A DNA stretch of 64,000 nucleotides, taken from contig NC_086383.1 of assembly GCF_036588685.1 (NCBI RefSeq), positions 310,001-374,000 on the forward strand, read 5' to 3'. This DNA comes from Mytilus trossulus (taxonomy: Eukaryota). Shown in pieces: positions 1 to 64,000 of this stretch (positions within the stretch are counted from its first letter, which is position 1; every line of letters begins with the position of its first letter). Position numbers and translations under genes: made by a program. The notes under the pieces are model-generated. The model ran no database searches. It saw only the letters and a program-made list of their open reading frames with translations, and was not told where the DNA came from.

Positions 1-391
1 ATAAGTCATGGAATGTAAGATGGACACCAAGTAGTCTTGGTTACCTTTTTCCAACCTGTTATGGCAGTCAACGTTAAACCACTCATGTGATATGGTATCG
101 AAATAACATTACGATATAACTGTCCTGTAAAAGAGTTAACAGCAGTACAGATGTACGTATGCATGTAAAACAGTCTATACAAATGTAGGTGTGTTACATG
201 TTTTGCTGTTACACCTTTGTCTTAAGTTAAGGGAACAATTCGCACACCAAAACAATGTTTAATATTGCATCTCTGTATGTAAGCTTGCATCCGGAAATGT
301 CTTTTATTTTTGTTGTTTTTTGTAAATCGTTTTGCACATACATCAGGTTGTACGGTTTCTCTTTACTTTAAAGAACTGACAACACTTATTT

Positions 392-3204
392 GTGTCAGTA
401 CTTTTGATACCTAAGTTTCCTAACGATTTCTTAAATGATGACAATGTTCGAGAAAAAATTGAACAAACTATAAACAAAATAGAAAATGCACTTGCAGATA
501 GACGAGACGTTGACGAAGCATATAGTGATTTATTTCAATTGATTAATAGTGAAGTTATCTCAAAAATAGGACACAAGAGTGCACATAATGACCAGCATAA
601 AATTACTAGTAGAAAGTCAAAATATAAACCATACTGGAACGAAAACCGTCAAGAACATTGGTAGAATGCATGTGAACAAGAGAAAGTTTGGCTTAAGTGT
701 AAGATATGTGGACCGAAGAAAAAACGTCTTAGAGAACACTTCGTAACAGCCAGAAATGATTTTGATAAACTTTTGCTAAAGGAAAAGCGTAATTATCAAT
801 TGCGACAACAAAAAGAACTTTTTGATCTATCGAAAGAAAGTAATACGAGGGATTTTTTGCAAAACATAGGAAAACTAGGAATAGCGACAGAAAAACATGA
901 CAAAATACCAATGGAAGTTCGTCTACCTAATGGCAATATCAGCAAGGATATAAATGATGTTTATGAAACCTGGAAAAATTAATATGAACATTTGTTTAAC
1001 ACTAGCGACGGGGAATACGATGAGGGATTTCTAACATTTATTCAACAACAAGTAGATCATGACCTAGTGAACAATATTGAAAATGACTCGGACACATTAA
1101 ACTCTGATATTTCATACGAGGACGTGGAAAAATATGTGTATCGTGCAAAGTTGAACAAGTCCACCGGGTTAGACTAGATATGCGCAGAATTTCTCCGCAA
1201 CAATTCATGTGTTGATATGATATATAGGATCGTAAAATTTGCATTCGATAACGGAGTTGTACCAGAAACTTGAAACCAAATCTTAATCAATCCTATTTTA
1301 AAACCAGATAAAGACAGTTGTGACCCTCTTGGATATAGAGGAATAGCTCTTATGTCAATTCCTTGTAAAATATATGCTGACATTCTAAATGTACGATTGT
1401 CATCTTGGTTAGAAGACAACACAATTCTTGCTGACGAGCAAAACGGTTTCAGGAAGGATCGTGGCTGTATGGAACATCTTTACGCTTTAACAACTCTTAT
1501 AACTAATAGGAAAATTGAACGCAAGTCGACTTTTGCGTGCTTCATCGACGCAAAAAAGGCCTTTGACACCGTGAACAGAGAAATATTGTGGTATAAACTG
1601 ATGGCACTTGGTATAAATGGAAAGTTCTTGAAAGGGTTACAGTCATTGTACGTCGATGTTCGTTACGCCGTAAAAATCAATGGGTACATGACAGATATGT
1701 TTAACGTTAATTTGGGTGTGAAACAAGGATGTAAATTATCTCCGACATTGTTCTCAGTTTATGTAAACGATCTAGCAGAAGAAATCAACTCTTTAAATTT
1801 GGGTATACCAATTAATGCAGATAGTATGATTTCGATATTATTATACGCAGATGACATTGTTCTATTGGCGCCCGACGAAGAATCACTTCAGCAAATATTA
1901 AATATTGTTCATATATGGTGTTTGAAATGGAGATTATGTATAAATTTTGACAAAACTGGTGTAGTGCATTTCAGATGTGGATCCTCACCTCGATCTAACT
2001 TTGATTTTACATGTGGAAATACCGTTGTAAAATACGACAGCAAATATAGATATCTTGGAATGTGGATAGATGAACACCTAGACTGGAAGTTTACGGTTAG
2101 AGAAGTAAGAAAATCGGCCAGTCGAGCTTTGTCGGCACTTTATATTAAATTTATAGCCTGTGACGGAATGGACTTTGATTTATACGAAAAATTATATGAA
2201 AACCTTGTTTAACCTGTATTGTTGTATGGATCAAGTATCTGGGGTATATTGGAACACAAACAACTAGAAACTGTGCAAAATAGGGCATGTAGATACTTTT
2301 TAGGGGCCTTTAAAAACTCCACCAATCTAGCCGTTCGTGGAGTTAAAACAGTTAAAACAAAACAGAACATTGAAGTTATGAGATTGTTTTTCAAACTTTC
2401 TAATTTAGAGGATGATAGAATAGTTCGGACTATCCATGAAACTAGTAAGACAAAACAACGATCTTGGCATTCACGTGTATTAGCTTTACTGAGAAAATCC
2501 GAATTGAACTTTTTAAACAATTTCAACATAACGACCAAACAAAAGCTACGAATGGCTCAAGACAAATTAACTGCTATAGATCAAGAAAAATGGTCAGCTG
2601 ATGTTTTTGACGATACAAATTCTATAAATGGAAACAAGCTTACAACATTCAGAAGGTTCAAAAACAATTGTAAAACTAGTCTATTTGTTAAAACAGTCAA
2701 ATTTCGTGACCATCGACGCATTTTATCAAACTTTCGATGTGGATCGCTGCCGCTTGCGGTTGTGAACGGAAGTTACAACAAGCCGACCACTCCATTATGT
2801 GATAGACTTAAAAGTTTGTCTTTCCTGCAATGACAATTTTATAGAGACAGAACAACATTTTTTAATAGACTGTAATTTTTATTCAGATATAAGAGAAGAA
2901 CTTTTTAAGTATATTAATGTTTTGAATAACACTTTTAATGCTTTTAACTCTGATGAGAAATTTGATTTTATTATGAACTGTGATCATGCTCAGGTTTTAT
3001 TAGCCAAGACATTAGTTTTATTATTTTAATATTTCTTTTATATTATAGTATATATTTTTTAGTTTGAAAAGGATGAAAGTGTCTCATATGTCTTAAAGGC
3101 AGGGATCTAATATTGTTTTAAAGATTTTTTTATATCGTATATGATGATGTATATTGGATCGTGACACTATAATAAACTATTTACTTACTTACTTACTTAC
3201 TTAC
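392..3204 (+). mobile_element. Decayed non-LTR retrotransposon (LINE ORF2 with reverse transcriptase; RTE-X/L2-CR1-group-like), 5'-truncated
   Basis: Broken ORFs 392-3029 contain RT motifs (EQNGFRKDRGC, FIDAKKAFDTV, GVKQGCKLSPTLF, LLYADD, YRYLG) and a C-terminal CxxC...HxxxxC motif (CLSC...EQHFLIDC). AATAAA at 3171 is followed by a (TTAC)6 tail at 3181-3204. Multiple stops and frameshifts. Clade assignment is tentative. Confidence 0.92.
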
Positions 3205-3519
3205 CTAAGTATGGTTGTGTAAAACAGTATCTAATATCTGCGTCATGTCGTCTCTGGTCGGTTGAAAGTTATCTCACTTGCCTTCATATCGCATCTCTAT
3301 ATTCTATATTATCATATGAATAAAATGAAATATAAAGGTCATGAAGAATATCTAAGATTTGTATTGGGTCGGTCAATATACTTAAATATGAACTGTTTCG
3401 TATTTTGAAAACAAAATGTAAGTTTAGGCCGGCATTCTTGTCTCTTGTGTTGCCGTTCTGAACTTGCTTGAACAATGTGTTTGACCCTCATTATAAAACA
3501 GATATTGAAAAAGAGAGTG

Positions 3520-3860
3520 CCGATGTTTTCTGGCTAGCGCATCGGACTATAAACACAAGGGTTCCTAGTTCAATCCCCATTCCAGGGAGAACATTTCTGG
3601 GACTTACTTTTTGGCTCTCCCTTGACACTATTTGCAAGTATGATCTTGAGACAACGATGATATACCGTCAGTAGGGGCGATAAATGGCTGAACCTTGTTA
3701 AGAGAGAGCAATATTTCTTGTATGTAAGACACTTTTGTAGATTTCGAAAAAGAGCAGGTTAATGCCGCTACAAGGCAGCACTCACACCCGCAAAGGGAAG
3801 AGGGAATTATATAGGTTGTAATAACTTGTTTCCAATCCACCTTATATAAATATCTTTAAA
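3520..3860 (+). mobile_element. Probable tRNA-derived SINE
   Basis: tRNA-like head with A-box-like TGGCTAGCGCATCGG and B-box-like GTTCAATCC (~3530-3580), followed by a relatively GC-rich body and an AT-rich end. Boundaries approximate. Confidence 0.5.
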
Positions 3861-4268
3861 CTAACAGGTAATGGTCTTGCCCTCCATTCAGAGCCGTTTC
3901 TTATCATGTCTTTTAGATTGTATTTCATGAATCTGGTTGCCAGTGCCTTCTTCTAAACATGTTTGACTATTTTCTAATTAACAAACCTTCATTAACTGGG
4001 TTCCCATACATGAATTTCAGATCGCATTCCTGTGTCAATTTAAGTCTAATGTCTCCGGTTAAACGTACTCTATGACCTTTTAGTGGTATTTCTGGTTCCT
4101 CTGTTGTGTCACACCTGACTTCGACTGGTAGTTTATGTTTGGCAATAACTTCATGTAGCAATGCTGAACATTTCACTGAAATAAATAGTCACTAGATAAA
4201 AACAACCCAGTGGTCGCCTGATCTGAACATCTGTGAATACATACAGCTTGGCAAAACCAAAATCCTTA

Positions 4269-4577
4269 GGCAGCAACCGTTGGATTTTCTGGGGGGGGGG
4301 GGGGGGAGTATGGATTTTTTTTCTGGACAAACTTTTTTTTTCGCCTACGGCGGAACTTAATCTATATTTTTTGGCGACAAGTCGAAAACAATTTTTTTCT
4401 TTCAATTTTAGCATTACATATAGTGGCAGCTGAGGGTGAAACAAACAAATTTTTTTTCTCAGAATCAAAAACAAATTATTTTTTTCTCCAAAACATGAAA
4501 ACAAACTTTTGTATTCAAAAACATTCATAGCCCCCCCCCCCCCCCCTCCCCTCCCAGAAAATCAAATGTTTGCTGCC
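4269..4577. mobile_element. MITE with TIRs and TTA target-site duplication (PIF/Harbinger- or Zator-like)
   Basis: GGCAGCAACCGTTGGATTTTCTGGG(G)n at the left end and (C)nCCCAGAAAATCAAATGTTTGCTGCC at the right end. TTA at 4266-4268 and 4578-4580. Confidence 0.85.
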
Positions 4578-7500
4578 TTAAGGTAAATAGCTCTTCTCCT
4601 CCAAGCTTGGGGTATATTTTGAATAAATTTACACGGATCATATTAATGATTTAGCGAGGGCTGTGTAGACCGTTAAATTATGTGGAAAAACACTAGTAAA
4701 AAATACAGCTCATCGTTTGGTTACAGATTGAAGCAAGGTTCTTCTTCACATCATTCTAAATTTTTATCCAATTATACAGCCTACCATCTTGATTATAATG
4801 TTCAATGTTACAAGATAAAAAAATTGACTTAAACACATATTGTCAAAGTTTTGTTCTAAAGCGTAGATTTTTTCATCCCAAATACATGCAGGTTAAAATA
4901 AGAGATTATTTGCGAAATTTAACAGAATCGGCTTGATTTCAGCCAAATTTAGGACCAGGAAACATAGAGCGCAGGCTTGGACAAATTAAATATTGAAGCT
5001 AGACATGTAAAATGTCATTAAAAAATCATTATGTTCAAAGATCTTTTTTGTCGACTAATGCGCTCTATATTTCCTGTCCAATAAGCAATGGAAATTTACC
5101 CCTTTTCATTGATTTTTTGTGGGAAATCAAATTGAGTACTATTGGTGACGTCACGAATAATACTCAGAAACGTAAATGTTCAACAAAAAGGCCTATTCCC
5201 TGTTTTGTTAATGCATTTACTATGATCCATTGTGATATTTGTCAATAAATCCAAATTTGAAATTTAAGCTAATAATGGGGCTATTTTAGGGCTCTATCGA
5301 ACCTAATCCTTTAAAATGTGTTTTCCTTTAACTTTTTCGTATCTGAAAAATAAAGAAGAGAACAATCTACCGAGCTTATAAACTACATTGTTTTAAAAAT
5401 TAATATAAGAATTTAATTGACATATGAAATGAAGTAAATGTACATGTATGAATGCTACATTAATGTGATACATATCCATCCAAGTAAAGATTTGTAAAAA
5501 GTAAATCAATATAGGTCAAACTACGGTGTTCAACACGGAGCCTTTGTACACCGATCCCATCTTGTTATATTTGTCATTTCGGGGCCGTTTACAGCTGACT
5601 ATGAGTTTTATTATTATTGAAAGCCGTATGGTACACTATATAGTTGTTTATTTCTGTGTCCTTTGCTCTCTTGTATCACACCACATGTTCTCTATTATCA
5701 ATAGATTTAAGGGTTAATCATGATACCCATTAGAAATGTATAAGGTATATGATATACACGTGCACATGCTGCTATAAAGATTAAGAATTAGAGACTTTTT
5801 TTGGCTATATGTATTTTTTCTCAATTTTATCAAAACTTTGCAAAAAATTACTTAAAATTGAGAATGGAAATGGGGAATGTGTCAAAGAGACAACAACCCG
5901 ACCAAAATAAAAAAACACAACAGCAGAAGGTCACCAACAGGTCTTCAATGTAGCGAGAAATTCCCGATTTACTTAATTTAATTATTGATTTACTTAAGTA
6001 CGAACAGGAATATTGTTGGCATAAATATCGAGGTGCATAATGCTTTTGGCGACAGTTAGAAGATAGCGAAATGTTAACATCATGTCAGTCACTGGAAAAG
6101 CGTCATTTTTCTTCATTCAATGAAAATATCCCAAATTTTTTTTTAACGTGCGTGTACTTTAAAAGGTTCTATCACTATTATTAACAGTCTTGATATCAGA
6201 AGATTAACAACGCTTAGTCTGTAGACATTCGAATCGCAATTTTCAAAGATTTTGACAAATTTTAAAAAGAACTTTATCCTAAAACGGACGAAGACATCGT
6301 TAACAAAACAAATATGTTTATGGGACAAGTTGTTTCATTGTTTATCTCGTTTAATGATACGTTGCGGAGACATTTATATTGATAAATTGTTTTTTGGTGT
6401 TTTAAGGTTTTATCCATGTATTGACATTGAACATAATTTGCCCACCAACCCCTTCTTTTCTTTTCAAATTTGTATTACATATAGTTTAATTTAAAGCCAT
6501 ATTTCAAATTCCTATAAAATTCTTGTTATTTTTTCATAGATTTTTACACCAAAAAAATTTCAACGGTTTATAACTCAAAAACAAGCATACGTATTTTTTT
6601 CTGATTTTTTAGTTTCTTTATTTATGTACTATAAATTTATAACATTCTTTTAAAAAGCTTGTTTTTTCCCACAGAGTAGCAAACTCGAACGCACCTGCCA
6701 CGTGCGGGTCTAGAACTAAAAATCTTCGATTACAGCCTTTTCAATGTGGGTTTGTATTCAGATCTTGTGTTTTTATATTACACCAATGTTCTAGGTTAAA
6801 AAAAAAAGGGGTACGCTTACAAAAGTGCTTAATTCCTGTGCTTCTTAAAAAAAACTTATAATGCGGTATGGGATTTTCCCGTCACCCGAAACAGGGATAG
6901 AACTAGGTAACTTTGTGGTAGTAGTCAAATGCACTAACCAGAACACCATGGCTCTCGTTCAGTACGTGCTCGGAGATACTTCTTGAATTAATGCGATGTC
7001 GTGCTGAGTGACCAAACGCGTACGTAAAGGTGAACTGTTGATATCGTGATATAGACTTGATCTTTTTATATACCTTTTAGTAGACTGTTTTCGAGATTAA
7101 CTGATAATCATCTGTTATAAAACACATGTTAACGACCGAAAATAGGGGCCATTTAAAACTTGCAGATATATTTTAATACTATTTAATTTAATATGATGAA
7201 AAGTCGTGATTAATTAAATTATGTGAACCATTTTCAAAAATAAGTTATGATTATTCTTCCTTTCCTCGTATGTGAAGTACCAAATTATGATAACTTATTG
7301 TTTTTGTCGTATTTGAACCCACATGGTTTTTGCTTACATGATATATATCCTATCTTTTGATTGGATACGTCTTGCCTTGTATTTAGATTTCTGTGTTTTG
7401 TACGGTGTACTGTTGAATGTTTTTTCCGTTTTTGTATTTTCGCGTTTTCAGTTTGTAATTGACTTATGAGTTGGAATATCCAGTTTGTATATTTTGTCTC

Positions 7501-8432
7501 AAATTTATGCCATTGGAGTATACTTGGTATCGACAATGTATCCATTAATTCATTAGTCATATTGTTGAAACAGTAGTTCATGTAAGTTCCTCATTGATTG
7601 TGAAAAGATGGGTCCATAAACCAGGAATAGTGTATACATGTAAGTGTTGTCATTCATTTAAACAAGGGAATGTATATGAGAAACCGTTTGAAATAGCACG
7701 TAATCACCATTATTAAAGTACTTCATAAATAAAAAGGGACATAATAAAAAAAGTACAAACTAAACTACGGAACTCCAAATAAATTCATTTTTTTTAATTG
7801 ATAACACATAAGGCTATACAATGCATTTGGGTTATCTTTCTTTGCGCTATAACCGTTTGTTTGTTATCGTTACACGTTTTTATCGATCGAACTTCTGCAA
7901 AGCATCAACATATTGTATTGTTGTTGGTATAAATTCTCTCAATTAAACATGTCACGAGAGTTGAGATAAATAATGGAAATCAATGTAGAACTGCAAAACT
8001 CATTCAGTGTATAACTGCAATATACGTTTTATTGAACAAACGAACTTGTATACGGTCTCTCACATCAGACAGACCCAAAGATCATTACAATGTGTAACTT
8101 GTTCTGTCCATATTGAATCAGTGTGTATTATAGTCAATGTTAAATACAGGTAGAAACAGGCCACGTCATACGGAATAACATTACATAAAAAGTAAATCAC
8201 AAAATACTGAATCCCGATGAAAATGCAAAATGGAAAGTCCCTTATCAATGGCAAAATCAAAAGATTTGTACCAGAAAAATTCACAAAAAATGTCAATGTT
8301 CATTTGATGCTTTTTTTACTTCATTTGGTGATATACTTGTCATTCCTTTTGAGTAAAATTATTAAAATGCAACTATAAATCAAATTTACTAGATAATTCC
8401 AAAAACTTTACTTTCAAAATACAATTTATAAT

Positions 8433-9804
8433 AAACACTCCCAAACGTGTCCTTCCCCCCAAACGTGTCCGATTTCCCAAAACGTGTCTTTTCTCCCTAA
8501 ATGTGTCCAAAATGTACCATATTCCCCAAACGTGTCCAATTTCATAACCCCCAAACGTGTCCGGTAATTGTTATTCGCCAAAACGTGTCCAATATTTAAC
8601 GCCATATTAAAACGTCACACGTCTTTTAGTGCTAATACTGTACATGTATCTCCTAAATAAAATCGCTGATAACGTTTATCAGATTTAGTTAGTACATTGT
8701 TGGTTTTAAATGATTATAATAATTGGAAAATTAATCTGTTATTATAAATTAACTTTGACTGAAATTGCTTATTGTCCAGTTGCAAGTATTTCATATTCAT
8801 TTAGAGGGAAAATGCACATAATTCTGGAGTTGAATTAATCGTTAACTTTGTTAATAATTTGTACTTATTAACTCCAATGTTACCTTTTGTACTTAACCGA
8901 ATATTGCATGGCGGGTTTTTCACAGCATTCCCCCCTACTTTTGTCAATTGTTTGTGCGTATTTCAAAAGTTCATCAAATCATAAACTGGTTATCTGGTTT
9001 TTTTTAATAAATTTTAGGTTTCCAGCATCACTAAAGACACACGATAGAGAGACATAACGTCCCGAGTGCCAAATATTTCATGCATTTAAGTTTTAATGTT
9101 TTTGCAGTTCTATTTACCTGTTGTTTTTTTTTTACATTTTAACATACATGGTTTAATTATTTTACTGTTCTATTGTTAAGATAAACTTTAGACTATTGGT
9201 TGCGTATTGTCCAGTTGCAAGTATTTCATACATATTTAGAGAAAACATACAAGTTTTAATGTTTTTCAGTTCTACTGAATAAATTCACTTCAGACTGTTG
9301 ATTGCGTATTGTCCAGTTGCCAGTATTTCATGCATATTTAGAGAAAACATACAAGTCTTAATGTTTTTTCAGTTCTACTGAATAAATTCACTTTAGACTG
9401 TTGATTGGGAATTGTCCAGTTGCATAATTAGATAGAACATTAACGTTTTAATGCACAGAGAAAGGGACATTTTAAACCGTTAAGTGTACAGTTGAACTAA
9501 ACATACATGTATTTGCCTACAATTTACATGCAATATAACCTAAATGACGCCCCCACTTTAACCCAGTTTAATTCTGCCGATTTGAAAAAGTACTAACGTG
9601 TCGTATTTATATTTTTAATGAAATGGTACAATTATTATACGTTAATGAAATTTCAATAATCAAATAACGCTTGATATGCATGGACACGTTTTGGGGATTG
9701 GACACGTTTGGGCGTTTAGACAAATGACTTTGGCGCTGTTTTCAACTAGACATGTTTGGGGGAATCGGACACATTTGGGGGGAAGGACATGTTTCTGAGT
9801 GTTA
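8433..9804. mobile_element. Non-autonomous foldback/TIR element with subterminal CCCAAACGTGTCC repeats and internal tandem repeats
   Basis: ~55-bp imperfect TIRs (AACACTCCCAAACGTGTCCTTCCCCC... / ...GGGGGAAGGACATGTTTCTGAGTGTT). The motif is reiterated at 8440-8590 and inverted at 9680-9800. Internal repeats of ~100-110 bp at ~9180-9430. Confidence 0.75.
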
Positions 9805-10775
9805 CATATATTACAATAGAAACATTTTGTTTCGACCCCACTAATCTATGATTTTTGAACATTTTATATGATGGTGTGTCTTAATCCTAAAATTTGTTGG
9901 CAACTTTATATTCAGTTGTTGAGAATTGCTGTTAAAAATGCACTATGCGTTAATGAAGTAAAGTGATCATTTCAAAAACTGTTTTATCCCCCAATAAATA
10001 ATCGTATTTGGGTTTTAGTGATTTACAGTTGAATAACAAAGAAACGTTTTGGCTGTCACTCACTTTTATCATTTTTACACGAATTTATTGAAATCAGATT
10101 TTTTTTCTAAATTGATATAACACATTTAAACATTTAAAAAATCAATATGAGCCTGGTAGCTAACAAAAACATTAACATATTACATTATTTTGAAAGACAG
10201 ATAAATTGGTTATCAGGTTTAAGTTTGTCGTTAGCTTTTGATCTTAATAACACTGAAATTGCAACGTACGAACTTTTTTAACGGTCTGGCAAAACTTTCT
10301 TTTCATTAGAATGCTATATGTGTAAAGGCTAGAATTAAACACTAAAATGTATGTAAATGTTACGCTACAAAAATAAAGTCTATTTGTGAAAAAAAAACAT
10401 AAGTAAAAATTCACGAAACACTTATTGGACCATGTTAATGTGACCAAATCATTTATATCTTAAACATGTTTAACAACTTACATGAATGTTTTGATAATAG
10501 AAAAGAACATAAATAAATGGAGTCGTTTTTTTTCAATCAGATGACTATCAAACAGAGACCAAAGCTATGACTGAAAACACATGGAGGTAACTGTCCATAT
10601 GACATTCAACAAGGAGAAACTTTAATGTCGATTGAAATCTATGTACGACACACATATGACACACATGTAAATCATTATAAAGAAAAAAACGATCAGTTGA
10701 AACCAAACAATTGATTAACATGATCAGTACAGAAAACAACAAAATCAGCATTACAAATTAAACATACTAGGTTAA

Positions 10776-11442
10776 TAGTTATCAAAAGTACCAGGATTAT
10801 AATTGTATACGCCAGGCGCGCGTTTCGTCTACATAAGTCTCATGAGTGACCCTCAGATCAAAATAGTTTAAAAGCCAAACAAATACAAAGTTGAATAGCA
10901 TTGAGGACCCAAAATTCCAAAAAGTTGTGCCAAACACGGCTAAAGTAATCTACTCCTCGGGTAAGAAAATACTTATTTTTTCGAAAAATTCAAAGTTTTA
11001 CAAACAGAAAATTTATAAAAATGACCATATAATTGATATTCATGCCAACACCGAAGTGCTGACTACTGGGCTGGTGATACCCTCGGGGACGAAACGTCCA
11101 CCAGCAGTGGCATCGACCCAGTGGTGTAAATAGTTATCAAAAGTACCAGGATTATAATTGTATACGCCAGACGCGCGTTTCGTCTTCATAAGACTCATCA
11201 GTGACGCTCAGATCAAAATAGTTTAAAAGCCGAACAAATACAAAGTTGAAGAGCATTGAGGGCTCAAAATTCCAAAAAGTTGTGCCAAATACGGCTAAGG
11301 TAATATACTCCTGGGGTACGAAAATCCTTAGTTTTTCGAAAAATCCAAAATTTTATAAACAGAAAATTTATAAAAATGACCATATAATTGATATTCATGC
11401 CAACACCGAAGTGCTGACTACTGACCAGCAGTGGCATCGACC
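10776..11442 (-). mobile_element. Tandem dimer of a 355-bp hammerhead-containing repeat (non-LTR retrozyme / Penelope-type terminal repeat)
   Basis: Units start at 10776 and 11131 (TAGTTATCAAAAGTACCAGG). Each carries a type I hammerhead motif on the minus strand. The second unit has an internal deletion near its end. Confidence 0.85.
11164..11207 (-). ncRNA. Type I minimal hammerhead ribozyme, intact core
   Basis: Minus strand reads GCGTCA-CTGATGA-GTCTT ATG AAGAC-GAAA-CGCGCG-TC^-TGGCGT. Stem I is GCGTCA/TGGCGT, core CUGAUGA...GAAA, short palindromic stem III, GUC cleavage triplet. Confidence 0.85.
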
Positions 11443-11562
11443 GCATCATTATTATAAGTAAAGCATTTCCCTCTGCATGATTATTTAAAGAGCAGTCTGG
11501 CTAAGAACCATGCAATATAATGAACACGTGATACACAGTGTATCTCAGAAATCAACAAAACT

Positions 11563-11638
11563 TGTTTGTATTGTTCTTAATTTGTAAAGTTTGTATTGTT
11601 CTTAATTTGTAAAGTTTGTATTGTTCTTAATTTGTAAT
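11563..11638. repeat. 25-bp tandem repeat x3
   Basis: GTTTGTATTGTTCTTAATTTGTAAA repeated three times. Confidence 0.85.
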
Positions 11639-12939
11639 GTGAGACCATTATATACAGTACATTTTTCTTGGTGCTATATTTGGATGTTTGGAAAATATTA
11701 ACCTTTCCCACTTATTCGTGATTTCACTATTTTTTCCTTAGAACGGATGATTTAATGAAAAGGGTTAATTAGTTATTAAGACTCTCTCAGTCCCAACCGA
11801 TATTTCGAGACCATAAATGCTTAAATATAATACATTAGATTATAATGCAATTACATTTTGTGTATAATAAACAATCTTGATTTGACAGACGCAACTCTCC
11901 GTTTTACTGTCTCCGCTATTCGTCTTCAGTAAAACTGCATTTGTGATCGTCAAATCGACAATTGACGGTGACAACTCCTCAAAATGTATTATTACTTGCA
12001 TTTTCTGCTCAAGAACTTACTAGGTATGAAACATACAAATGTACTTCAACATACACGTACATGTAATATAATGTACTACATGGTTATTTACATGGTCATA
12101 CATAACATGGATAAGCTACCATAAAGTAATTGATAAGATAAAAACAAAATCAGTTACATGTATCATAATGTACATTATTAGCAATTCTGTTTTGAATTTC
12201 ACTTGTTAAAACAGATTTTTAATCATTTCGTGAATTTTTTTCTAATTTGGTGTACTTCTTCTGATAACTGCATGCATGACATGTATTGCAACAAACACCC
12301 TCCTCACCCTCCAAAAATTTCAAACATATCACTTTTATCACCCTGGTCTAGGGAGATAATAGATTGAAACAAATTCCGTTTTGAATTTTCCTTGAAATTC
12401 ATTTTTTTGTTTAATTACTTATAACACAATGTAGCATGTATTGGTGAAATCAACGATAATCTTGATTGTTCAAAAAAATAATATTATCTTTATCATAATT
12501 TCAATAGAATACTTTTTAAATGTGAATAGATTTGTTGTGAATGCTTTTCACACATTAAGTTACGTCAATTAAGAACACACATTAATGAAAACAGGATTGA
12601 ACGTGTACACCGGATGCGCGTTTTGACTGCATGATACTCACTGTTGACGATCGAAACAATATGTTGAAGACAAAATCAAATAGAAAAGTCTTCTGAACAA
12701 AGGGCTTGACAATGCGACAAACACAAGTACAAAACAGTACACTACAGTTCAATGATCGTATTTCTAGACATTGATTAAAATCTAAATGCATTTTTAAGTG
12801 TCTACAAATAATTTGTGAGTACAACTTCCTTATATGTAATTGTCGTCATTAGCTCTGCATGATCGACCGAACATTGCTCGTTGAGAAACACATGGCTTAC
12901 TGAGGGCGTAATGCGCAGCTATTATACAAAGAGTAACAA

Positions 12940-14725
12940 AAAAACAGCTATTTTATAACATTTATACATGTGCATTTACATAATTTTTTTTCTCTAAAGT
13001 ACAACTACAGTAAAAACCGTATCCAGCAATCAGCTATTGTTTTATAATATTTAAACATGTTCATTTACATATTTGATTATACAGTATAACTAGAGTACAA
13101 ACATTATTAAATAATAAGCTATTTTATAACAATTATGCATGTACATTTACATATATTTTCTAAAGTACAAATAAAGTTCAAACAGTATCCAACAATCATC
13201 CATTTTATAACATTAAAAATTAACATTAATACATACAAAAAAAAAGATTTGGTATGATAGCCAATTAAACAACTGTCCACAAGAGACCAACATGACACAG
13301 ACATTAACAACTACATGTCACCATACTGCCTTCAATAATGAGCAAAGCCCATACCGCATAGTCAGCTATAAAAAGCCTTATTTGAATAAAAAATAAATAA
13401 ACGAGAAACAAATATGTAACACATAAACAATTGAAAACCACTTAATTACAGACTCCTGACTTGGGACAGGCACTTATATAAATAATGTGAGGGGGTTATA
13501 CATGTTATCGGGATCCCAACCCTCCCCTAACCCGGACAGTGGTATAACAGTACAACATAAAAACGAACTATACAAATCAGTTGAAAAAGGCTTAACTCAT
13601 CAGATGGACAAAAATACTAGCGGAAATATGTACATTTACATAATTTTTTTCTAAAGTACAGATCATGTTCATACACTATAAAAAAAATCAGCGGTTTTAT
13701 AACATTTATACATGTACATTTACATATTTTTCGGAAATACAACTAAAGTATAAAGAGTATCCAACAAACAGCCATTTTAAATCAGCGGTTTTATAACATT
13801 TATACATGTACATTTACATATTTTTTTCTGAAATACAACTAAAGTATAAAGAGTATCCAACAAACAGCCATTTTATAACATTTATATATAGACAAAGGAG
13901 TTCCAATGAGACAACTCTCCATCCAAATAACAATTAATAAAAGTAAAGTATTATATGTCAATGTTCGGCCTTAAGCACGGACCCTTGGCTCACATCGAAC
14001 AACAAGCTATTAAGGGCTCCAAAATTACTAGTGTGAAACCATTAAAATGGGAAAACAAACGGTAAAATCTATATAAAAAAACGAAAAACGAGAAACACGT
14101 ATCAATTCCTGACTTAGGACAGGTGCATATATTTCCAGTTGGATTAAACGTTGTAATTGTATCAAACCTTCTCCCTCGTTCTGTATAAAAGTTTAACATC
14201 ACAACATAGAAAAACACACGATAGAATGACAATTGCAAGCCTTAACTCAATCAAAAAACACTATGAACTAATAAATTGATCTGTGATACCTGAATGCAAA
14301 TACATAGTTAATAAAATTTCAGAGACAAACATTGAAGGCCAAAAATCAAAATCACAGGTTCAAGCAAAGCCCTGGCGACAACACCGTGACATATCTTACA
14401 ACGCCTACCAAATAATTAATTTTGAAAAAAAGGTTCCTTATTATATACATGTAAATGAAAAAGAACCTTTGTATTGTACTTTTACATATTTTTTCCTGTG
14501 GTACAAATAAAGTTCAAACAGTATAAAATAATCAGCTATTTTATAACATTTATACATGTTCATTTTCAAATGTGTTTTGAAAGTACAACTAGAGTACAAA
14601 CAGTATCAAACGATTAGCCATTTTATAACATTATGCATGTACATTTACATTTTTTTTTTCTGAGGTACAAATAAAGTTCAAACAGTATAGAATGATCAGC
14701 GGTTTTATAACATTTTACATGTCAA
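12940..14725. repeat. Degenerate AT-rich ~80-bp repeat array interrupted by dispersed repeats
   Basis: Recurrent CAGCTATTTTATAACATTTATACATGTACATTTACATA...AAAGTACAA motif. Interrupted by minus-strand copies of the abundant dispersed element at ~13235-13520 and ~13900-14170. Confidence 0.65.
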
Positions 14726-16449
14726 TTCACATAACTGCATACTCCAATTTTCTATATAAACGAGTATTTATATTAATATGATGAAATCAAATAAATAATT
14801 TTTAATTGTAAATTCAAAAATATTTGGTATATTGTAAGAAACAAATATTACCAGTTCATACATTATGTATGATAATTGCAATTGAGAGAAAAAAGCATAT
14901 TAAAACACGTGTATGTACTACGCTGAAATACCAGCCAAACCGTAAAGAAAACATGAACCCAGACATATCAAATTTTATATTACATGGGTTTATACATGAG
15001 AGGGTTGGTGATAATAACTGAAATACATACATATGTCAATGATGTCTCTTAAAATATTTAAGTCATGAGACGAACTTTTTAAAATCAGAAATGTTATCGC
15101 AATTATTGGACCAATGCATGCACATACTTGTATACTAAACTAAGTCGTGTAAGCACATTTTTAATATTGATTATTAAATATCTGAAACGTATTATTTACA
15201 GGTAATAATTCATTCAGAGGTAGTAGATTACAAACTACTACACTGTTGAGTTGTTGCCGAACAGATCGTGACGGGGATACAAAATACAAACAGAGCACGT
15301 GTGAAGAGGGACTTAAAGGCGGGTATCTGGACGGAATCGTGAAAAAATTGAAAGACCTATGATATGTATCTTTAATATAGTTGTTACATGATTTGTTGTA
15401 TCATATGTGTTTTTCAAGAATCTGTTATTTATATTACCCGTCAGGAACAGGGGAGTTTATATTTTTTTGTCAAGTTTGGCCGAAGAGAGGTTTCGTAGTT
15501 AAGGTCACTGCATACGAGACAATATCGACAAATTTGTTTCTAAGAAGTAAATAAATCAATATCTTCAAATTTGTGAAATTTTGATACTACAACAATAAAC
15601 GTTCACCCCTTTCACATTGAAATTCATCAATGCAATTCTTATATGAAATATGTTTGACTTTTTTTTATAAATCCGAAGCTTCATATGACTTTAATTATGG
15701 GGAATAGTAAATGAAGTGTTTTATCTATAAGGGATTTACATTGCTATGTCATCGCTATATTCACATATTTATTTTTTATATTTGTGTAGGATAATTTCTC
15801 CGCTAAGTAGAATATAATTGCGACAAAATCCTAAGCCCGACGTCAATAGCTTTGCAAGGAAAACAGACATTAAATAATCATTAGTTTTCTTTGAAATCTT
15901 GTTATTACCCCTAGATGAGATTGAACCCAAAAATTCCCTGTCGTCGGACACATATATAACATATTACATATTTTTTTCTTTCATTTTTGTACATAAATAA
16001 GGCCGTTAGTGTCTCGTTTAAATTGTTTTACATTGTCTTATCGCGGCTTTTTATAGCAGAATACGCGGTATTGGCTTTGCTCGTTGTTGAAGGACGTACG
16101 ATGACCTATAGTTGTTAATGTCTGTGCCATGTTGGTCTTTTGTGGATAGTTGTCCCATTGGCAATCATACCACATCTTCTTTTTATTTTTAACCAAAACA
16201 AATTGTTTGATTAGTTGTTTTTTTCACGATATTTACTGAAATATCGATGACTTTCTTTAGTGCAGTCGAAATATTTTAAATTTCAGATTATTTTCAAATT
16301 TATTCGAATCTTGCGACAAATAAAACAATACAACCCAAGTTAACATGTTGTACATGTTGTATGCATATTATTATCGAACAAGAAATTTCATAATCAATTA
16401 TTATGTTTTAAAAATGTTTATAATCATTTCCTTATGTTACAAAAGGACA

Positions 16450-16462
16450 TTTTATATAATAG
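16450..16462 (+). promoter_or_regulatory. Candidate TATA box of the secreted-protein gene
   Basis: TTTTATATAATAG lies ~85 bp upstream of ATG 16538. Weak evidence in AT-rich DNA. Confidence 0.35.
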
Positions 16463-16537
16463 TGATCAGTATATATTCCCTGTGCAATCATTACACCCTA
16501 CACTTTCTAACTGATTGCACGTATAAACACTTGCACG

Positions 16538-19500
16538 ATGAAGAGCTATATACTTGCCTTTGTACTGCTTTTATCGTATGGTAAGTGTAATTAAATAAAC
16601 AAAAAATAATTCTGAAATCACAATAGTTGGGTTTCTAAAAGATCTTTGGAAAAGAAGATAAAAAACCCATTGCCAATCTTTTCTAAAAAATGTCATGTGA
16701 TATTACAGTTGTATTATTGTTTCGACATTTTCAAGTGTCGATACTTAAATATAGAGAGAACGAGTACAAATATATATTTAAAATTTAGATTTTAAACAGA
16801 ATGACATTGACAATCAAGTTAAAACTTCATCATGCTCATCTAAATTATACATTTGTTGTAGATTATGCCACAGGTCAATGTAATTTCCCGTGCAAAGCGC
16901 AAAAAAGGCTTTATGATTGGCTTGCAGATAATGGTGACGCTACTGGTTCTCAGGTAAAGTTCGACGCGTCAACTTACACACTTTCTGTAAACGGCACAGA
17001 GTATAAAACGGACTGTGTTCATCGATCTGGACCTTTCTATGTACTAAGGTAAGCAATTCTTTTTTTATATTTTCTATTTTTCTTTAATTTAATTTTCTGA
17101 AATATTAGTAAGACGCTTGTTTTAATCCATTGTTGCTACTTATGGCTGTGACTATAATGATATTTTTGTCTGAAATTTGTTATCACTAATACTTACTTAC
17201 TTAATAATACAAGACTAGTATGAATCATATGTTTTGATTATCGTTCTTGAAAAGTACTGGAATTGAGAAAAACACATGTAAAATTTGCCTTTTTGAGAAA
17301 GGAGTAGGTTCAGTAAGACCCCTTTTTGGCCCCGAAATATAGCAGTTTTTCAAAATTGTTATAATGTCGATTTTGAGTTTTTTATTTGAAAGAACAATGT
17401 TTCTGCTACATACCTATGGGCTGTTCCTTACAATATAAGCATATATATCGGTTCCAGCATCATTCAGTCATGCTAAATTATTAAAATTTTCACAATTAAG
17501 TATTTTAGTTAAATTTTAGACGATTTCCGTCTTAAATGAAAGCGGCCGCATCTGTGTTCATTCATAATATTGAAATGTAAGTTGTATTTGATGATAATAC
17601 ATAACATATTTAAAAATTGAGGATGAACTCGGATGCGGCCACTTATATTTCTGACAAAAAAAAATCTGAAAAGTTACATATTTTGGCATAATTCATAGAT
17701 TTTCATATTTCAGCATGACCGAAATCTTTTGACAGATGAACCTGAAATTTGAGGCAAAACCGGACCTGCCCCTTTGTTTAGTTCTAGCCCATACATGTGA
17801 TAACACCAAACATTTATGTATTATGCATAACAATGAGACATGACTATTTTATAGACACATGTTGACAATAGAGCCGGTACCTATTGATATCATCTATGTT
17901 GCATTGTGAATCTGTGTTGTTTTACTGTCGAACAGTTCAAACCCTAAGATTCTTGCATTGATGATGTTATAGCGATGGCATTTTAACATCAGAAACACAT
18001 ATCCATGTCAGTTGCTAATGTCAATGTTGAAATGTAAAATCCTATGAATTATCATGTAATTAAATTTCTTATTCTTTTCTTATTTTACAGACGTAAAATT
18101 GAAGGAGTAGTGTCGTATATTTGCCTGAAGAACGCAATATTAAAAAATGTAGAATGTTTTAAATAATCATTAAATGAAATGTCTTATTCTGTTTTATTTT
18201 GTTCAGACGTAAAATTGAAAGAGTAGTGTCTTATGTTTTCCTGAAGAATGCAATTTTAAAAAATGTAATATACTTTAAATAATCATTTAATGAAATTTCG
18301 TATTCTGTTTTTATTTTTCAGACGTACAATTAATGGAGTAGTTTCTTATATTTGCCTGAAGAACTCGAGGTTTACAATATCTGCTGACTTCTTAGTCTTA
18401 TTTAGAACTGAATGGAGTAAGTCACGTTTGTATTTGTTTGGCTTTATAACTATTTTGATATGAGCGTCACTGATGAGTCTTATGTAGACGAAACGCGCCT
18501 CTGGCGTACTAAATTATAATCCTGGTACCTTTTGATAACTATTGTAGCTATAACGCAATAAGATTTTACTCATACATAGTTATTGTTTACAAGACTAATA
18601 CAATACATGTTTTTCAATTATTAAAAATGTCTTGTACCAAATCAGGAATATGGTCATTGTAATATTTTAGTTCGTTTTTGTGTGTGTCACCTTTTAACGT
18701 TGCGTCGTTTGTTTTCGCTTATTTTTTAGTGTAAATTCACATTGCGGTAGGACATGTCACGGTTCTTGTCTATCCCAAATTCAGGTATTTGGATTTGATG
18801 TTATTTTTGTTATTTTCGTGGGATATTGTCGGATGCTTGGTCCGTTTCTGTGTGTGTTACATTTTAGTGTTGTGTCGTTGTTCTCCTCTTATTTTTAATG
18901 CGTTTCCCTCGGTTTTAGTTTGTTATCCCGAGTTTGTTTTTTTTGTCCATGGAATTATGAGTTTTGAACCGCGGTATAATACTTTTGCGTTTATTTCAAT
19001 TATTTAGGTACGTAATTTAGTAAAATTAAAAAATAACGAAAAATTAAATTACAGTTATCACATGAGCATTTGTGAAGTAACCATATTTGTTTTAACACCT
19101 CATCATACTTTCTAAAGAATGTTACATTGTTAGTTTGATACAAGTATATATTGATATTTATAAAGGTATCGTTAAACATACAATTTTGATATCAATATTA
19201 TATGTTCTTTCAAATCGCAAGAAAAAACAAGCTATACATTTAACTTCCGAAGTCTTCTATGAGAAGATCTAGAAGAGTAGGTGATATTTCTAAAAAAGTA
19301 TACCAATTATCATATAAAAAAACTTACAAGTTGTATTTTTATTTTCAGAGGCATTTACTGGAAATCCAACTTTGTGTGACGTGTGCACCGGAAAGGATTT
19401 TATTGCACCGGAACTTTTAAACGGTAGGTATTAATTGCATGTATTTCTTATTAGTCAAATAACTATTATTGAATAGACAAAGATATCCAAAATTTTGCAG

Positions 19501-21948
19501 TTGCTACACCAACGTATACAACTATTAAGTTTCTACTACATACATAAACAAGATGGTATTGAATTATAGATTTTAGATGTTTTGATGAATTTTGATATTT
19601 GATTTTGCCATGTGTTTATGGACTTTCCGAATTGATTTTTCTCAAACTTCAGTATTTTAGTGATTTTATATTTTACGAAATCATCATTCAACTACTTTGG
19701 ATCGGTATTATAATGTTTGTCTATTTGGTATTGATTGTCGTTTAACTATATTCTGCTGTTTGGTCGGGTTGCTATCTTTTGATATATTCCCTAGTAAGTT
19801 GTTGTTTTATTTTATCAAAATTTATGTTAGCTTCATTTTTGTATTTATAGATGTGAATACCACTGGTAAGTAATTACATTCGTAACATACGTCAATCATA
19901 TTTTAAACCGTGAATCAAAATCAAATATTTTTAACTTGAATCCCATGTTGTGAAGCTCAATATTTTAAAAAGGGAAAACAACTTTTTGTTAAAATTGGAT
20001 AAATTTGAAAAACATCAAACTCAAAGTTTAAAACAATGTTTTATCATACTGCGAACACAGTCTGCTTATAATTTCAGTGATGTTTTAAGAACAGTTCATT
20101 TTATTAAGATGTCTTAATAAAAATAGCGGCACAGTAGTAAAGGATAAAATGTATTTTTATCAGTTGCTTCACCTTCAAATTCCTATTTAACTGTTAATAC
20201 ACACTAGTATTTATTTTGATACACTTTTTTGATACAGATATTCAACCTTTATAAGTATTTGAATAGAGAAAATATAATAAGTCCACTCGAAAACGATAAC
20301 GAGTAGAAAGCGTTAGCCAAAGCAGAATGTTTATTTAGATGTTTCTTTTCTTTACCCAAAATCAGGCTAATTTAGAATGTCTCCGACTTAATATTAGGAA
20401 TATATTTATTCGAATATAATTAGCTGTTTATGATAAAATTAATGTATGAATATGTTTGTAGACTGCAAAATTGGTATGTATGTTTTTTTATGTTTTCATT
20501 TAACGTATTGTTTTGCATTTTAAAGACAATTTTGTTTTTAGATAATATATGTTTTTTTCTTAAAAATCTTCTTTTCATGTATTTATATTCTCAAACTCTT
20601 AAACATCATTGAATCTAAACATCATGTAACTACTACAAGACTGATTAATGCAATGAAGGAGACTTTCTGTTCTACTTCATTTGTTAATATAAACGATTCA
20701 TATGTTAAACAAATCAATATTTCAAATGAAATTGAAAATAAAGAAGGGTAGTTAATATTTTTCTATATCATTTTCTCATAGTATAGTAGGAGGTGTCAAA
20801 CTAGCAGTATTCTTAAAACTAAATTCAGGTTAAAAATTATCGTTAGACTTATTTGCACTCTTTTTGTATCCACTATATATTTTTTTTTATTTTGGTGTAA
20901 ATTGTTTCTCTTGTGGAGAGTTGTCTCATTGGCATTCATACCACATCTTCTTTTCTTATATTATTATGACAGTTAGACATACTTCAATTTTATTTGTTTA
21001 CCTGGATGGAGAGTTGTCTCATTGGCATGCATACAACATCTTCTTTTCTTATATTATTATGACAGTTAGACATACTTCAATTTTATTTGTTTACTTAGAT
21101 GGAAAGTTGTCTCATTGTCATATCTTCATATATATATATTTATATATAAGCAATATCATTAAAAAAGTGTGCAAATAGTAAATAGTCAATGAACTTTTGA
21201 AAAGCCAAGACAGATAATACGCAGACTGTTTACTTATAATATAATAAACTGATTTCATTGTAATAAGAGTTTTTGTTCTGTTTTATAGTTTCGGTACCTG
21301 GTGAGTATTTATCATTTATATTTCTAATATAATTCAGCAAGACATTAAAATGTTTAAGAGTTCAAATAAAAACAACACCACATGCAGACGAAAAAAACGA
21401 GATATGCTTTTCATTCAACAAAAAGTTTCAACATCAGTTTTCATGATATATATGTGATGAAAATAATGATATGTGTTAGTTAATATGAATAAAGCTAATC
21501 TCCAATTAAAAAGGTATCGCTCAAAACATAGCTAACACAAAGAACACAAAGTCAAATTGAGAAATACAATGACAAAAAATAAGCGAAACATTTTGTAGTG
21601 TTACATCAATTGTCAATTTATTATATCATGACCGTTGCGAACCTGGTTTCTCTTCAAGGACGATGTATTTCGTATAGTTAACTTATATATAGAATACAAT
21701 ATTTTGATATGCGCGTCACTGATGAGTCTTATGTAGACGAAACACACGTATGGCGTTCTTAATTATAATCCTGGCACTAACGTTCTAAATTATAACCCTG
21801 GCACTAACCTAATGACAATATATTGTATTTTTCAGAATTGGGTTGTAATCTTCCTTTTGTGTGTCCTATAACTGACCCGGGGGTTGATAAACGATGTACT
21901 CCATGCGAACCTTCTGAGGCTAGCGACGACGGTCTTTGTTGTGGATAG
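16538..21948 (+). CDS. 7-exon gene for a 179-aa secreted cysteine-rich protein of unknown function
   Basis: Exons 16538-16580, 16862-17048, 18322-18416, 19349-19423, 19851-19865, 21289-21300, 21836-21948. All introns are GT..AG with polypyrimidine tracts and phases 1,2,1,1,1,1; total 540 nt with no internal stop. Product MKSYILAFVLLLSYDYATG|QCNFPCKAQKRLYDWLADNGDATGSQVKFDASTYTLSVNGTEYKTDCVHRSGPFYVLRRTINGVVSYICLKNSRFTISADFLVLFRTEWKAFTGNPTLCDVCTGKDFIAPELLNDVNTTVSVPELGCNLPFVCPITDPGVDKRCTPCEPSEASDDGLCCG. Signal peptide, 12 Cys, AATAAA at 22012. Confidence 0.82.
17298..17776. mobile_element. Intronic MITE-like element
   Basis: Imperfect TIRs AAAGGAGTAGGTTCAGT / ACCGGACCTGCCCCTTT. A related terminus occurs at ~5277-5312. 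Confidence 0.55.
18464..18507 (+). ncRNA. Type I hammerhead ribozyme copy (stem III mismatch) in intron 3 of the secreted-protein gene
   Basis: GCGTCA CTGATGA GTCT TATGT AGAC GAAA CGCGCC TC TGGCGT; part of a retrozyme fragment at ~18430-18542. Confidence 0.75.
21713..21756 (+). ncRNA. Type I hammerhead ribozyme copy (GUA triplet) in intron 6 of the secreted-protein gene
   Basis: GCGTCA CTGATGA GTCT TATGT AGAC GAAA CACACG TA TGGCGT. Confidence 0.75.
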
Positions 21949-22011
21949 TTGTGTGATTTCAATTAACACATTCTTCAATGGATAAACTATGTGCAATCAT
22001 ACTAATTAAAA

Positions 22012-22017
22012 AATAAA
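22012..22017 (+). promoter_or_regulatory. Polyadenylation signal of the secreted-protein gene
   Basis: AATAAA ~64 nt after the TAG stop at 21948. Confidence 0.55.
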
Positions 22018-22360
22018 AGTATTGACTTTTATCTATATGCCTAATTTATTACAAATTTCTAATGTAACATGGAGACACTAACCAATATCACTGCAGTAAT
22101 GAGTACTCCTTTGTTTGCACGAATTATCATCGATATGATCATAATTATGTATTAACTGTTTAAAAAAACTTTAAACTATTCGAGATACTAAGAAATATCT
22201 ACCCCAAGAGTAAATTATTTAAACTGGTTTTGACAAAACATTTCAAAATGCTTGACTCTCAATTCTCTCTATATTTTAAACACACATCTGCCTTCAAAAT
22301 TTAAAAAGTGTTACCTATAATGAGTTTATTTTCATCCTAAATATTTGCAAAGATATAATG

Positions 22361-22571
22361 TACCGTAAAGAGGATTAATTTCGCGGGTATCAAATTTCGT
22401 GATTTTTATTGAATATTGCATACGATATAGATTGGCGGTTATAATTTTGTCGGATTCAAAACTTATAACAATGCTTTTGAATGTTCCGTTTTAAATTGGC
22501 GGCATTCGTTCTGGCGATTTTGTTCTAACCGCAAAAGTTTGCAACCCGCGAACATTACCCGCTATACGGTA
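22361..22571. mobile_element. Tc1/mariner(pogo)-type MITE with TA target-site duplication
   Basis: TA|CCGTAAAGAGGATTAATTTCGCGGGT ... ACCCGCGAACATTACCCGCTATACGG|TA. Confidence 0.8.
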
Positions 22572-23329
22572 TATTGTACTAATAAGGAATGTTGGATACA
22601 ATTTTATGTTGATAGTTGACATTAATCAATCCAAGTTTGATAGTAAGCAAAGCAAAAGCATGAAATAGTATATGTTTAATTCAGAAAGAATAGACAAAAG
22701 GAGAGAACTTAATTTTCTTTTCAAATGTGGTGTCTGTGGTCAATGCCAGACATACGAAGGATTTTTTGCAAAGACCTTGTATACATTTATTTTTATCAGC
22801 TTGTACTTTACTAGCATGATAAGTTTTTAAAAAGCAATTTAGAATTCCCCTTTTTTTCCACTTATGTTATCCGATTACTGTAAGGGAAGCTTAACGTCGT
22901 AAGCGTCCATTCAAAATCCAAAAGCCAAAGCCAAAGAAACAAATGACAATGCCGCTGCAGCTAAAGGATTCAAAAACGAACACAAAAATTGATAGATATC
23001 ATAAGATGGCAAATTCCCTTTTCATATAGAAAAAGTCATTAACGGCCAATTCTTTATTGACATGCAATGTCCTAGTATTCGCAAAGCTGTTTGTTCTAAT
23101 ACAGACTGACAATGCATGTACTACACGATAGCATTCTGAACCAAATTGTCAATTCTGTTTATTCTTGTCCGTACACTCCATAGAATTGTCAAATTGCAAA
23201 GAATCATATCGATGCCACTACCAAGCATATAGCAGATGTATTCCTGTATTGCTATGAATATCAGTCTCTGACAAATCCACTTTTCTTTCTTAAAATAATT
23301 CAACTGCTAACTATTCAACTATTCGACTG

Positions 23330-26300
23330 CAAAAATCACAAATAAAAAAGTTAACAATGGAAGTAAGGAAAATATTAAACATAAATTCACAAAAAAGTTA
23401 TATTATTAACCTTGAAAAGAAATTAAAAATTAGAAAAGCTCAAATTAAATAGTACTACTTCTGGGGAGGTTGACAATAAGAAATCAGAAATAGAATTACT
23501 AATCAAAATTACTATGAGAACAAATCAGAGGTGTCTAAAATCAGGGCGCGTGTAAAATGGGCGGAAGAAGGGGAAAAATTGTCGAGCTACTTCTTCAATC
23601 TCGAAAAGCAAAACGGAAAAAATAAATTATGGAGTCGAATTAAAACAGACAATGGACATTTTAAATACAATATAGACGAAATACTAAATAAACAATTTAA
23701 TTCTACTCAAATTTATTTAGCTCCGAGGGATGGAATTTGGAAAGTGCTAAAGATTTAACCAGTCACATAGAAAATAAAATAAACGATGACGACAAAAAAT
23801 TATTGACCGTGATATTACCGCGGAGGAAATAATGAAAGTTCTAAAAATTATAAAAACAAATAAATCCCCAGGGGAGGACGGGATCATATCTGATATTTAT
23901 GTAATATTTTGGAATATCATACAAGAAGAATTTTGTACGTTATTGCAAGAAATATTTAATGACAAAACAATGTCGGATTCGCAATATAAAGGAGTTTAAT
24001 CATTATTATTTAAGGGCAGGAAACGGGAAAATATACGTAAGTGGCGCCCTCTTACACTTCTGAATTGCGATTATAAAATTATAGCTAAAATACTAGCAGA
24101 AAGATTTAAAATAGTCCTTCCTAAGCTTATACATCCAGACCAAAAAGGGTTTGTAAAAGGCAGACATATAACGGAAGCAAATAGAATGATACAGGATATC
24201 ATAAAATATATTGATGATGAAGATGAAGATGATATAATTGTCTTTTTAGACCAACAAAAGGCATTTGATAGGGTGGAACGGGGATGGCTTGACTTCGTTA
24301 TGAAGGAATTTAATTTTGGGGACAATTATCGTGGTTGGGTTCAAATGCTTTTGAAAAGTGCAAAGACGTGTATTAAAACAAATGGCTACGTCTCAAAATA
24401 TTTTTCAATTTCTAGATCAGCCAGGCAGGGTTGTCCTGTAGCCCCCTTTTAATATATATTACAGGCAGAGCCCTTGGTCTGTACAATAAGGGCAGAAAAA
24501 GACATTCAAGGCATTATATTGCCTGGGGAAGAAAATAGGGAGCTAATAGAAACCAAATTAAATATTTTTGCAGACGACAGAAAATTATTTAATAAAAATG
24601 AAAGTTCTGTAATACAAATCTTTTGAAATATTAGACAAATATGAATAGGCATCGGTTCTTAAATTAATTACGAAAAGACTAAGGGAATAAATATTGGCGC
24701 AAATAAACGCAAACGACCTACTTTTAAAAAGATAAGCTGGACAACAGATAACATAAAAACACTAGGTATTCACCATGGTTATAACATTGACAATGACAAA
24801 ATTTGGAAATCAATATTTGAAAAAGTACAAAATTGTGAACACGTCTAGAAAAGTCGAAAATTGACTTACTCTGGAAAAGTCCTTATTGTTAAAAAATTAA
24901 TTATATCAGTGTGTGGTTATGAGTTAGAGATAAGAGGTAAACCCGAAAAATACAAAAAAGAATTGAAAAAGATAATATTGAATTTTATTTGGGATGGGAA
25001 AGTAAATCAAGTAGACCGGAAGGTTTGTTGTTTAGATGTTAAAAAGGTTGGCATGGGGATGGTCAATTTAGATAGTTGGATAAAAAGTAAATATATCAAA
25101 TTTTTATATTCGATATTACATAAGCCATTATCTAGTTGGAATGCAATAGGTAAATTTTGGTTAAAAAATGTGATAAGAAATTTGAGGATGAACTTTTTCT
25201 GTGTAAATGTTTTGACCTTTCAGGTCTTGAGATAAAAAACCTACCACATTATTACAAAAGCGCATTACATCCATGGTCAAAATTGGCAAAGATCACACAG
25301 GGTATATTTAACGAAATGAAAGTAAAGAAACAGCGATTATTTGGAAACTCAAATATTTTATTTCAGGGCAAATCTTTATTTTATTCTTCCTTTTCAAGAA
25401 GTCAGATCAAAACTCTTAGTGATATATGGGACAATAATACCAAAGATTTTAAATCGTGCAACGAAATATATAGACAATTAAAAGATAAACGTTATTGTAA
25501 TCAAAAGTTCCATACCACAAACATTCATGCAGATTTAAAAAAAAGAAGGATGATCAACCTGCTTTAAAAAGCAACAAAATAAAAATTTCTGAAAACCTTG
25601 AATTTCTAAATCCAGACAATAAAATCATTAAAAACAAGGAACATATGTTCAATTAAACATTAACATAACTGAGACCCCTAAGTGTCAAACAAAATGGGAA
25701 AATTTGTATAGCGAGTATATAAATTGGGAAACAATTAGGCTAAATCTAAGTAAAATGAATGTTAATAGAAAATTTGAAGAATTTCAATGGAAATGTATAC
25801 ACAGGATTATACATACAGAAATCCAACTAAAAAAATTGCGCATGTCAAATGGAAAATGTCATTTATGTGATGAAATTAATAATATTGAAACTCTTGAGCA
25901 TTTATTTTATCAATGTAACAATGGTAAACCATTGGTAGAAACGGTTACTATATTTACAACTTTGTAACTTTATAAACGACGAGGTTCTCGTTGAAAAAGA
26001 TATTTTATTGGGAATTGGTACAGAGAATTCGAGTAATTTCATTGTTAATTCAATAATACTTTATTTCAAATGGCCTAGTTGGAAAATACGTAATAACTGC
26101 AAATTCGATAAAATTAAACTGAATGTGCAGTCTATACAGGCTATGCTAAAAATGCACATGAAAAACGAATTAAAATTTCTTCTGCTACGCTCGGATATAA
26201 AGTATATATGCAAAACGAAAAGTAAACTCTTTATCGAATAAATTTAGGAAGATGTACTTAGTTCTACTGCTCTAAACGAAAGGTGTGTTCAATTCCATAT

Positions 26301-26340
26301 ATACTTATCTTAATGTATGGTGAACACTATGTGATTATAA
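23330..26340 (+). mobile_element. Decayed Tx1/L1-clade non-LTR retrotransposon (ORF2 fragments)
   Basis: RARVKWAEEGEKLSSYFFNLEK, KSPGEDG, WRPLTLLNCDYKIIAK, DQKGFVKGR, LDQQKAFDRV, RQGCP, FADD (~24567) and a C-terminal zf-RVT-like CHLC...ETLEHLFYQC. Many stops and frameshifts. Confidence 0.92.
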
Positions 26341-28064
26341 CAGAAAGAAAAAAACAATATTTTTTATTGTAATTATTATTTGAATCTATGCCTTTGCATA
26401 TTAGTTACATAAGTAAATTACCACACATATTATCCTTCGTAATACATGTGTACTCATCACATGTGCTTTATCCTTTTTTATAATCCATATATATATATAT
26501 TAAAGAATACTTTAAAATTCTGTTCAATCACATCAAAATTATTCAAGTCAAACTATAACGTATTTTTGCAATCAAATTTTAAAGTATTTTTAGTATAAAT
26601 CAACACATGTTTTGTTCAGTGAACCGGATATACGATAGTGATGTGATACAGTGATCTTATTAGGTGTGAAAATCAATTGTAATGGTTATTTAAATATATT
26701 TTCCCTAGTCAAGTGAGGCTGTAAAAAAACAGGGCCCCTAAGTATGCGACCTGGGCTACCTAGGTATTTGTATAACAGGAAATGATTGAATAAAATATTT
26801 GTTATCGTTAAAAAAAAAAAAAATATTCGACTGCCTGTCAAATGATTGTAATCTTTATTATTTGTGATGTTATATAACATATTAAAAAAAACAGTTTACG
26901 AATAAAAATTAACGGCCTAATTCATGTACACAATAATAAACGAAAAACACGTTTGGTATACCACTATCGGACACAACCGTTTTGGGAGGAGACACGTACA
27001 TAATACCGGGGAATAAAATATTTGCGGGAGTATACCATTAATCTCTTTCGATACAAATATGTAGGAAAACTCATCAGATCGTTGCAAATATATATTAGAA
27101 GAGGTGGCATTGATACCAATGATGTAATCTCAATCCAAGTCAAATTTTTTAAAAGTTAACCATTATTGTTACATTGATCATGTTGATGTTTTTGTTCATT
27201 TGTGATTTCGGGTCCCTTTGTAGCTGACTATGTAGTATGGGCTTTGCTCATTATTGAAGGCGGTACAGTGACATATAGCAGTATGGAACCGAGATCCCTG
27301 TTCTTTGTGTTTTTCTTCAGAAACGTTGTGTGTACTAAAAACAACAGTGGTTTGTGTTGATAAATTATTATATGCTGTATTTCTAATTTTAGATTAACAA
27401 ATTCAACGATTTTTTAATCATATATTACGTAAACTTCTGTTTATTTGACTCATTCTTTATTTAAGGGGAGTTCCCAATCCAGAGAAAAGCGGTGGGGATT
27501 ACAACTATATGCTCTCAGTCAAACGCATTGATGGTAAAAAAAGGGGGGCCCTCCCCCAACGCCCTGGATCCACCACTGAACAGTGTATCAACTATGTTTT
27601 CTATTAAAACATACAGGTTAATCTTTGGTGAATTTTACATTAACCTTGATTGTTATAAAAACAATTTATATTTAATCAAAGCATCTATTGAAGGAATCGT
27701 GATTTTTAAAAGTGTGAATAGGAGGGTGTCTTCCTCCTATTCCCACTTTTTATAAATAGTATTCCTTCTATTCCCACTGGCAAATAACAATAGATGTTTT
27801 GATAAAAAAAATGTTTTTATAACAATAAAGGTTAATTAGAATTACACCTAAAATTTACCTGTATTTTTTTTTAAGCATAACATATTTGGTACACTGTTTA
27901 GGTATAATACAGATTTATTTTTTATTTTTTTAATCTGTAATCTTAAACTTTTGTCTGCTGTACTTATAAATCATGATATAAATAATATTATAACCAAGTA
28001 TAATAAAAAAAGATGTGGATTAAAGGTATACTCTAAAATGCAGCATACATATTTATTGGCATCA

Positions 28065-28500
28065 ATGCAAAATGCTATTTCTTCAACAACACGCAATGTA
28101 TCTGGAGAAAAGTACAAGAAACAGGTCTTCAGATTTAATACAAGGATGACAACAATACTCATCAACTAGTATGCCGTGCTGCTGTTCTTCCACTTATACC
28201 CTTTGCTGAGATTGCAAATGTGTGGTTAAATGCCCTAACAGACATATATCAGATTGATACAAACATCAACTACACAGCAATTACACACTATGTAACAACA
28301 TATTGGGTTAAACAGAACAGTCACCTTTGGAACCACTACTTAACATAAGAACTAAGGACAACAAATCATCTAAAGGGATGGTACAGCAAGCTGAAGAATC
28401 ATGGCATGCATCCACATCCAAACATTTTTAAACAAATTAAACTTCTGAAATATAAGGAAGCCTTCAACGCCCTGACCATGATCCAGTATGCACCCAGGAA
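28065..28500 (+). mobile_element. MULE (Mutator-like) transposase remnant
   Basis: Translates as TQCIWRKVQETGLQI*YKDD...RAAVLPLIP and WNHY...RTTNHLKGWYSKLK...HPHPNIF, which are typical MULE C-terminal motifs. Contains stops. Confidence 0.75.
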
Positions 28501-28784
28501 GTCACAACAGTAGAGTTTGGTGATACAGCCCCCCGCCTTCTTCACGTGGAATGGATTGATAAGCTTTAATAGACTTGTATGCAGTGATTGTCTAATGTTT
28601 TTGCTACAATGTGCCATATTTATTAGTGCTGTTGTATAATTTGTTTTTATATTATGCTTGCTTGAATCTACAGTTAAATTTGTGTTATAAAAGTAATAAA
28701 AATAATTCATTTAATTGTTTTAATTTCTTTCATATTTATTTTGTTTAAAAAAAAACGAATTCATAGATGCCAAAATAACTTATT

Positions 28785-29237
28785 TTGCTCACAAGGAAGC
28801 TATTAAATAAAGAATTCCAAATGGTGAAGTTGAAATCATCTCGTCGTACACTTTACGGACGCCATCACGAGTTGGTTGACCGCTATGGAATAACCGTTTC
28901 ACAAATGATATCGGATATGTTCCGTACGTCGTAACTACAATTCCCTTCCCTTGCATGAATGTGTCTTTCCGAATTAGACGACTTACCGGATTTGTAATCA
29001 CATAATCAATACGACGGGTGCCACATGTGGAGCAGGATCTGCTTACCCTTCCGGAGCACCTGAGATCACCCCTAGTTTTTGTTGGGGTTCGTGTTGTTTA
29101 TTCTTTAGTTTTCTATTTTGTGTCATGTGTACTATTGTTTTTCTGTTTGTCTTTTTCATTTTTAGCCATGGCGTTGTCAGTTTGTTTTAGATTTATGAGT
29201 TTGACTGTCCCTTTTGGTATCTGTCATCCCTCTTTTA
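28785..29237 (+). mobile_element. 3' fragment of a retroelement (Penelope-like RT C-terminus plus structured 3' region)
   Basis: Frame reads RKLLNKEFQMVKLKSSRRTLYGRHHELVDRYGITVSQM, followed by the GC-rich motif GGGTGCCACATGTGGAGCAGGATCTGCTTACCCTTCCGGAGCACC and a T-rich tail. The tail (...GGTATCTTTCGCCCCTCTTTT) recurs at ~47240-47360. Confidence 0.55.
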
Positions 29238-29789
29238 TTACCTGTTATAATAAAAAAAACATTGGTCAATTACCAGTTGATTTTAAAATGTTTGTATAGT
29301 ACCATCCTTTGTTTGCACAAGTTTTCCTTCAATTCCCACATGAAATTTTACCTTTTCTTACCAGATTTATAAAACATGGGAATAGAGGGAATGCACCTTT
29401 ATTTTAAGTAATTTTCATTTAAACTAGTTTGATATCTGTTTACAAAGCCTTCATATGGTACTGTGTTGTATGTGCTTTACTTACTGTTGAAGGTGGTATG
29501 GTGACTTTTGGTTATTTATTTCTGTTTCAATCGTGAAGATTTTTCTCATATCATAAGTTTCACTCATGTCCGTCAGTACTTTAGTCGTCACAAAGTTGGT
29601 TTCCATTTTCTAATTTTAGTTTGCCTCAACCAAATGTTATGAAACATATACACAATGCTTATTACAACAAAACAGAGATCAATTTGAATTCAGTTGGCCT
29701 CACTTTAAATGTTCCGAGTTATGCTCGTTTTGCGTTACTTTTCTTTGTTTTATACTTTAAAAATTGTTCCAACCGATAAACAGATCAGT

Positions 29790-29931
29790 TTCATATGTGG
29801 ATCTGGGGAGGGGGGTTGGGGGGCTGCCCCATCCATATTGTGGAAAAAATTGGTTGCTCATAAAGGGAATCATTGAAGTGTGACTGGAACGCCCCCTCCC
29901 CCTTTACATACAGTTCTGGATCCGCAACTGA
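29790..29931. mobile_element. Short MITE family with CAGTGGCGGATCC-like TIRs and G/C tracts
   Basis: Ends in GGATCCGCAACTG. Related copies at ~27460-27578 (GGATCCACCACTG) and ~46190-46352 (AGTCGCGGATCC...GGTTCCGCCAATG). Confidence 0.55.
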
Positions 29932-32278
29932 GTTTAGAACTGTATAGTCAACCTTAAATGACCTGGTTAAGTGAAAAAAATTCTAAAAGTGACCATTTGA
30001 TCTTTCAGGAAAACTTTTCTGCAGCCCTTATTTCTGTCATACATACCATATGATATTTTTCGACTTTCTTGTATTTATTTTTATATCATTTCTGTTAATA
30101 TCAAAAAGAAGATGTGGTATAATTGCCAAATTGAAACAACACTTCACCAGAGACCAAAATGACACAGAAATAACTATAGGTTATCATATGGCAAAGCCAA
30201 TGCCGCATAGTAAGCAATGAAAGGTCCCGAAATGACAATGTAAATCAATTCAAACAAGAAAACCTATTTATTTACAAAAGTGAACGAAAAAACAAATATG
30301 TAACACATAAACAGACAACGATCACGGAATTACAGGCTCCTGACTTTGGACAGGCACATACATAGAGAATGTGGCGGGATTAAATATATAGCAGTATACC
30401 AACTATATATAAATTAATCCCCAAGAAAATATTTAAATAGATAAATTAGTTATGATTAAGAATTTGACATATTGTGTAGACACCTATAACTACTAGTATT
30501 GTTGCAATCTTAATGTTGCCAGCAATTTAGAAAGTTAAATAAAAGTTTCACTTTCCAATCTTAAACTCTCCCCATTTTTTTTCCCATTCTTCGTTCAATA
30601 AATTGTTTATATTTAATTTTAATTTGTATACTTTTTAGGTCACGGATAAAAGTGATTTTATTCATAAAAAAGGGGGAATATTCCGGTTTTCAGACATTGC
30701 TTTGAGCAGTTATGAGCAGTTATGAAACTTTAGTGACGGGTTTTAAAATATATCTATTAACATAATCTCTCTTTAGTTTTTCACAAATTTGTGATATTAC
30801 ATTGAGAAGTTATTACATTTTTATTATTTTTTGAAAAAGCTACGGGCATAACATGTGCTCATGGCGCAGCTGTTTATTTCTAATTTATGGAATTACACCC
30901 CTTTCAAAGTCGAGGATAAGTTAAAAGTACATTTGAACCTTTCTGAGGTAGTTAATGTACACCTTAGCTGTGCATGATCCTAATCTAAGAACGATTCAAA
31001 CAAAAGCTACCAAACCTCCAATCCTCCCCAAAAATGCAACAGTGTATATATTTGAATTTGTTGAGTCTTTTCAATGGGCAAAGACAGTCATGACAGTAAT
31101 GGGAGTGAAACAAAGCAAAGCATGCAGTTATATTCCCATTAGAAAAATGAACATTATTAACATAATTATATGTAATTTTTTAAATAAACTATATTATATA
31201 TGATTTTATTGACTGTTATGGGTGAAATTTGTTACAGGGGCAACTGTTGTAATAATACTTAATGATTGTAGTTAAGAGCTTATATATCTTTCAATGTATG
31301 TCTTTTCATAAAGGTTAAGAAACAATTCCGAACATTCCCTATACTGCAGAATTCAACAAATAATAACTATGTTTCAAAGGAGAAAATACGTTAACATGGT
31401 GATAAAATTCAAGAGAGCCCCACACAATGTTTTATTTATTTTGGTCAGATAGTATTTAAACTTTGTTACTACAATGCAAGCTTTGATTAACATATTTCTC
31501 ATTTTTGGAAAAACACACGAGAAAATTTGTTAATTTCACAATACTTCATGATTCCGAAAAAAATGAATGTTTTTAGTATTTTTTAACAAAACATCTAAAA
31601 GTCGGGATTGAACTGCAATACTAACTAAGCTCTGAAGCTAAAACCAAGCTATATCGATGTTATACATGTATATGAAATTTCTGAAAATAAAATTTATTCT
31701 ATTCATTATCATTATTCTATTCATAATCAGGCTCTCGGACCAAACGTTATCTTTTCAAGATTGTACATATATGATATTTTTTAAAATAAACCTACCCCCC
31801 TTTTTTTCCTAACCTTGGGTTCTAACCCCAATGTTTCATTATATACTACATTTGTTGAACCTTATGAAAAGAACAGAAAAGACTGTGAGTGAAGCAAAGC
31901 ATATTCTAAACTGTTTCTCCCTTCTCGTTTTTTGTATTGATTGGACTGTTGGTTTCCTTGTGTGAATGGTTTACACTAATATGTGCTGGAACCCTTTACA
32001 GCTTACTGTTCGATGTGAACCAAGCCTCCGTGATGCTGACCGTTCTTTGACCTATAATTATGATAAGGATTTACTTTTACAAATTGTGACTGAAAGAGTT
32101 GTCTCATCGGCACTTATGCCACTTCTTCGTATTTACATGTACAAAGACAAAACTTAACAGAAAACGATTGAAAAACCCGAAAATTTAAAAAACAATAAAA
32201 TTTATTATAAACTACCGAATGATATTTCGTCATCTTCATCTTAAGTAAACGGACTATGATACTACAGAAGGCGATATA

Positions 32279-35200
32279 TGGTGGAAGATATTAGCAAGCA
32301 AAATTGAGGGAATTGTGAGCACGAAAATTACCACAAACCATCATTATTATATACCTTTTAGGAAATAACTGCTGGCCAATAAAAAAAAATATTTTCTAAA
32401 ATGGCTGTTTTCTTTGGTTTGAAAATACTGATTTTTTCTGGAAAACTTTCCTTTGGACTTCTTTTTGTGAAAACCAATTACCAGGTTTGGTGGATACCTT
32501 CCTAACATCACATATTTATTAAAAATGAACGTTGGACATATCCAGTATTTGCGCATGCGCGCAAATGTAACAAAATTCTTTCGAAAACATTTGACCTATT
32601 TACCATATGGTTAGTGTTTTTGGATTTCTAATAATATAATGAATTGGTTTAATAACGTTTTTCAAGGTTATGATACACATGTGTTTAACACTTTTGCTCA
32701 TGTGCGAACTATTTATAGAAATCAAGAGCGATTTGCATACACTACCAGGCAATTCTCATGTACTCGATGGTCAAGGCGAAAATGTGGTTAATCCCGGATA
32801 AATATTAATTGCAACTGTAGATCAGCCACTTTTGAAAATGCCTAAGCAAATTCAGTGGGAATGGCCTGATTTGTAAGGAAAAGATATGTGTATAGTCTTG
32901 TTTGATGGAGTGCACATTGAAATGACTTGTTGTAAAATTCTGGGTGATATATTGCGTAATAGGGGATGGACATGTTGTCTTACTGAAGCCAATATTGCAA
33001 CACCAAGAACGGCAGATTCTTTTTATGTATGTTCAAATGTACCTTCAACTAGACAGGCGCTTGTATTTTGCTTGAATTGTTAATTTCGGATTATGAAAGC
33101 TAAACTCAGAATATATAATACTGTCATGACTCTGTAGCGTTCAATGATTTAAAAGACTGGTGTAAGGAAAAATGTTTATCTCGAACACAGTTTAATTCCT
33201 GGCGTTCAATTATAAATTAAGAACCTCATCTGATTTTAGTATTATGCTCATTTCATGAGTGAAATTTTGTACTTTTCAAACAGTCTATATAAAGCATGAT
33301 AGCGTATTGTTTTGATCGTGTAAATTATGCTCGATTGCTACCGACCCGTCTCCGAGATATGACTTCCCGTCCCGCACATCACGATTTTATTTTGAAAAGG
33401 ATAATTTCACTGTACGTAAGATCAGCGAATTTCTTTCTTATAACACAATTGATCAGACACAAAAACAAAATCATGCAATTGTGAAGGGCGAATGGATGGT
33501 TGCTGGACCAGGAGTCAGTATACTAGAAGATGAATTCTACAACAGACCAACGACATAATGAAGACTTTACGAAAACACAATAAGATTTCTTTAAACAGCT
33601 TTAAAGGCTTTGGAAAGTGATGAATGAGTCTGGAAATTCATTTATAGAACAGTCGTCAGATTTAAAACAAAATACACCATTTAGAAAATATTGTTGATTC
33701 GGAAACAGGTAAGATATGTAAAATAAACTCAAAGATATTGGTCCAAACAATACGAAGATCTTTTGAAGCAAATGCTATACGAAGTAGAACCTGCTTTTTA
33801 TAACCAAAATAAAATTAATCTGGAAACGTCTTTATCAAAAACAAAGTTAGAGAACCTTAAAAGTGATTGCGATATCTTTCCAAGACTTTTCATTTTTTTA
33901 TCACAGTAGACAGTTTTCTTGGAATATTTCTTTATCCATAAAAACTAACCTGCTCCTCTGTCTTTATCTCAGGATGTCACTTGAAATAGTGGTATTAAAT
34001 CGCTGTAAATGGGTTTTACTTGAAACATTCTGCGATTTGCTGATCCAAATTCGGACGCATTTATCGTTGGTGGGGAAGCAATTGTTTATTCTAGGTCACA
34101 AAGTTGGGCAAAAATATTTGATGATTATGCTAATGATGTCATACTGCCTTATATAAAATATTGCATCGATAAGTATTCAAAAGTAGACATTGTGTTTGAT
34201 GTTTACTAAATGAATAATTTAAAGGCTGTGCCAAGACAAAGGCAAGGTTCTTGTGCCAGATGGAAAAATGTTAGTTCTGGTAGAACACAAAGGGTTTGTA
34301 GTAGTTTTCTCTGTGAAGATGACAACGAAACGAAATTGTTCAAGTTTCTTGCTGACAAAATTGCTTCTTAAGAGACTTAAAAAAATGTGTATGTTACTCA
34401 TGGTGAAAATATTCTTTGCAATTTCACAAAGATACTTCCTATCTATCCCCAGGTAATCATGAAGAAGCAGAAACACGAATATTTGTCCATGTTCGGCATG
34501 ATTATGAAAAGTGTTGTAAAATGTAATTTTAGGTAGTACTGACGCAGATGTAAAAGTATCAAGATTTGCATCAATCGCAAAATCAGGTAGACCAAATTGT
34601 TGATAGTTTATGGCAGGAATAACGACTTCTGATGGCTTCCTGTACGTGACATATCAAATGCGTTTGTTCCATGTGTAGCTGCTCTTTCTTTCGCCCATGC
34701 ACTCAGTGGATGTGGCGCTTTGTCGAATTGTCGTGAGAAAGGGAAGAGGTCAGCTTGGCTAACAATGTAAGGTTTTCCAGATGTAAAGGATTTTTTTTGT
34801 GGCTTAAGTATGAAGCGAGACACGATGTGAATTGTTTGCCTGGAAGCGGCGGCATTGTGATGTAATTCCGCCTACAAGAGGTTCTTTTCCAGAGCACATC
34901 ACAAGAGAAGTATATCAAGGAGGAATTTCTTGGGCTCAGTCTGATTCATGTATTCGACAGGTACATGTTACAAGTCATGATCACTGGAGTTGGATGAAAG
35001 GAAGACTCAATGACAGTTGGAAACCAAAATGTACTTCTTTGACTGCCGTTTCATCTCGTGTCAGGAAATTTTGAAATGCGGAGGCGAAAATCCACCTGTG
35101 TTGGTAACTGTAAATGCTTTTGTTCTGGCCTTCTTTGTACGGGTTGTATAGGCATTTATCAGATAATTGTAAGATAAGCAACCTGTCTTTCTAACCAAAC

Positions 35201-35778
35201 TCGGCATTCAAACTTAAAAAAGAGTGTTATCACTTGTTAAGTTGATGGAAATTAATAAAAAAAAATATTTGCCACGTATTTTCCGCCATTTTTTAACCGG
35301 AAGTCACTATTTGTTTTCATTTATGTGTTGTTTTGTCGTACTTAGGAGCTGTTTTGAACGTTTCATCATATCTTACATTGGATCATACCTATAACACATC
35401 TTTCAAGGATTTACATCCCTTGTAAAGTTGCTTAAAAGTATAAAAAAAGAAGTTTTTGACTTTTTGCCGGCATTTTGAAACCGGAAGTCACCTTAAGTTT
35501 CATAAATGTATTGTCTAGTCGGAATTTAGGGAACTGTCATTTAATTTTTATCAAATCTAACATTGGATTTACATATAACACACCTTTCAAAGGATTGACG
35601 AATTATTGCCAATTTGTAATGTCGCCATTTATGAAATGTGAAGTGGCCATTTTGAAAAAAAATGATTTTTTTTCTGGCCAGCAGCGGATTTCTTTTCAGT
35701 ATAATTTAGTCAACCTTTATACCAAATTTCATGCTTGTATCACGATTTGCACAATAATGTCAATAATATCTCCCACTA
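32279..35778 (+). mobile_element. Decayed AcademX DNA transposon inserted in the intron upstream of the cGLR-1 exon
   Basis: 15-bp TIRs TGGTGGAAGATATTA / TAATATCTCCCACTA (13/15) and a 3-bp TSD ATA (32276-8, 35779-81). Transposase remnants TVDQPL..KQIQWEWP and FDGVHIEM..LGDIL..GW..LTEANIAT..TADSF; XPG/FEN-like HEEAETRIFVH, TDADV, HALSGC..KGKRSAW, IPPT..EHI.R..YQ; C-terminal Cys cluster. The empty site is present in the paralogous intron (~60030-60045). Confidence 0.85.
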
Positions 35779-35931
35779 ATATCCAACAATACTGTTTTGT
35801 GCAATTGGTGGTAAGACGTTTTTTTGTCATTATGTAACGGATCTCGGGGCTATACCTATGTATTACGAACGTCATTACACGATTTAGATATGAAGAAGTG
35901 TATTTACATATCTTTTTTTTTTATTTTTTAG

Positions 35932-37901
35932 AGCATTTGTCTTGGACTGAAAATGATTCTATAGAAAACCAATTGGTTAACCACCTTATAAGAACAATAG
36001 GTACTGAAATAGACATACGTAAAAGACAAATACTGTGTATTTTAAATGATAAAATATTCAATGCAAAGCACGATAATATAATACAAATATCAAGTGGGAG
36101 TTTAGCAGAAGGAATGGATTTACCCGGAAGTGACATCGATATGATGTATGTCGATGATGGAGTAAACGTAACACAGATTGAAAGGAATATTAAACATCAG
36201 GTACAACGTACTGAAGTATTTATGGAGACAGATACTGATCATCCTGGATTTACTAGACTCAGATTGGTAGCAGCAGGGAAAACAGGAAATATTTTTCTAT
36301 CTAATGAATGTATTGTCAAAACACAAACAGGTCAATATTTATCAACGACCAACTTTGTAAATCATATGAAGCAGGGACACAAGCAGGAGACGTTGTCTAC
36401 ACACGGTCCCTGTTTATCAGATAAAAATCAAACTATTGATTATGCATTCTGCCTTAGAAGTAAATATTTGCCCTACCATGTTATGCCATGGATATTGCGT
36501 TATCGACGGCAATGGCCCCCTAATGTCATTATTGACAGGATAGTATATTACGGTTGTTTGTTAGTACCTATTGGACCAAGGAGTATGCCAAATTGTAATT
36601 TATTATGGAGAATATCTTTCTCTGTGGCAGAAAAACAACTTGTCCATTCGTTTAATTTCACCCAACTCTTGTGTTACGGTCTTCTTAAATTAACATTAAA
36701 ACGTATCGTAAACACAAACAACGGTGTGAAAGATTTGTTGTGTTCTTACTTTTTGAAGACGGCTTTATTCTGGGTCTCAGAGGAAGTTGATATTGACACT
36801 TTTCAATTACCTACATTGTTTATTTGTTTTTATCTCTGCCTAAATAAGCTGATGTCATGGGTAAACAACTGTTACTGTCCGAACTATTTCATACCTGAAC
36901 AAAACATGTTCTTAGGAAAGATCAATACATATAACAATAACTCATTAGTCAGTGTACTCAATAGTATAAAGTATAGGGGTATCAGGGGATTGATGCAGAA
37001 TTTATTTCATTATTATAAATGTAATATTAGTTGTTATCCGCCGTATAGTGACACTAGAGAACAATCGATACTAATGTTAGACTTCCTGTTTTACAGATTT
37101 TTTGGTATTATGGTGACTGATACGGAAATAATGTCAAATCTTACAAAAAAATATAACGTACTAACATTTATTGAATCATTACAAAGTTCTGAATCGTCTA
37201 CATTTAATATCGGTGTGTGTAAGTTTCATTATGCGTCTATCAGTCAATATGCAGCACAAATGTTACCACCACCGAATACAAATTATAACATACACACAAG
37301 GTATCATAGACATTTACATGACAGTAAACAGAGGGATGCCGTGACAGGTTGGTTGTTGTACGCGTCGTTTTATTATGTAACAGAACAGTACAATGTAACA
37401 CTCAGACTTACGGAGTATGTGCTATCAAAATGTTCACCTGATATGTTGTGGATGAGCCAATTCTTCCACAGTGAAGAAGTTGTAAATAATTACAGACATC
37501 ATGTACATTATTCTATGTCATTGAATGCAAAGATGAAAACAGCTGTTGCATATGATTTATTGTACTTACAACACTTATCAATAATACCAAAAGAATTATA
37601 TTTGGAGGTAGAAGACGCGTTCTTCATCATACCACCTGTAATAATGTCTCACTGTCTACGATTTCTATGCTATCATCATATTGGTGATAATATCAACAGA
37701 CAACAGACATTACGTCAATTATCTTTAACAAGAGCTGTGACGACTGATGTATTATCTAATACATATACACTAATTGGTGTATGTTGTGAAATATCCGGTG
37801 ATAATGACGCAGCTTTTCGTTGTTATAATGACGCTTTGCAATGTGATTATTATATATGTCCCTCAGCAGAAAAAAGGAAGTTAAGACTGTTAAATATCTA
37901 A
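35932..37901 (+). CDS. cGAS-like receptor / Mab-21 family nucleotidyltransferase, copy 1 (large terminal coding exon; upstream exon not identified)
   Basis: Uninterrupted ORF. NTase signature SGSLAEGMDLPGSDIDMM, third acidic residue in TIDYAF, Mab-21 motifs WRISFSVAEKQL, SYFLKTALFW, CPNYFIPEQNMF, and a helical/TPR-like C-terminus. Acceptor TTTTTTAG at 35930-31 (phase 1). The ORF-track start at 35898 is intronic. Confidence 0.93.
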
Positions 37902-37974
37902 ATTAAAGGAGATCGCTACGACATTTTAGTCCTCACTTTACTGCGTGCAGTGATCTATATAGTTATTCTCTTAG

Positions 37975-38395
37975 GTAAACAGCATTTGGTCATCTTCATG
38001 TACCAAGGCCAAAGTCTGAATACTTCAAAAAGACTTTTCAATATTCTGGTCTTATCATTTGGAATAATTTGCCAAATGATATAAAGGATTTAAGACATAT
38101 AAAAAGCTTTACGATGAAATGTGCTAATCTCTTTATCATAAAACAAAATGAGTAGACAAACTTGTTTAGGACCTTCTTGCCATGCTTGTTCTACAGTCTG
38201 TTTTCATGCTTGTATATATATATATATATATATATACGTAATGGTGTACATATGTATTTGTTATTGTTCTATATGCATTGATTGTTCCATTAATTATTCA
38301 TTTAAATGTGTGAAGGCCTTGTATGAGATTAACAATTGTATGTTAAATGAGTTACCTTCGTTAAATAAAGAATTAATTATTATTATTATTATTAC
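37975..38395 (+). mobile_element. 5'-truncated CR1/L2-type LINE 3' end inserted just after the cGLR-1 stop
   Basis: VPRPKSEYFKKTFQYSGLIIWNNLPNDIK remnant, AATAAA at 38364 and an (ATT)n tail. Absent from the paralogous 3' region of copy 2 (homology resumes ~38410 vs ~62238). Confidence 0.75.
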
Positions 38396-39099
38396 TAAAT
38401 TTGTTTAAGGTGTTATCAAGCTGCACCATGTAAGAGGTGTTAGTCTTTCTTAATTCAATTACATCGCACTAAAATATTGAATTGATACAGTGTCGATGCA
38501 ACCTTATACATGTTATATGTACGTTTTTATGATGCAAAAAATTCAAATATATGAGGGGTTTTGCTGGTATAAATCCATCTTCTTTTTTAGATATAGCATC
38601 CCGCTATATTCACATTATAAACCAATTATTCACAGTAAAACTACAAATTAAATCGTAATTGATTAAATGCACTTGTTGAATAACAGCAAGGCTATAACAT
38701 TTTACATTAAATTATGCCAAGTTTTATCAGACATGTCAGAGCTCAAACACCATTTTCCTGACAAGTCTAAAACATTTATTAGGTCTGCTGAAACAAACTA
38801 AAACAAAACAAACACACACAATGGCTACTGCTACCGAGAGTGAGAGCGAATTATCGGAATCTGTAGACAATTCAGACACAAATACATTATTAAGTGAAAT
38901 GGACAGCCCTTCATGCAGTTACTGGGACTTTCAAAACCAAATTCAAGCACTAGATATATATATCCCTGTAAATGTTCACAAAATCAAAAACAAAGTGCTA
39001 CAAATGAAAATCAAAAGCATCAGAGAGTGACTAGTTCAGAAATGTGACATAGACTCATCCCTTCAAGAGCAACTTTATAACAATACTTCAAAGAAAACA

Positions 39100-41500
39100 A
39101 AGTATGATTTTAAAATGTTTCAATTGTCCTTAAGATCAAAACATGATAAAAAAAAGAAACATTGAACATATACCACCACAACAGCTGGACAGATATCTTA
39201 GTTTTTTCTTTCTTAGCGCCCCGAAAGAAAAACAAACAAATTGTGCTATTGAATATGAATCATTATCCGTGAAGTCATTACAGCAGAGCATTAACCGACA
39301 TTTTAAGGACAATGAGTATGAATGTAATATTATAACTGATCATGAGTTCAACAAAAGTCGTCAGACTCTGAGCGTAAAGTTTAAAAACTTAAAAATCACT
39401 TGGTCGTGGTAAGAAACCCAATGATGCAGACCCGTTGACAGATGACGATCTCAAAACATGTTATATGAAAACAATTATGCGATCAAATAGCCCTCGCTCT
39501 CGTATGAAAGCAATATACATCAATTCCAATTACCATTGAGGTTAAGGATGAGTAATTGAACATTATAATTTATGTTGGGGTCATACATCACTAAAAGTTG
39601 ACACAAATGGAGACGAATACCTCCAGTATTATCCATTAGGCAGACAAAAACAAGACAGGGTGAAAATATAAAATCTAAGAAAATCAGGACTTATCGCAGT
39701 AGAAAACAAAATTGACAGCACCAGATGGCCTGTGTTTCAATATACACTTTTTCGACAAAAAAGACCATGTAAAGACGTAGGATGATCCGATTGTCAGTTG
39801 GCCAACATCTATAGAAACACAAGAAAAAATAATATTTTACTAAAACAAAACTAAACAAAATCAAACAAAACTAAACTTAGTTATAACATGCAAATGAATA
39901 CAAATGAACAAAATAAACAACTGAAATGTTTGTTAGTATTAATTGAAACTAATAGAAAAAAATGTCTCTTCTAATCTGCTACCGTACACTCTGTTTGCGG
40001 TCAAGATCTAGGACGTTGGTTGGAACATCAAATACTTCAAATTGAATTATTCTAAACTTTCACTATTTAATATTGACTTGTATCCCTCTAACATGTTTAA
40101 CCCCGCCACATTATTTATGTATGTGCCTGTCCCAAGTCAGGAGCCTGTAATTCAGTGGTTGTCGTTTGTTTATGTGTGACATATTTGTTTTTCGTTAATT
40201 TTTTTACATAAATAAGGCCGTTAGTTTTCTCGCTTGAATTGTTTTACATTGTCTGATCGGGGCCATTTATAGCTGACTATATGCGGTATGGACTTTGCTC
40301 ATTGTTAAAGGCCATACGGTGACCTATAATTGTTAATGTTTGTGTCATTTTGGCCTTTTGTGGATAGTTGTCTCATTGGCAATCATACCACATCTTCTTT
40401 TTTATATTGTATAAACTTTTAACACCAATCAGATGTATGGCTCACTTTATATTCACTTATTAAATATAGATATAGGAAGATGTGATGTGAGTGCCAATGA
40501 GACAACTCTCCATCTAAATAACAATTTAAAAAGTAAACCATTATAGGTTAAAGTACGGTCTTCAATAATTCACTAATTGCATAGCTTTTATATTAATATG
40601 CCACCTCCGGTAAACCAAACACGGACTTCCGGTAAAACTAATACCAACTTCCGGTGAAACTAACCACAGCTTCTATAAACACAAAAACGTAATTTCTGCC
40701 AGATAACATATATATATTGGCCGTTGTATGATACGTTGAACTAAACCTCACAACTGGTATTTGGGAAGATCTGTGTCAATAAATGGGACGTTCGTTATCC
40801 GACCATTTAAACGTTGCCACTCCAAAACTGAACATTAAACTGCATGGACCAACCCCTGAGCAAATTCATTATATTGTCCTGTGAAACTCCATTTCCTGAA
40901 TTGACAATTCTGAGGTATCACCAAATATAAGTGAACTGCAGCAGACTAAATGTCTTTTCACATCAAAATCTAGGTGTGCTCTGCCGAACCACTTCACCTG
41001 TATGGAAAACCATGTGCTACTTGTCACATGATTTTTACCTGCCGCGTAAATGAATGAGTAGGGTGCCAATCGGGGTGCAATTTATACATACCTTTATAAA
41101 CCATGACAATGAGATAGTGAGCTGTCTTTCATGAATTACTGTTTATGAATAATAAGCAATTAATAAATAAAATATAAAAATCACACAATGAAGTTCGTCA
41201 CAAACCAGAACCCATGAAAAAAGAGGATTCCCCTTTTTTATATTCAGGCTTCAACGTTTCAGGATAATAACTATGAATCAAAAATTCTTTGGTACAAAAA
41301 TCTCAGACTAGGAACTATATCAATTTCTTAAATAATAAGTGATATTGCCACGAAAGCACTACCCAATAACAATAAAAGAGTCGTACTCCAAAACAAGCTT
41401 GGAACAACAAAAACCCATCTTTAATGCTTTTTTCAACAAGATAATTACAGCATCCTTCAGTTACTAAATCAGGTAATAAAGAAAATACCTCACCAGTATT
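39100..41500 (+). mobile_element. Decayed Crypton-type (DUF3504 tyrosine recombinase) element split by a ~1.4-kb insertion
   Basis: IEHIPPQQLDRYLSFFF..EYE..S..SINRH..HEFNKSR..GRGKKPNDADPLT..RWPV..Y..F.QKRP (39143-39770), then DSPF(Y)I..WYKNLRLG resuming at ~41225. Confidence 0.7.
40072..40405 (+). repeat. Abundant dispersed non-coding repeat (bivalve non-autonomous element), near full-length copy
   Basis: Ends ...GTTGTCTCATTGGCAATCATACCACATCTTCTTTTT. Related copies at ~5570-5695, 13235-13520(-), 13900-14170(-), 15985-16185, 20910-21120, 27205-27280, 30100-30385(-), 31925-32135, 40470-40565(-), 53870-54215 and 59760-59900. Confidence 0.8.
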
Positions 41501-42254
41501 AGAGACAATAGCATCAACACAGACTCAATCAACCGTTAGTAACAACAGAAAACAGTCAATTTACAAAGGAAATTCTAATTTTTCAAAATTACATCCCGCA
41601 ATGAGTGGTATTTTCACCAATGCAATATTCCAAGGTGGAATTTTAAATTTGTCCTTTAACAATTGGACATCATCGACTTCAGATCAACAACTATTAGATG
41701 ACAACAAAAAGAACGAAATAAGCGTCTCTGCATACTTGACAGTGACAGTGATAGTGATTTCTAAAACATAATAATCATTCCATTTATTTATTGGTTGCTG
41801 GATTATCCAATATTTTCATTACTCGGTATGCTTTAACAATTTTTTAAATTTAAATGCAATACATATCTGATTATTATCGTATTTTATGTATCACATCAAT
41901 TGCTAAAATAATATGAATTTCTCCAGATGCTACATGTATAAAATACTTTTGCTTTAAGCAATTATGATTTAATGTATTTGCAAAGAGAGCAAATTAACCA
42001 ATAACAAATCATCTTGCATATACACCTATTATTACTAGCTTCAATTTATTTCATAAAACCTGAAACCAGTCTGCAAATAACAAACAAATAAAAAGATGCA
42101 ATATAAAAACACCAATACAAAAGATTATCAAATCGAGATGAAAGCAAATTTACGTGTATATGGCCTTTAACAATGATCAAAATACATACTGTGTAGCGAG
42201 CTTAAAACAAAACCCCAAAACAAAAAAACAAACAACAATTAAATAATGACTACA

Positions 42255-44243
42255 AATTTTTGCTCGCCTAAATTAAGGGTGCCAGCATGTCCTCTTTTTA
42301 TTCAAAATACTGATACTAACAAAATTTCAGTAGTTTTGATGCCTCCAGTTGACCTGTACAACAAAATTATTTGACCGCATCCACCAAAACTGACCATATA
42401 TGCACTTTAATTTGTAAATCTATATACCCGCATAGTAAATCAGCCATATTTTTTATGTCAGGATTCAATGTATAATACAATCATGACAATGGACAGCAAA
42501 ATTGCAATATAATAACAACAAATTTTTGTTCGCATAAATTTAGGATACCAGCATGTCCTCATTTTATTCAAAATATTGATACGTAACAAAATTTCAGTAG
42601 TTTTGATACCTCCAGCTGACGTGTACAACAAAATTATTTGACCGCATTACAAAAACTGACCATATGTGAACTTTAAATTGTAAATCTATATACCAGCATA
42701 GTAAATCAGTCTTATTTTTAATGTCAGGATTCAATGTATAATACAATCATGACAATGGACAGCAATATTGCAATATAATAACAACAAATTTTTGTTCGCC
42801 TAAATGAAGGGTGCCAGCATGTCCTTTTTTTTACTTAAAATACTGATACGTAACAAAATTTCAGTAGTTTTGATGCCTCCAGTTGACTTGTACAACAAAA
42901 TTATTTGGCCATATTTTTATGTCAGGATACAATGTATAATACAATCATGACAATGGACAGCAATTTGCAATATAATAACAACAAATTTTTGTTCACATCA
43001 ATTTAGGATACCAGCATGTCCTCATTTTATTCAAAATATTGATAGGTAACAAAATTTCAGTAGTTTTGATACCTCCAGTTGACTTGTACAACAACATTAT
43101 TTGACCGCATTACCAAAACTGACCATATGTGCACTTTAATTTGAAAATCTATATACCCAGACAGTAAATCAGTCATTTTTTTATGTCAGGATTTAATGTA
43201 TAATACAATCATGACAATGGACAGCAATATTGCAATATAATAACAACAAATTTTTGTTCGCATAAATTTAGGATACCAGCATGTCCTCATTTTAATCAAA
43301 ACATTGATACGTAACAAAATTTCAGTAGTTTTGATACCTCCAGTTGACTTGTACAACAAAATTATTTGACCGCATCCACCAAAACTGACCATATGTGCAC
43401 TTTAATTTGTAAATCTATATACCCGCATAGTCATGATAGTAAATCAGCCATATTTTTTATGTCAGGATTCAATGTATAATACAATCATGACAATGGACAG
43501 CAATATTGCAATATAATAACAACAAATTTTTGTTCGCATAAATTTAGGATACCAGCATGTCCTCATTAAATAGAGTCATTTTATTCAAAATATTGATACG
43601 TAACACAATTTCAGTAGTTTTGATACCTCCAGTTGACTTGTACAACAACATTATTTAACCGCATCCACCAAAACTGACCATATGTGCACTTTAATTTGTA
43701 AATCTATATACCCGCATAGTTAATCAGCCATATTTTTTTATGCCAGAATCAATGTATAATACAATCATGACAATGAACAGCAATATTGCAATATAATAAC
43801 AACAAATTTTTGTTAACATCAATTTAGGATACCAGCATGTCCTCATTTTATTCAAAATATTGATAGGTAACAAAATTTCAGTAGTTTTGATACCTCCAGT
43901 TGACTTGTACAACAACATTATTTGACCGCATTACCAAAACTGACCATATATGCACTTTAATTTGTAAATCTATATACCAGCATAGTAAATCAGCCATATT
44001 TTTTATATGTCAGGATTCAATGTATAATACAATCATGACAATGGACAGCAATATTGCAATTTGATAACAACAAATTTTTGTTCGCATAAATTTAGGATAC
44101 CAGCGTGTCCTCCTTTTATTCAAAATATTGATACGTAACAAAATTTCAGTAGTTTTAATACCTCATGCTGACTTGGAAAACATAACTATTTGACCAAAAC
44201 TGATCATATGTGCACTTTTATTTGCAAATCTATATACCCGCAT
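42255..44243. repeat. Tandem satellite, ~265-bp unit, ~7.5 copies
   Basis: Anchor TGTCAGGATTCAATGTATAATACAATC at 42456, 42722, 42920, 43184, 43460, 43741 and 44008 (one unit carries a ~68-bp deletion). Confidence 0.92.
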
Positions 44244-45218
44244 AGTATTGTACCGAGCGCCTTAATGTCTTCTCCTGGTGCTCCTGTTCACATTTTAGTA
44301 GGACCGTAAATGTACACGTAATCAATAATATTGGAAAACTATTAATGCAAAAAATATTCTGAATAAATTGAGAATGTCCGAATTTCATCTCTTTATTCAT
44401 AATAACAGTCACATCATATATAGGAGTTCATGATGGTGTACGTGTAAAACAAAACTATTTTGCCACATCATCAAAGTACCAACGAATCCGTACCAACACT
44501 GACATGTCTGAATTCATTTGTACTATTTACGCTGAACGGGTCGTTGTCGACCTGGGTACTCCATCAACGTAGTAAAAAGTATACGAGGTTCTCTTCTTGG
44601 AATCTATTATGTCTATTGATTGATTTTGTTTATAGTTAAACGACAAGTGGAAACTATTTCATTAAAATGCGCATTGAGTATAATTTTAGGACGTCCCATA
44701 TAAATATCGGCAATGACAAATCTGACGAATTTGACGAGATTGTTGATAGTTTTACCACACCGTATGCTTACGGACACTGTACAATTTCTGTTAGAATATT
44801 CTGCGGGAAATAGAATAGTAAATCCAAGGCAAACAAGTTGAATATCAATGAAATATCCATGCAAGTATAAATTTATGCATAAAGTGAAATTTAGGAAGGG
44901 ACAGGTAAACAACGGGGAACGAAGTAACGCAGACAATGTTGCCGATATCCCGTGATATAAGAATATTGTTCCGATGCGTTGGATAACCTTTCTATCCGCC
45001 TTCTAATAAAAAAAACTCTGTGTGATCGTATAGCCATTTTTTATTTATATAAGAATACATGTATATCAAATAAAAGAGAGCATTTGTATAATATCTAGTA
45101 GAGTCTAGCGAGTAAATAATAAATGATATCTGTGGATAAACCATGCGAATGTTGTTTACATATTTTATTGAAAGCTCAAGTCTGATAAGAAAATTCTTAT
45201 AACGATAATCTGCCATAA

Positions 45219-45600
45219 GCAGACCTGTCCTCAGGTCTGGTCAATAGCAGACTTGTCCACAGGTCTGGTCAAAAGCAGACCTGTCCTTAGGTCTGGTCAG
45301 GAGCAGACCTGTCCACAGGTCTGGTCTGAGGCAGACCTGTCCTCAGGACTGGTCAAAAGCAGACTTGTCCACAGGTCTGGTCTGGGGCAGACCTGTCCTC
45401 AGGACTGGTCAAAAGCAGACTTGTCCACAGGTCTGGTCTGGAGCAGACTTGCCGATAGGTCTGCAGCAGTCCTAAAAATGCAGACCGTAGGTCTGGTCCA
45501 CCGACGACGAAGTTAACTTGCTTGACTGCTTAAAAATTCTCAAGTTAACTTAGAAAGCAGTCAACAAGTTAACTCTAAGTTAACTTTTGTCAAGGTTAGG
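45219..45600. repeat. ~29-bp hairpin tandem repeat followed by an AAGTTAACTT palindrome cluster
   Basis: GCAGACCTGTCCACAGGTCTGGTC(N4-5) about 9-10 times, each with the inverted repeat AGACCTG/CAGGTCT. 45510-45590 holds four AAGTTAACT(T) palindromes within a longer inverted repeat. Confidence 0.85.
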
Positions 45601-47851
45601 ACCGCACCCATCTGTAATTCGGTCTAGTTTTCTACAAATATCATGCATATTGATATAAAATATCAGTTGCAAGTAACAATGTGAAAACTGGTGTAAATCA
45701 TGATATTTTTTGCTATATCAAAGACAAATCCTTGGCTATATGTACATTGCTTATTCACATGATATAGACTCAAGAAGGCAACACATTAAATGATTAATAC
45801 ATGTTAAACATGTTATATTCCATTCATAGTGTTAACTGTTTCAGTGTAACTAAGTTAGGATTTGAACCTAAGGCCTTCCCATAAAGAGAGGCTCTGACCC
45901 CTGAGACACCTAGTTGAATACATTTCTCCAAGAATCATAAAGACGATGTATCTTATAATTTAACTCAAAGTTACGAAAAAGATTAATGTTCAAGGACTAA
46001 CAGTATGCAGCTAAGCAGTCTTTAAAAACATTTAGAAATTCAAGTGATCTGGTTCTGTTATTGTTCCTTTATTTTACCAGGGAAGAAAGTACCCGCGGAA
46101 AATATGTTATCCTCAATTATAGCATAAGGCAAAGTACTTATAGGAAATGGTACCCTATAACTTGAACCAAATACTGTCCTAATTCGTGGAAGTCGCGGAT
46201 CCCGCCATTTAAAAAAGGGGGGTTCCCAACCTAGGACAAAAAAGGGGATCCATCAATATGTCCCCATTCAAATGCATTGATCGGACAAAAACAAGGAGGA
46301 GGGGGGGGGGGGGGGCTTTCAACCCCCAGAACCACCCCTGGTTCCGCCAATGAAGTATGTTCAAAAATAACACCTACCTTCCAAAGGACAATTTATACAT
46401 GTTATAATACCTGTCTTTTTAAATTACATTCTCGTAACTAATAACAGCTATATGTACTCTCAGACTTGATACAAACAGCATTTTGATGCGATCTTGCTGG
46501 ATTTCTTTAGTGTCGCTTATGCTTAGCAGTTGATCAGCAGTCAGCGAATAGAAATTTTCTTCTTCTGGTGATATGAAATAATTCGATCTTTCAATCTATT
46601 GTAAAGGTTGTTTTTTGTTTGTTTGTATGATCTTCAAATAGTATACATCAATATATGCATTATATATATCTAGTTTCATCAAAGACACTCCGGTAATAAT
46701 AATTCCCGCAAAATTATTAAAAAAAAAATTTTGATCAAAAACATTGCTTTGCAAGATGATGAAAATGTTATGTTAATGTGGATTGTATAGACACGCGACA
46801 GAATATGAAGCTTAAAGTCTCGTTCTCTACGCTCACTCGACCTTTAGCTTCATATTCTGGCTCGTGGGCGTATATTTTTTTTAAATCTTTTTATCTACAA
46901 CCAGATATTATGTACGTATGTTTGTTGTTTTTACAAAGGGTTGTTATTTAAATATATTTTTTATTCAACATTTCTTTAAGAAAAAATGTTTCAGAAGTGA
47001 AATAAAGATTTATATTTCAATAAAAATAAGGGTTTAAAATAAATTCTACATTGAGTTTTAAACAATTGATGTATGTTTTTGAAAGGTACTTTTTGTACTA
47101 ATGTTTCAGCTTGAAGTAAACAAAACTCTTTTTTGCTGCCAAAAACAAACAAACACAAATGAACGGTCGATACCTCACGAGAACCGTTTATCTCATTTGA
47201 TGAAACCTAGTCTTTATTTTTTTTTATATTGTGCATTGTTGTGTCGTATGAACTATTGTTTGTTTGTTTTTGTTTTTGTTTTTTAGCCATGATGTTGGTT
47301 TTTTTTAATTTTCGATCTATGGTTCTGATTTTCCCTCTGGTATCTTTCGCCCCTCTTTTGAAAGTTCTAAAGATGACATGAGTACACGCCGGATTTGGAT
47401 GTTAAGAAACACTAGACGCTTTCTAAACCTTTCAAATCATGTCAGCCCAAATTTGCTTTGTAATGCTCGTACTATCAAATAGGTTCTCCAGATGGTACCG
47501 CTGCTTTCATCTTATAAACCTCACGAGTTGACTAGGATGTGTAAATATATGTAGCCCTTGGTCTTCTTAAACCATCAGTCAAATCGTTGCTAAATGTATT
47601 TGTTCATTTGTATTTGCGGGATGTATAACAACACGTCAATTTTCAGCCAGAATGAGAGTTTGAATCGTTGCTACCTGTAGAAAGAGTGCAGTTAAACATC
47701 ATTGCCTTATTCGGAAAAGGTATTTGTAATCCTGTTTAATAACGATGGAATATTGAAAGTGTTAGGACAAATTCATGATATGTGAATTTTACCATAATAC
47801 TATATTTAATTTTATCTTACTGATCTCATTGTACTACATGACTGATAAATC

Positions 47852-48383
47852 TACATGGCAGACAGCATTACCCGACAACCGCAGAAATCAACATGGCAGA
47901 GAGAATTTCCCGACAACCACAGAAATCAACATGCAGACAGCATTACCCGACAACCGCAGACATCAACATGGCAGACAGCATTACCCGACAACCGCAGACA
48001 TCAACATGGCAGACAGCATTACCCGACAACCGCAGACATCAACATGGTAGACAGCATTACCCGACAACCGCAGAAATCATCATGGCAGTCAGCATTACCC
48101 GACAACCGCAGATATCAACATGGCAGACAGCATTACCCGACAACCGCAGACATCAACATGGTAGACAGCATTACCCGACAACCGCAGAAATCATCATGGC
48201 AGTCAGCATTACCCGACAACCGCAGAAATCATCATGGAAGACAGCATTACCCGACAACCGCAGAAATCAACATGGCAGACAGCATAACTGACAACCGCAG
48301 ATATCAACATGGCAGACAGCATTTTCCGACAACCGCAGAAATCAACTTGGCAGACAGCATTACCCGACAACCGCAGAAATCAA
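47852..48383. repeat. 38-bp minisatellite, ~14 copies
   Basis: CATGGCAGACAGCATTACCCGACAACCGCAGAAATCAA repeated; accounts for the three overlapping repeat ORFs. Confidence 0.95.
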
Positions 48384-48764
48384 AAATAGTACTTTGACAA
48401 CATGTCTGCATACTGTCCAGTTGTCAGTCTATATTGAGTACATTAAATAATAACACTTTAAGAATTAACCCTTTTGTTAATAAAGGATCAGTTGTTTTAA
48501 GTGTTGGACTATGAATTAAAGTATAGCTGTTTATTCCATAGATTCTATGAAAAAATAGATTTAAGCAAAACTTATACTCAGAAAGCTGACAACGAAGACA
48601 ACTAAATCTGAGTTCACTACATGTAAAACATTATAAATAGGTCGATGCAAACAATCCCTAAATTAACAATGATACATGACGTGAAACACAGAACAGGGCT
48701 GTTAAACTTTGAATACACTGCTCTGATTAAATCACGTAAAAATTTGCATAATTTATCTTTTTAG

Positions 48765-48912
48765 ATTCATCATGGACACAGATCACAGTATCCACGAAAG
48801 TGACAATACAGAGCATATGCATGAAATAAGAACAATTACATACTGGAAGAAATATGAAGAAAAATATGTCCTTATCGTGGAAAGCGCAAATACACACCGT
48901 TGGTTTACCAAT
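48765..48912 (+). pseudogene. Truncated, frameshifted paralog of the cGLR first coding exon (remnant of a deleted third gene copy)
   Basis: TTAG|ATTCATCATGGAC is identical to 59119-59135. MDTD...EIRTITYWKKYEEK is followed by a 1-nt shift into PYRGKRKYTPLVYQ as in copy 2; homology then jumps to ~63342. Confidence 0.85.
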
Positions 48913-49189
48913 TTAATATTTACAATTAATTTTTATGAAGCGAATATCAAGTATAAATCTGACAGTTTAACAAATATAACCCTTGACTCGTCTGAGGTCT
49001 AATAATGGATCAACGAAATGACACATGATAAGAATCGAAAGTCTAACTCGTTATGAATGTGAAATCTTTCCGTTTCAAAATGTTACAAAACACTCAACAC
49101 TATTTTGACAATTGATGATATTAAGTTAACACATATTATACAAATGTAATGTATGCATAACCATGCGTCTAAAGCTAAGTAATGTGGGC

Positions 49190-49500
49190 ATAAGAAAGTT
49201 GAAAACGGAAGTGAATGTCCAATAAAAGCCAATGAACCAATATGGAAAACTGTATTGGCCTTGTCCGAAAAGCAATATAAACTGTTGATTTCTATCAACA
49301 GGCAAACGCAATCAGTATTACACATGCTGCTATATTCGTATTTAGGATGATTGTATATATCATTTATACAGATTGAAGTAATGTTTTATACTGTTATACG
49401 CAGCAGCTTTTCATCTCTTCATCATATATATATCTTCTGAACAACGAATGGTTTGTTTCTTTTTTGTTTGTTTCAGCTTCTTCAAATGTCTGCTTCAAGT
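49190..49500 (+). promoter_or_regulatory. Promoter/5'UTR module copy A (ETS site, CCAAT boxes, TATA, Inr-like, 22-nt exon 49477-49498)
   Basis: GAAAGTTGAAA-CGGAAGTG, CCAAT x3, ATTGG, TATAAA at 49276, TCAGT at 49312. Conserved in copies B and C. Confidence 0.55.
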
Positions 49501-50509
49501 AACTCATGCTATATTGAGTTAGAAAGAAACAATTGTTTATCTAAAATTCAATAGTTTTTATTTTGCAATTTTCGGGGCTTCTTAATAGTTGACTTACTCG
49601 GTATTTGTTTTCCAATTGTAGGAGGCCTAACGATTCCTATTGTTGTTTAAATTGTATGTTATGTAGTGACGCTTTGAGAGTTTATTCATTGACAATCATT
49701 CCACATCTGTAATGATTATAAAAAATGTAACAAACTGCTTAATCTTGGTTGTTAAGTATGGCTCCCCCTAAGAATCATACAGATGGGGATACAGAAACAG
49801 TTGTAAAAACTACTTAATCTGTGTTGTTCATTTGTATCTACATGTGGTTTCTTTAAACAATGTTACATAGCATTATGTGCTGCTGTTGTCTGTTATATGG
49901 TCGGGTTGGTGTCTCTTAGATACATTCCCCATTTCCATTCTCAATTTTGCCATCTAACTGATGATACAATTTTTTAAGTTCAACTCTCTAAACATATAAT
50001 AAGTGAAGTATGACATAAGAAAAAACAATAACTAAGGTAAAATTCAAATCATTTTACGTATAAGCACAAGAAAAATCGAAATCATCTAAAAAAAGACTAA
50101 ACATAATTGTAAGTCTTATTTCACTTTATTTTATTTCCTTACTGTGAAGTTTATCAAGTAATGAACACTTATGATAAATTTTTTTCAACCTATTTGTTAA
50201 AGAACGAACCAATGAAAATTTTCCACGACAAGTATTGTAAATTTCCAGCAGGAAGTTTTTCTTCTTTCGTTTTCTTTCTTCTACGACGTCATCTCCTCAC
50301 AACTACAACGTTATATCATCGAGGTGGGTGGTGGTCAGGGATTACAACTGTAAATGTATCTCCATTGAAAGGAAGGTAAGATTTCTCTCATTTCTGGAAA
50401 AAAAATATTCTTCGAAATACTGTAAATTTCACGGAAGGTTTCTAACTTAATGTCAAAATCAAAAGCTCAAACATCAAATGAATGTATCACACTTTTCATA
50501 TTTCTGATT

Positions 50510-52120
50510 GGTCCACATTGGTGGATTCAACTGGTCTTAAAGCAAGTATAACCTCAGATAGAGTGACTATAGATGTGGTACACATTGGTTGATTCAACTG
50601 GTCTTAAAGCAAGTATAACCTCAGATAGAGTGACTATAGATTTGGTACACATTGGTTGATTCAACTGGTCTTAAAGCAAGTATAACCTCAGATAGAGTGA
50701 CTATAGATTTGGTACACATTGGTTGATTCAACTGGTCTTAAAGCAAGTATAACCTCAGATAGAGTGACTATAGATTTGGTACACATTGGTTGATTCAACT
50801 GGTCTTAAATCAAGTATAACCTCAGATAGAGTGACTATAGATTTGGTACACATTGGTTGATTCAACTGGTCTTAAAGCAAGTATAACCTCAGATAGAGTG
50901 ACTATAGATTTGGTCCACATTGGTTGATTCAACTGGTCTTAAAGCAAGTATAACCTCAGATAGAGTGACTATATATTTAGTGCACATTGGTTGATTCAAC
51001 TGGTCTTAAAGCAAGTATAACCTCAGATAGAGTGACTATATATTTGGTGCACATTGGTTGATTCAACTGGTCTTAAAGCAAATTAGCCTAGGATAGAGTG
51101 ACTATAGATTTAGTACACTTTGGTGGATTCAACCTGGTCTTAAAGCACATTTAGCCTAGGATAGAGTAACCATAGATTTGGTGCACATTGGTGGATTCAA
51201 CTGGTCTTAACGCAAATGTAGCCTAGGATAGAGTGACTATATATTTGGTACACTTTGGTGGATTAAACCTGGTCTTAAAGCACATTTAACCTAGGATAGA
51301 GTGACTATAGATTTGGTACACATTGGTTGATTCAACTGGTCTTAAATCAAGTATAACCTCAGATAGAGTGACTATAGATTTGGTACATATTAGTGGATTC
51401 AACCTGGTTTAAACCACATCTAGCCTAGGTTAGACTGAATATAGATTTGGTACATATTGGTGGATTAAACCTGGTCTTAAAGCAAATTTAGCCTAGGATA
51501 GAGTGACTATAGATTTAGTACACTTTGGTGGATTCAACCTGGTCTTAAAGCACATTTAGCCTAGGATAGAGTAACTATAGATTTGGTGCACATTGGTGGA
51601 TTCAACTGGTCTTAACGCAAATGTAGCCTAGGATAGAGTGACTATAGATTTAGTACACTTTGGTGGATTCAACCTGGTCTTAAAGCACATTTAGCCTAGG
51701 ATAGAGTAACTATAGATTTGGTGCACATTGGTGGATTCAACTGGTCTTAACGCAAATGTAGCCTAGGATAGAGTGACTATATATTTGGTACACTTTGGTG
51801 GATTAAACCTGGTCTTAAAGCACATTTAGCTTAGGATAGAATAACTATAGATTTGGTGCACATTGGTGGATTCAACTGGTCTTAACGCAAATGTAGCCTA
51901 GGATAGAGTGACTATAGATTTGGTACACATTGGTGGATTCAACTGGTCTTAACGCAAATTTGGCCTAGGATAGAGTGACTATAGATTTAGTACACTTTGG
52001 TGGATTCAACCTGGTCTTAAAGCACATTTAGCCTAGGATAGAGTAACTATAGATTTGGTACACATTGTTGGATTCAACCTGGTCTTAAGGCAAATTTAGG
52101 CTAGGATAGAGTAACACATG
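50510..52120. repeat. 67/68-bp tandem satellite, ~24 copies, two subtypes
   Basis: GGTACACATTGGTTGATTCAACTGGTCTTAAAGCAAGTATAACCTCAGATAGAGTGACTATAGATTT on the left; ...CACATTTAGCCTAGGATAG variants on the right. Confidence 0.95.
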
Positions 52121-52777
52121 GTGGATTGATATGTTATCACAAACTAAAAGCACATTGCATGCACAACTTATACTTAATAAATCATGTCAAAGCCTACTGG
52201 CATTGCACTGATTATCAAATGCGAATATTTAAGTCTTACATCAGTTTCACGTGTCAACCATGATCAAATGTAATTATTAAATATATATATATAAAAGTTG
52301 ATAATGTCGAGATACATATCCTTTTTTGAAATGTTTCATCAAAATAAAACAAATCTATATATAACAACTAAACGTCAGTATTGGCATCATACGTGGTGTC
52401 CTTTCAATTTATATAGTGTTTAGTATGAAATAAAATAACTAAATTACTAAACTCCGATGAAAATAAAACGGCCAGTATCTGTGTATAACGTTTAGAAATT
52501 TAGCCACTGTGGTTTTATTAAAAAGATAAGACCAGGAACAAATAATGATGAGCATGCACCTCTAGAGATATACTTGGTAAGTTATCTCAATATGACGTAT
52601 TTTGTTTTAAACTTATATTTCACTTTGAATTATTATGACGGCCTTTTACTGTTTGTCTCATATGCCAACTTAGCACATCGCATTATTGTTATTTGTCCAT
52701 TATTGGTTTGAAAATGAACAAAATCTTATACAAAGTGTGTTACTTGTACACTTGTTCACTTGTATCAAGTTTATTTT

Positions 52778-52937
52778 GGTTGCGTTCAATATCGTAGAGG
52801 CTACAGATATGTTTGTCTACTGAACAAGTAGCTAGCCTAGCTTCTTTCAATATCTATGGAGCAACTAGGTCCGCTACAATTTCAATATTCCTAAATCTAC
52901 TTAGCCCTATGTAGCCGCTACGATATTGAACGCCACC
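52778..52937. mobile_element. MITE with ~28-bp TIRs
   Basis: GGTTGCGTTCAATATCGTAGAGGCTACA ... TGTAGCCGCTACGATATTGAACGCCACC. Absent from the paralogous block near 56150. Confidence 0.8.
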
Positions 52938-53459
52938 CAGGTACATTGAATAAGATATAAAGCATTCAATGGACTATTACGTGTGATTTTCTGGAAATAA
53001 ATGTATAAAGTTTGAGTTTTCCAAAGATAAGTCATGAGTATATGTTTCCGTTAAGTCTCTTGATTTTAGTGTTTTACTCTGTTAATTAGGTTTTGAATTA
53101 GTTTGTTTTAATAAAAACAATATGCTATAGCATATGAACAAGTGCTTTACAATTATGTAACAAGGAAGTTTGTGTTCTCTCTCTTTGCTTAACTCCTTTA
53201 TAAATATTTTGAATGATGTAGATATGTAGAGGTAGACCGCAACACATGTTTATCCAGGACTCGAATGACTGTTTTCCTGTTAATTGTTTTACATGTTTAT
53301 ATTTTAGGCCTATTACATCTTATTAACGCGTTATGTTTGCTTATTTGTAAAGGCCGCACGGTTACCTAGTTTGCTAATGTTCAATGTCATGTGGTCTCAG
53401 GTGGAGAATTATCTCATTAATTATCATACTATCTTATCAAAATCTAAGTAATGAAGGCA

Positions 53460-53812
53460 TAAGAAAGTTGAAACCGGAAATGAATATCCCATAGTAGCCA
53501 ATGGGTCAATACGGAAAAACTGCATTGGCCTTGTCCGAAATGCGATATAACTGTTGATGTCTATCGACACCTAAACGTCTTCAATACAGCAGATGCTGCT
53601 ATATTCGTGTAAAGAATGATTGTATATATCATTTAAAAAAAAATGAAGGTATGCTTCAATTTCCGTTGATGTAAGTGTTTTTCACTGTCATGACTGTTGC
53701 GCAGCAGCTTTTCAGATCTTTGTTTTAATAAAAACAATTAGATATATGAACAATGGATGATTTGATTCTCTTTTTTTTTGTTTCAGCTTCTCTAAATGAC
53801 TGCTTCAAGTAA
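53460..53812 (+). promoter_or_regulatory. Promoter/5'UTR module copy B (probable promoter of cGLR copy 2)
   Basis: GAAAGTTGAAACCGGAAATG, CCAAT at 53498, ATTGG at 53524, TATAA at 53546, donor AAG|GTATGC at 53649, 22-nt exon at 53787-53808. Confidence 0.5.
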
Positions 53813-56800
53813 TTCATGCTGAAATTTTATCGTGTGGTTTTCTTCGTTGTGGTGTTATGCTATTGTTTCATAAAAAGGGTGAAGGTTTGGTACCAATAAA
53901 ACGTTTAGTCCCGCTGCAAATGTTTTGCACCTGTCCTAAGTCAGGAGTCTGTTGAAAATACTTGTCGTTTGTTTATGTAATTTATACGTGTTTCTCGTTT
54001 TTCTTTTTTTCATATAGATTGGACCGTTGGATTTCCCGTTTGAATGGTTTTACACAAGTAATAAATTATTGTTGGGCCTTTTATAGCTTTTTGTTCAATG
54101 TGATCCAAGGCTCCGTGTTGAAGGCCTTACATTGACCTATAATGGTTTACTTTTATATATTGTTATTTGGATTTAGAGTTATCTCATTGCCACTCAGACC
54201 ACATCTTCCAATGTATATGTATTGGGTTAGTAAGAAACAATTGTTTAGCTATAATTCAAGGAATTTAATTTTCTTTCAAATTTTCTTTTTTTTATTTTAT
54301 ACTAGGCACTTTAATAGTTCACCTACTTAGTATTTTCTTTTCTCTCATTATTGGAGGCCTCACGATGACCTATAGTTGTTTAAATTGTATGTTATGTAGT
54401 GTACCTTGGAGAGTTGATCCATTGACAATTATACAACATCAATTCTGTTATCATTCTAAATACTGTAAAACATACTTAATCTTTGTTGTTCATTTGTATC
54501 TACATGTGATTTCCTAAAACAATGTTAAATATCTGTATGTTCTGCTGTTGTCTCTTCTTTGGTTTGGTTGGTGTCTCTTAGACACATTCCACATGTTCGT
54601 TTTCATGTAACCTGACTGACCCATTTTCTGTCACATACATATTTGTCTTTTTGTTAAAAAAACGTTTATGAACTGTTGAGTCAAACCTATTTTTTTTATA
54701 TTTTTTTATCTTAATTTGTTTAAATAGATTTAATGAAAGTAGTATGCTGTTTTTCGTATCTTTATCAAACCGTTGTGTACGGACAGCTCGAACAAAAAAT
54801 ATCATTCATAAATAGTTATCAAAAGTACCAGGATTATAATGTTATACGCCAGACGCACGTTTCGTCTACATAAGACTCATAAAAAATATAAAAATATCCT
54901 TTAAACAGAATGAAAATTAGAAAACATCGCAAAATAAACCTATCTTGCTTTTTACTCGTATTTCACTTCATTTTATTTCCTTTCTGTACATTTAAACAAG
55001 TATTTAACACTTATGTATTTTTTCTAAATATTTATTAAATTATAAGCCAATAGGGACAAAAATTGTAAGTTTCCAGCAGGAAAATATTGTATTTTTGTTT
55101 TAAATAATAGAAGTATTGTGGAGGGCAGGGTCTGTTTAGCCACGTTAAAGTTTACTGTCATTACATCAATACAATACTGATAATTCATTTTAACTTCACG
55201 TGTCAATCACAAATCAAATATAACAATTAAGACGAATATAACGTTGAATATCTCCAGTGGTATTTTTTTTTAAATGTTTTATAAAAGCATGTAAAGTCTG
55301 CATCTAAAGTCAGTAATGGTGTCATATGTATTTGACCTTTCAATTGATATAGTGTTCAGTATTAAGTATCAAATTCTAGAAATAAATGAACTCCGAGGAA
55401 ATTTCAAACTGGAAAGTATGTGTGAATAACGTTTAGACAATTATCCACTGCGGTTCCCTTGAAAGGACAAGACAATGATCATGCAACTTAGGAGCTATAT
55501 AAACTCATTAAAGATACCAGGACTAAATTTAGTATATACGCCAGAAGCACGTTTCGTCTACTAAATAAAATTAAAACTTCAGATAAAGTACGAATTTGGA
55601 GAGCATAAGATGCAAAATTCCTAAAAGTTTGGCAAAATACAGCTAAAGCAATCTAAGAAACGCCGCTTTATTTAAAAACAAATTAAACTTTTGTATACAC
55701 TTAATTTATTAATATAACAATATCAATGATAATTTATGTCAGCACAAACAGTGCTGACTACTGGGCTTGTGATATCACATTTTAAAATGTTTTGTTTATT
55801 TCGGTGCCCTGTAAAATGTTCACTTCTAAATTTTCCCGACATTTTGGTACAAACAGAAAATAGAAAAATATCAACGACAATTTGTTTAATTCCACCATAT
55901 CTTGTTAATGTGTCTGGTCAGCGCATGTGTTTTCTTTCGGTGGTCGTTTTTGTAGAGGCGGAGCTAGAGTATGTAGGTAATGAGTTATCTCAATAGTACG
56001 TTCATTTTGCAACTCATCTTTCAATTTGAGTTATTAAGACGGCCTATTACTGTTAGTTGCATATGCTCACATATCACATCGCATTATTGTTATTTCGTCG
56101 TTATTGGTTTGAAATGAACATAATCGCAAACAAAGTGTGTCTTTATAACACGTGTATATTTGTATACATAAGATATAAAGCAATCAAAGGACTCTTTTAT
56201 GCGATTTACGGGAAAGGTTTGTATAAAAATAAGAATGGAGTTTGGATTCGACTGATGAATCATAAAGAAGACATGTTTCGGTTAAGTCCATTGATATAAG
56301 TGATTTATTCGCTTTATCAGGTTTTCAATCTGATTGTTTAAACAAAAACAATAAAATCAATAAATGTGTTTGTAGATAAATGTTTTTTGTGTTCTGTTAA
56401 ATTGTTACGTTTAAAATTGTTACATGGTGACAACTGCTGTTTTGACTACTTCATTCATTGTGTCTGTTAAGTAAACGCATCATTGTTAATGTAACGGAAT
56501 TTGACGAGACTGTCATCAAAGAAAGTGGGTTAGCATAACAGAACTAGGTTTATTCCACCATTTTCTACAATTGCAAATGCCTCTACTAAGTCAGGGATTA
56601 CAGTTCTTGTTCATTCCCTTTAATGCGTTTTTTATTTGAATTTTGTGATGTTATTATGGTTTTTCCTAATTAATTTTCCTCTAAGTTCAGTATTTTTTTT
56701 ATAGATTTTACTTTGTATATATCATCTGAACAAGTGTTTCAAAATTATTTAACCAGGAAGGTTTTTGTTCTCTCCTTGCCTAACCTCTTAACCGACAGCT

Positions 56801-56819
56801 TTACATATTTCAAGAGATA

Positions 56820-57042
56820 CAGAGGTTACAAATGATAATAACTAAGGATTTGCTTATCACAGGAGTAAATTACCTTAGCGGTATTTGGAACAACTTTTTT
56901 GGAATTTTGGACCCACGATGGAATTCACCTTTGAGCTGTTTGGCTTTTTAACTGTTTTGATCTAGGCGTCACTGACTAGTCTTATGTAGACGAAACGCGC
57001 GTCTGGCGTACTAAATTATAATCCTGTATCTTTGAAAACTAT
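56820..57042 (+). mobile_element. Retrozyme-family monomer fragment with mutated hammerhead (56966-57009)
   Basis: Reverse-complement homolog of the 355-bp unit; the core reads CTGACTA instead of CTGANGA. Further truncated copies at ~54811-54880 and ~55510-55775 (minus strand). Confidence 0.75.
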
Positions 57043-59129
57043 ATATCCAGGACTCCAATGAATGTTTTTCGTTTAACTGTTTTACATTTGTATTTTCGGG
57101 GCTTATTCAAACTTACTAACGGGGTATGCTTGCTTATTATTGTCAGGTGGAGACTTATCTCGTTTACTATCATTCTACATATTTGTATGATTTTGAAAAC
57201 TGTTAACTTAGAAACTGTTTCGTCCTATATTTTTTATATCTTCATGCGTTGTCCCTAAATTGATTTAATGAAAAGTGTTATACTGTGTTTCGTATCTGTA
57301 TCAAACCGGTGTATATGAGACAATATATGAACAAGTCTACTTTCCATGTCCCCCACTTCACCAGCAATTATTTGTTTATTCAACCATATTTTTTAAAAAT
57401 ATTAAATTTCAGTATAAACTAAATTATTTAATGCATCAACTTCTGCCAATTAAACACTCATTCTTGTATTTCTTCCAATAAAATATTGTAATTTAAATGT
57501 TCAACCCCCCTAAAATCATGTTGTCCCCTGTGTTTTTTTTTGAAAAATAAATCATTCAAATCATATCCAAATTAATTCAACAGGCGTCCGATTCTCTCAT
57601 ATATGATAATTATATTATATAATAAACTTGCCCCTCATTTGTCTTTTTATATTATAACTAGAGCATGTAATAAAATTTTGCGAATTTTAAGACAAAACAA
57701 TTTGTCCCCAGGGGTGATTTCCCTCCTGTTACCACAAGATTTTTTACCTGTTGAAACGTTTACAAGACCAAGAGTAATTTTCCCATTATGTATTTTGAAG
57801 AGCATCATTTCCTGAATTCATTAGTACAAAGAAATAGATGGAAAGGCGGCCAGGTTTGAAAATTCAAGCCCATCCAAAGTACGAATTTATAGAAAAATAC
57901 TTTATGGTGTTCTATCCTTTTATAGCCTTTTCTTACACTTTCTGAGAATAATTTTATGTGTGCACCACAACATAAGTGTTTTTATATCATCTTTTTAAAT
58001 GTTATATGTCACAGGAAATACACTTACATTTAATGTGATAAAAAGGACAAAAACTATCGCGTAATTCCATTCTGTTACGTTCTGTCATGTTTCCTTATAA
58101 AAAGTAAGAGCATAAGCATCATCAGTAACAGGAAGGATGCTTAAGACAATTTCACTAAAGAATCGAAAAGTTTATCTACTATATGCCAACCATTTCCTTT
58201 AATTTATGTTATCACCACCTTATCCAGAAATTTAAAAATAATACACAGTATATTGAATAAAAAAATAGAGTTTTTCCCTTTGATAACAGCAGAGAACATT
58301 GTGCAATTCTAGTATAGTAGATAGTAACATCAAGGAATTTATTTTAGAATTTTTCATTACCTAGGCAGATTTTTCATCTTGCAAATACAATTTCAAAGGA
58401 TAAATGACATTGTTTGCTGTTATCTTCCAATTGTGACCAATTTGAAATGATGTATTTTTCTTAAACTTTAAAATAAAGCAGAAAAAAACTCTGTCCTGTT
58501 ACCGTTTTCCTGTAACTCAAGATTCTTTCATGTTACCGACATATCTGACTATATTTAAGTGTATTTCTAAAATCAATAATTGGCATTTGATAAACTATTG
58601 CAGGATATACTAGTAAACCCTAAATAGTGTCTTAAACTTATTTCGTTACCTTTTAGAAACTTTTTAAAATTGGTACACAATTGTTTGAATTACAGACAAC
58701 AGTTCCTAGATCCACAATGTGTGTTCTTCGATTCGTGTTATTAAAATACCGGGTCTAAAGATTATTATTTTTTTTTCTTTATTGCAAAAAAATTGACTTT
58801 TTTCAGATATTGTCTCATATGCACAAATCGAATAAAATTATATCATCCCATGAACAAAATGAAAGTTTAAAACATCGCAAAATAAACTTAACATAATTGC
58901 AACACGTTTTTCACTTTATTTTATTTCCTCACTGTACAGTTGAACTTGTATTAAACACTTATGATTAGTATCCTTCTATGTATTTAAGAAATCATAAGCC
59001 AATGAAAGTTTCTTTAGGATCAAGAATTGTAAATGTCCAACAGGGCTGTCACATTTCGAATACACTGCTCTTATAAAATAATGTTATTTAATGATTTCAA
59101 CTTTGATAATTTCTTTTTTTAGATTCATC

Positions 59130-59445
59130 ATGGACCAGGAAAATGACGATAAAAAGCATATGATTGGAATAAGAAAACTTACATACTTGAAGACATATGG
59201 GGTTAAACGTTTTCCCTACCGTGGAAAGCGCAAATACACGCCATTGGTTTACCAATCTGATGATGGAGGAATCGTTATCTCAAATGACGTTTTCGGATTG
59301 ACAATCAGACAGTTTGAACGGATGTTTAAAGATTGTTTAGATAGAAGAAAAACAAACGAAAGCTGGATAATGAATCTTCGATATCCTGACAAAGCTTCAA
59401 ATGAATATCTGGAATTCTTAAATAAGTGTACAGACTGCAATAAAG
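59130..59445 (+). CDS. cGLR copy 2, first coding exon (105-aa N-terminal extension)
   Basis: Acceptor TTTTTTTAG at 59121-22, ATG at 59130, donor AAG|GTAAC at 59446 (phase 1). Joins in frame to 60188 (G+AG = Glu). Confidence 0.8.
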
Positions 59446-60187
59446 GTAACTTGTTTTTGTTTTTCATCACAAAATAGAGAATTTGATTTGTGTCTAAAAT
59501 GTTGATGCAGAACACATATAGCAATAATCTTGAAAGATTAAAAAAAACATGTGATAATTTAGAACCATAAGTCAGAGACAAATAGAGTCAGGACCATATA
59601 ATTCAGACGTTGTCTTTTGTCTTTGTATATCATCATACTTATTTATTGATTGTTCGTTTATCTTTTTTTTATCCAACCAATCGATTGTTTTGCTTAACGC
59701 TATTTTGAAAAACCTTGATTATTGTAATAACAACACCATGGCCTATTTTTCCTTTCTAGTTTTTGTATAGATTGGACTGTTAGATTTCTTTTTTGACAAG
59801 TTTTACACTAAAATGTGCTGGGTTCCTTTACAGCGTGCTGTTTGATTTGAACCAAGCGTCCGTGATGCAAACCGTTCTTTGAACTTTAACGGTTTACTTT
59901 CTTCTTAACCATGTTAACAGACAACCAGACTAAAAAAAAAACCAATTTAGAGAACAATAGAATTTACTATAAACAACTGAATGATAGTTCTTCATCTTCA
60001 TGTTAAGTAATAGGCCGATGATACGCCAGGGGCAAAACATCCAACAATACAGTTTGTTCAATTGGTTGTAAGATTCCATATTTGTCATTATGTAACGCAT
60101 CTCGGGGTATGTACCTATATATTACAAACGTCATTATACGTCATAAATATGGAGAATTATATTTATATTTCTTTATTTATTTGATAG

Positions 60188-62163
60188 AGTTTTTGTCTTG
60201 GACTGAAAATGATTCTATAAACAACCACTTGGTTAAACACCTGATAAGAACAATAGGTAATGAAATAGACATACGTAAAAGACAACTTTTGTTTATCTTA
60301 CATGATATAATATCCAATGCACATGACGAAAATTTAACACAAATATCCAGTGGGAGTTTAGCAGAAGGACTGGATTTACCTGGAAGTGACATAGATATCA
60401 TGTTTGTCGATGAAATAGTAAACGTAACATTGATTAAAAGAAATATTAAACATCCGGTACAACGTACTGAAGTATTTATGGAGACAGATGCTGATCATCC
60501 TGGATTTACTAGACTCAGGTTGGTAGCAGGAGGGACAAGAAAAAGCACTTTTGTATCTCCGAAATGTTTTGTCAGTACACACACAGGTCAATATTTATCA
60601 ACGACCACCTTTGTAAATCGTCTAAAGCAGAAACACCAGAAGCATCAGCAGAATTTCACAATACACGGTCCCTGCTTATCAGATAAAAATCAAACTTTTG
60701 ATTTTGCATGCTGCCTGAGAAGTACATATTTGCCGTACAATTCTTTGCCCTGGATATTCCGTTATCGACGGCAATGGCCCCCTAATGTCACCATTGACAG
60801 GATAATAAATAACGGTTGTTTGTTAGTACCAATAGGACCCAGGATTATGCCAAATTGTGATTTGTTATGGAGAATATCTTTCTCAGTGGCAGAAAAACAA
60901 CTTGTACATTCGTTTAATTTCACCCAATTCTTGTGTTACGGTCTTCTTAAATTAACATTAAAGCGTATCGTAAACACAAACGACGATGTCAAAGATTTAA
61001 TGTGTTCTTACTTTTTGAAGACGGCTTTATTCTGGGTCTCAGAGGAAGTAGATATTGACACATTTAAATTACCTAACTTGTGTATTTGTTTTTCTCTTTG
61101 CCTAAATAAGCTGATATCATGGGTAAACACCTGTTACTGTCCAAACTATTTCATACCTGAACACAACATGTTCTTAGGAAAGATCAATCAATATAACAAT
61201 TACTCACTACTCAGTGTACTGAATAGTATAAAGTATAGTGGAATTAGTGGATTGATGCAGAATTTATTTCATTCTTATCCTTGTAAAAAAAAGTGTTATC
61301 CACCATATAGTGAAACCAGCGTACAATCAATAATAATGTTAGACTTTCTGTTTTACAGAATTCCTCATACGTTGAAGAATGGTTCGAGAATGACGTCAAA
61401 TCTTACAAAAATATATAAAGTACTAAAATATATTAATTTTTTAGAAAATTCTGAATCGTCTACATTTCATATTAGTGTTTGTAAGTTTCATTATGCTTCC
61501 ATCAGTCAACTTGCTGTACAACTGTTACCACCACCGAATACAAATTATAACATAAGCACAAGTTATCATAGACATTTACAAAACGGTATACAGAAGGATG
61601 CTGTGTCAGGTTGGTTGTTATACGCGTCGTTTTATTATGTAACAGGACAGTTCAATGTAACACTCAAACTTACAGAGTATGTCCTATCAAAATTTTTTCC
61701 TGAGATGGTGCAATTAGGTGGGATTTACTACAGTGATGCAGATATAGATAATTACAGACATAATGTACATTATTCTATGTCATTGAATGCAAGGATGAAA
61801 ACAATTGTTGTAGATAAGGTGTTGTACATACCGCACTCATCATTAATACCAAAAGAACTAGCGATGGAGGTAAAAGACAGTGTGTTCTTGATACCACCGT
61901 TTATAATGTCTAACTGTCTCAGATTTTTATGCTATCATCATATTGGTGATACTTTCAACAGACAACTGGCACTACGTCATTTACATTTCGATGATCATAT
62001 GTCAACTATTGTATTATCTAATACATTTACACTACTTGGAGTATGTTTTGAGATTTCCGGTGATAAGGACGCCGCTTTTCATTATTATGATGTTGCTTTG
62101 CAATGCGATAGTTACATATGCAGTTCAGCAGAAAAAAGGAAGTCAAGACTTTTAAACATCTAG
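60188..62163 (+). CDS. cGAS-like receptor / Mab-21 family nucleotidyltransferase, copy 2 (terminal coding exon; spliced product 763 aa)
   Basis: SGSLAEGLDLPGSDIDIM, TFDFAC, WRISFSVAEKQL, SYFLKTALFW, CPNYFIPEHNMF and a helical/TPR-like C-terminus. Acceptor AG at 60186-87. Colinear with copy 1. Confidence 0.94.
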
Positions 62164-62889
62164 ATCAAAGTTGTATCGCTGCATGATAATGTCGTTCTAT
62201 CGACAACTCTTATCTATAAGGCCAAACTAAATATACATGTGTTATCGAGTTACACAATGTAATGGATGTTAGTTTTTTTTTAATTGAAATTAAATCACGA
62301 AACAATAATGTATAGATAAAATGTCGAAAAAATCTGATATGTACATAGTACGTTCTTATGTTGCGAATAAATTATACAAAATTGTGATCTTTTAACAACA
62401 GAATGATGATTTAATTATTTCATCAAACGAGTGGATAACAACTGTCATATTCCTGGCTTGGTACATATCTTTTCTTATGTAGAAAATGATAAAACCGTGG
62501 TGTATCACGAGCTATATTATAAATGGTGTCTCATTTTGTCGACTGGGTCCTGAAAAACGTACTTTGCGGATGGATTTAACTCATTTATGAAGTCCATTCA
62601 ATGACCTCAGATATATCAAACATTTGCCCTTTGCTCTGTGGCTAGTTGAATCATTGACACTTACCTAATTGCTATCAACTCGTTATTTGGTTCAAACAAG
62701 TAAAACCAGTTTCTACACGGCGTGATTCCATTCATCGTGTACATTTGGATAAAACTGATCAGGTACCAGAATGAAAATATAGAGCATTTATTTAACTGTT
62801 ACATGTGATTACTGGGAAATAAATGTATAAACAAAAATGGAGTTGAGTTGCGATAGAAATCCTGTGTAATTAACTTGCTTTTTCTGTGT

Positions 62890-63232
62890 TGAGTGTGCTA
62901 AAGACTCGACGTTAGCTGATTAGGAGAGACTCAAATAGTAACAGGTCAATGCAGCTTATCGTAAACATATAACGTAGCGGATATACACACAGCCAGCTCA
63001 TTACACGTTTTTAAATGATTCCTTTTCTTCGATTGCACTATGAATCCTACCGTGAAGAAGACAGTGTGAAAGACTCGAAGTAAGCTAATTAGGAGAGACT
63101 CAAATAGCAAGTGGTCAATGTAGCTTATCTTGAATATATAACATGGCAGATATAGACACAGCCAGCTCATTATACATTAGTAAATGATTCTTATTTTCCG
63201 ATTACACTATGAAACCTACCGTGAAGAAGATA
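62890..63232. repeat. Direct tandem duplication of ~170 bp
   Basis: AAAGACTCGA...TAGGAGAGACTCAAATAG...CACAGCCAGCTCATTA...CCTACCGTGAAGAAGA occurs twice. Confidence 0.8.
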
Positions 63233-63614
63233 CAAGAAAATTATTATCTGAACTTGTCTTGTAACATTCAGGGTGGATTTTTGTCAACTTTGTTAGATGT
63301 AATTTCTGATTATACGTCCAAACATTTTTTGTCTTATGCTGTTTACAATTAATTTGTATTATGCGAATATTAAGTATTTGACAATAATAAATCAGACAAA
63401 TTAACAAATATTGCTCTTTACTCGTCTGCGTTCTAATAATGGATCACCGCAAATGACACAATGATAAGAATCGAAAGTCGTACCCCCAAGCATGTAAACT
63501 ATTTCCGTTTTAAAATGTAACAAAACACTAAAAATTATTTAAACAATTGACGATTATAAATTAACATATATAATACAAATGTAATGTATGCATAACCACA
63601 AGTCAAAAGCGAAG

Positions 63615-63950
63615 TAAAGAAGTTGAAACCGGAAGTGAATGTCCAGTAATAGCCAATGGACCAATATGGAAAAACTGTATTGGCCTTGTCCGAAAAGCAA
63701 TATAAACTATTGAGTTCTATCAACAAGCCAACGCCATCAGTATTGCACATGCTGCTATATTCGTATTTAGGATGGTGTATATATCATTTTAAAAAAATGA
63801 AGTTATGTTTTACAACGTTATACTCAGCAGCTTTTCATCTTTTTGTTTTTTTTATAAACAAAACAATAAAAATATATATCTTCTGAACAAAGGATGGTTT
63901 GTTTCTTTTTTGTTTGTTTCAGCTTCTTTAAAGGTCTGCCTCAAGTAATT
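63615..63950 (+). promoter_or_regulatory. Promoter/5'UTR module copy C (probable start of the next array unit)
   Basis: CCGGAAGTG at 63629, CCAAT at 63653 and 63661, ATTGG at 63679, TATAAA at 63701, TCAGT at 63737, 22-nt exon at 63923-63944. Confidence 0.55.
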
Positions 63951-64000
63951 TATGTTATATTGAGCTAGTAGGAAACAATTGTTTAGCTAAAATTCAAGGA

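Follow-up and report, generated by a model that had tools for sequence, protein, structure and literature searches.

A tandem cluster of about 38 kb on contig C11 of Mytilus trossulus holds three intact genes together with gene relics, and all three are members of a single bivalve clade of cGAS-like receptors (cGLRs) with a C-terminal TPR-like solenoid. Two of them lie in the window, by which we mean the whole 64,000-nucleotide stretch analysed (C11:310001-374000), and the third, copy 3, is located 11 kb past it. In view of a complete cGAS-type cage joined to a TPR-like tail, we predict, with a probability of roughly 70%, that these are ligand-activated cyclic-nucleotide enzymes, and we infer from family membership that the locus encodes innate-immune sensors. 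Earlier publications already cover this family, its growth in Mytilus and the pairing of the domains, and the locus is an ordinary example of them that adds little as a discovery; its value lies in the close natural variants and in the base-level record of change that it contains.

The two genes in the window are Mab-21/cGAS-like paralogs on the + strand, each with one large coding exon, within open reading frames at 35898-37901 (copy 1) and 60082-62163 (copy 2). Self-blastn aligns their DNA over 2.15 kb at 84% identity, and the proteins are 72% identical, in agreement with the initial annotation, which had described two colinear Mab-21/nucleotidyltransferase reading frames and had asked for the flanking sequence to be annotated for further units; copy 3 is such a unit. 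The segment containing copy 2 aligns with the copy 3 unit (L001 1460-9722) as a series of colinear blocks of 82-92% identity, the two largest at about 91%, and the start-to-start spacing of the two units is about 11.35 kb. No Rfam family reached its gathering score in a scan of the window. The features are collected in Table 1.

Table 1. Features of the cluster, by position in the window.
Feature	Position	Strand	Evidence
Copy 1 substitute first exon	34210..34279	+	tblastn of NCBI protein P0001 (LOC134691541), 100% identity
Copy 1 large exon, cGAS-like nucleotidyltransferase core and TPR-like tail	35932..37901	+	ORF, Pfam, P0001 match
Relic of dead unit	48692..48912	+	self-blastn to 59039-59256; tblastn; three-way alignment
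3' flank of dead unit	48919..50318	+	81-94% DNA identity
Orphan copy of module R	50061..50274	+	74% identical to 58869-59044
Duplicated tandem segment, recent	52118..62340	+	blastn of L001 against window
Orphan copy of module R	54882..55051	+	77-78% identical to 58845-59003
Module R (~200 bp), directly 5' of copy 2 exon 1	58845..59044	+	self-blastn
Copy 2 exon 1, 105-aa N-terminal module	59130..59445	+	sequence, ORF, tblastn
Copy 2 intron, GT..AG, 742 nt	59446..60187	+	sequence; contig of probable RNA run
Gene-conversion tract common to copies 2 and 3	59617..61490	+	100-nt sliding identity; three-copy comparison
Copy 2 large coding exon	60188..62163	+	ORF; AlphaFold; Foldseek/VIA; profile alignment to cGAS

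The identity of the enzyme core was examined by structure prediction and profile comparison, with the copy 2 exons taken separately or with natural full-length relatives in their place. The AlphaFold model of the copy 2 large-exon product is confident (pLDDT 92, pTM 0.91), and the top Foldseek matches are human cGAS, Cv-cGLR1 (8gjw) and Sp-cGLR1 (8gjy), with E values of about 1e-10 and TM scores of about 0.67 normalised to the target. VIA-align superimposes the model on cGAS with Z 28 and an rmsd of about 3 Å over some 300 residues, covering model residues 10-362. Searched against the PDB, the family profile finds Sp-cGLR1 at 2e-31, cGAS at about 1e-20 and Cv-cGLR1 at 1e-17; the N-terminal half alone gave only chance matches there by phmmer. 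The Pfam comparison suggested by the initial annotation held for Mab-21_C, which scores above its cut-off (E 1e-9 to 2.6e-10, the latter for copy 1), but not for the Mab-21 nucleotidyltransferase model, which falls below its own.

The catalytic residues said to be kept in both reading frames can be read directly in the sequence, as each copy carries SSGS and SDID, and the third Asp lies in TIDYAF in copy 1 and in TFDFAC in copy 2. In exon-2 numbering the copy 2 set is G55 S56, D67-I-D69-I and F-D171-F, with the same positions in copy 1. In the model, GS55-56 follow strand 1, D67 and D69 open strand 2, and D171 sits on a later strand and aligns, in the profile alignment, with the mouse cGAS motif SVDIIL that holds the catalytic Asp. 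All five positions are retained in 189 of 202 family proteins from pteriomorph bivalves, and the family shows almost no variation in the cGAS motifs WR-SFS--EK and CSY--KT. The predicted structure and these alignments thus show the large exon of each gene to encode a complete cGAS-type nucleotidyltransferase cage, which bears out the proposed cGAS fold with its full set of catalytic residues.

By the definitions of Li et al. 2023 (PMC9980059), the genes have homology over both the nucleotidyltransferase core and the C-terminal helix bundle, a predicted structure homologous to cGLR/CD-NTase enzymes, and an active site of the form GS, [DE]h[DE]h and a later h[DE]h. The mussel sequences depart from the exact pattern printed there, with S in place of Q/T and 99 rather than 50-90 residues ahead of the third Asp; a scallop relative from the screen in that paper has a similarly long spacer. 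The zinc-thumb insertion of vertebrate-type cGAS is missing, the cGAS segment KCCRKEC... and its preceding residues facing a 12-residue gap in the family profile. Because the active site is complete, the genes fall outside the non-catalytic Mab-21 branch (MAB21L1/2, MiD49/51), whose active sites are incomplete (PMC9980059, Fig. 1A legend).

This completeness bears on whether the proteins are enzymes at all. They could instead be scaffolds like MAB21L1 or MiD51, with the nucleotide pocket a cofactor site and the action passing through the TPR-like tail. The Mab-21 family does include non-catalytic members, MiD51 and MAB21L1 are among the weaker matches, and the 140-protein screen of PMC9980059 appears to include scallop and oyster relatives with the same hallmark motifs, none of them marked 'active' in the accessible part of that source. 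Retention of the five catalytic positions across pteriomorph bivalves is nevertheless hard to explain without catalysis, and we regard a scaffold function as quite improbable. A different proposal, which we consider unlikely, gives the proteins a nucleotidyltransferase activity other than cyclic-dinucleotide synthesis for the STING pathway; they might make linear 2'-5' oligonucleotides in the manner of OAS, or attach nucleotides to RNA or to proteins, with the tail recruiting the substrate. Consistent with this, the GS/DxD/D set occurs throughout the Pol-beta nucleotidyltransferase superfamily, the N-terminal half weakly matches Pfam models of general nucleotidyltransferases and of the poly(A)-polymerase palm, and the clade has no known product. 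However, the match to cGAS takes in the whole cage rather than the palm alone, the two motifs named above are nearly invariant, and the closest solved relative, Sp-cGLR1, is a cyclic-dinucleotide synthase.

Under the preferred reading as cyclic-nucleotide enzymes, the conserved core would carry out the chemistry, and the faster-evolving tail would bind the trigger or a partner protein. Activation by ligand would yield a signal, a cyclic di- or oligonucleotide, for STING-type receptors of the mussel to read; the M. trossulus genome contains matches, at the level of exons, to the STING ligand-binding domain. The trigger is probably not plain dsDNA, because the zinc thumb is missing and because the scallop and oyster relatives carry no 'active' note in the accessible part of the nucleic-acid screen.

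Comparison with known systems places the genes close to the cGLRs of Li et al. 2023 (PMC9980059), with which they share the cGAS-type cage, the GS/DxD/D site and the Mab-21 C-terminal helix bundle, and closest to the cGLR-TPR class, with its C-terminal TPR-type repeats and massive lineage-specific expansion, and to the radiations in bivalves. They differ in having SGS rather than [QT]GS and a longer stretch ahead of the third Asp, and the Mytilus members of the clade also have a private 105-aa N-terminal module; none of the 15 characterised enzymes comes from the mussel clade or from Mytilus. By profile, the closest solved structures are Sp-cGLR1 of Stylophora pistillata and Cv-cGLR1 of Crassostrea virginica, which likewise lack a cGAS-type zinc thumb; these are single-domain proteins of about 350-376 aa, with no TPR-like tail or N-terminal module, and identity is only about 18-19%. 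Vertebrate cGAS shares the fold of the whole catalytic domain, both motifs and the alignment of the third Asp, but the mussel genes lack its long disordered basic N-terminus as well as its zinc-thumb segment, and have the tail in addition; they are not cGAS orthologs. The TRADD-N proteins of Crassostrea gigas (Kaur et al. 2021, PMC8195603) have a comparable two-domain layout, TPRs following a cGAS-like domain, in a lineage-specific expansion of a bivalve, although they have HEPN, Ig, DED and TRADD-N domains in front where the mussel proteins have only the 105-aa module or nothing.

The family is large. We found 802 relatives, and of the 120 that were listed every named one is from Mytilus; clustering at 50% identity gave 3131 representatives, and Pinctada, Mizuhopecten and Argopecten have relatives of equal length that their sources name cGAS or 'cGAS-like receptor 2'. 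A first look at the M. trossulus genome returned 725 candidates, and among the best 68 there are 51 without a stop codon and 17 with stops. For M. galloprovincialis the published count is 218 cGLRs, and the same study lists cGLR-TPR fusions (Li et al. 2023, PMC9980059). Bivalves have the largest known cGLR repertoires, in which most enzymes lack a known trigger or product, and for the cGLR-TPR class we found a catalogue in the literature but no biochemical characterisation. For work of that kind the locus provides three close natural variants: a full-length protein, one without the N-terminal module, and a pair with near-identical cores and different tails.

The C-terminal helical region extends for about 320 aa in the AlphaFold model, longer than the 270 aa originally estimated; in copy 2 exon-2 residues the cGAS-like core spans 1-336 and the solenoid 337-657. 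The tail domain was modelled with pLDDT 91, and its Foldseek matches are generic TPR-like entries with low TM scores (best E 2e-3). The VIA Z scores of 9-11 are in a range that helical repeats reach by chance. TPR models match the last repeat only, below cut-off (18 bits against 27.8), a profile match to designed consensus TPRs covers residues 609-644, and an Atlas search returned only unnamed mollusc clusters. These data are consistent with a generic TPR-like solenoid, and the assignment is taken no further than that.

The initial annotation had regarded the architecture as one that could not be assigned, but the union of cGLR and TPR is already catalogued (PMC9980059, Fig. 1C; PMC8195603) and it is only the N-terminal module that is an orphan. 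This 105-aa exon-1 product (pI 9.3) has 97 matches, all in Mytilus, and no Pfam match or usable ESM Atlas match. Mean pairwise identity is 65% for the module, 62% for the catalytic core and 51.5% for the tail. The module is a conserved orphan confined to Mytilus and carried by most family members. A predicted complex of the module with the exon-2 product scored 0.01, with an uncertain fold for the partner, and so weighs neither way on an association of the two. It is conceivable, if doubtful, that the module is an undescribed signalling or assembly domain and that the tail senses a trigger other than nucleic acid, for instance a protein or peptide from a pathogen; if so, the Mytilus proteins would be three-part sensors unlike any characterised cGLR.

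The overall form of about 760 aa with a 105-aa basic N-terminal extension applies to copy 2 but not to copy 1. The copy 2 product is 763 aa; its exon 1, recovered by tblastn of P0012, P0002 and P0003 at 82-92%, ends at a phase 1 GT donor, and a contig from a probable RNA run skips the intron at its GT..AG ends, with almost no coverage inside. Probable-RNA contigs contain exons only, with GT..AG splicing; these are short contigs of related mussels at at least 93% identity, and are evidence at the level of the family, specific to neither copy. Copy 1 matches M. trossulus LOC134691541 with 100% identity, and NCBI models that protein at 679 aa. Its large exon follows a polypyrimidine tract and AG acceptor and encodes 655 full codons and a stop. 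In the NCBI model the first exon is a substitute that contributes 23 complete codons and the first base of the codon split by the intron, from an ATG at 34210 to a phase 1 GT donor at 34280, and its 23 aa are unrelated to the usual exon 1 of the family. A canonical exon 1 upstream of copy 1 is ruled out, as tblastn and sensitive blastn of the whole window failed to find one for this gene.

Between the two genes is the remnant of a deleted third copy, as previously noted. What is left is the proximal upstream sequence with about 47 codons from the start of exon 1, half of that exon, and it contains a frameshift; tblastn gives two matches in different frames. At the breakpoint (48912/48919) the three-way alignment jumps to 3' flank matching 63342-63997, corresponding to a deletion of about 4.1 kb, and the flank is colinear with that after copy 2 (63342-64000, then L001 1-1204). 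The three promoter modules described earlier are present in that number as copies of module R, but the role is a matter of candidacy: module R is a candidate promoter or 5' UTR. A sigma-70 promoter scan of module R was not above shuffles, and that model is not meaningful for an animal gene. Module R is not a common transposon, as the genome has only nine copies, most of them within or beside genes of this cGLR-TPR clade.

The relic and the orphan modules raise the question of whether the window copies are themselves decaying, or selfishly amplified with no present function. Copy 1 has lost the first exon of the family, copy 2 has no identical annotated protein among the matches listed, a quarter of the best genomic matches (17 of 68) contain stop codons, and dN/dS is about 0.65-0.7. 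Among the three copies dN/dS ranges from 0.28 to 0.75, and values of about 0.65-0.75 are also compatible with relaxed constraint. We nonetheless consider loss of function very unlikely, as three reading frames of about 2 kb have stayed uninterrupted at dS 0.12-0.23 against an AT-rich background (GC 32%), the catalytic residues are intact, and dN/dS is 0.28 for the core of copies 2 and 3. NCBI, moreover, models copies 1 and 3 as coding, there are no transposon features flanking the genes, and module R is rare.

Four processes remodel the locus, namely tandem duplication, deletion, replacement of a first exon and gene conversion, and the first three of these substantiate the turnover originally proposed. 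Gene conversion is evident from copies 2 and 3, which are 95-100% identical over a tract of about 1.9 kb that includes half of the intron, and 89-95% identical in its flanks; from 61491 on, sliding identity drops to 71-91%. The corresponding dS values are 0.049 for the core and 0.197 for the tail. Purifying selection alone does not account for the higher identity of the cores, because the tract includes intron sequence; gene conversion has made mosaics of copies 2 and 3. The locus gives a base-level record of repertoire turnover in its duplication, 4-kb deletion, replaced first exon and conversion tract, and, if the sensor proposal is correct, conversion that keeps the core uniform while tails swap would be a way to generate receptor diversity.

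The window (C11:310001-374000 of M. trossulus) contains no runs of N, and listing its ORFs recovers two long plus-strand frames, at 35898-37901 (copy 1) and 60082-62163 (copy 2), corresponding to the two colinear Mab-21/NTase ORFs of the initial annotation; they share 84% DNA identity over 2.15 kb and 72% protein identity. Neither frame starts with an ATG and each is preceded by a polypyrimidine tract and an AG, and we therefore regard both as 3' exons. The exons of copy 2 were searched separately, and its predicted product is 763 aa, from arithmetic on the exon coordinates. The usual family exon 1 is not found anywhere in the window for copy 1, and the NCBI model LOC134691541 (P0001, 679 aa), which is 100% identical to copy 1, uses a substitute leader. 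The proposed length of about 760 aa with a 105-aa N-terminal extension thus holds for copy 2 and fails for copy 1. Among the matches listed, no annotated protein is identical to copy 2, and the closest match of copy 1 in another Mytilus species is only 78% identical; the 90% cluster of copy 1 has a single member. The isolation of copy 1 fits lineage-specific turnover, and could also reflect annotation gaps.

Coordinates of gene parts, the relic and the upstream module in the window
Feature	Position	Strand	Remarks
Copy 1 substitute leader exon	34210-34279	+	Unrelated 23 aa, spliced to 35932 in NCBI model LOC134691541
Relic	48692-48912	+	Matches proximal upstream sequence of copy 2 and first ~47 codons of exon 1; frameshift
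Module R (~200 bp)	58845-59044	+	Directly upstream of copy 2 exon 1
Module R, repeats	50061-50274, 54882-55051	+	
Copy 2 exon 1	59130-59445	+	ATG start, 105 full codons, GT donor in phase 1; located by tblastn from full-length Mytilus relatives
Copy 2 intron	59446-60187	+	
Copy 2 exon 2	60188-62163	+	

In Pfam, Mab-21_C passes its cut-off and the Mab-21 NTase model falls short, and the cGAS fold is corroborated by structure prediction. An AlphaFold model of the copy 2 exon-2 product (68 relatives in the alignment; pLDDT 92, pTM 0.91) has human and mouse cGAS, Cv-cGLR1 and Sp-cGLR1 as its top Foldseek matches (E ~1e-10), and VIA-align superimposes model residues 10-362 on cGAS structures (Z 28, rmsd ~3 Å, ~300 residues), taking in the entire cGAS catalytic domain. 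The family profile matches Sp-cGLR1 (2e-31), cGAS (~1e-20), MB21D2 (1e-16) and MAB21L1 (9e-13). The model puts G55-S56 after strand 1, D67/D69 at the beginning of strand 2 and D171 on a later strand; in the profile alignment, D171 falls on the Asp of 'SVDIIL' in mouse cGAS, the third catalytic Asp of that enzyme. In this alignment the family and cGAS also have WR-SFS--EK and CSY--KT in common, and the family has a gap at the position of the cGAS zinc thumb. The GS, DxD and third Asp described as intact in the initial annotation are present, and all five catalytic positions are kept in 189 of 202 family proteins of at least 560 aa.

The deleted copy that had been proposed is also borne out. The relic runs on, at a 48912/48919 breakpoint, into a copy of 63342-63997, 1.2 kb past the copy 2 stop codon, and has lost the remainder of the gene through a ~4.1-kb deletion. 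In the flanking sequence, where further units were to be sought, a genome search located an intact copy 3 (P0012, LOC134691544) at C11:381552-383531, 11 kb beyond the window and 86% identical to copy 2; the 10 kb flanking the array on each side contain no more copies or relics. Window positions 52118-62340 match the copy 3 unit in several colinear pieces (82-92%, the two largest ~91%) at a spacing of ~11.35 kb. A maximum-likelihood tree makes copies 2 and 3 sisters (100/100) and does not separate the placements of copy 1 among paralogs on C8 and C11 (4.2 Mb away). Module R is present three times, as initially counted, and is a candidate promoter or 5' UTR; it has only nine genomic copies, the majority within or adjoining genes of the same cGLR clade.

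Several tandem repeats accompany these units. A satellite of 24 67-bp copies (50374-52120; 90% alike, 135-bp higher-order period) lies in the dead unit to which the relic belongs, and has expanded there, since the equivalent place in the next unit (~1204-1460 of L001, the downstream stretch carrying copy 3) is only ~250 bp. Just 5' of the relic, 14 copies of a 38-bp repeat (47847-48383), which also has a 76-bp periodicity, give rise to a spurious ORF encoding 180 aa of repeated peptide, and about seven ~266-268-bp units (42243-44247; 88-90% alike) lie between copy 1 and the relic. A ~355-bp direct repeat (10771-11423; 93% alike) has further copies in the duplicated cGLR unit, at 56837-57045 (minus strand) and L001 5695-5902; an Rfam scan of the entire window at the gathering score found no RNA family.

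Around exon 1, the units of copies 2 and 3 are 89-95% identical; identity rises to 95-100% (mostly 97-100%) over 59617-61490, which includes half of the intron, and falls to 71-91% from 61491 to past the stop codon. At synonymous sites the two halves differ fourfold in divergence, with 0.049 in the core versus 0.197 in the tail. Since the high-identity tract takes in non-coding DNA, it reflects gene conversion rather than selection alone. Over the whole of exon 2, dN/dS is 0.65-0.69 in all three copy pairs; split by region, the pair of copies 2 and 3 has 0.28 for the core and 0.75 for the tail. Conversion has made the cores of copies 2 and 3 uniform, and the tails have a different history.

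Transcript data consist of short contigs assembled from related mussels; of the four runs, one is recorded as RNA and three are guessed to be so. Contigs at 93% identity or more cover exons 1 and 2 and scarcely the intron or flanks, and in one, 742 nt bounded by GT..AG are missing where exons 1 and 2 are predicted to join. This shows that close relatives with the exon structure of copy 2 are transcribed and spliced, the contigs being specific to neither copy 1 nor copy 2.

The family is large: an initial search of the M. trossulus genome gave 725 candidates, with stop codons in 17 of the best 68, and clustering at 50% identity leaves 3131 representatives. Full-length relatives occur in pearl oyster and scallops, where the source names them cGAS or 'cGAS-like receptor 2'. 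About two thirds of the best 68 of 725 are on C11, with local clusters including 8.07-8.45, 17.6-17.8, 22.1-22.2 and 35.2-35.7 Mb. For one C11 paralog (L005, 4566905-4568881) no first exon was found within 3.6 kb upstream, and this gene may have a very long intron or a displaced first exon; module R copies lie on the same strand at C11:4602778-4607333, 34-38 kb from it.

In the definition of Li et al. 2023 (PMC9980059), a cGLR is recognised by its active site, homology across two lobes and predicted fold; M. galloprovincialis has 218 by their count and M. coruscus 119, and TPR and ankyrin fusions were already listed. Among the 140 proteins in their screen table are scallop and oyster ones with the clade hallmarks HGPC, SYF[LM]KT and CPN[YF]F (matched by motif, without alignment), for which the 'active' note is blank; the accessible part of the table has no Mytilus proteins. 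The oyster proteins of Kaur et al. 2021 (PMC8195603), in which a Mab-21/cGAS domain is followed by TPRs, resemble the core and TPR-like tail of the mussel copies. The locus therefore adds a member to an already catalogued family and is not new in kind; the initial observation is confirmed, and its interpretation as a turning-over array of putative innate-immune sensors is largely supported.

Beyond residue ~337 the model is all-helical with two small hairpins, and the tail modelled by itself reaches pLDDT 91. It matches only generic TPR-type proteins (best Foldseek E 2e-3), with VIA Z of 9-11, a range that helical repeats reach by chance; by sequence, TPR likeness is confined to the last repeat, and its Atlas neighbours are mollusc clusters without names. 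The first-exon module has no match in Pfam or Atlas; 97 database proteins contain it, every one from a Mytilus species and nearly all with Mab-21 as well. By mean pairwise identity among 75 family members (module 65%, core 62%, tail 51.5%), it is slightly the best-conserved part. The module also opens, at 73% identity, an M. trossulus protein on C11 annotated as 'scavenger receptor cysteine-rich type 1 protein M130-like' (P0294), a single gene model uniting it with SRCR domains, which is either a real exon-shuffled chimera or a prediction that starts in an orphan first exon and continues into the gene that follows.
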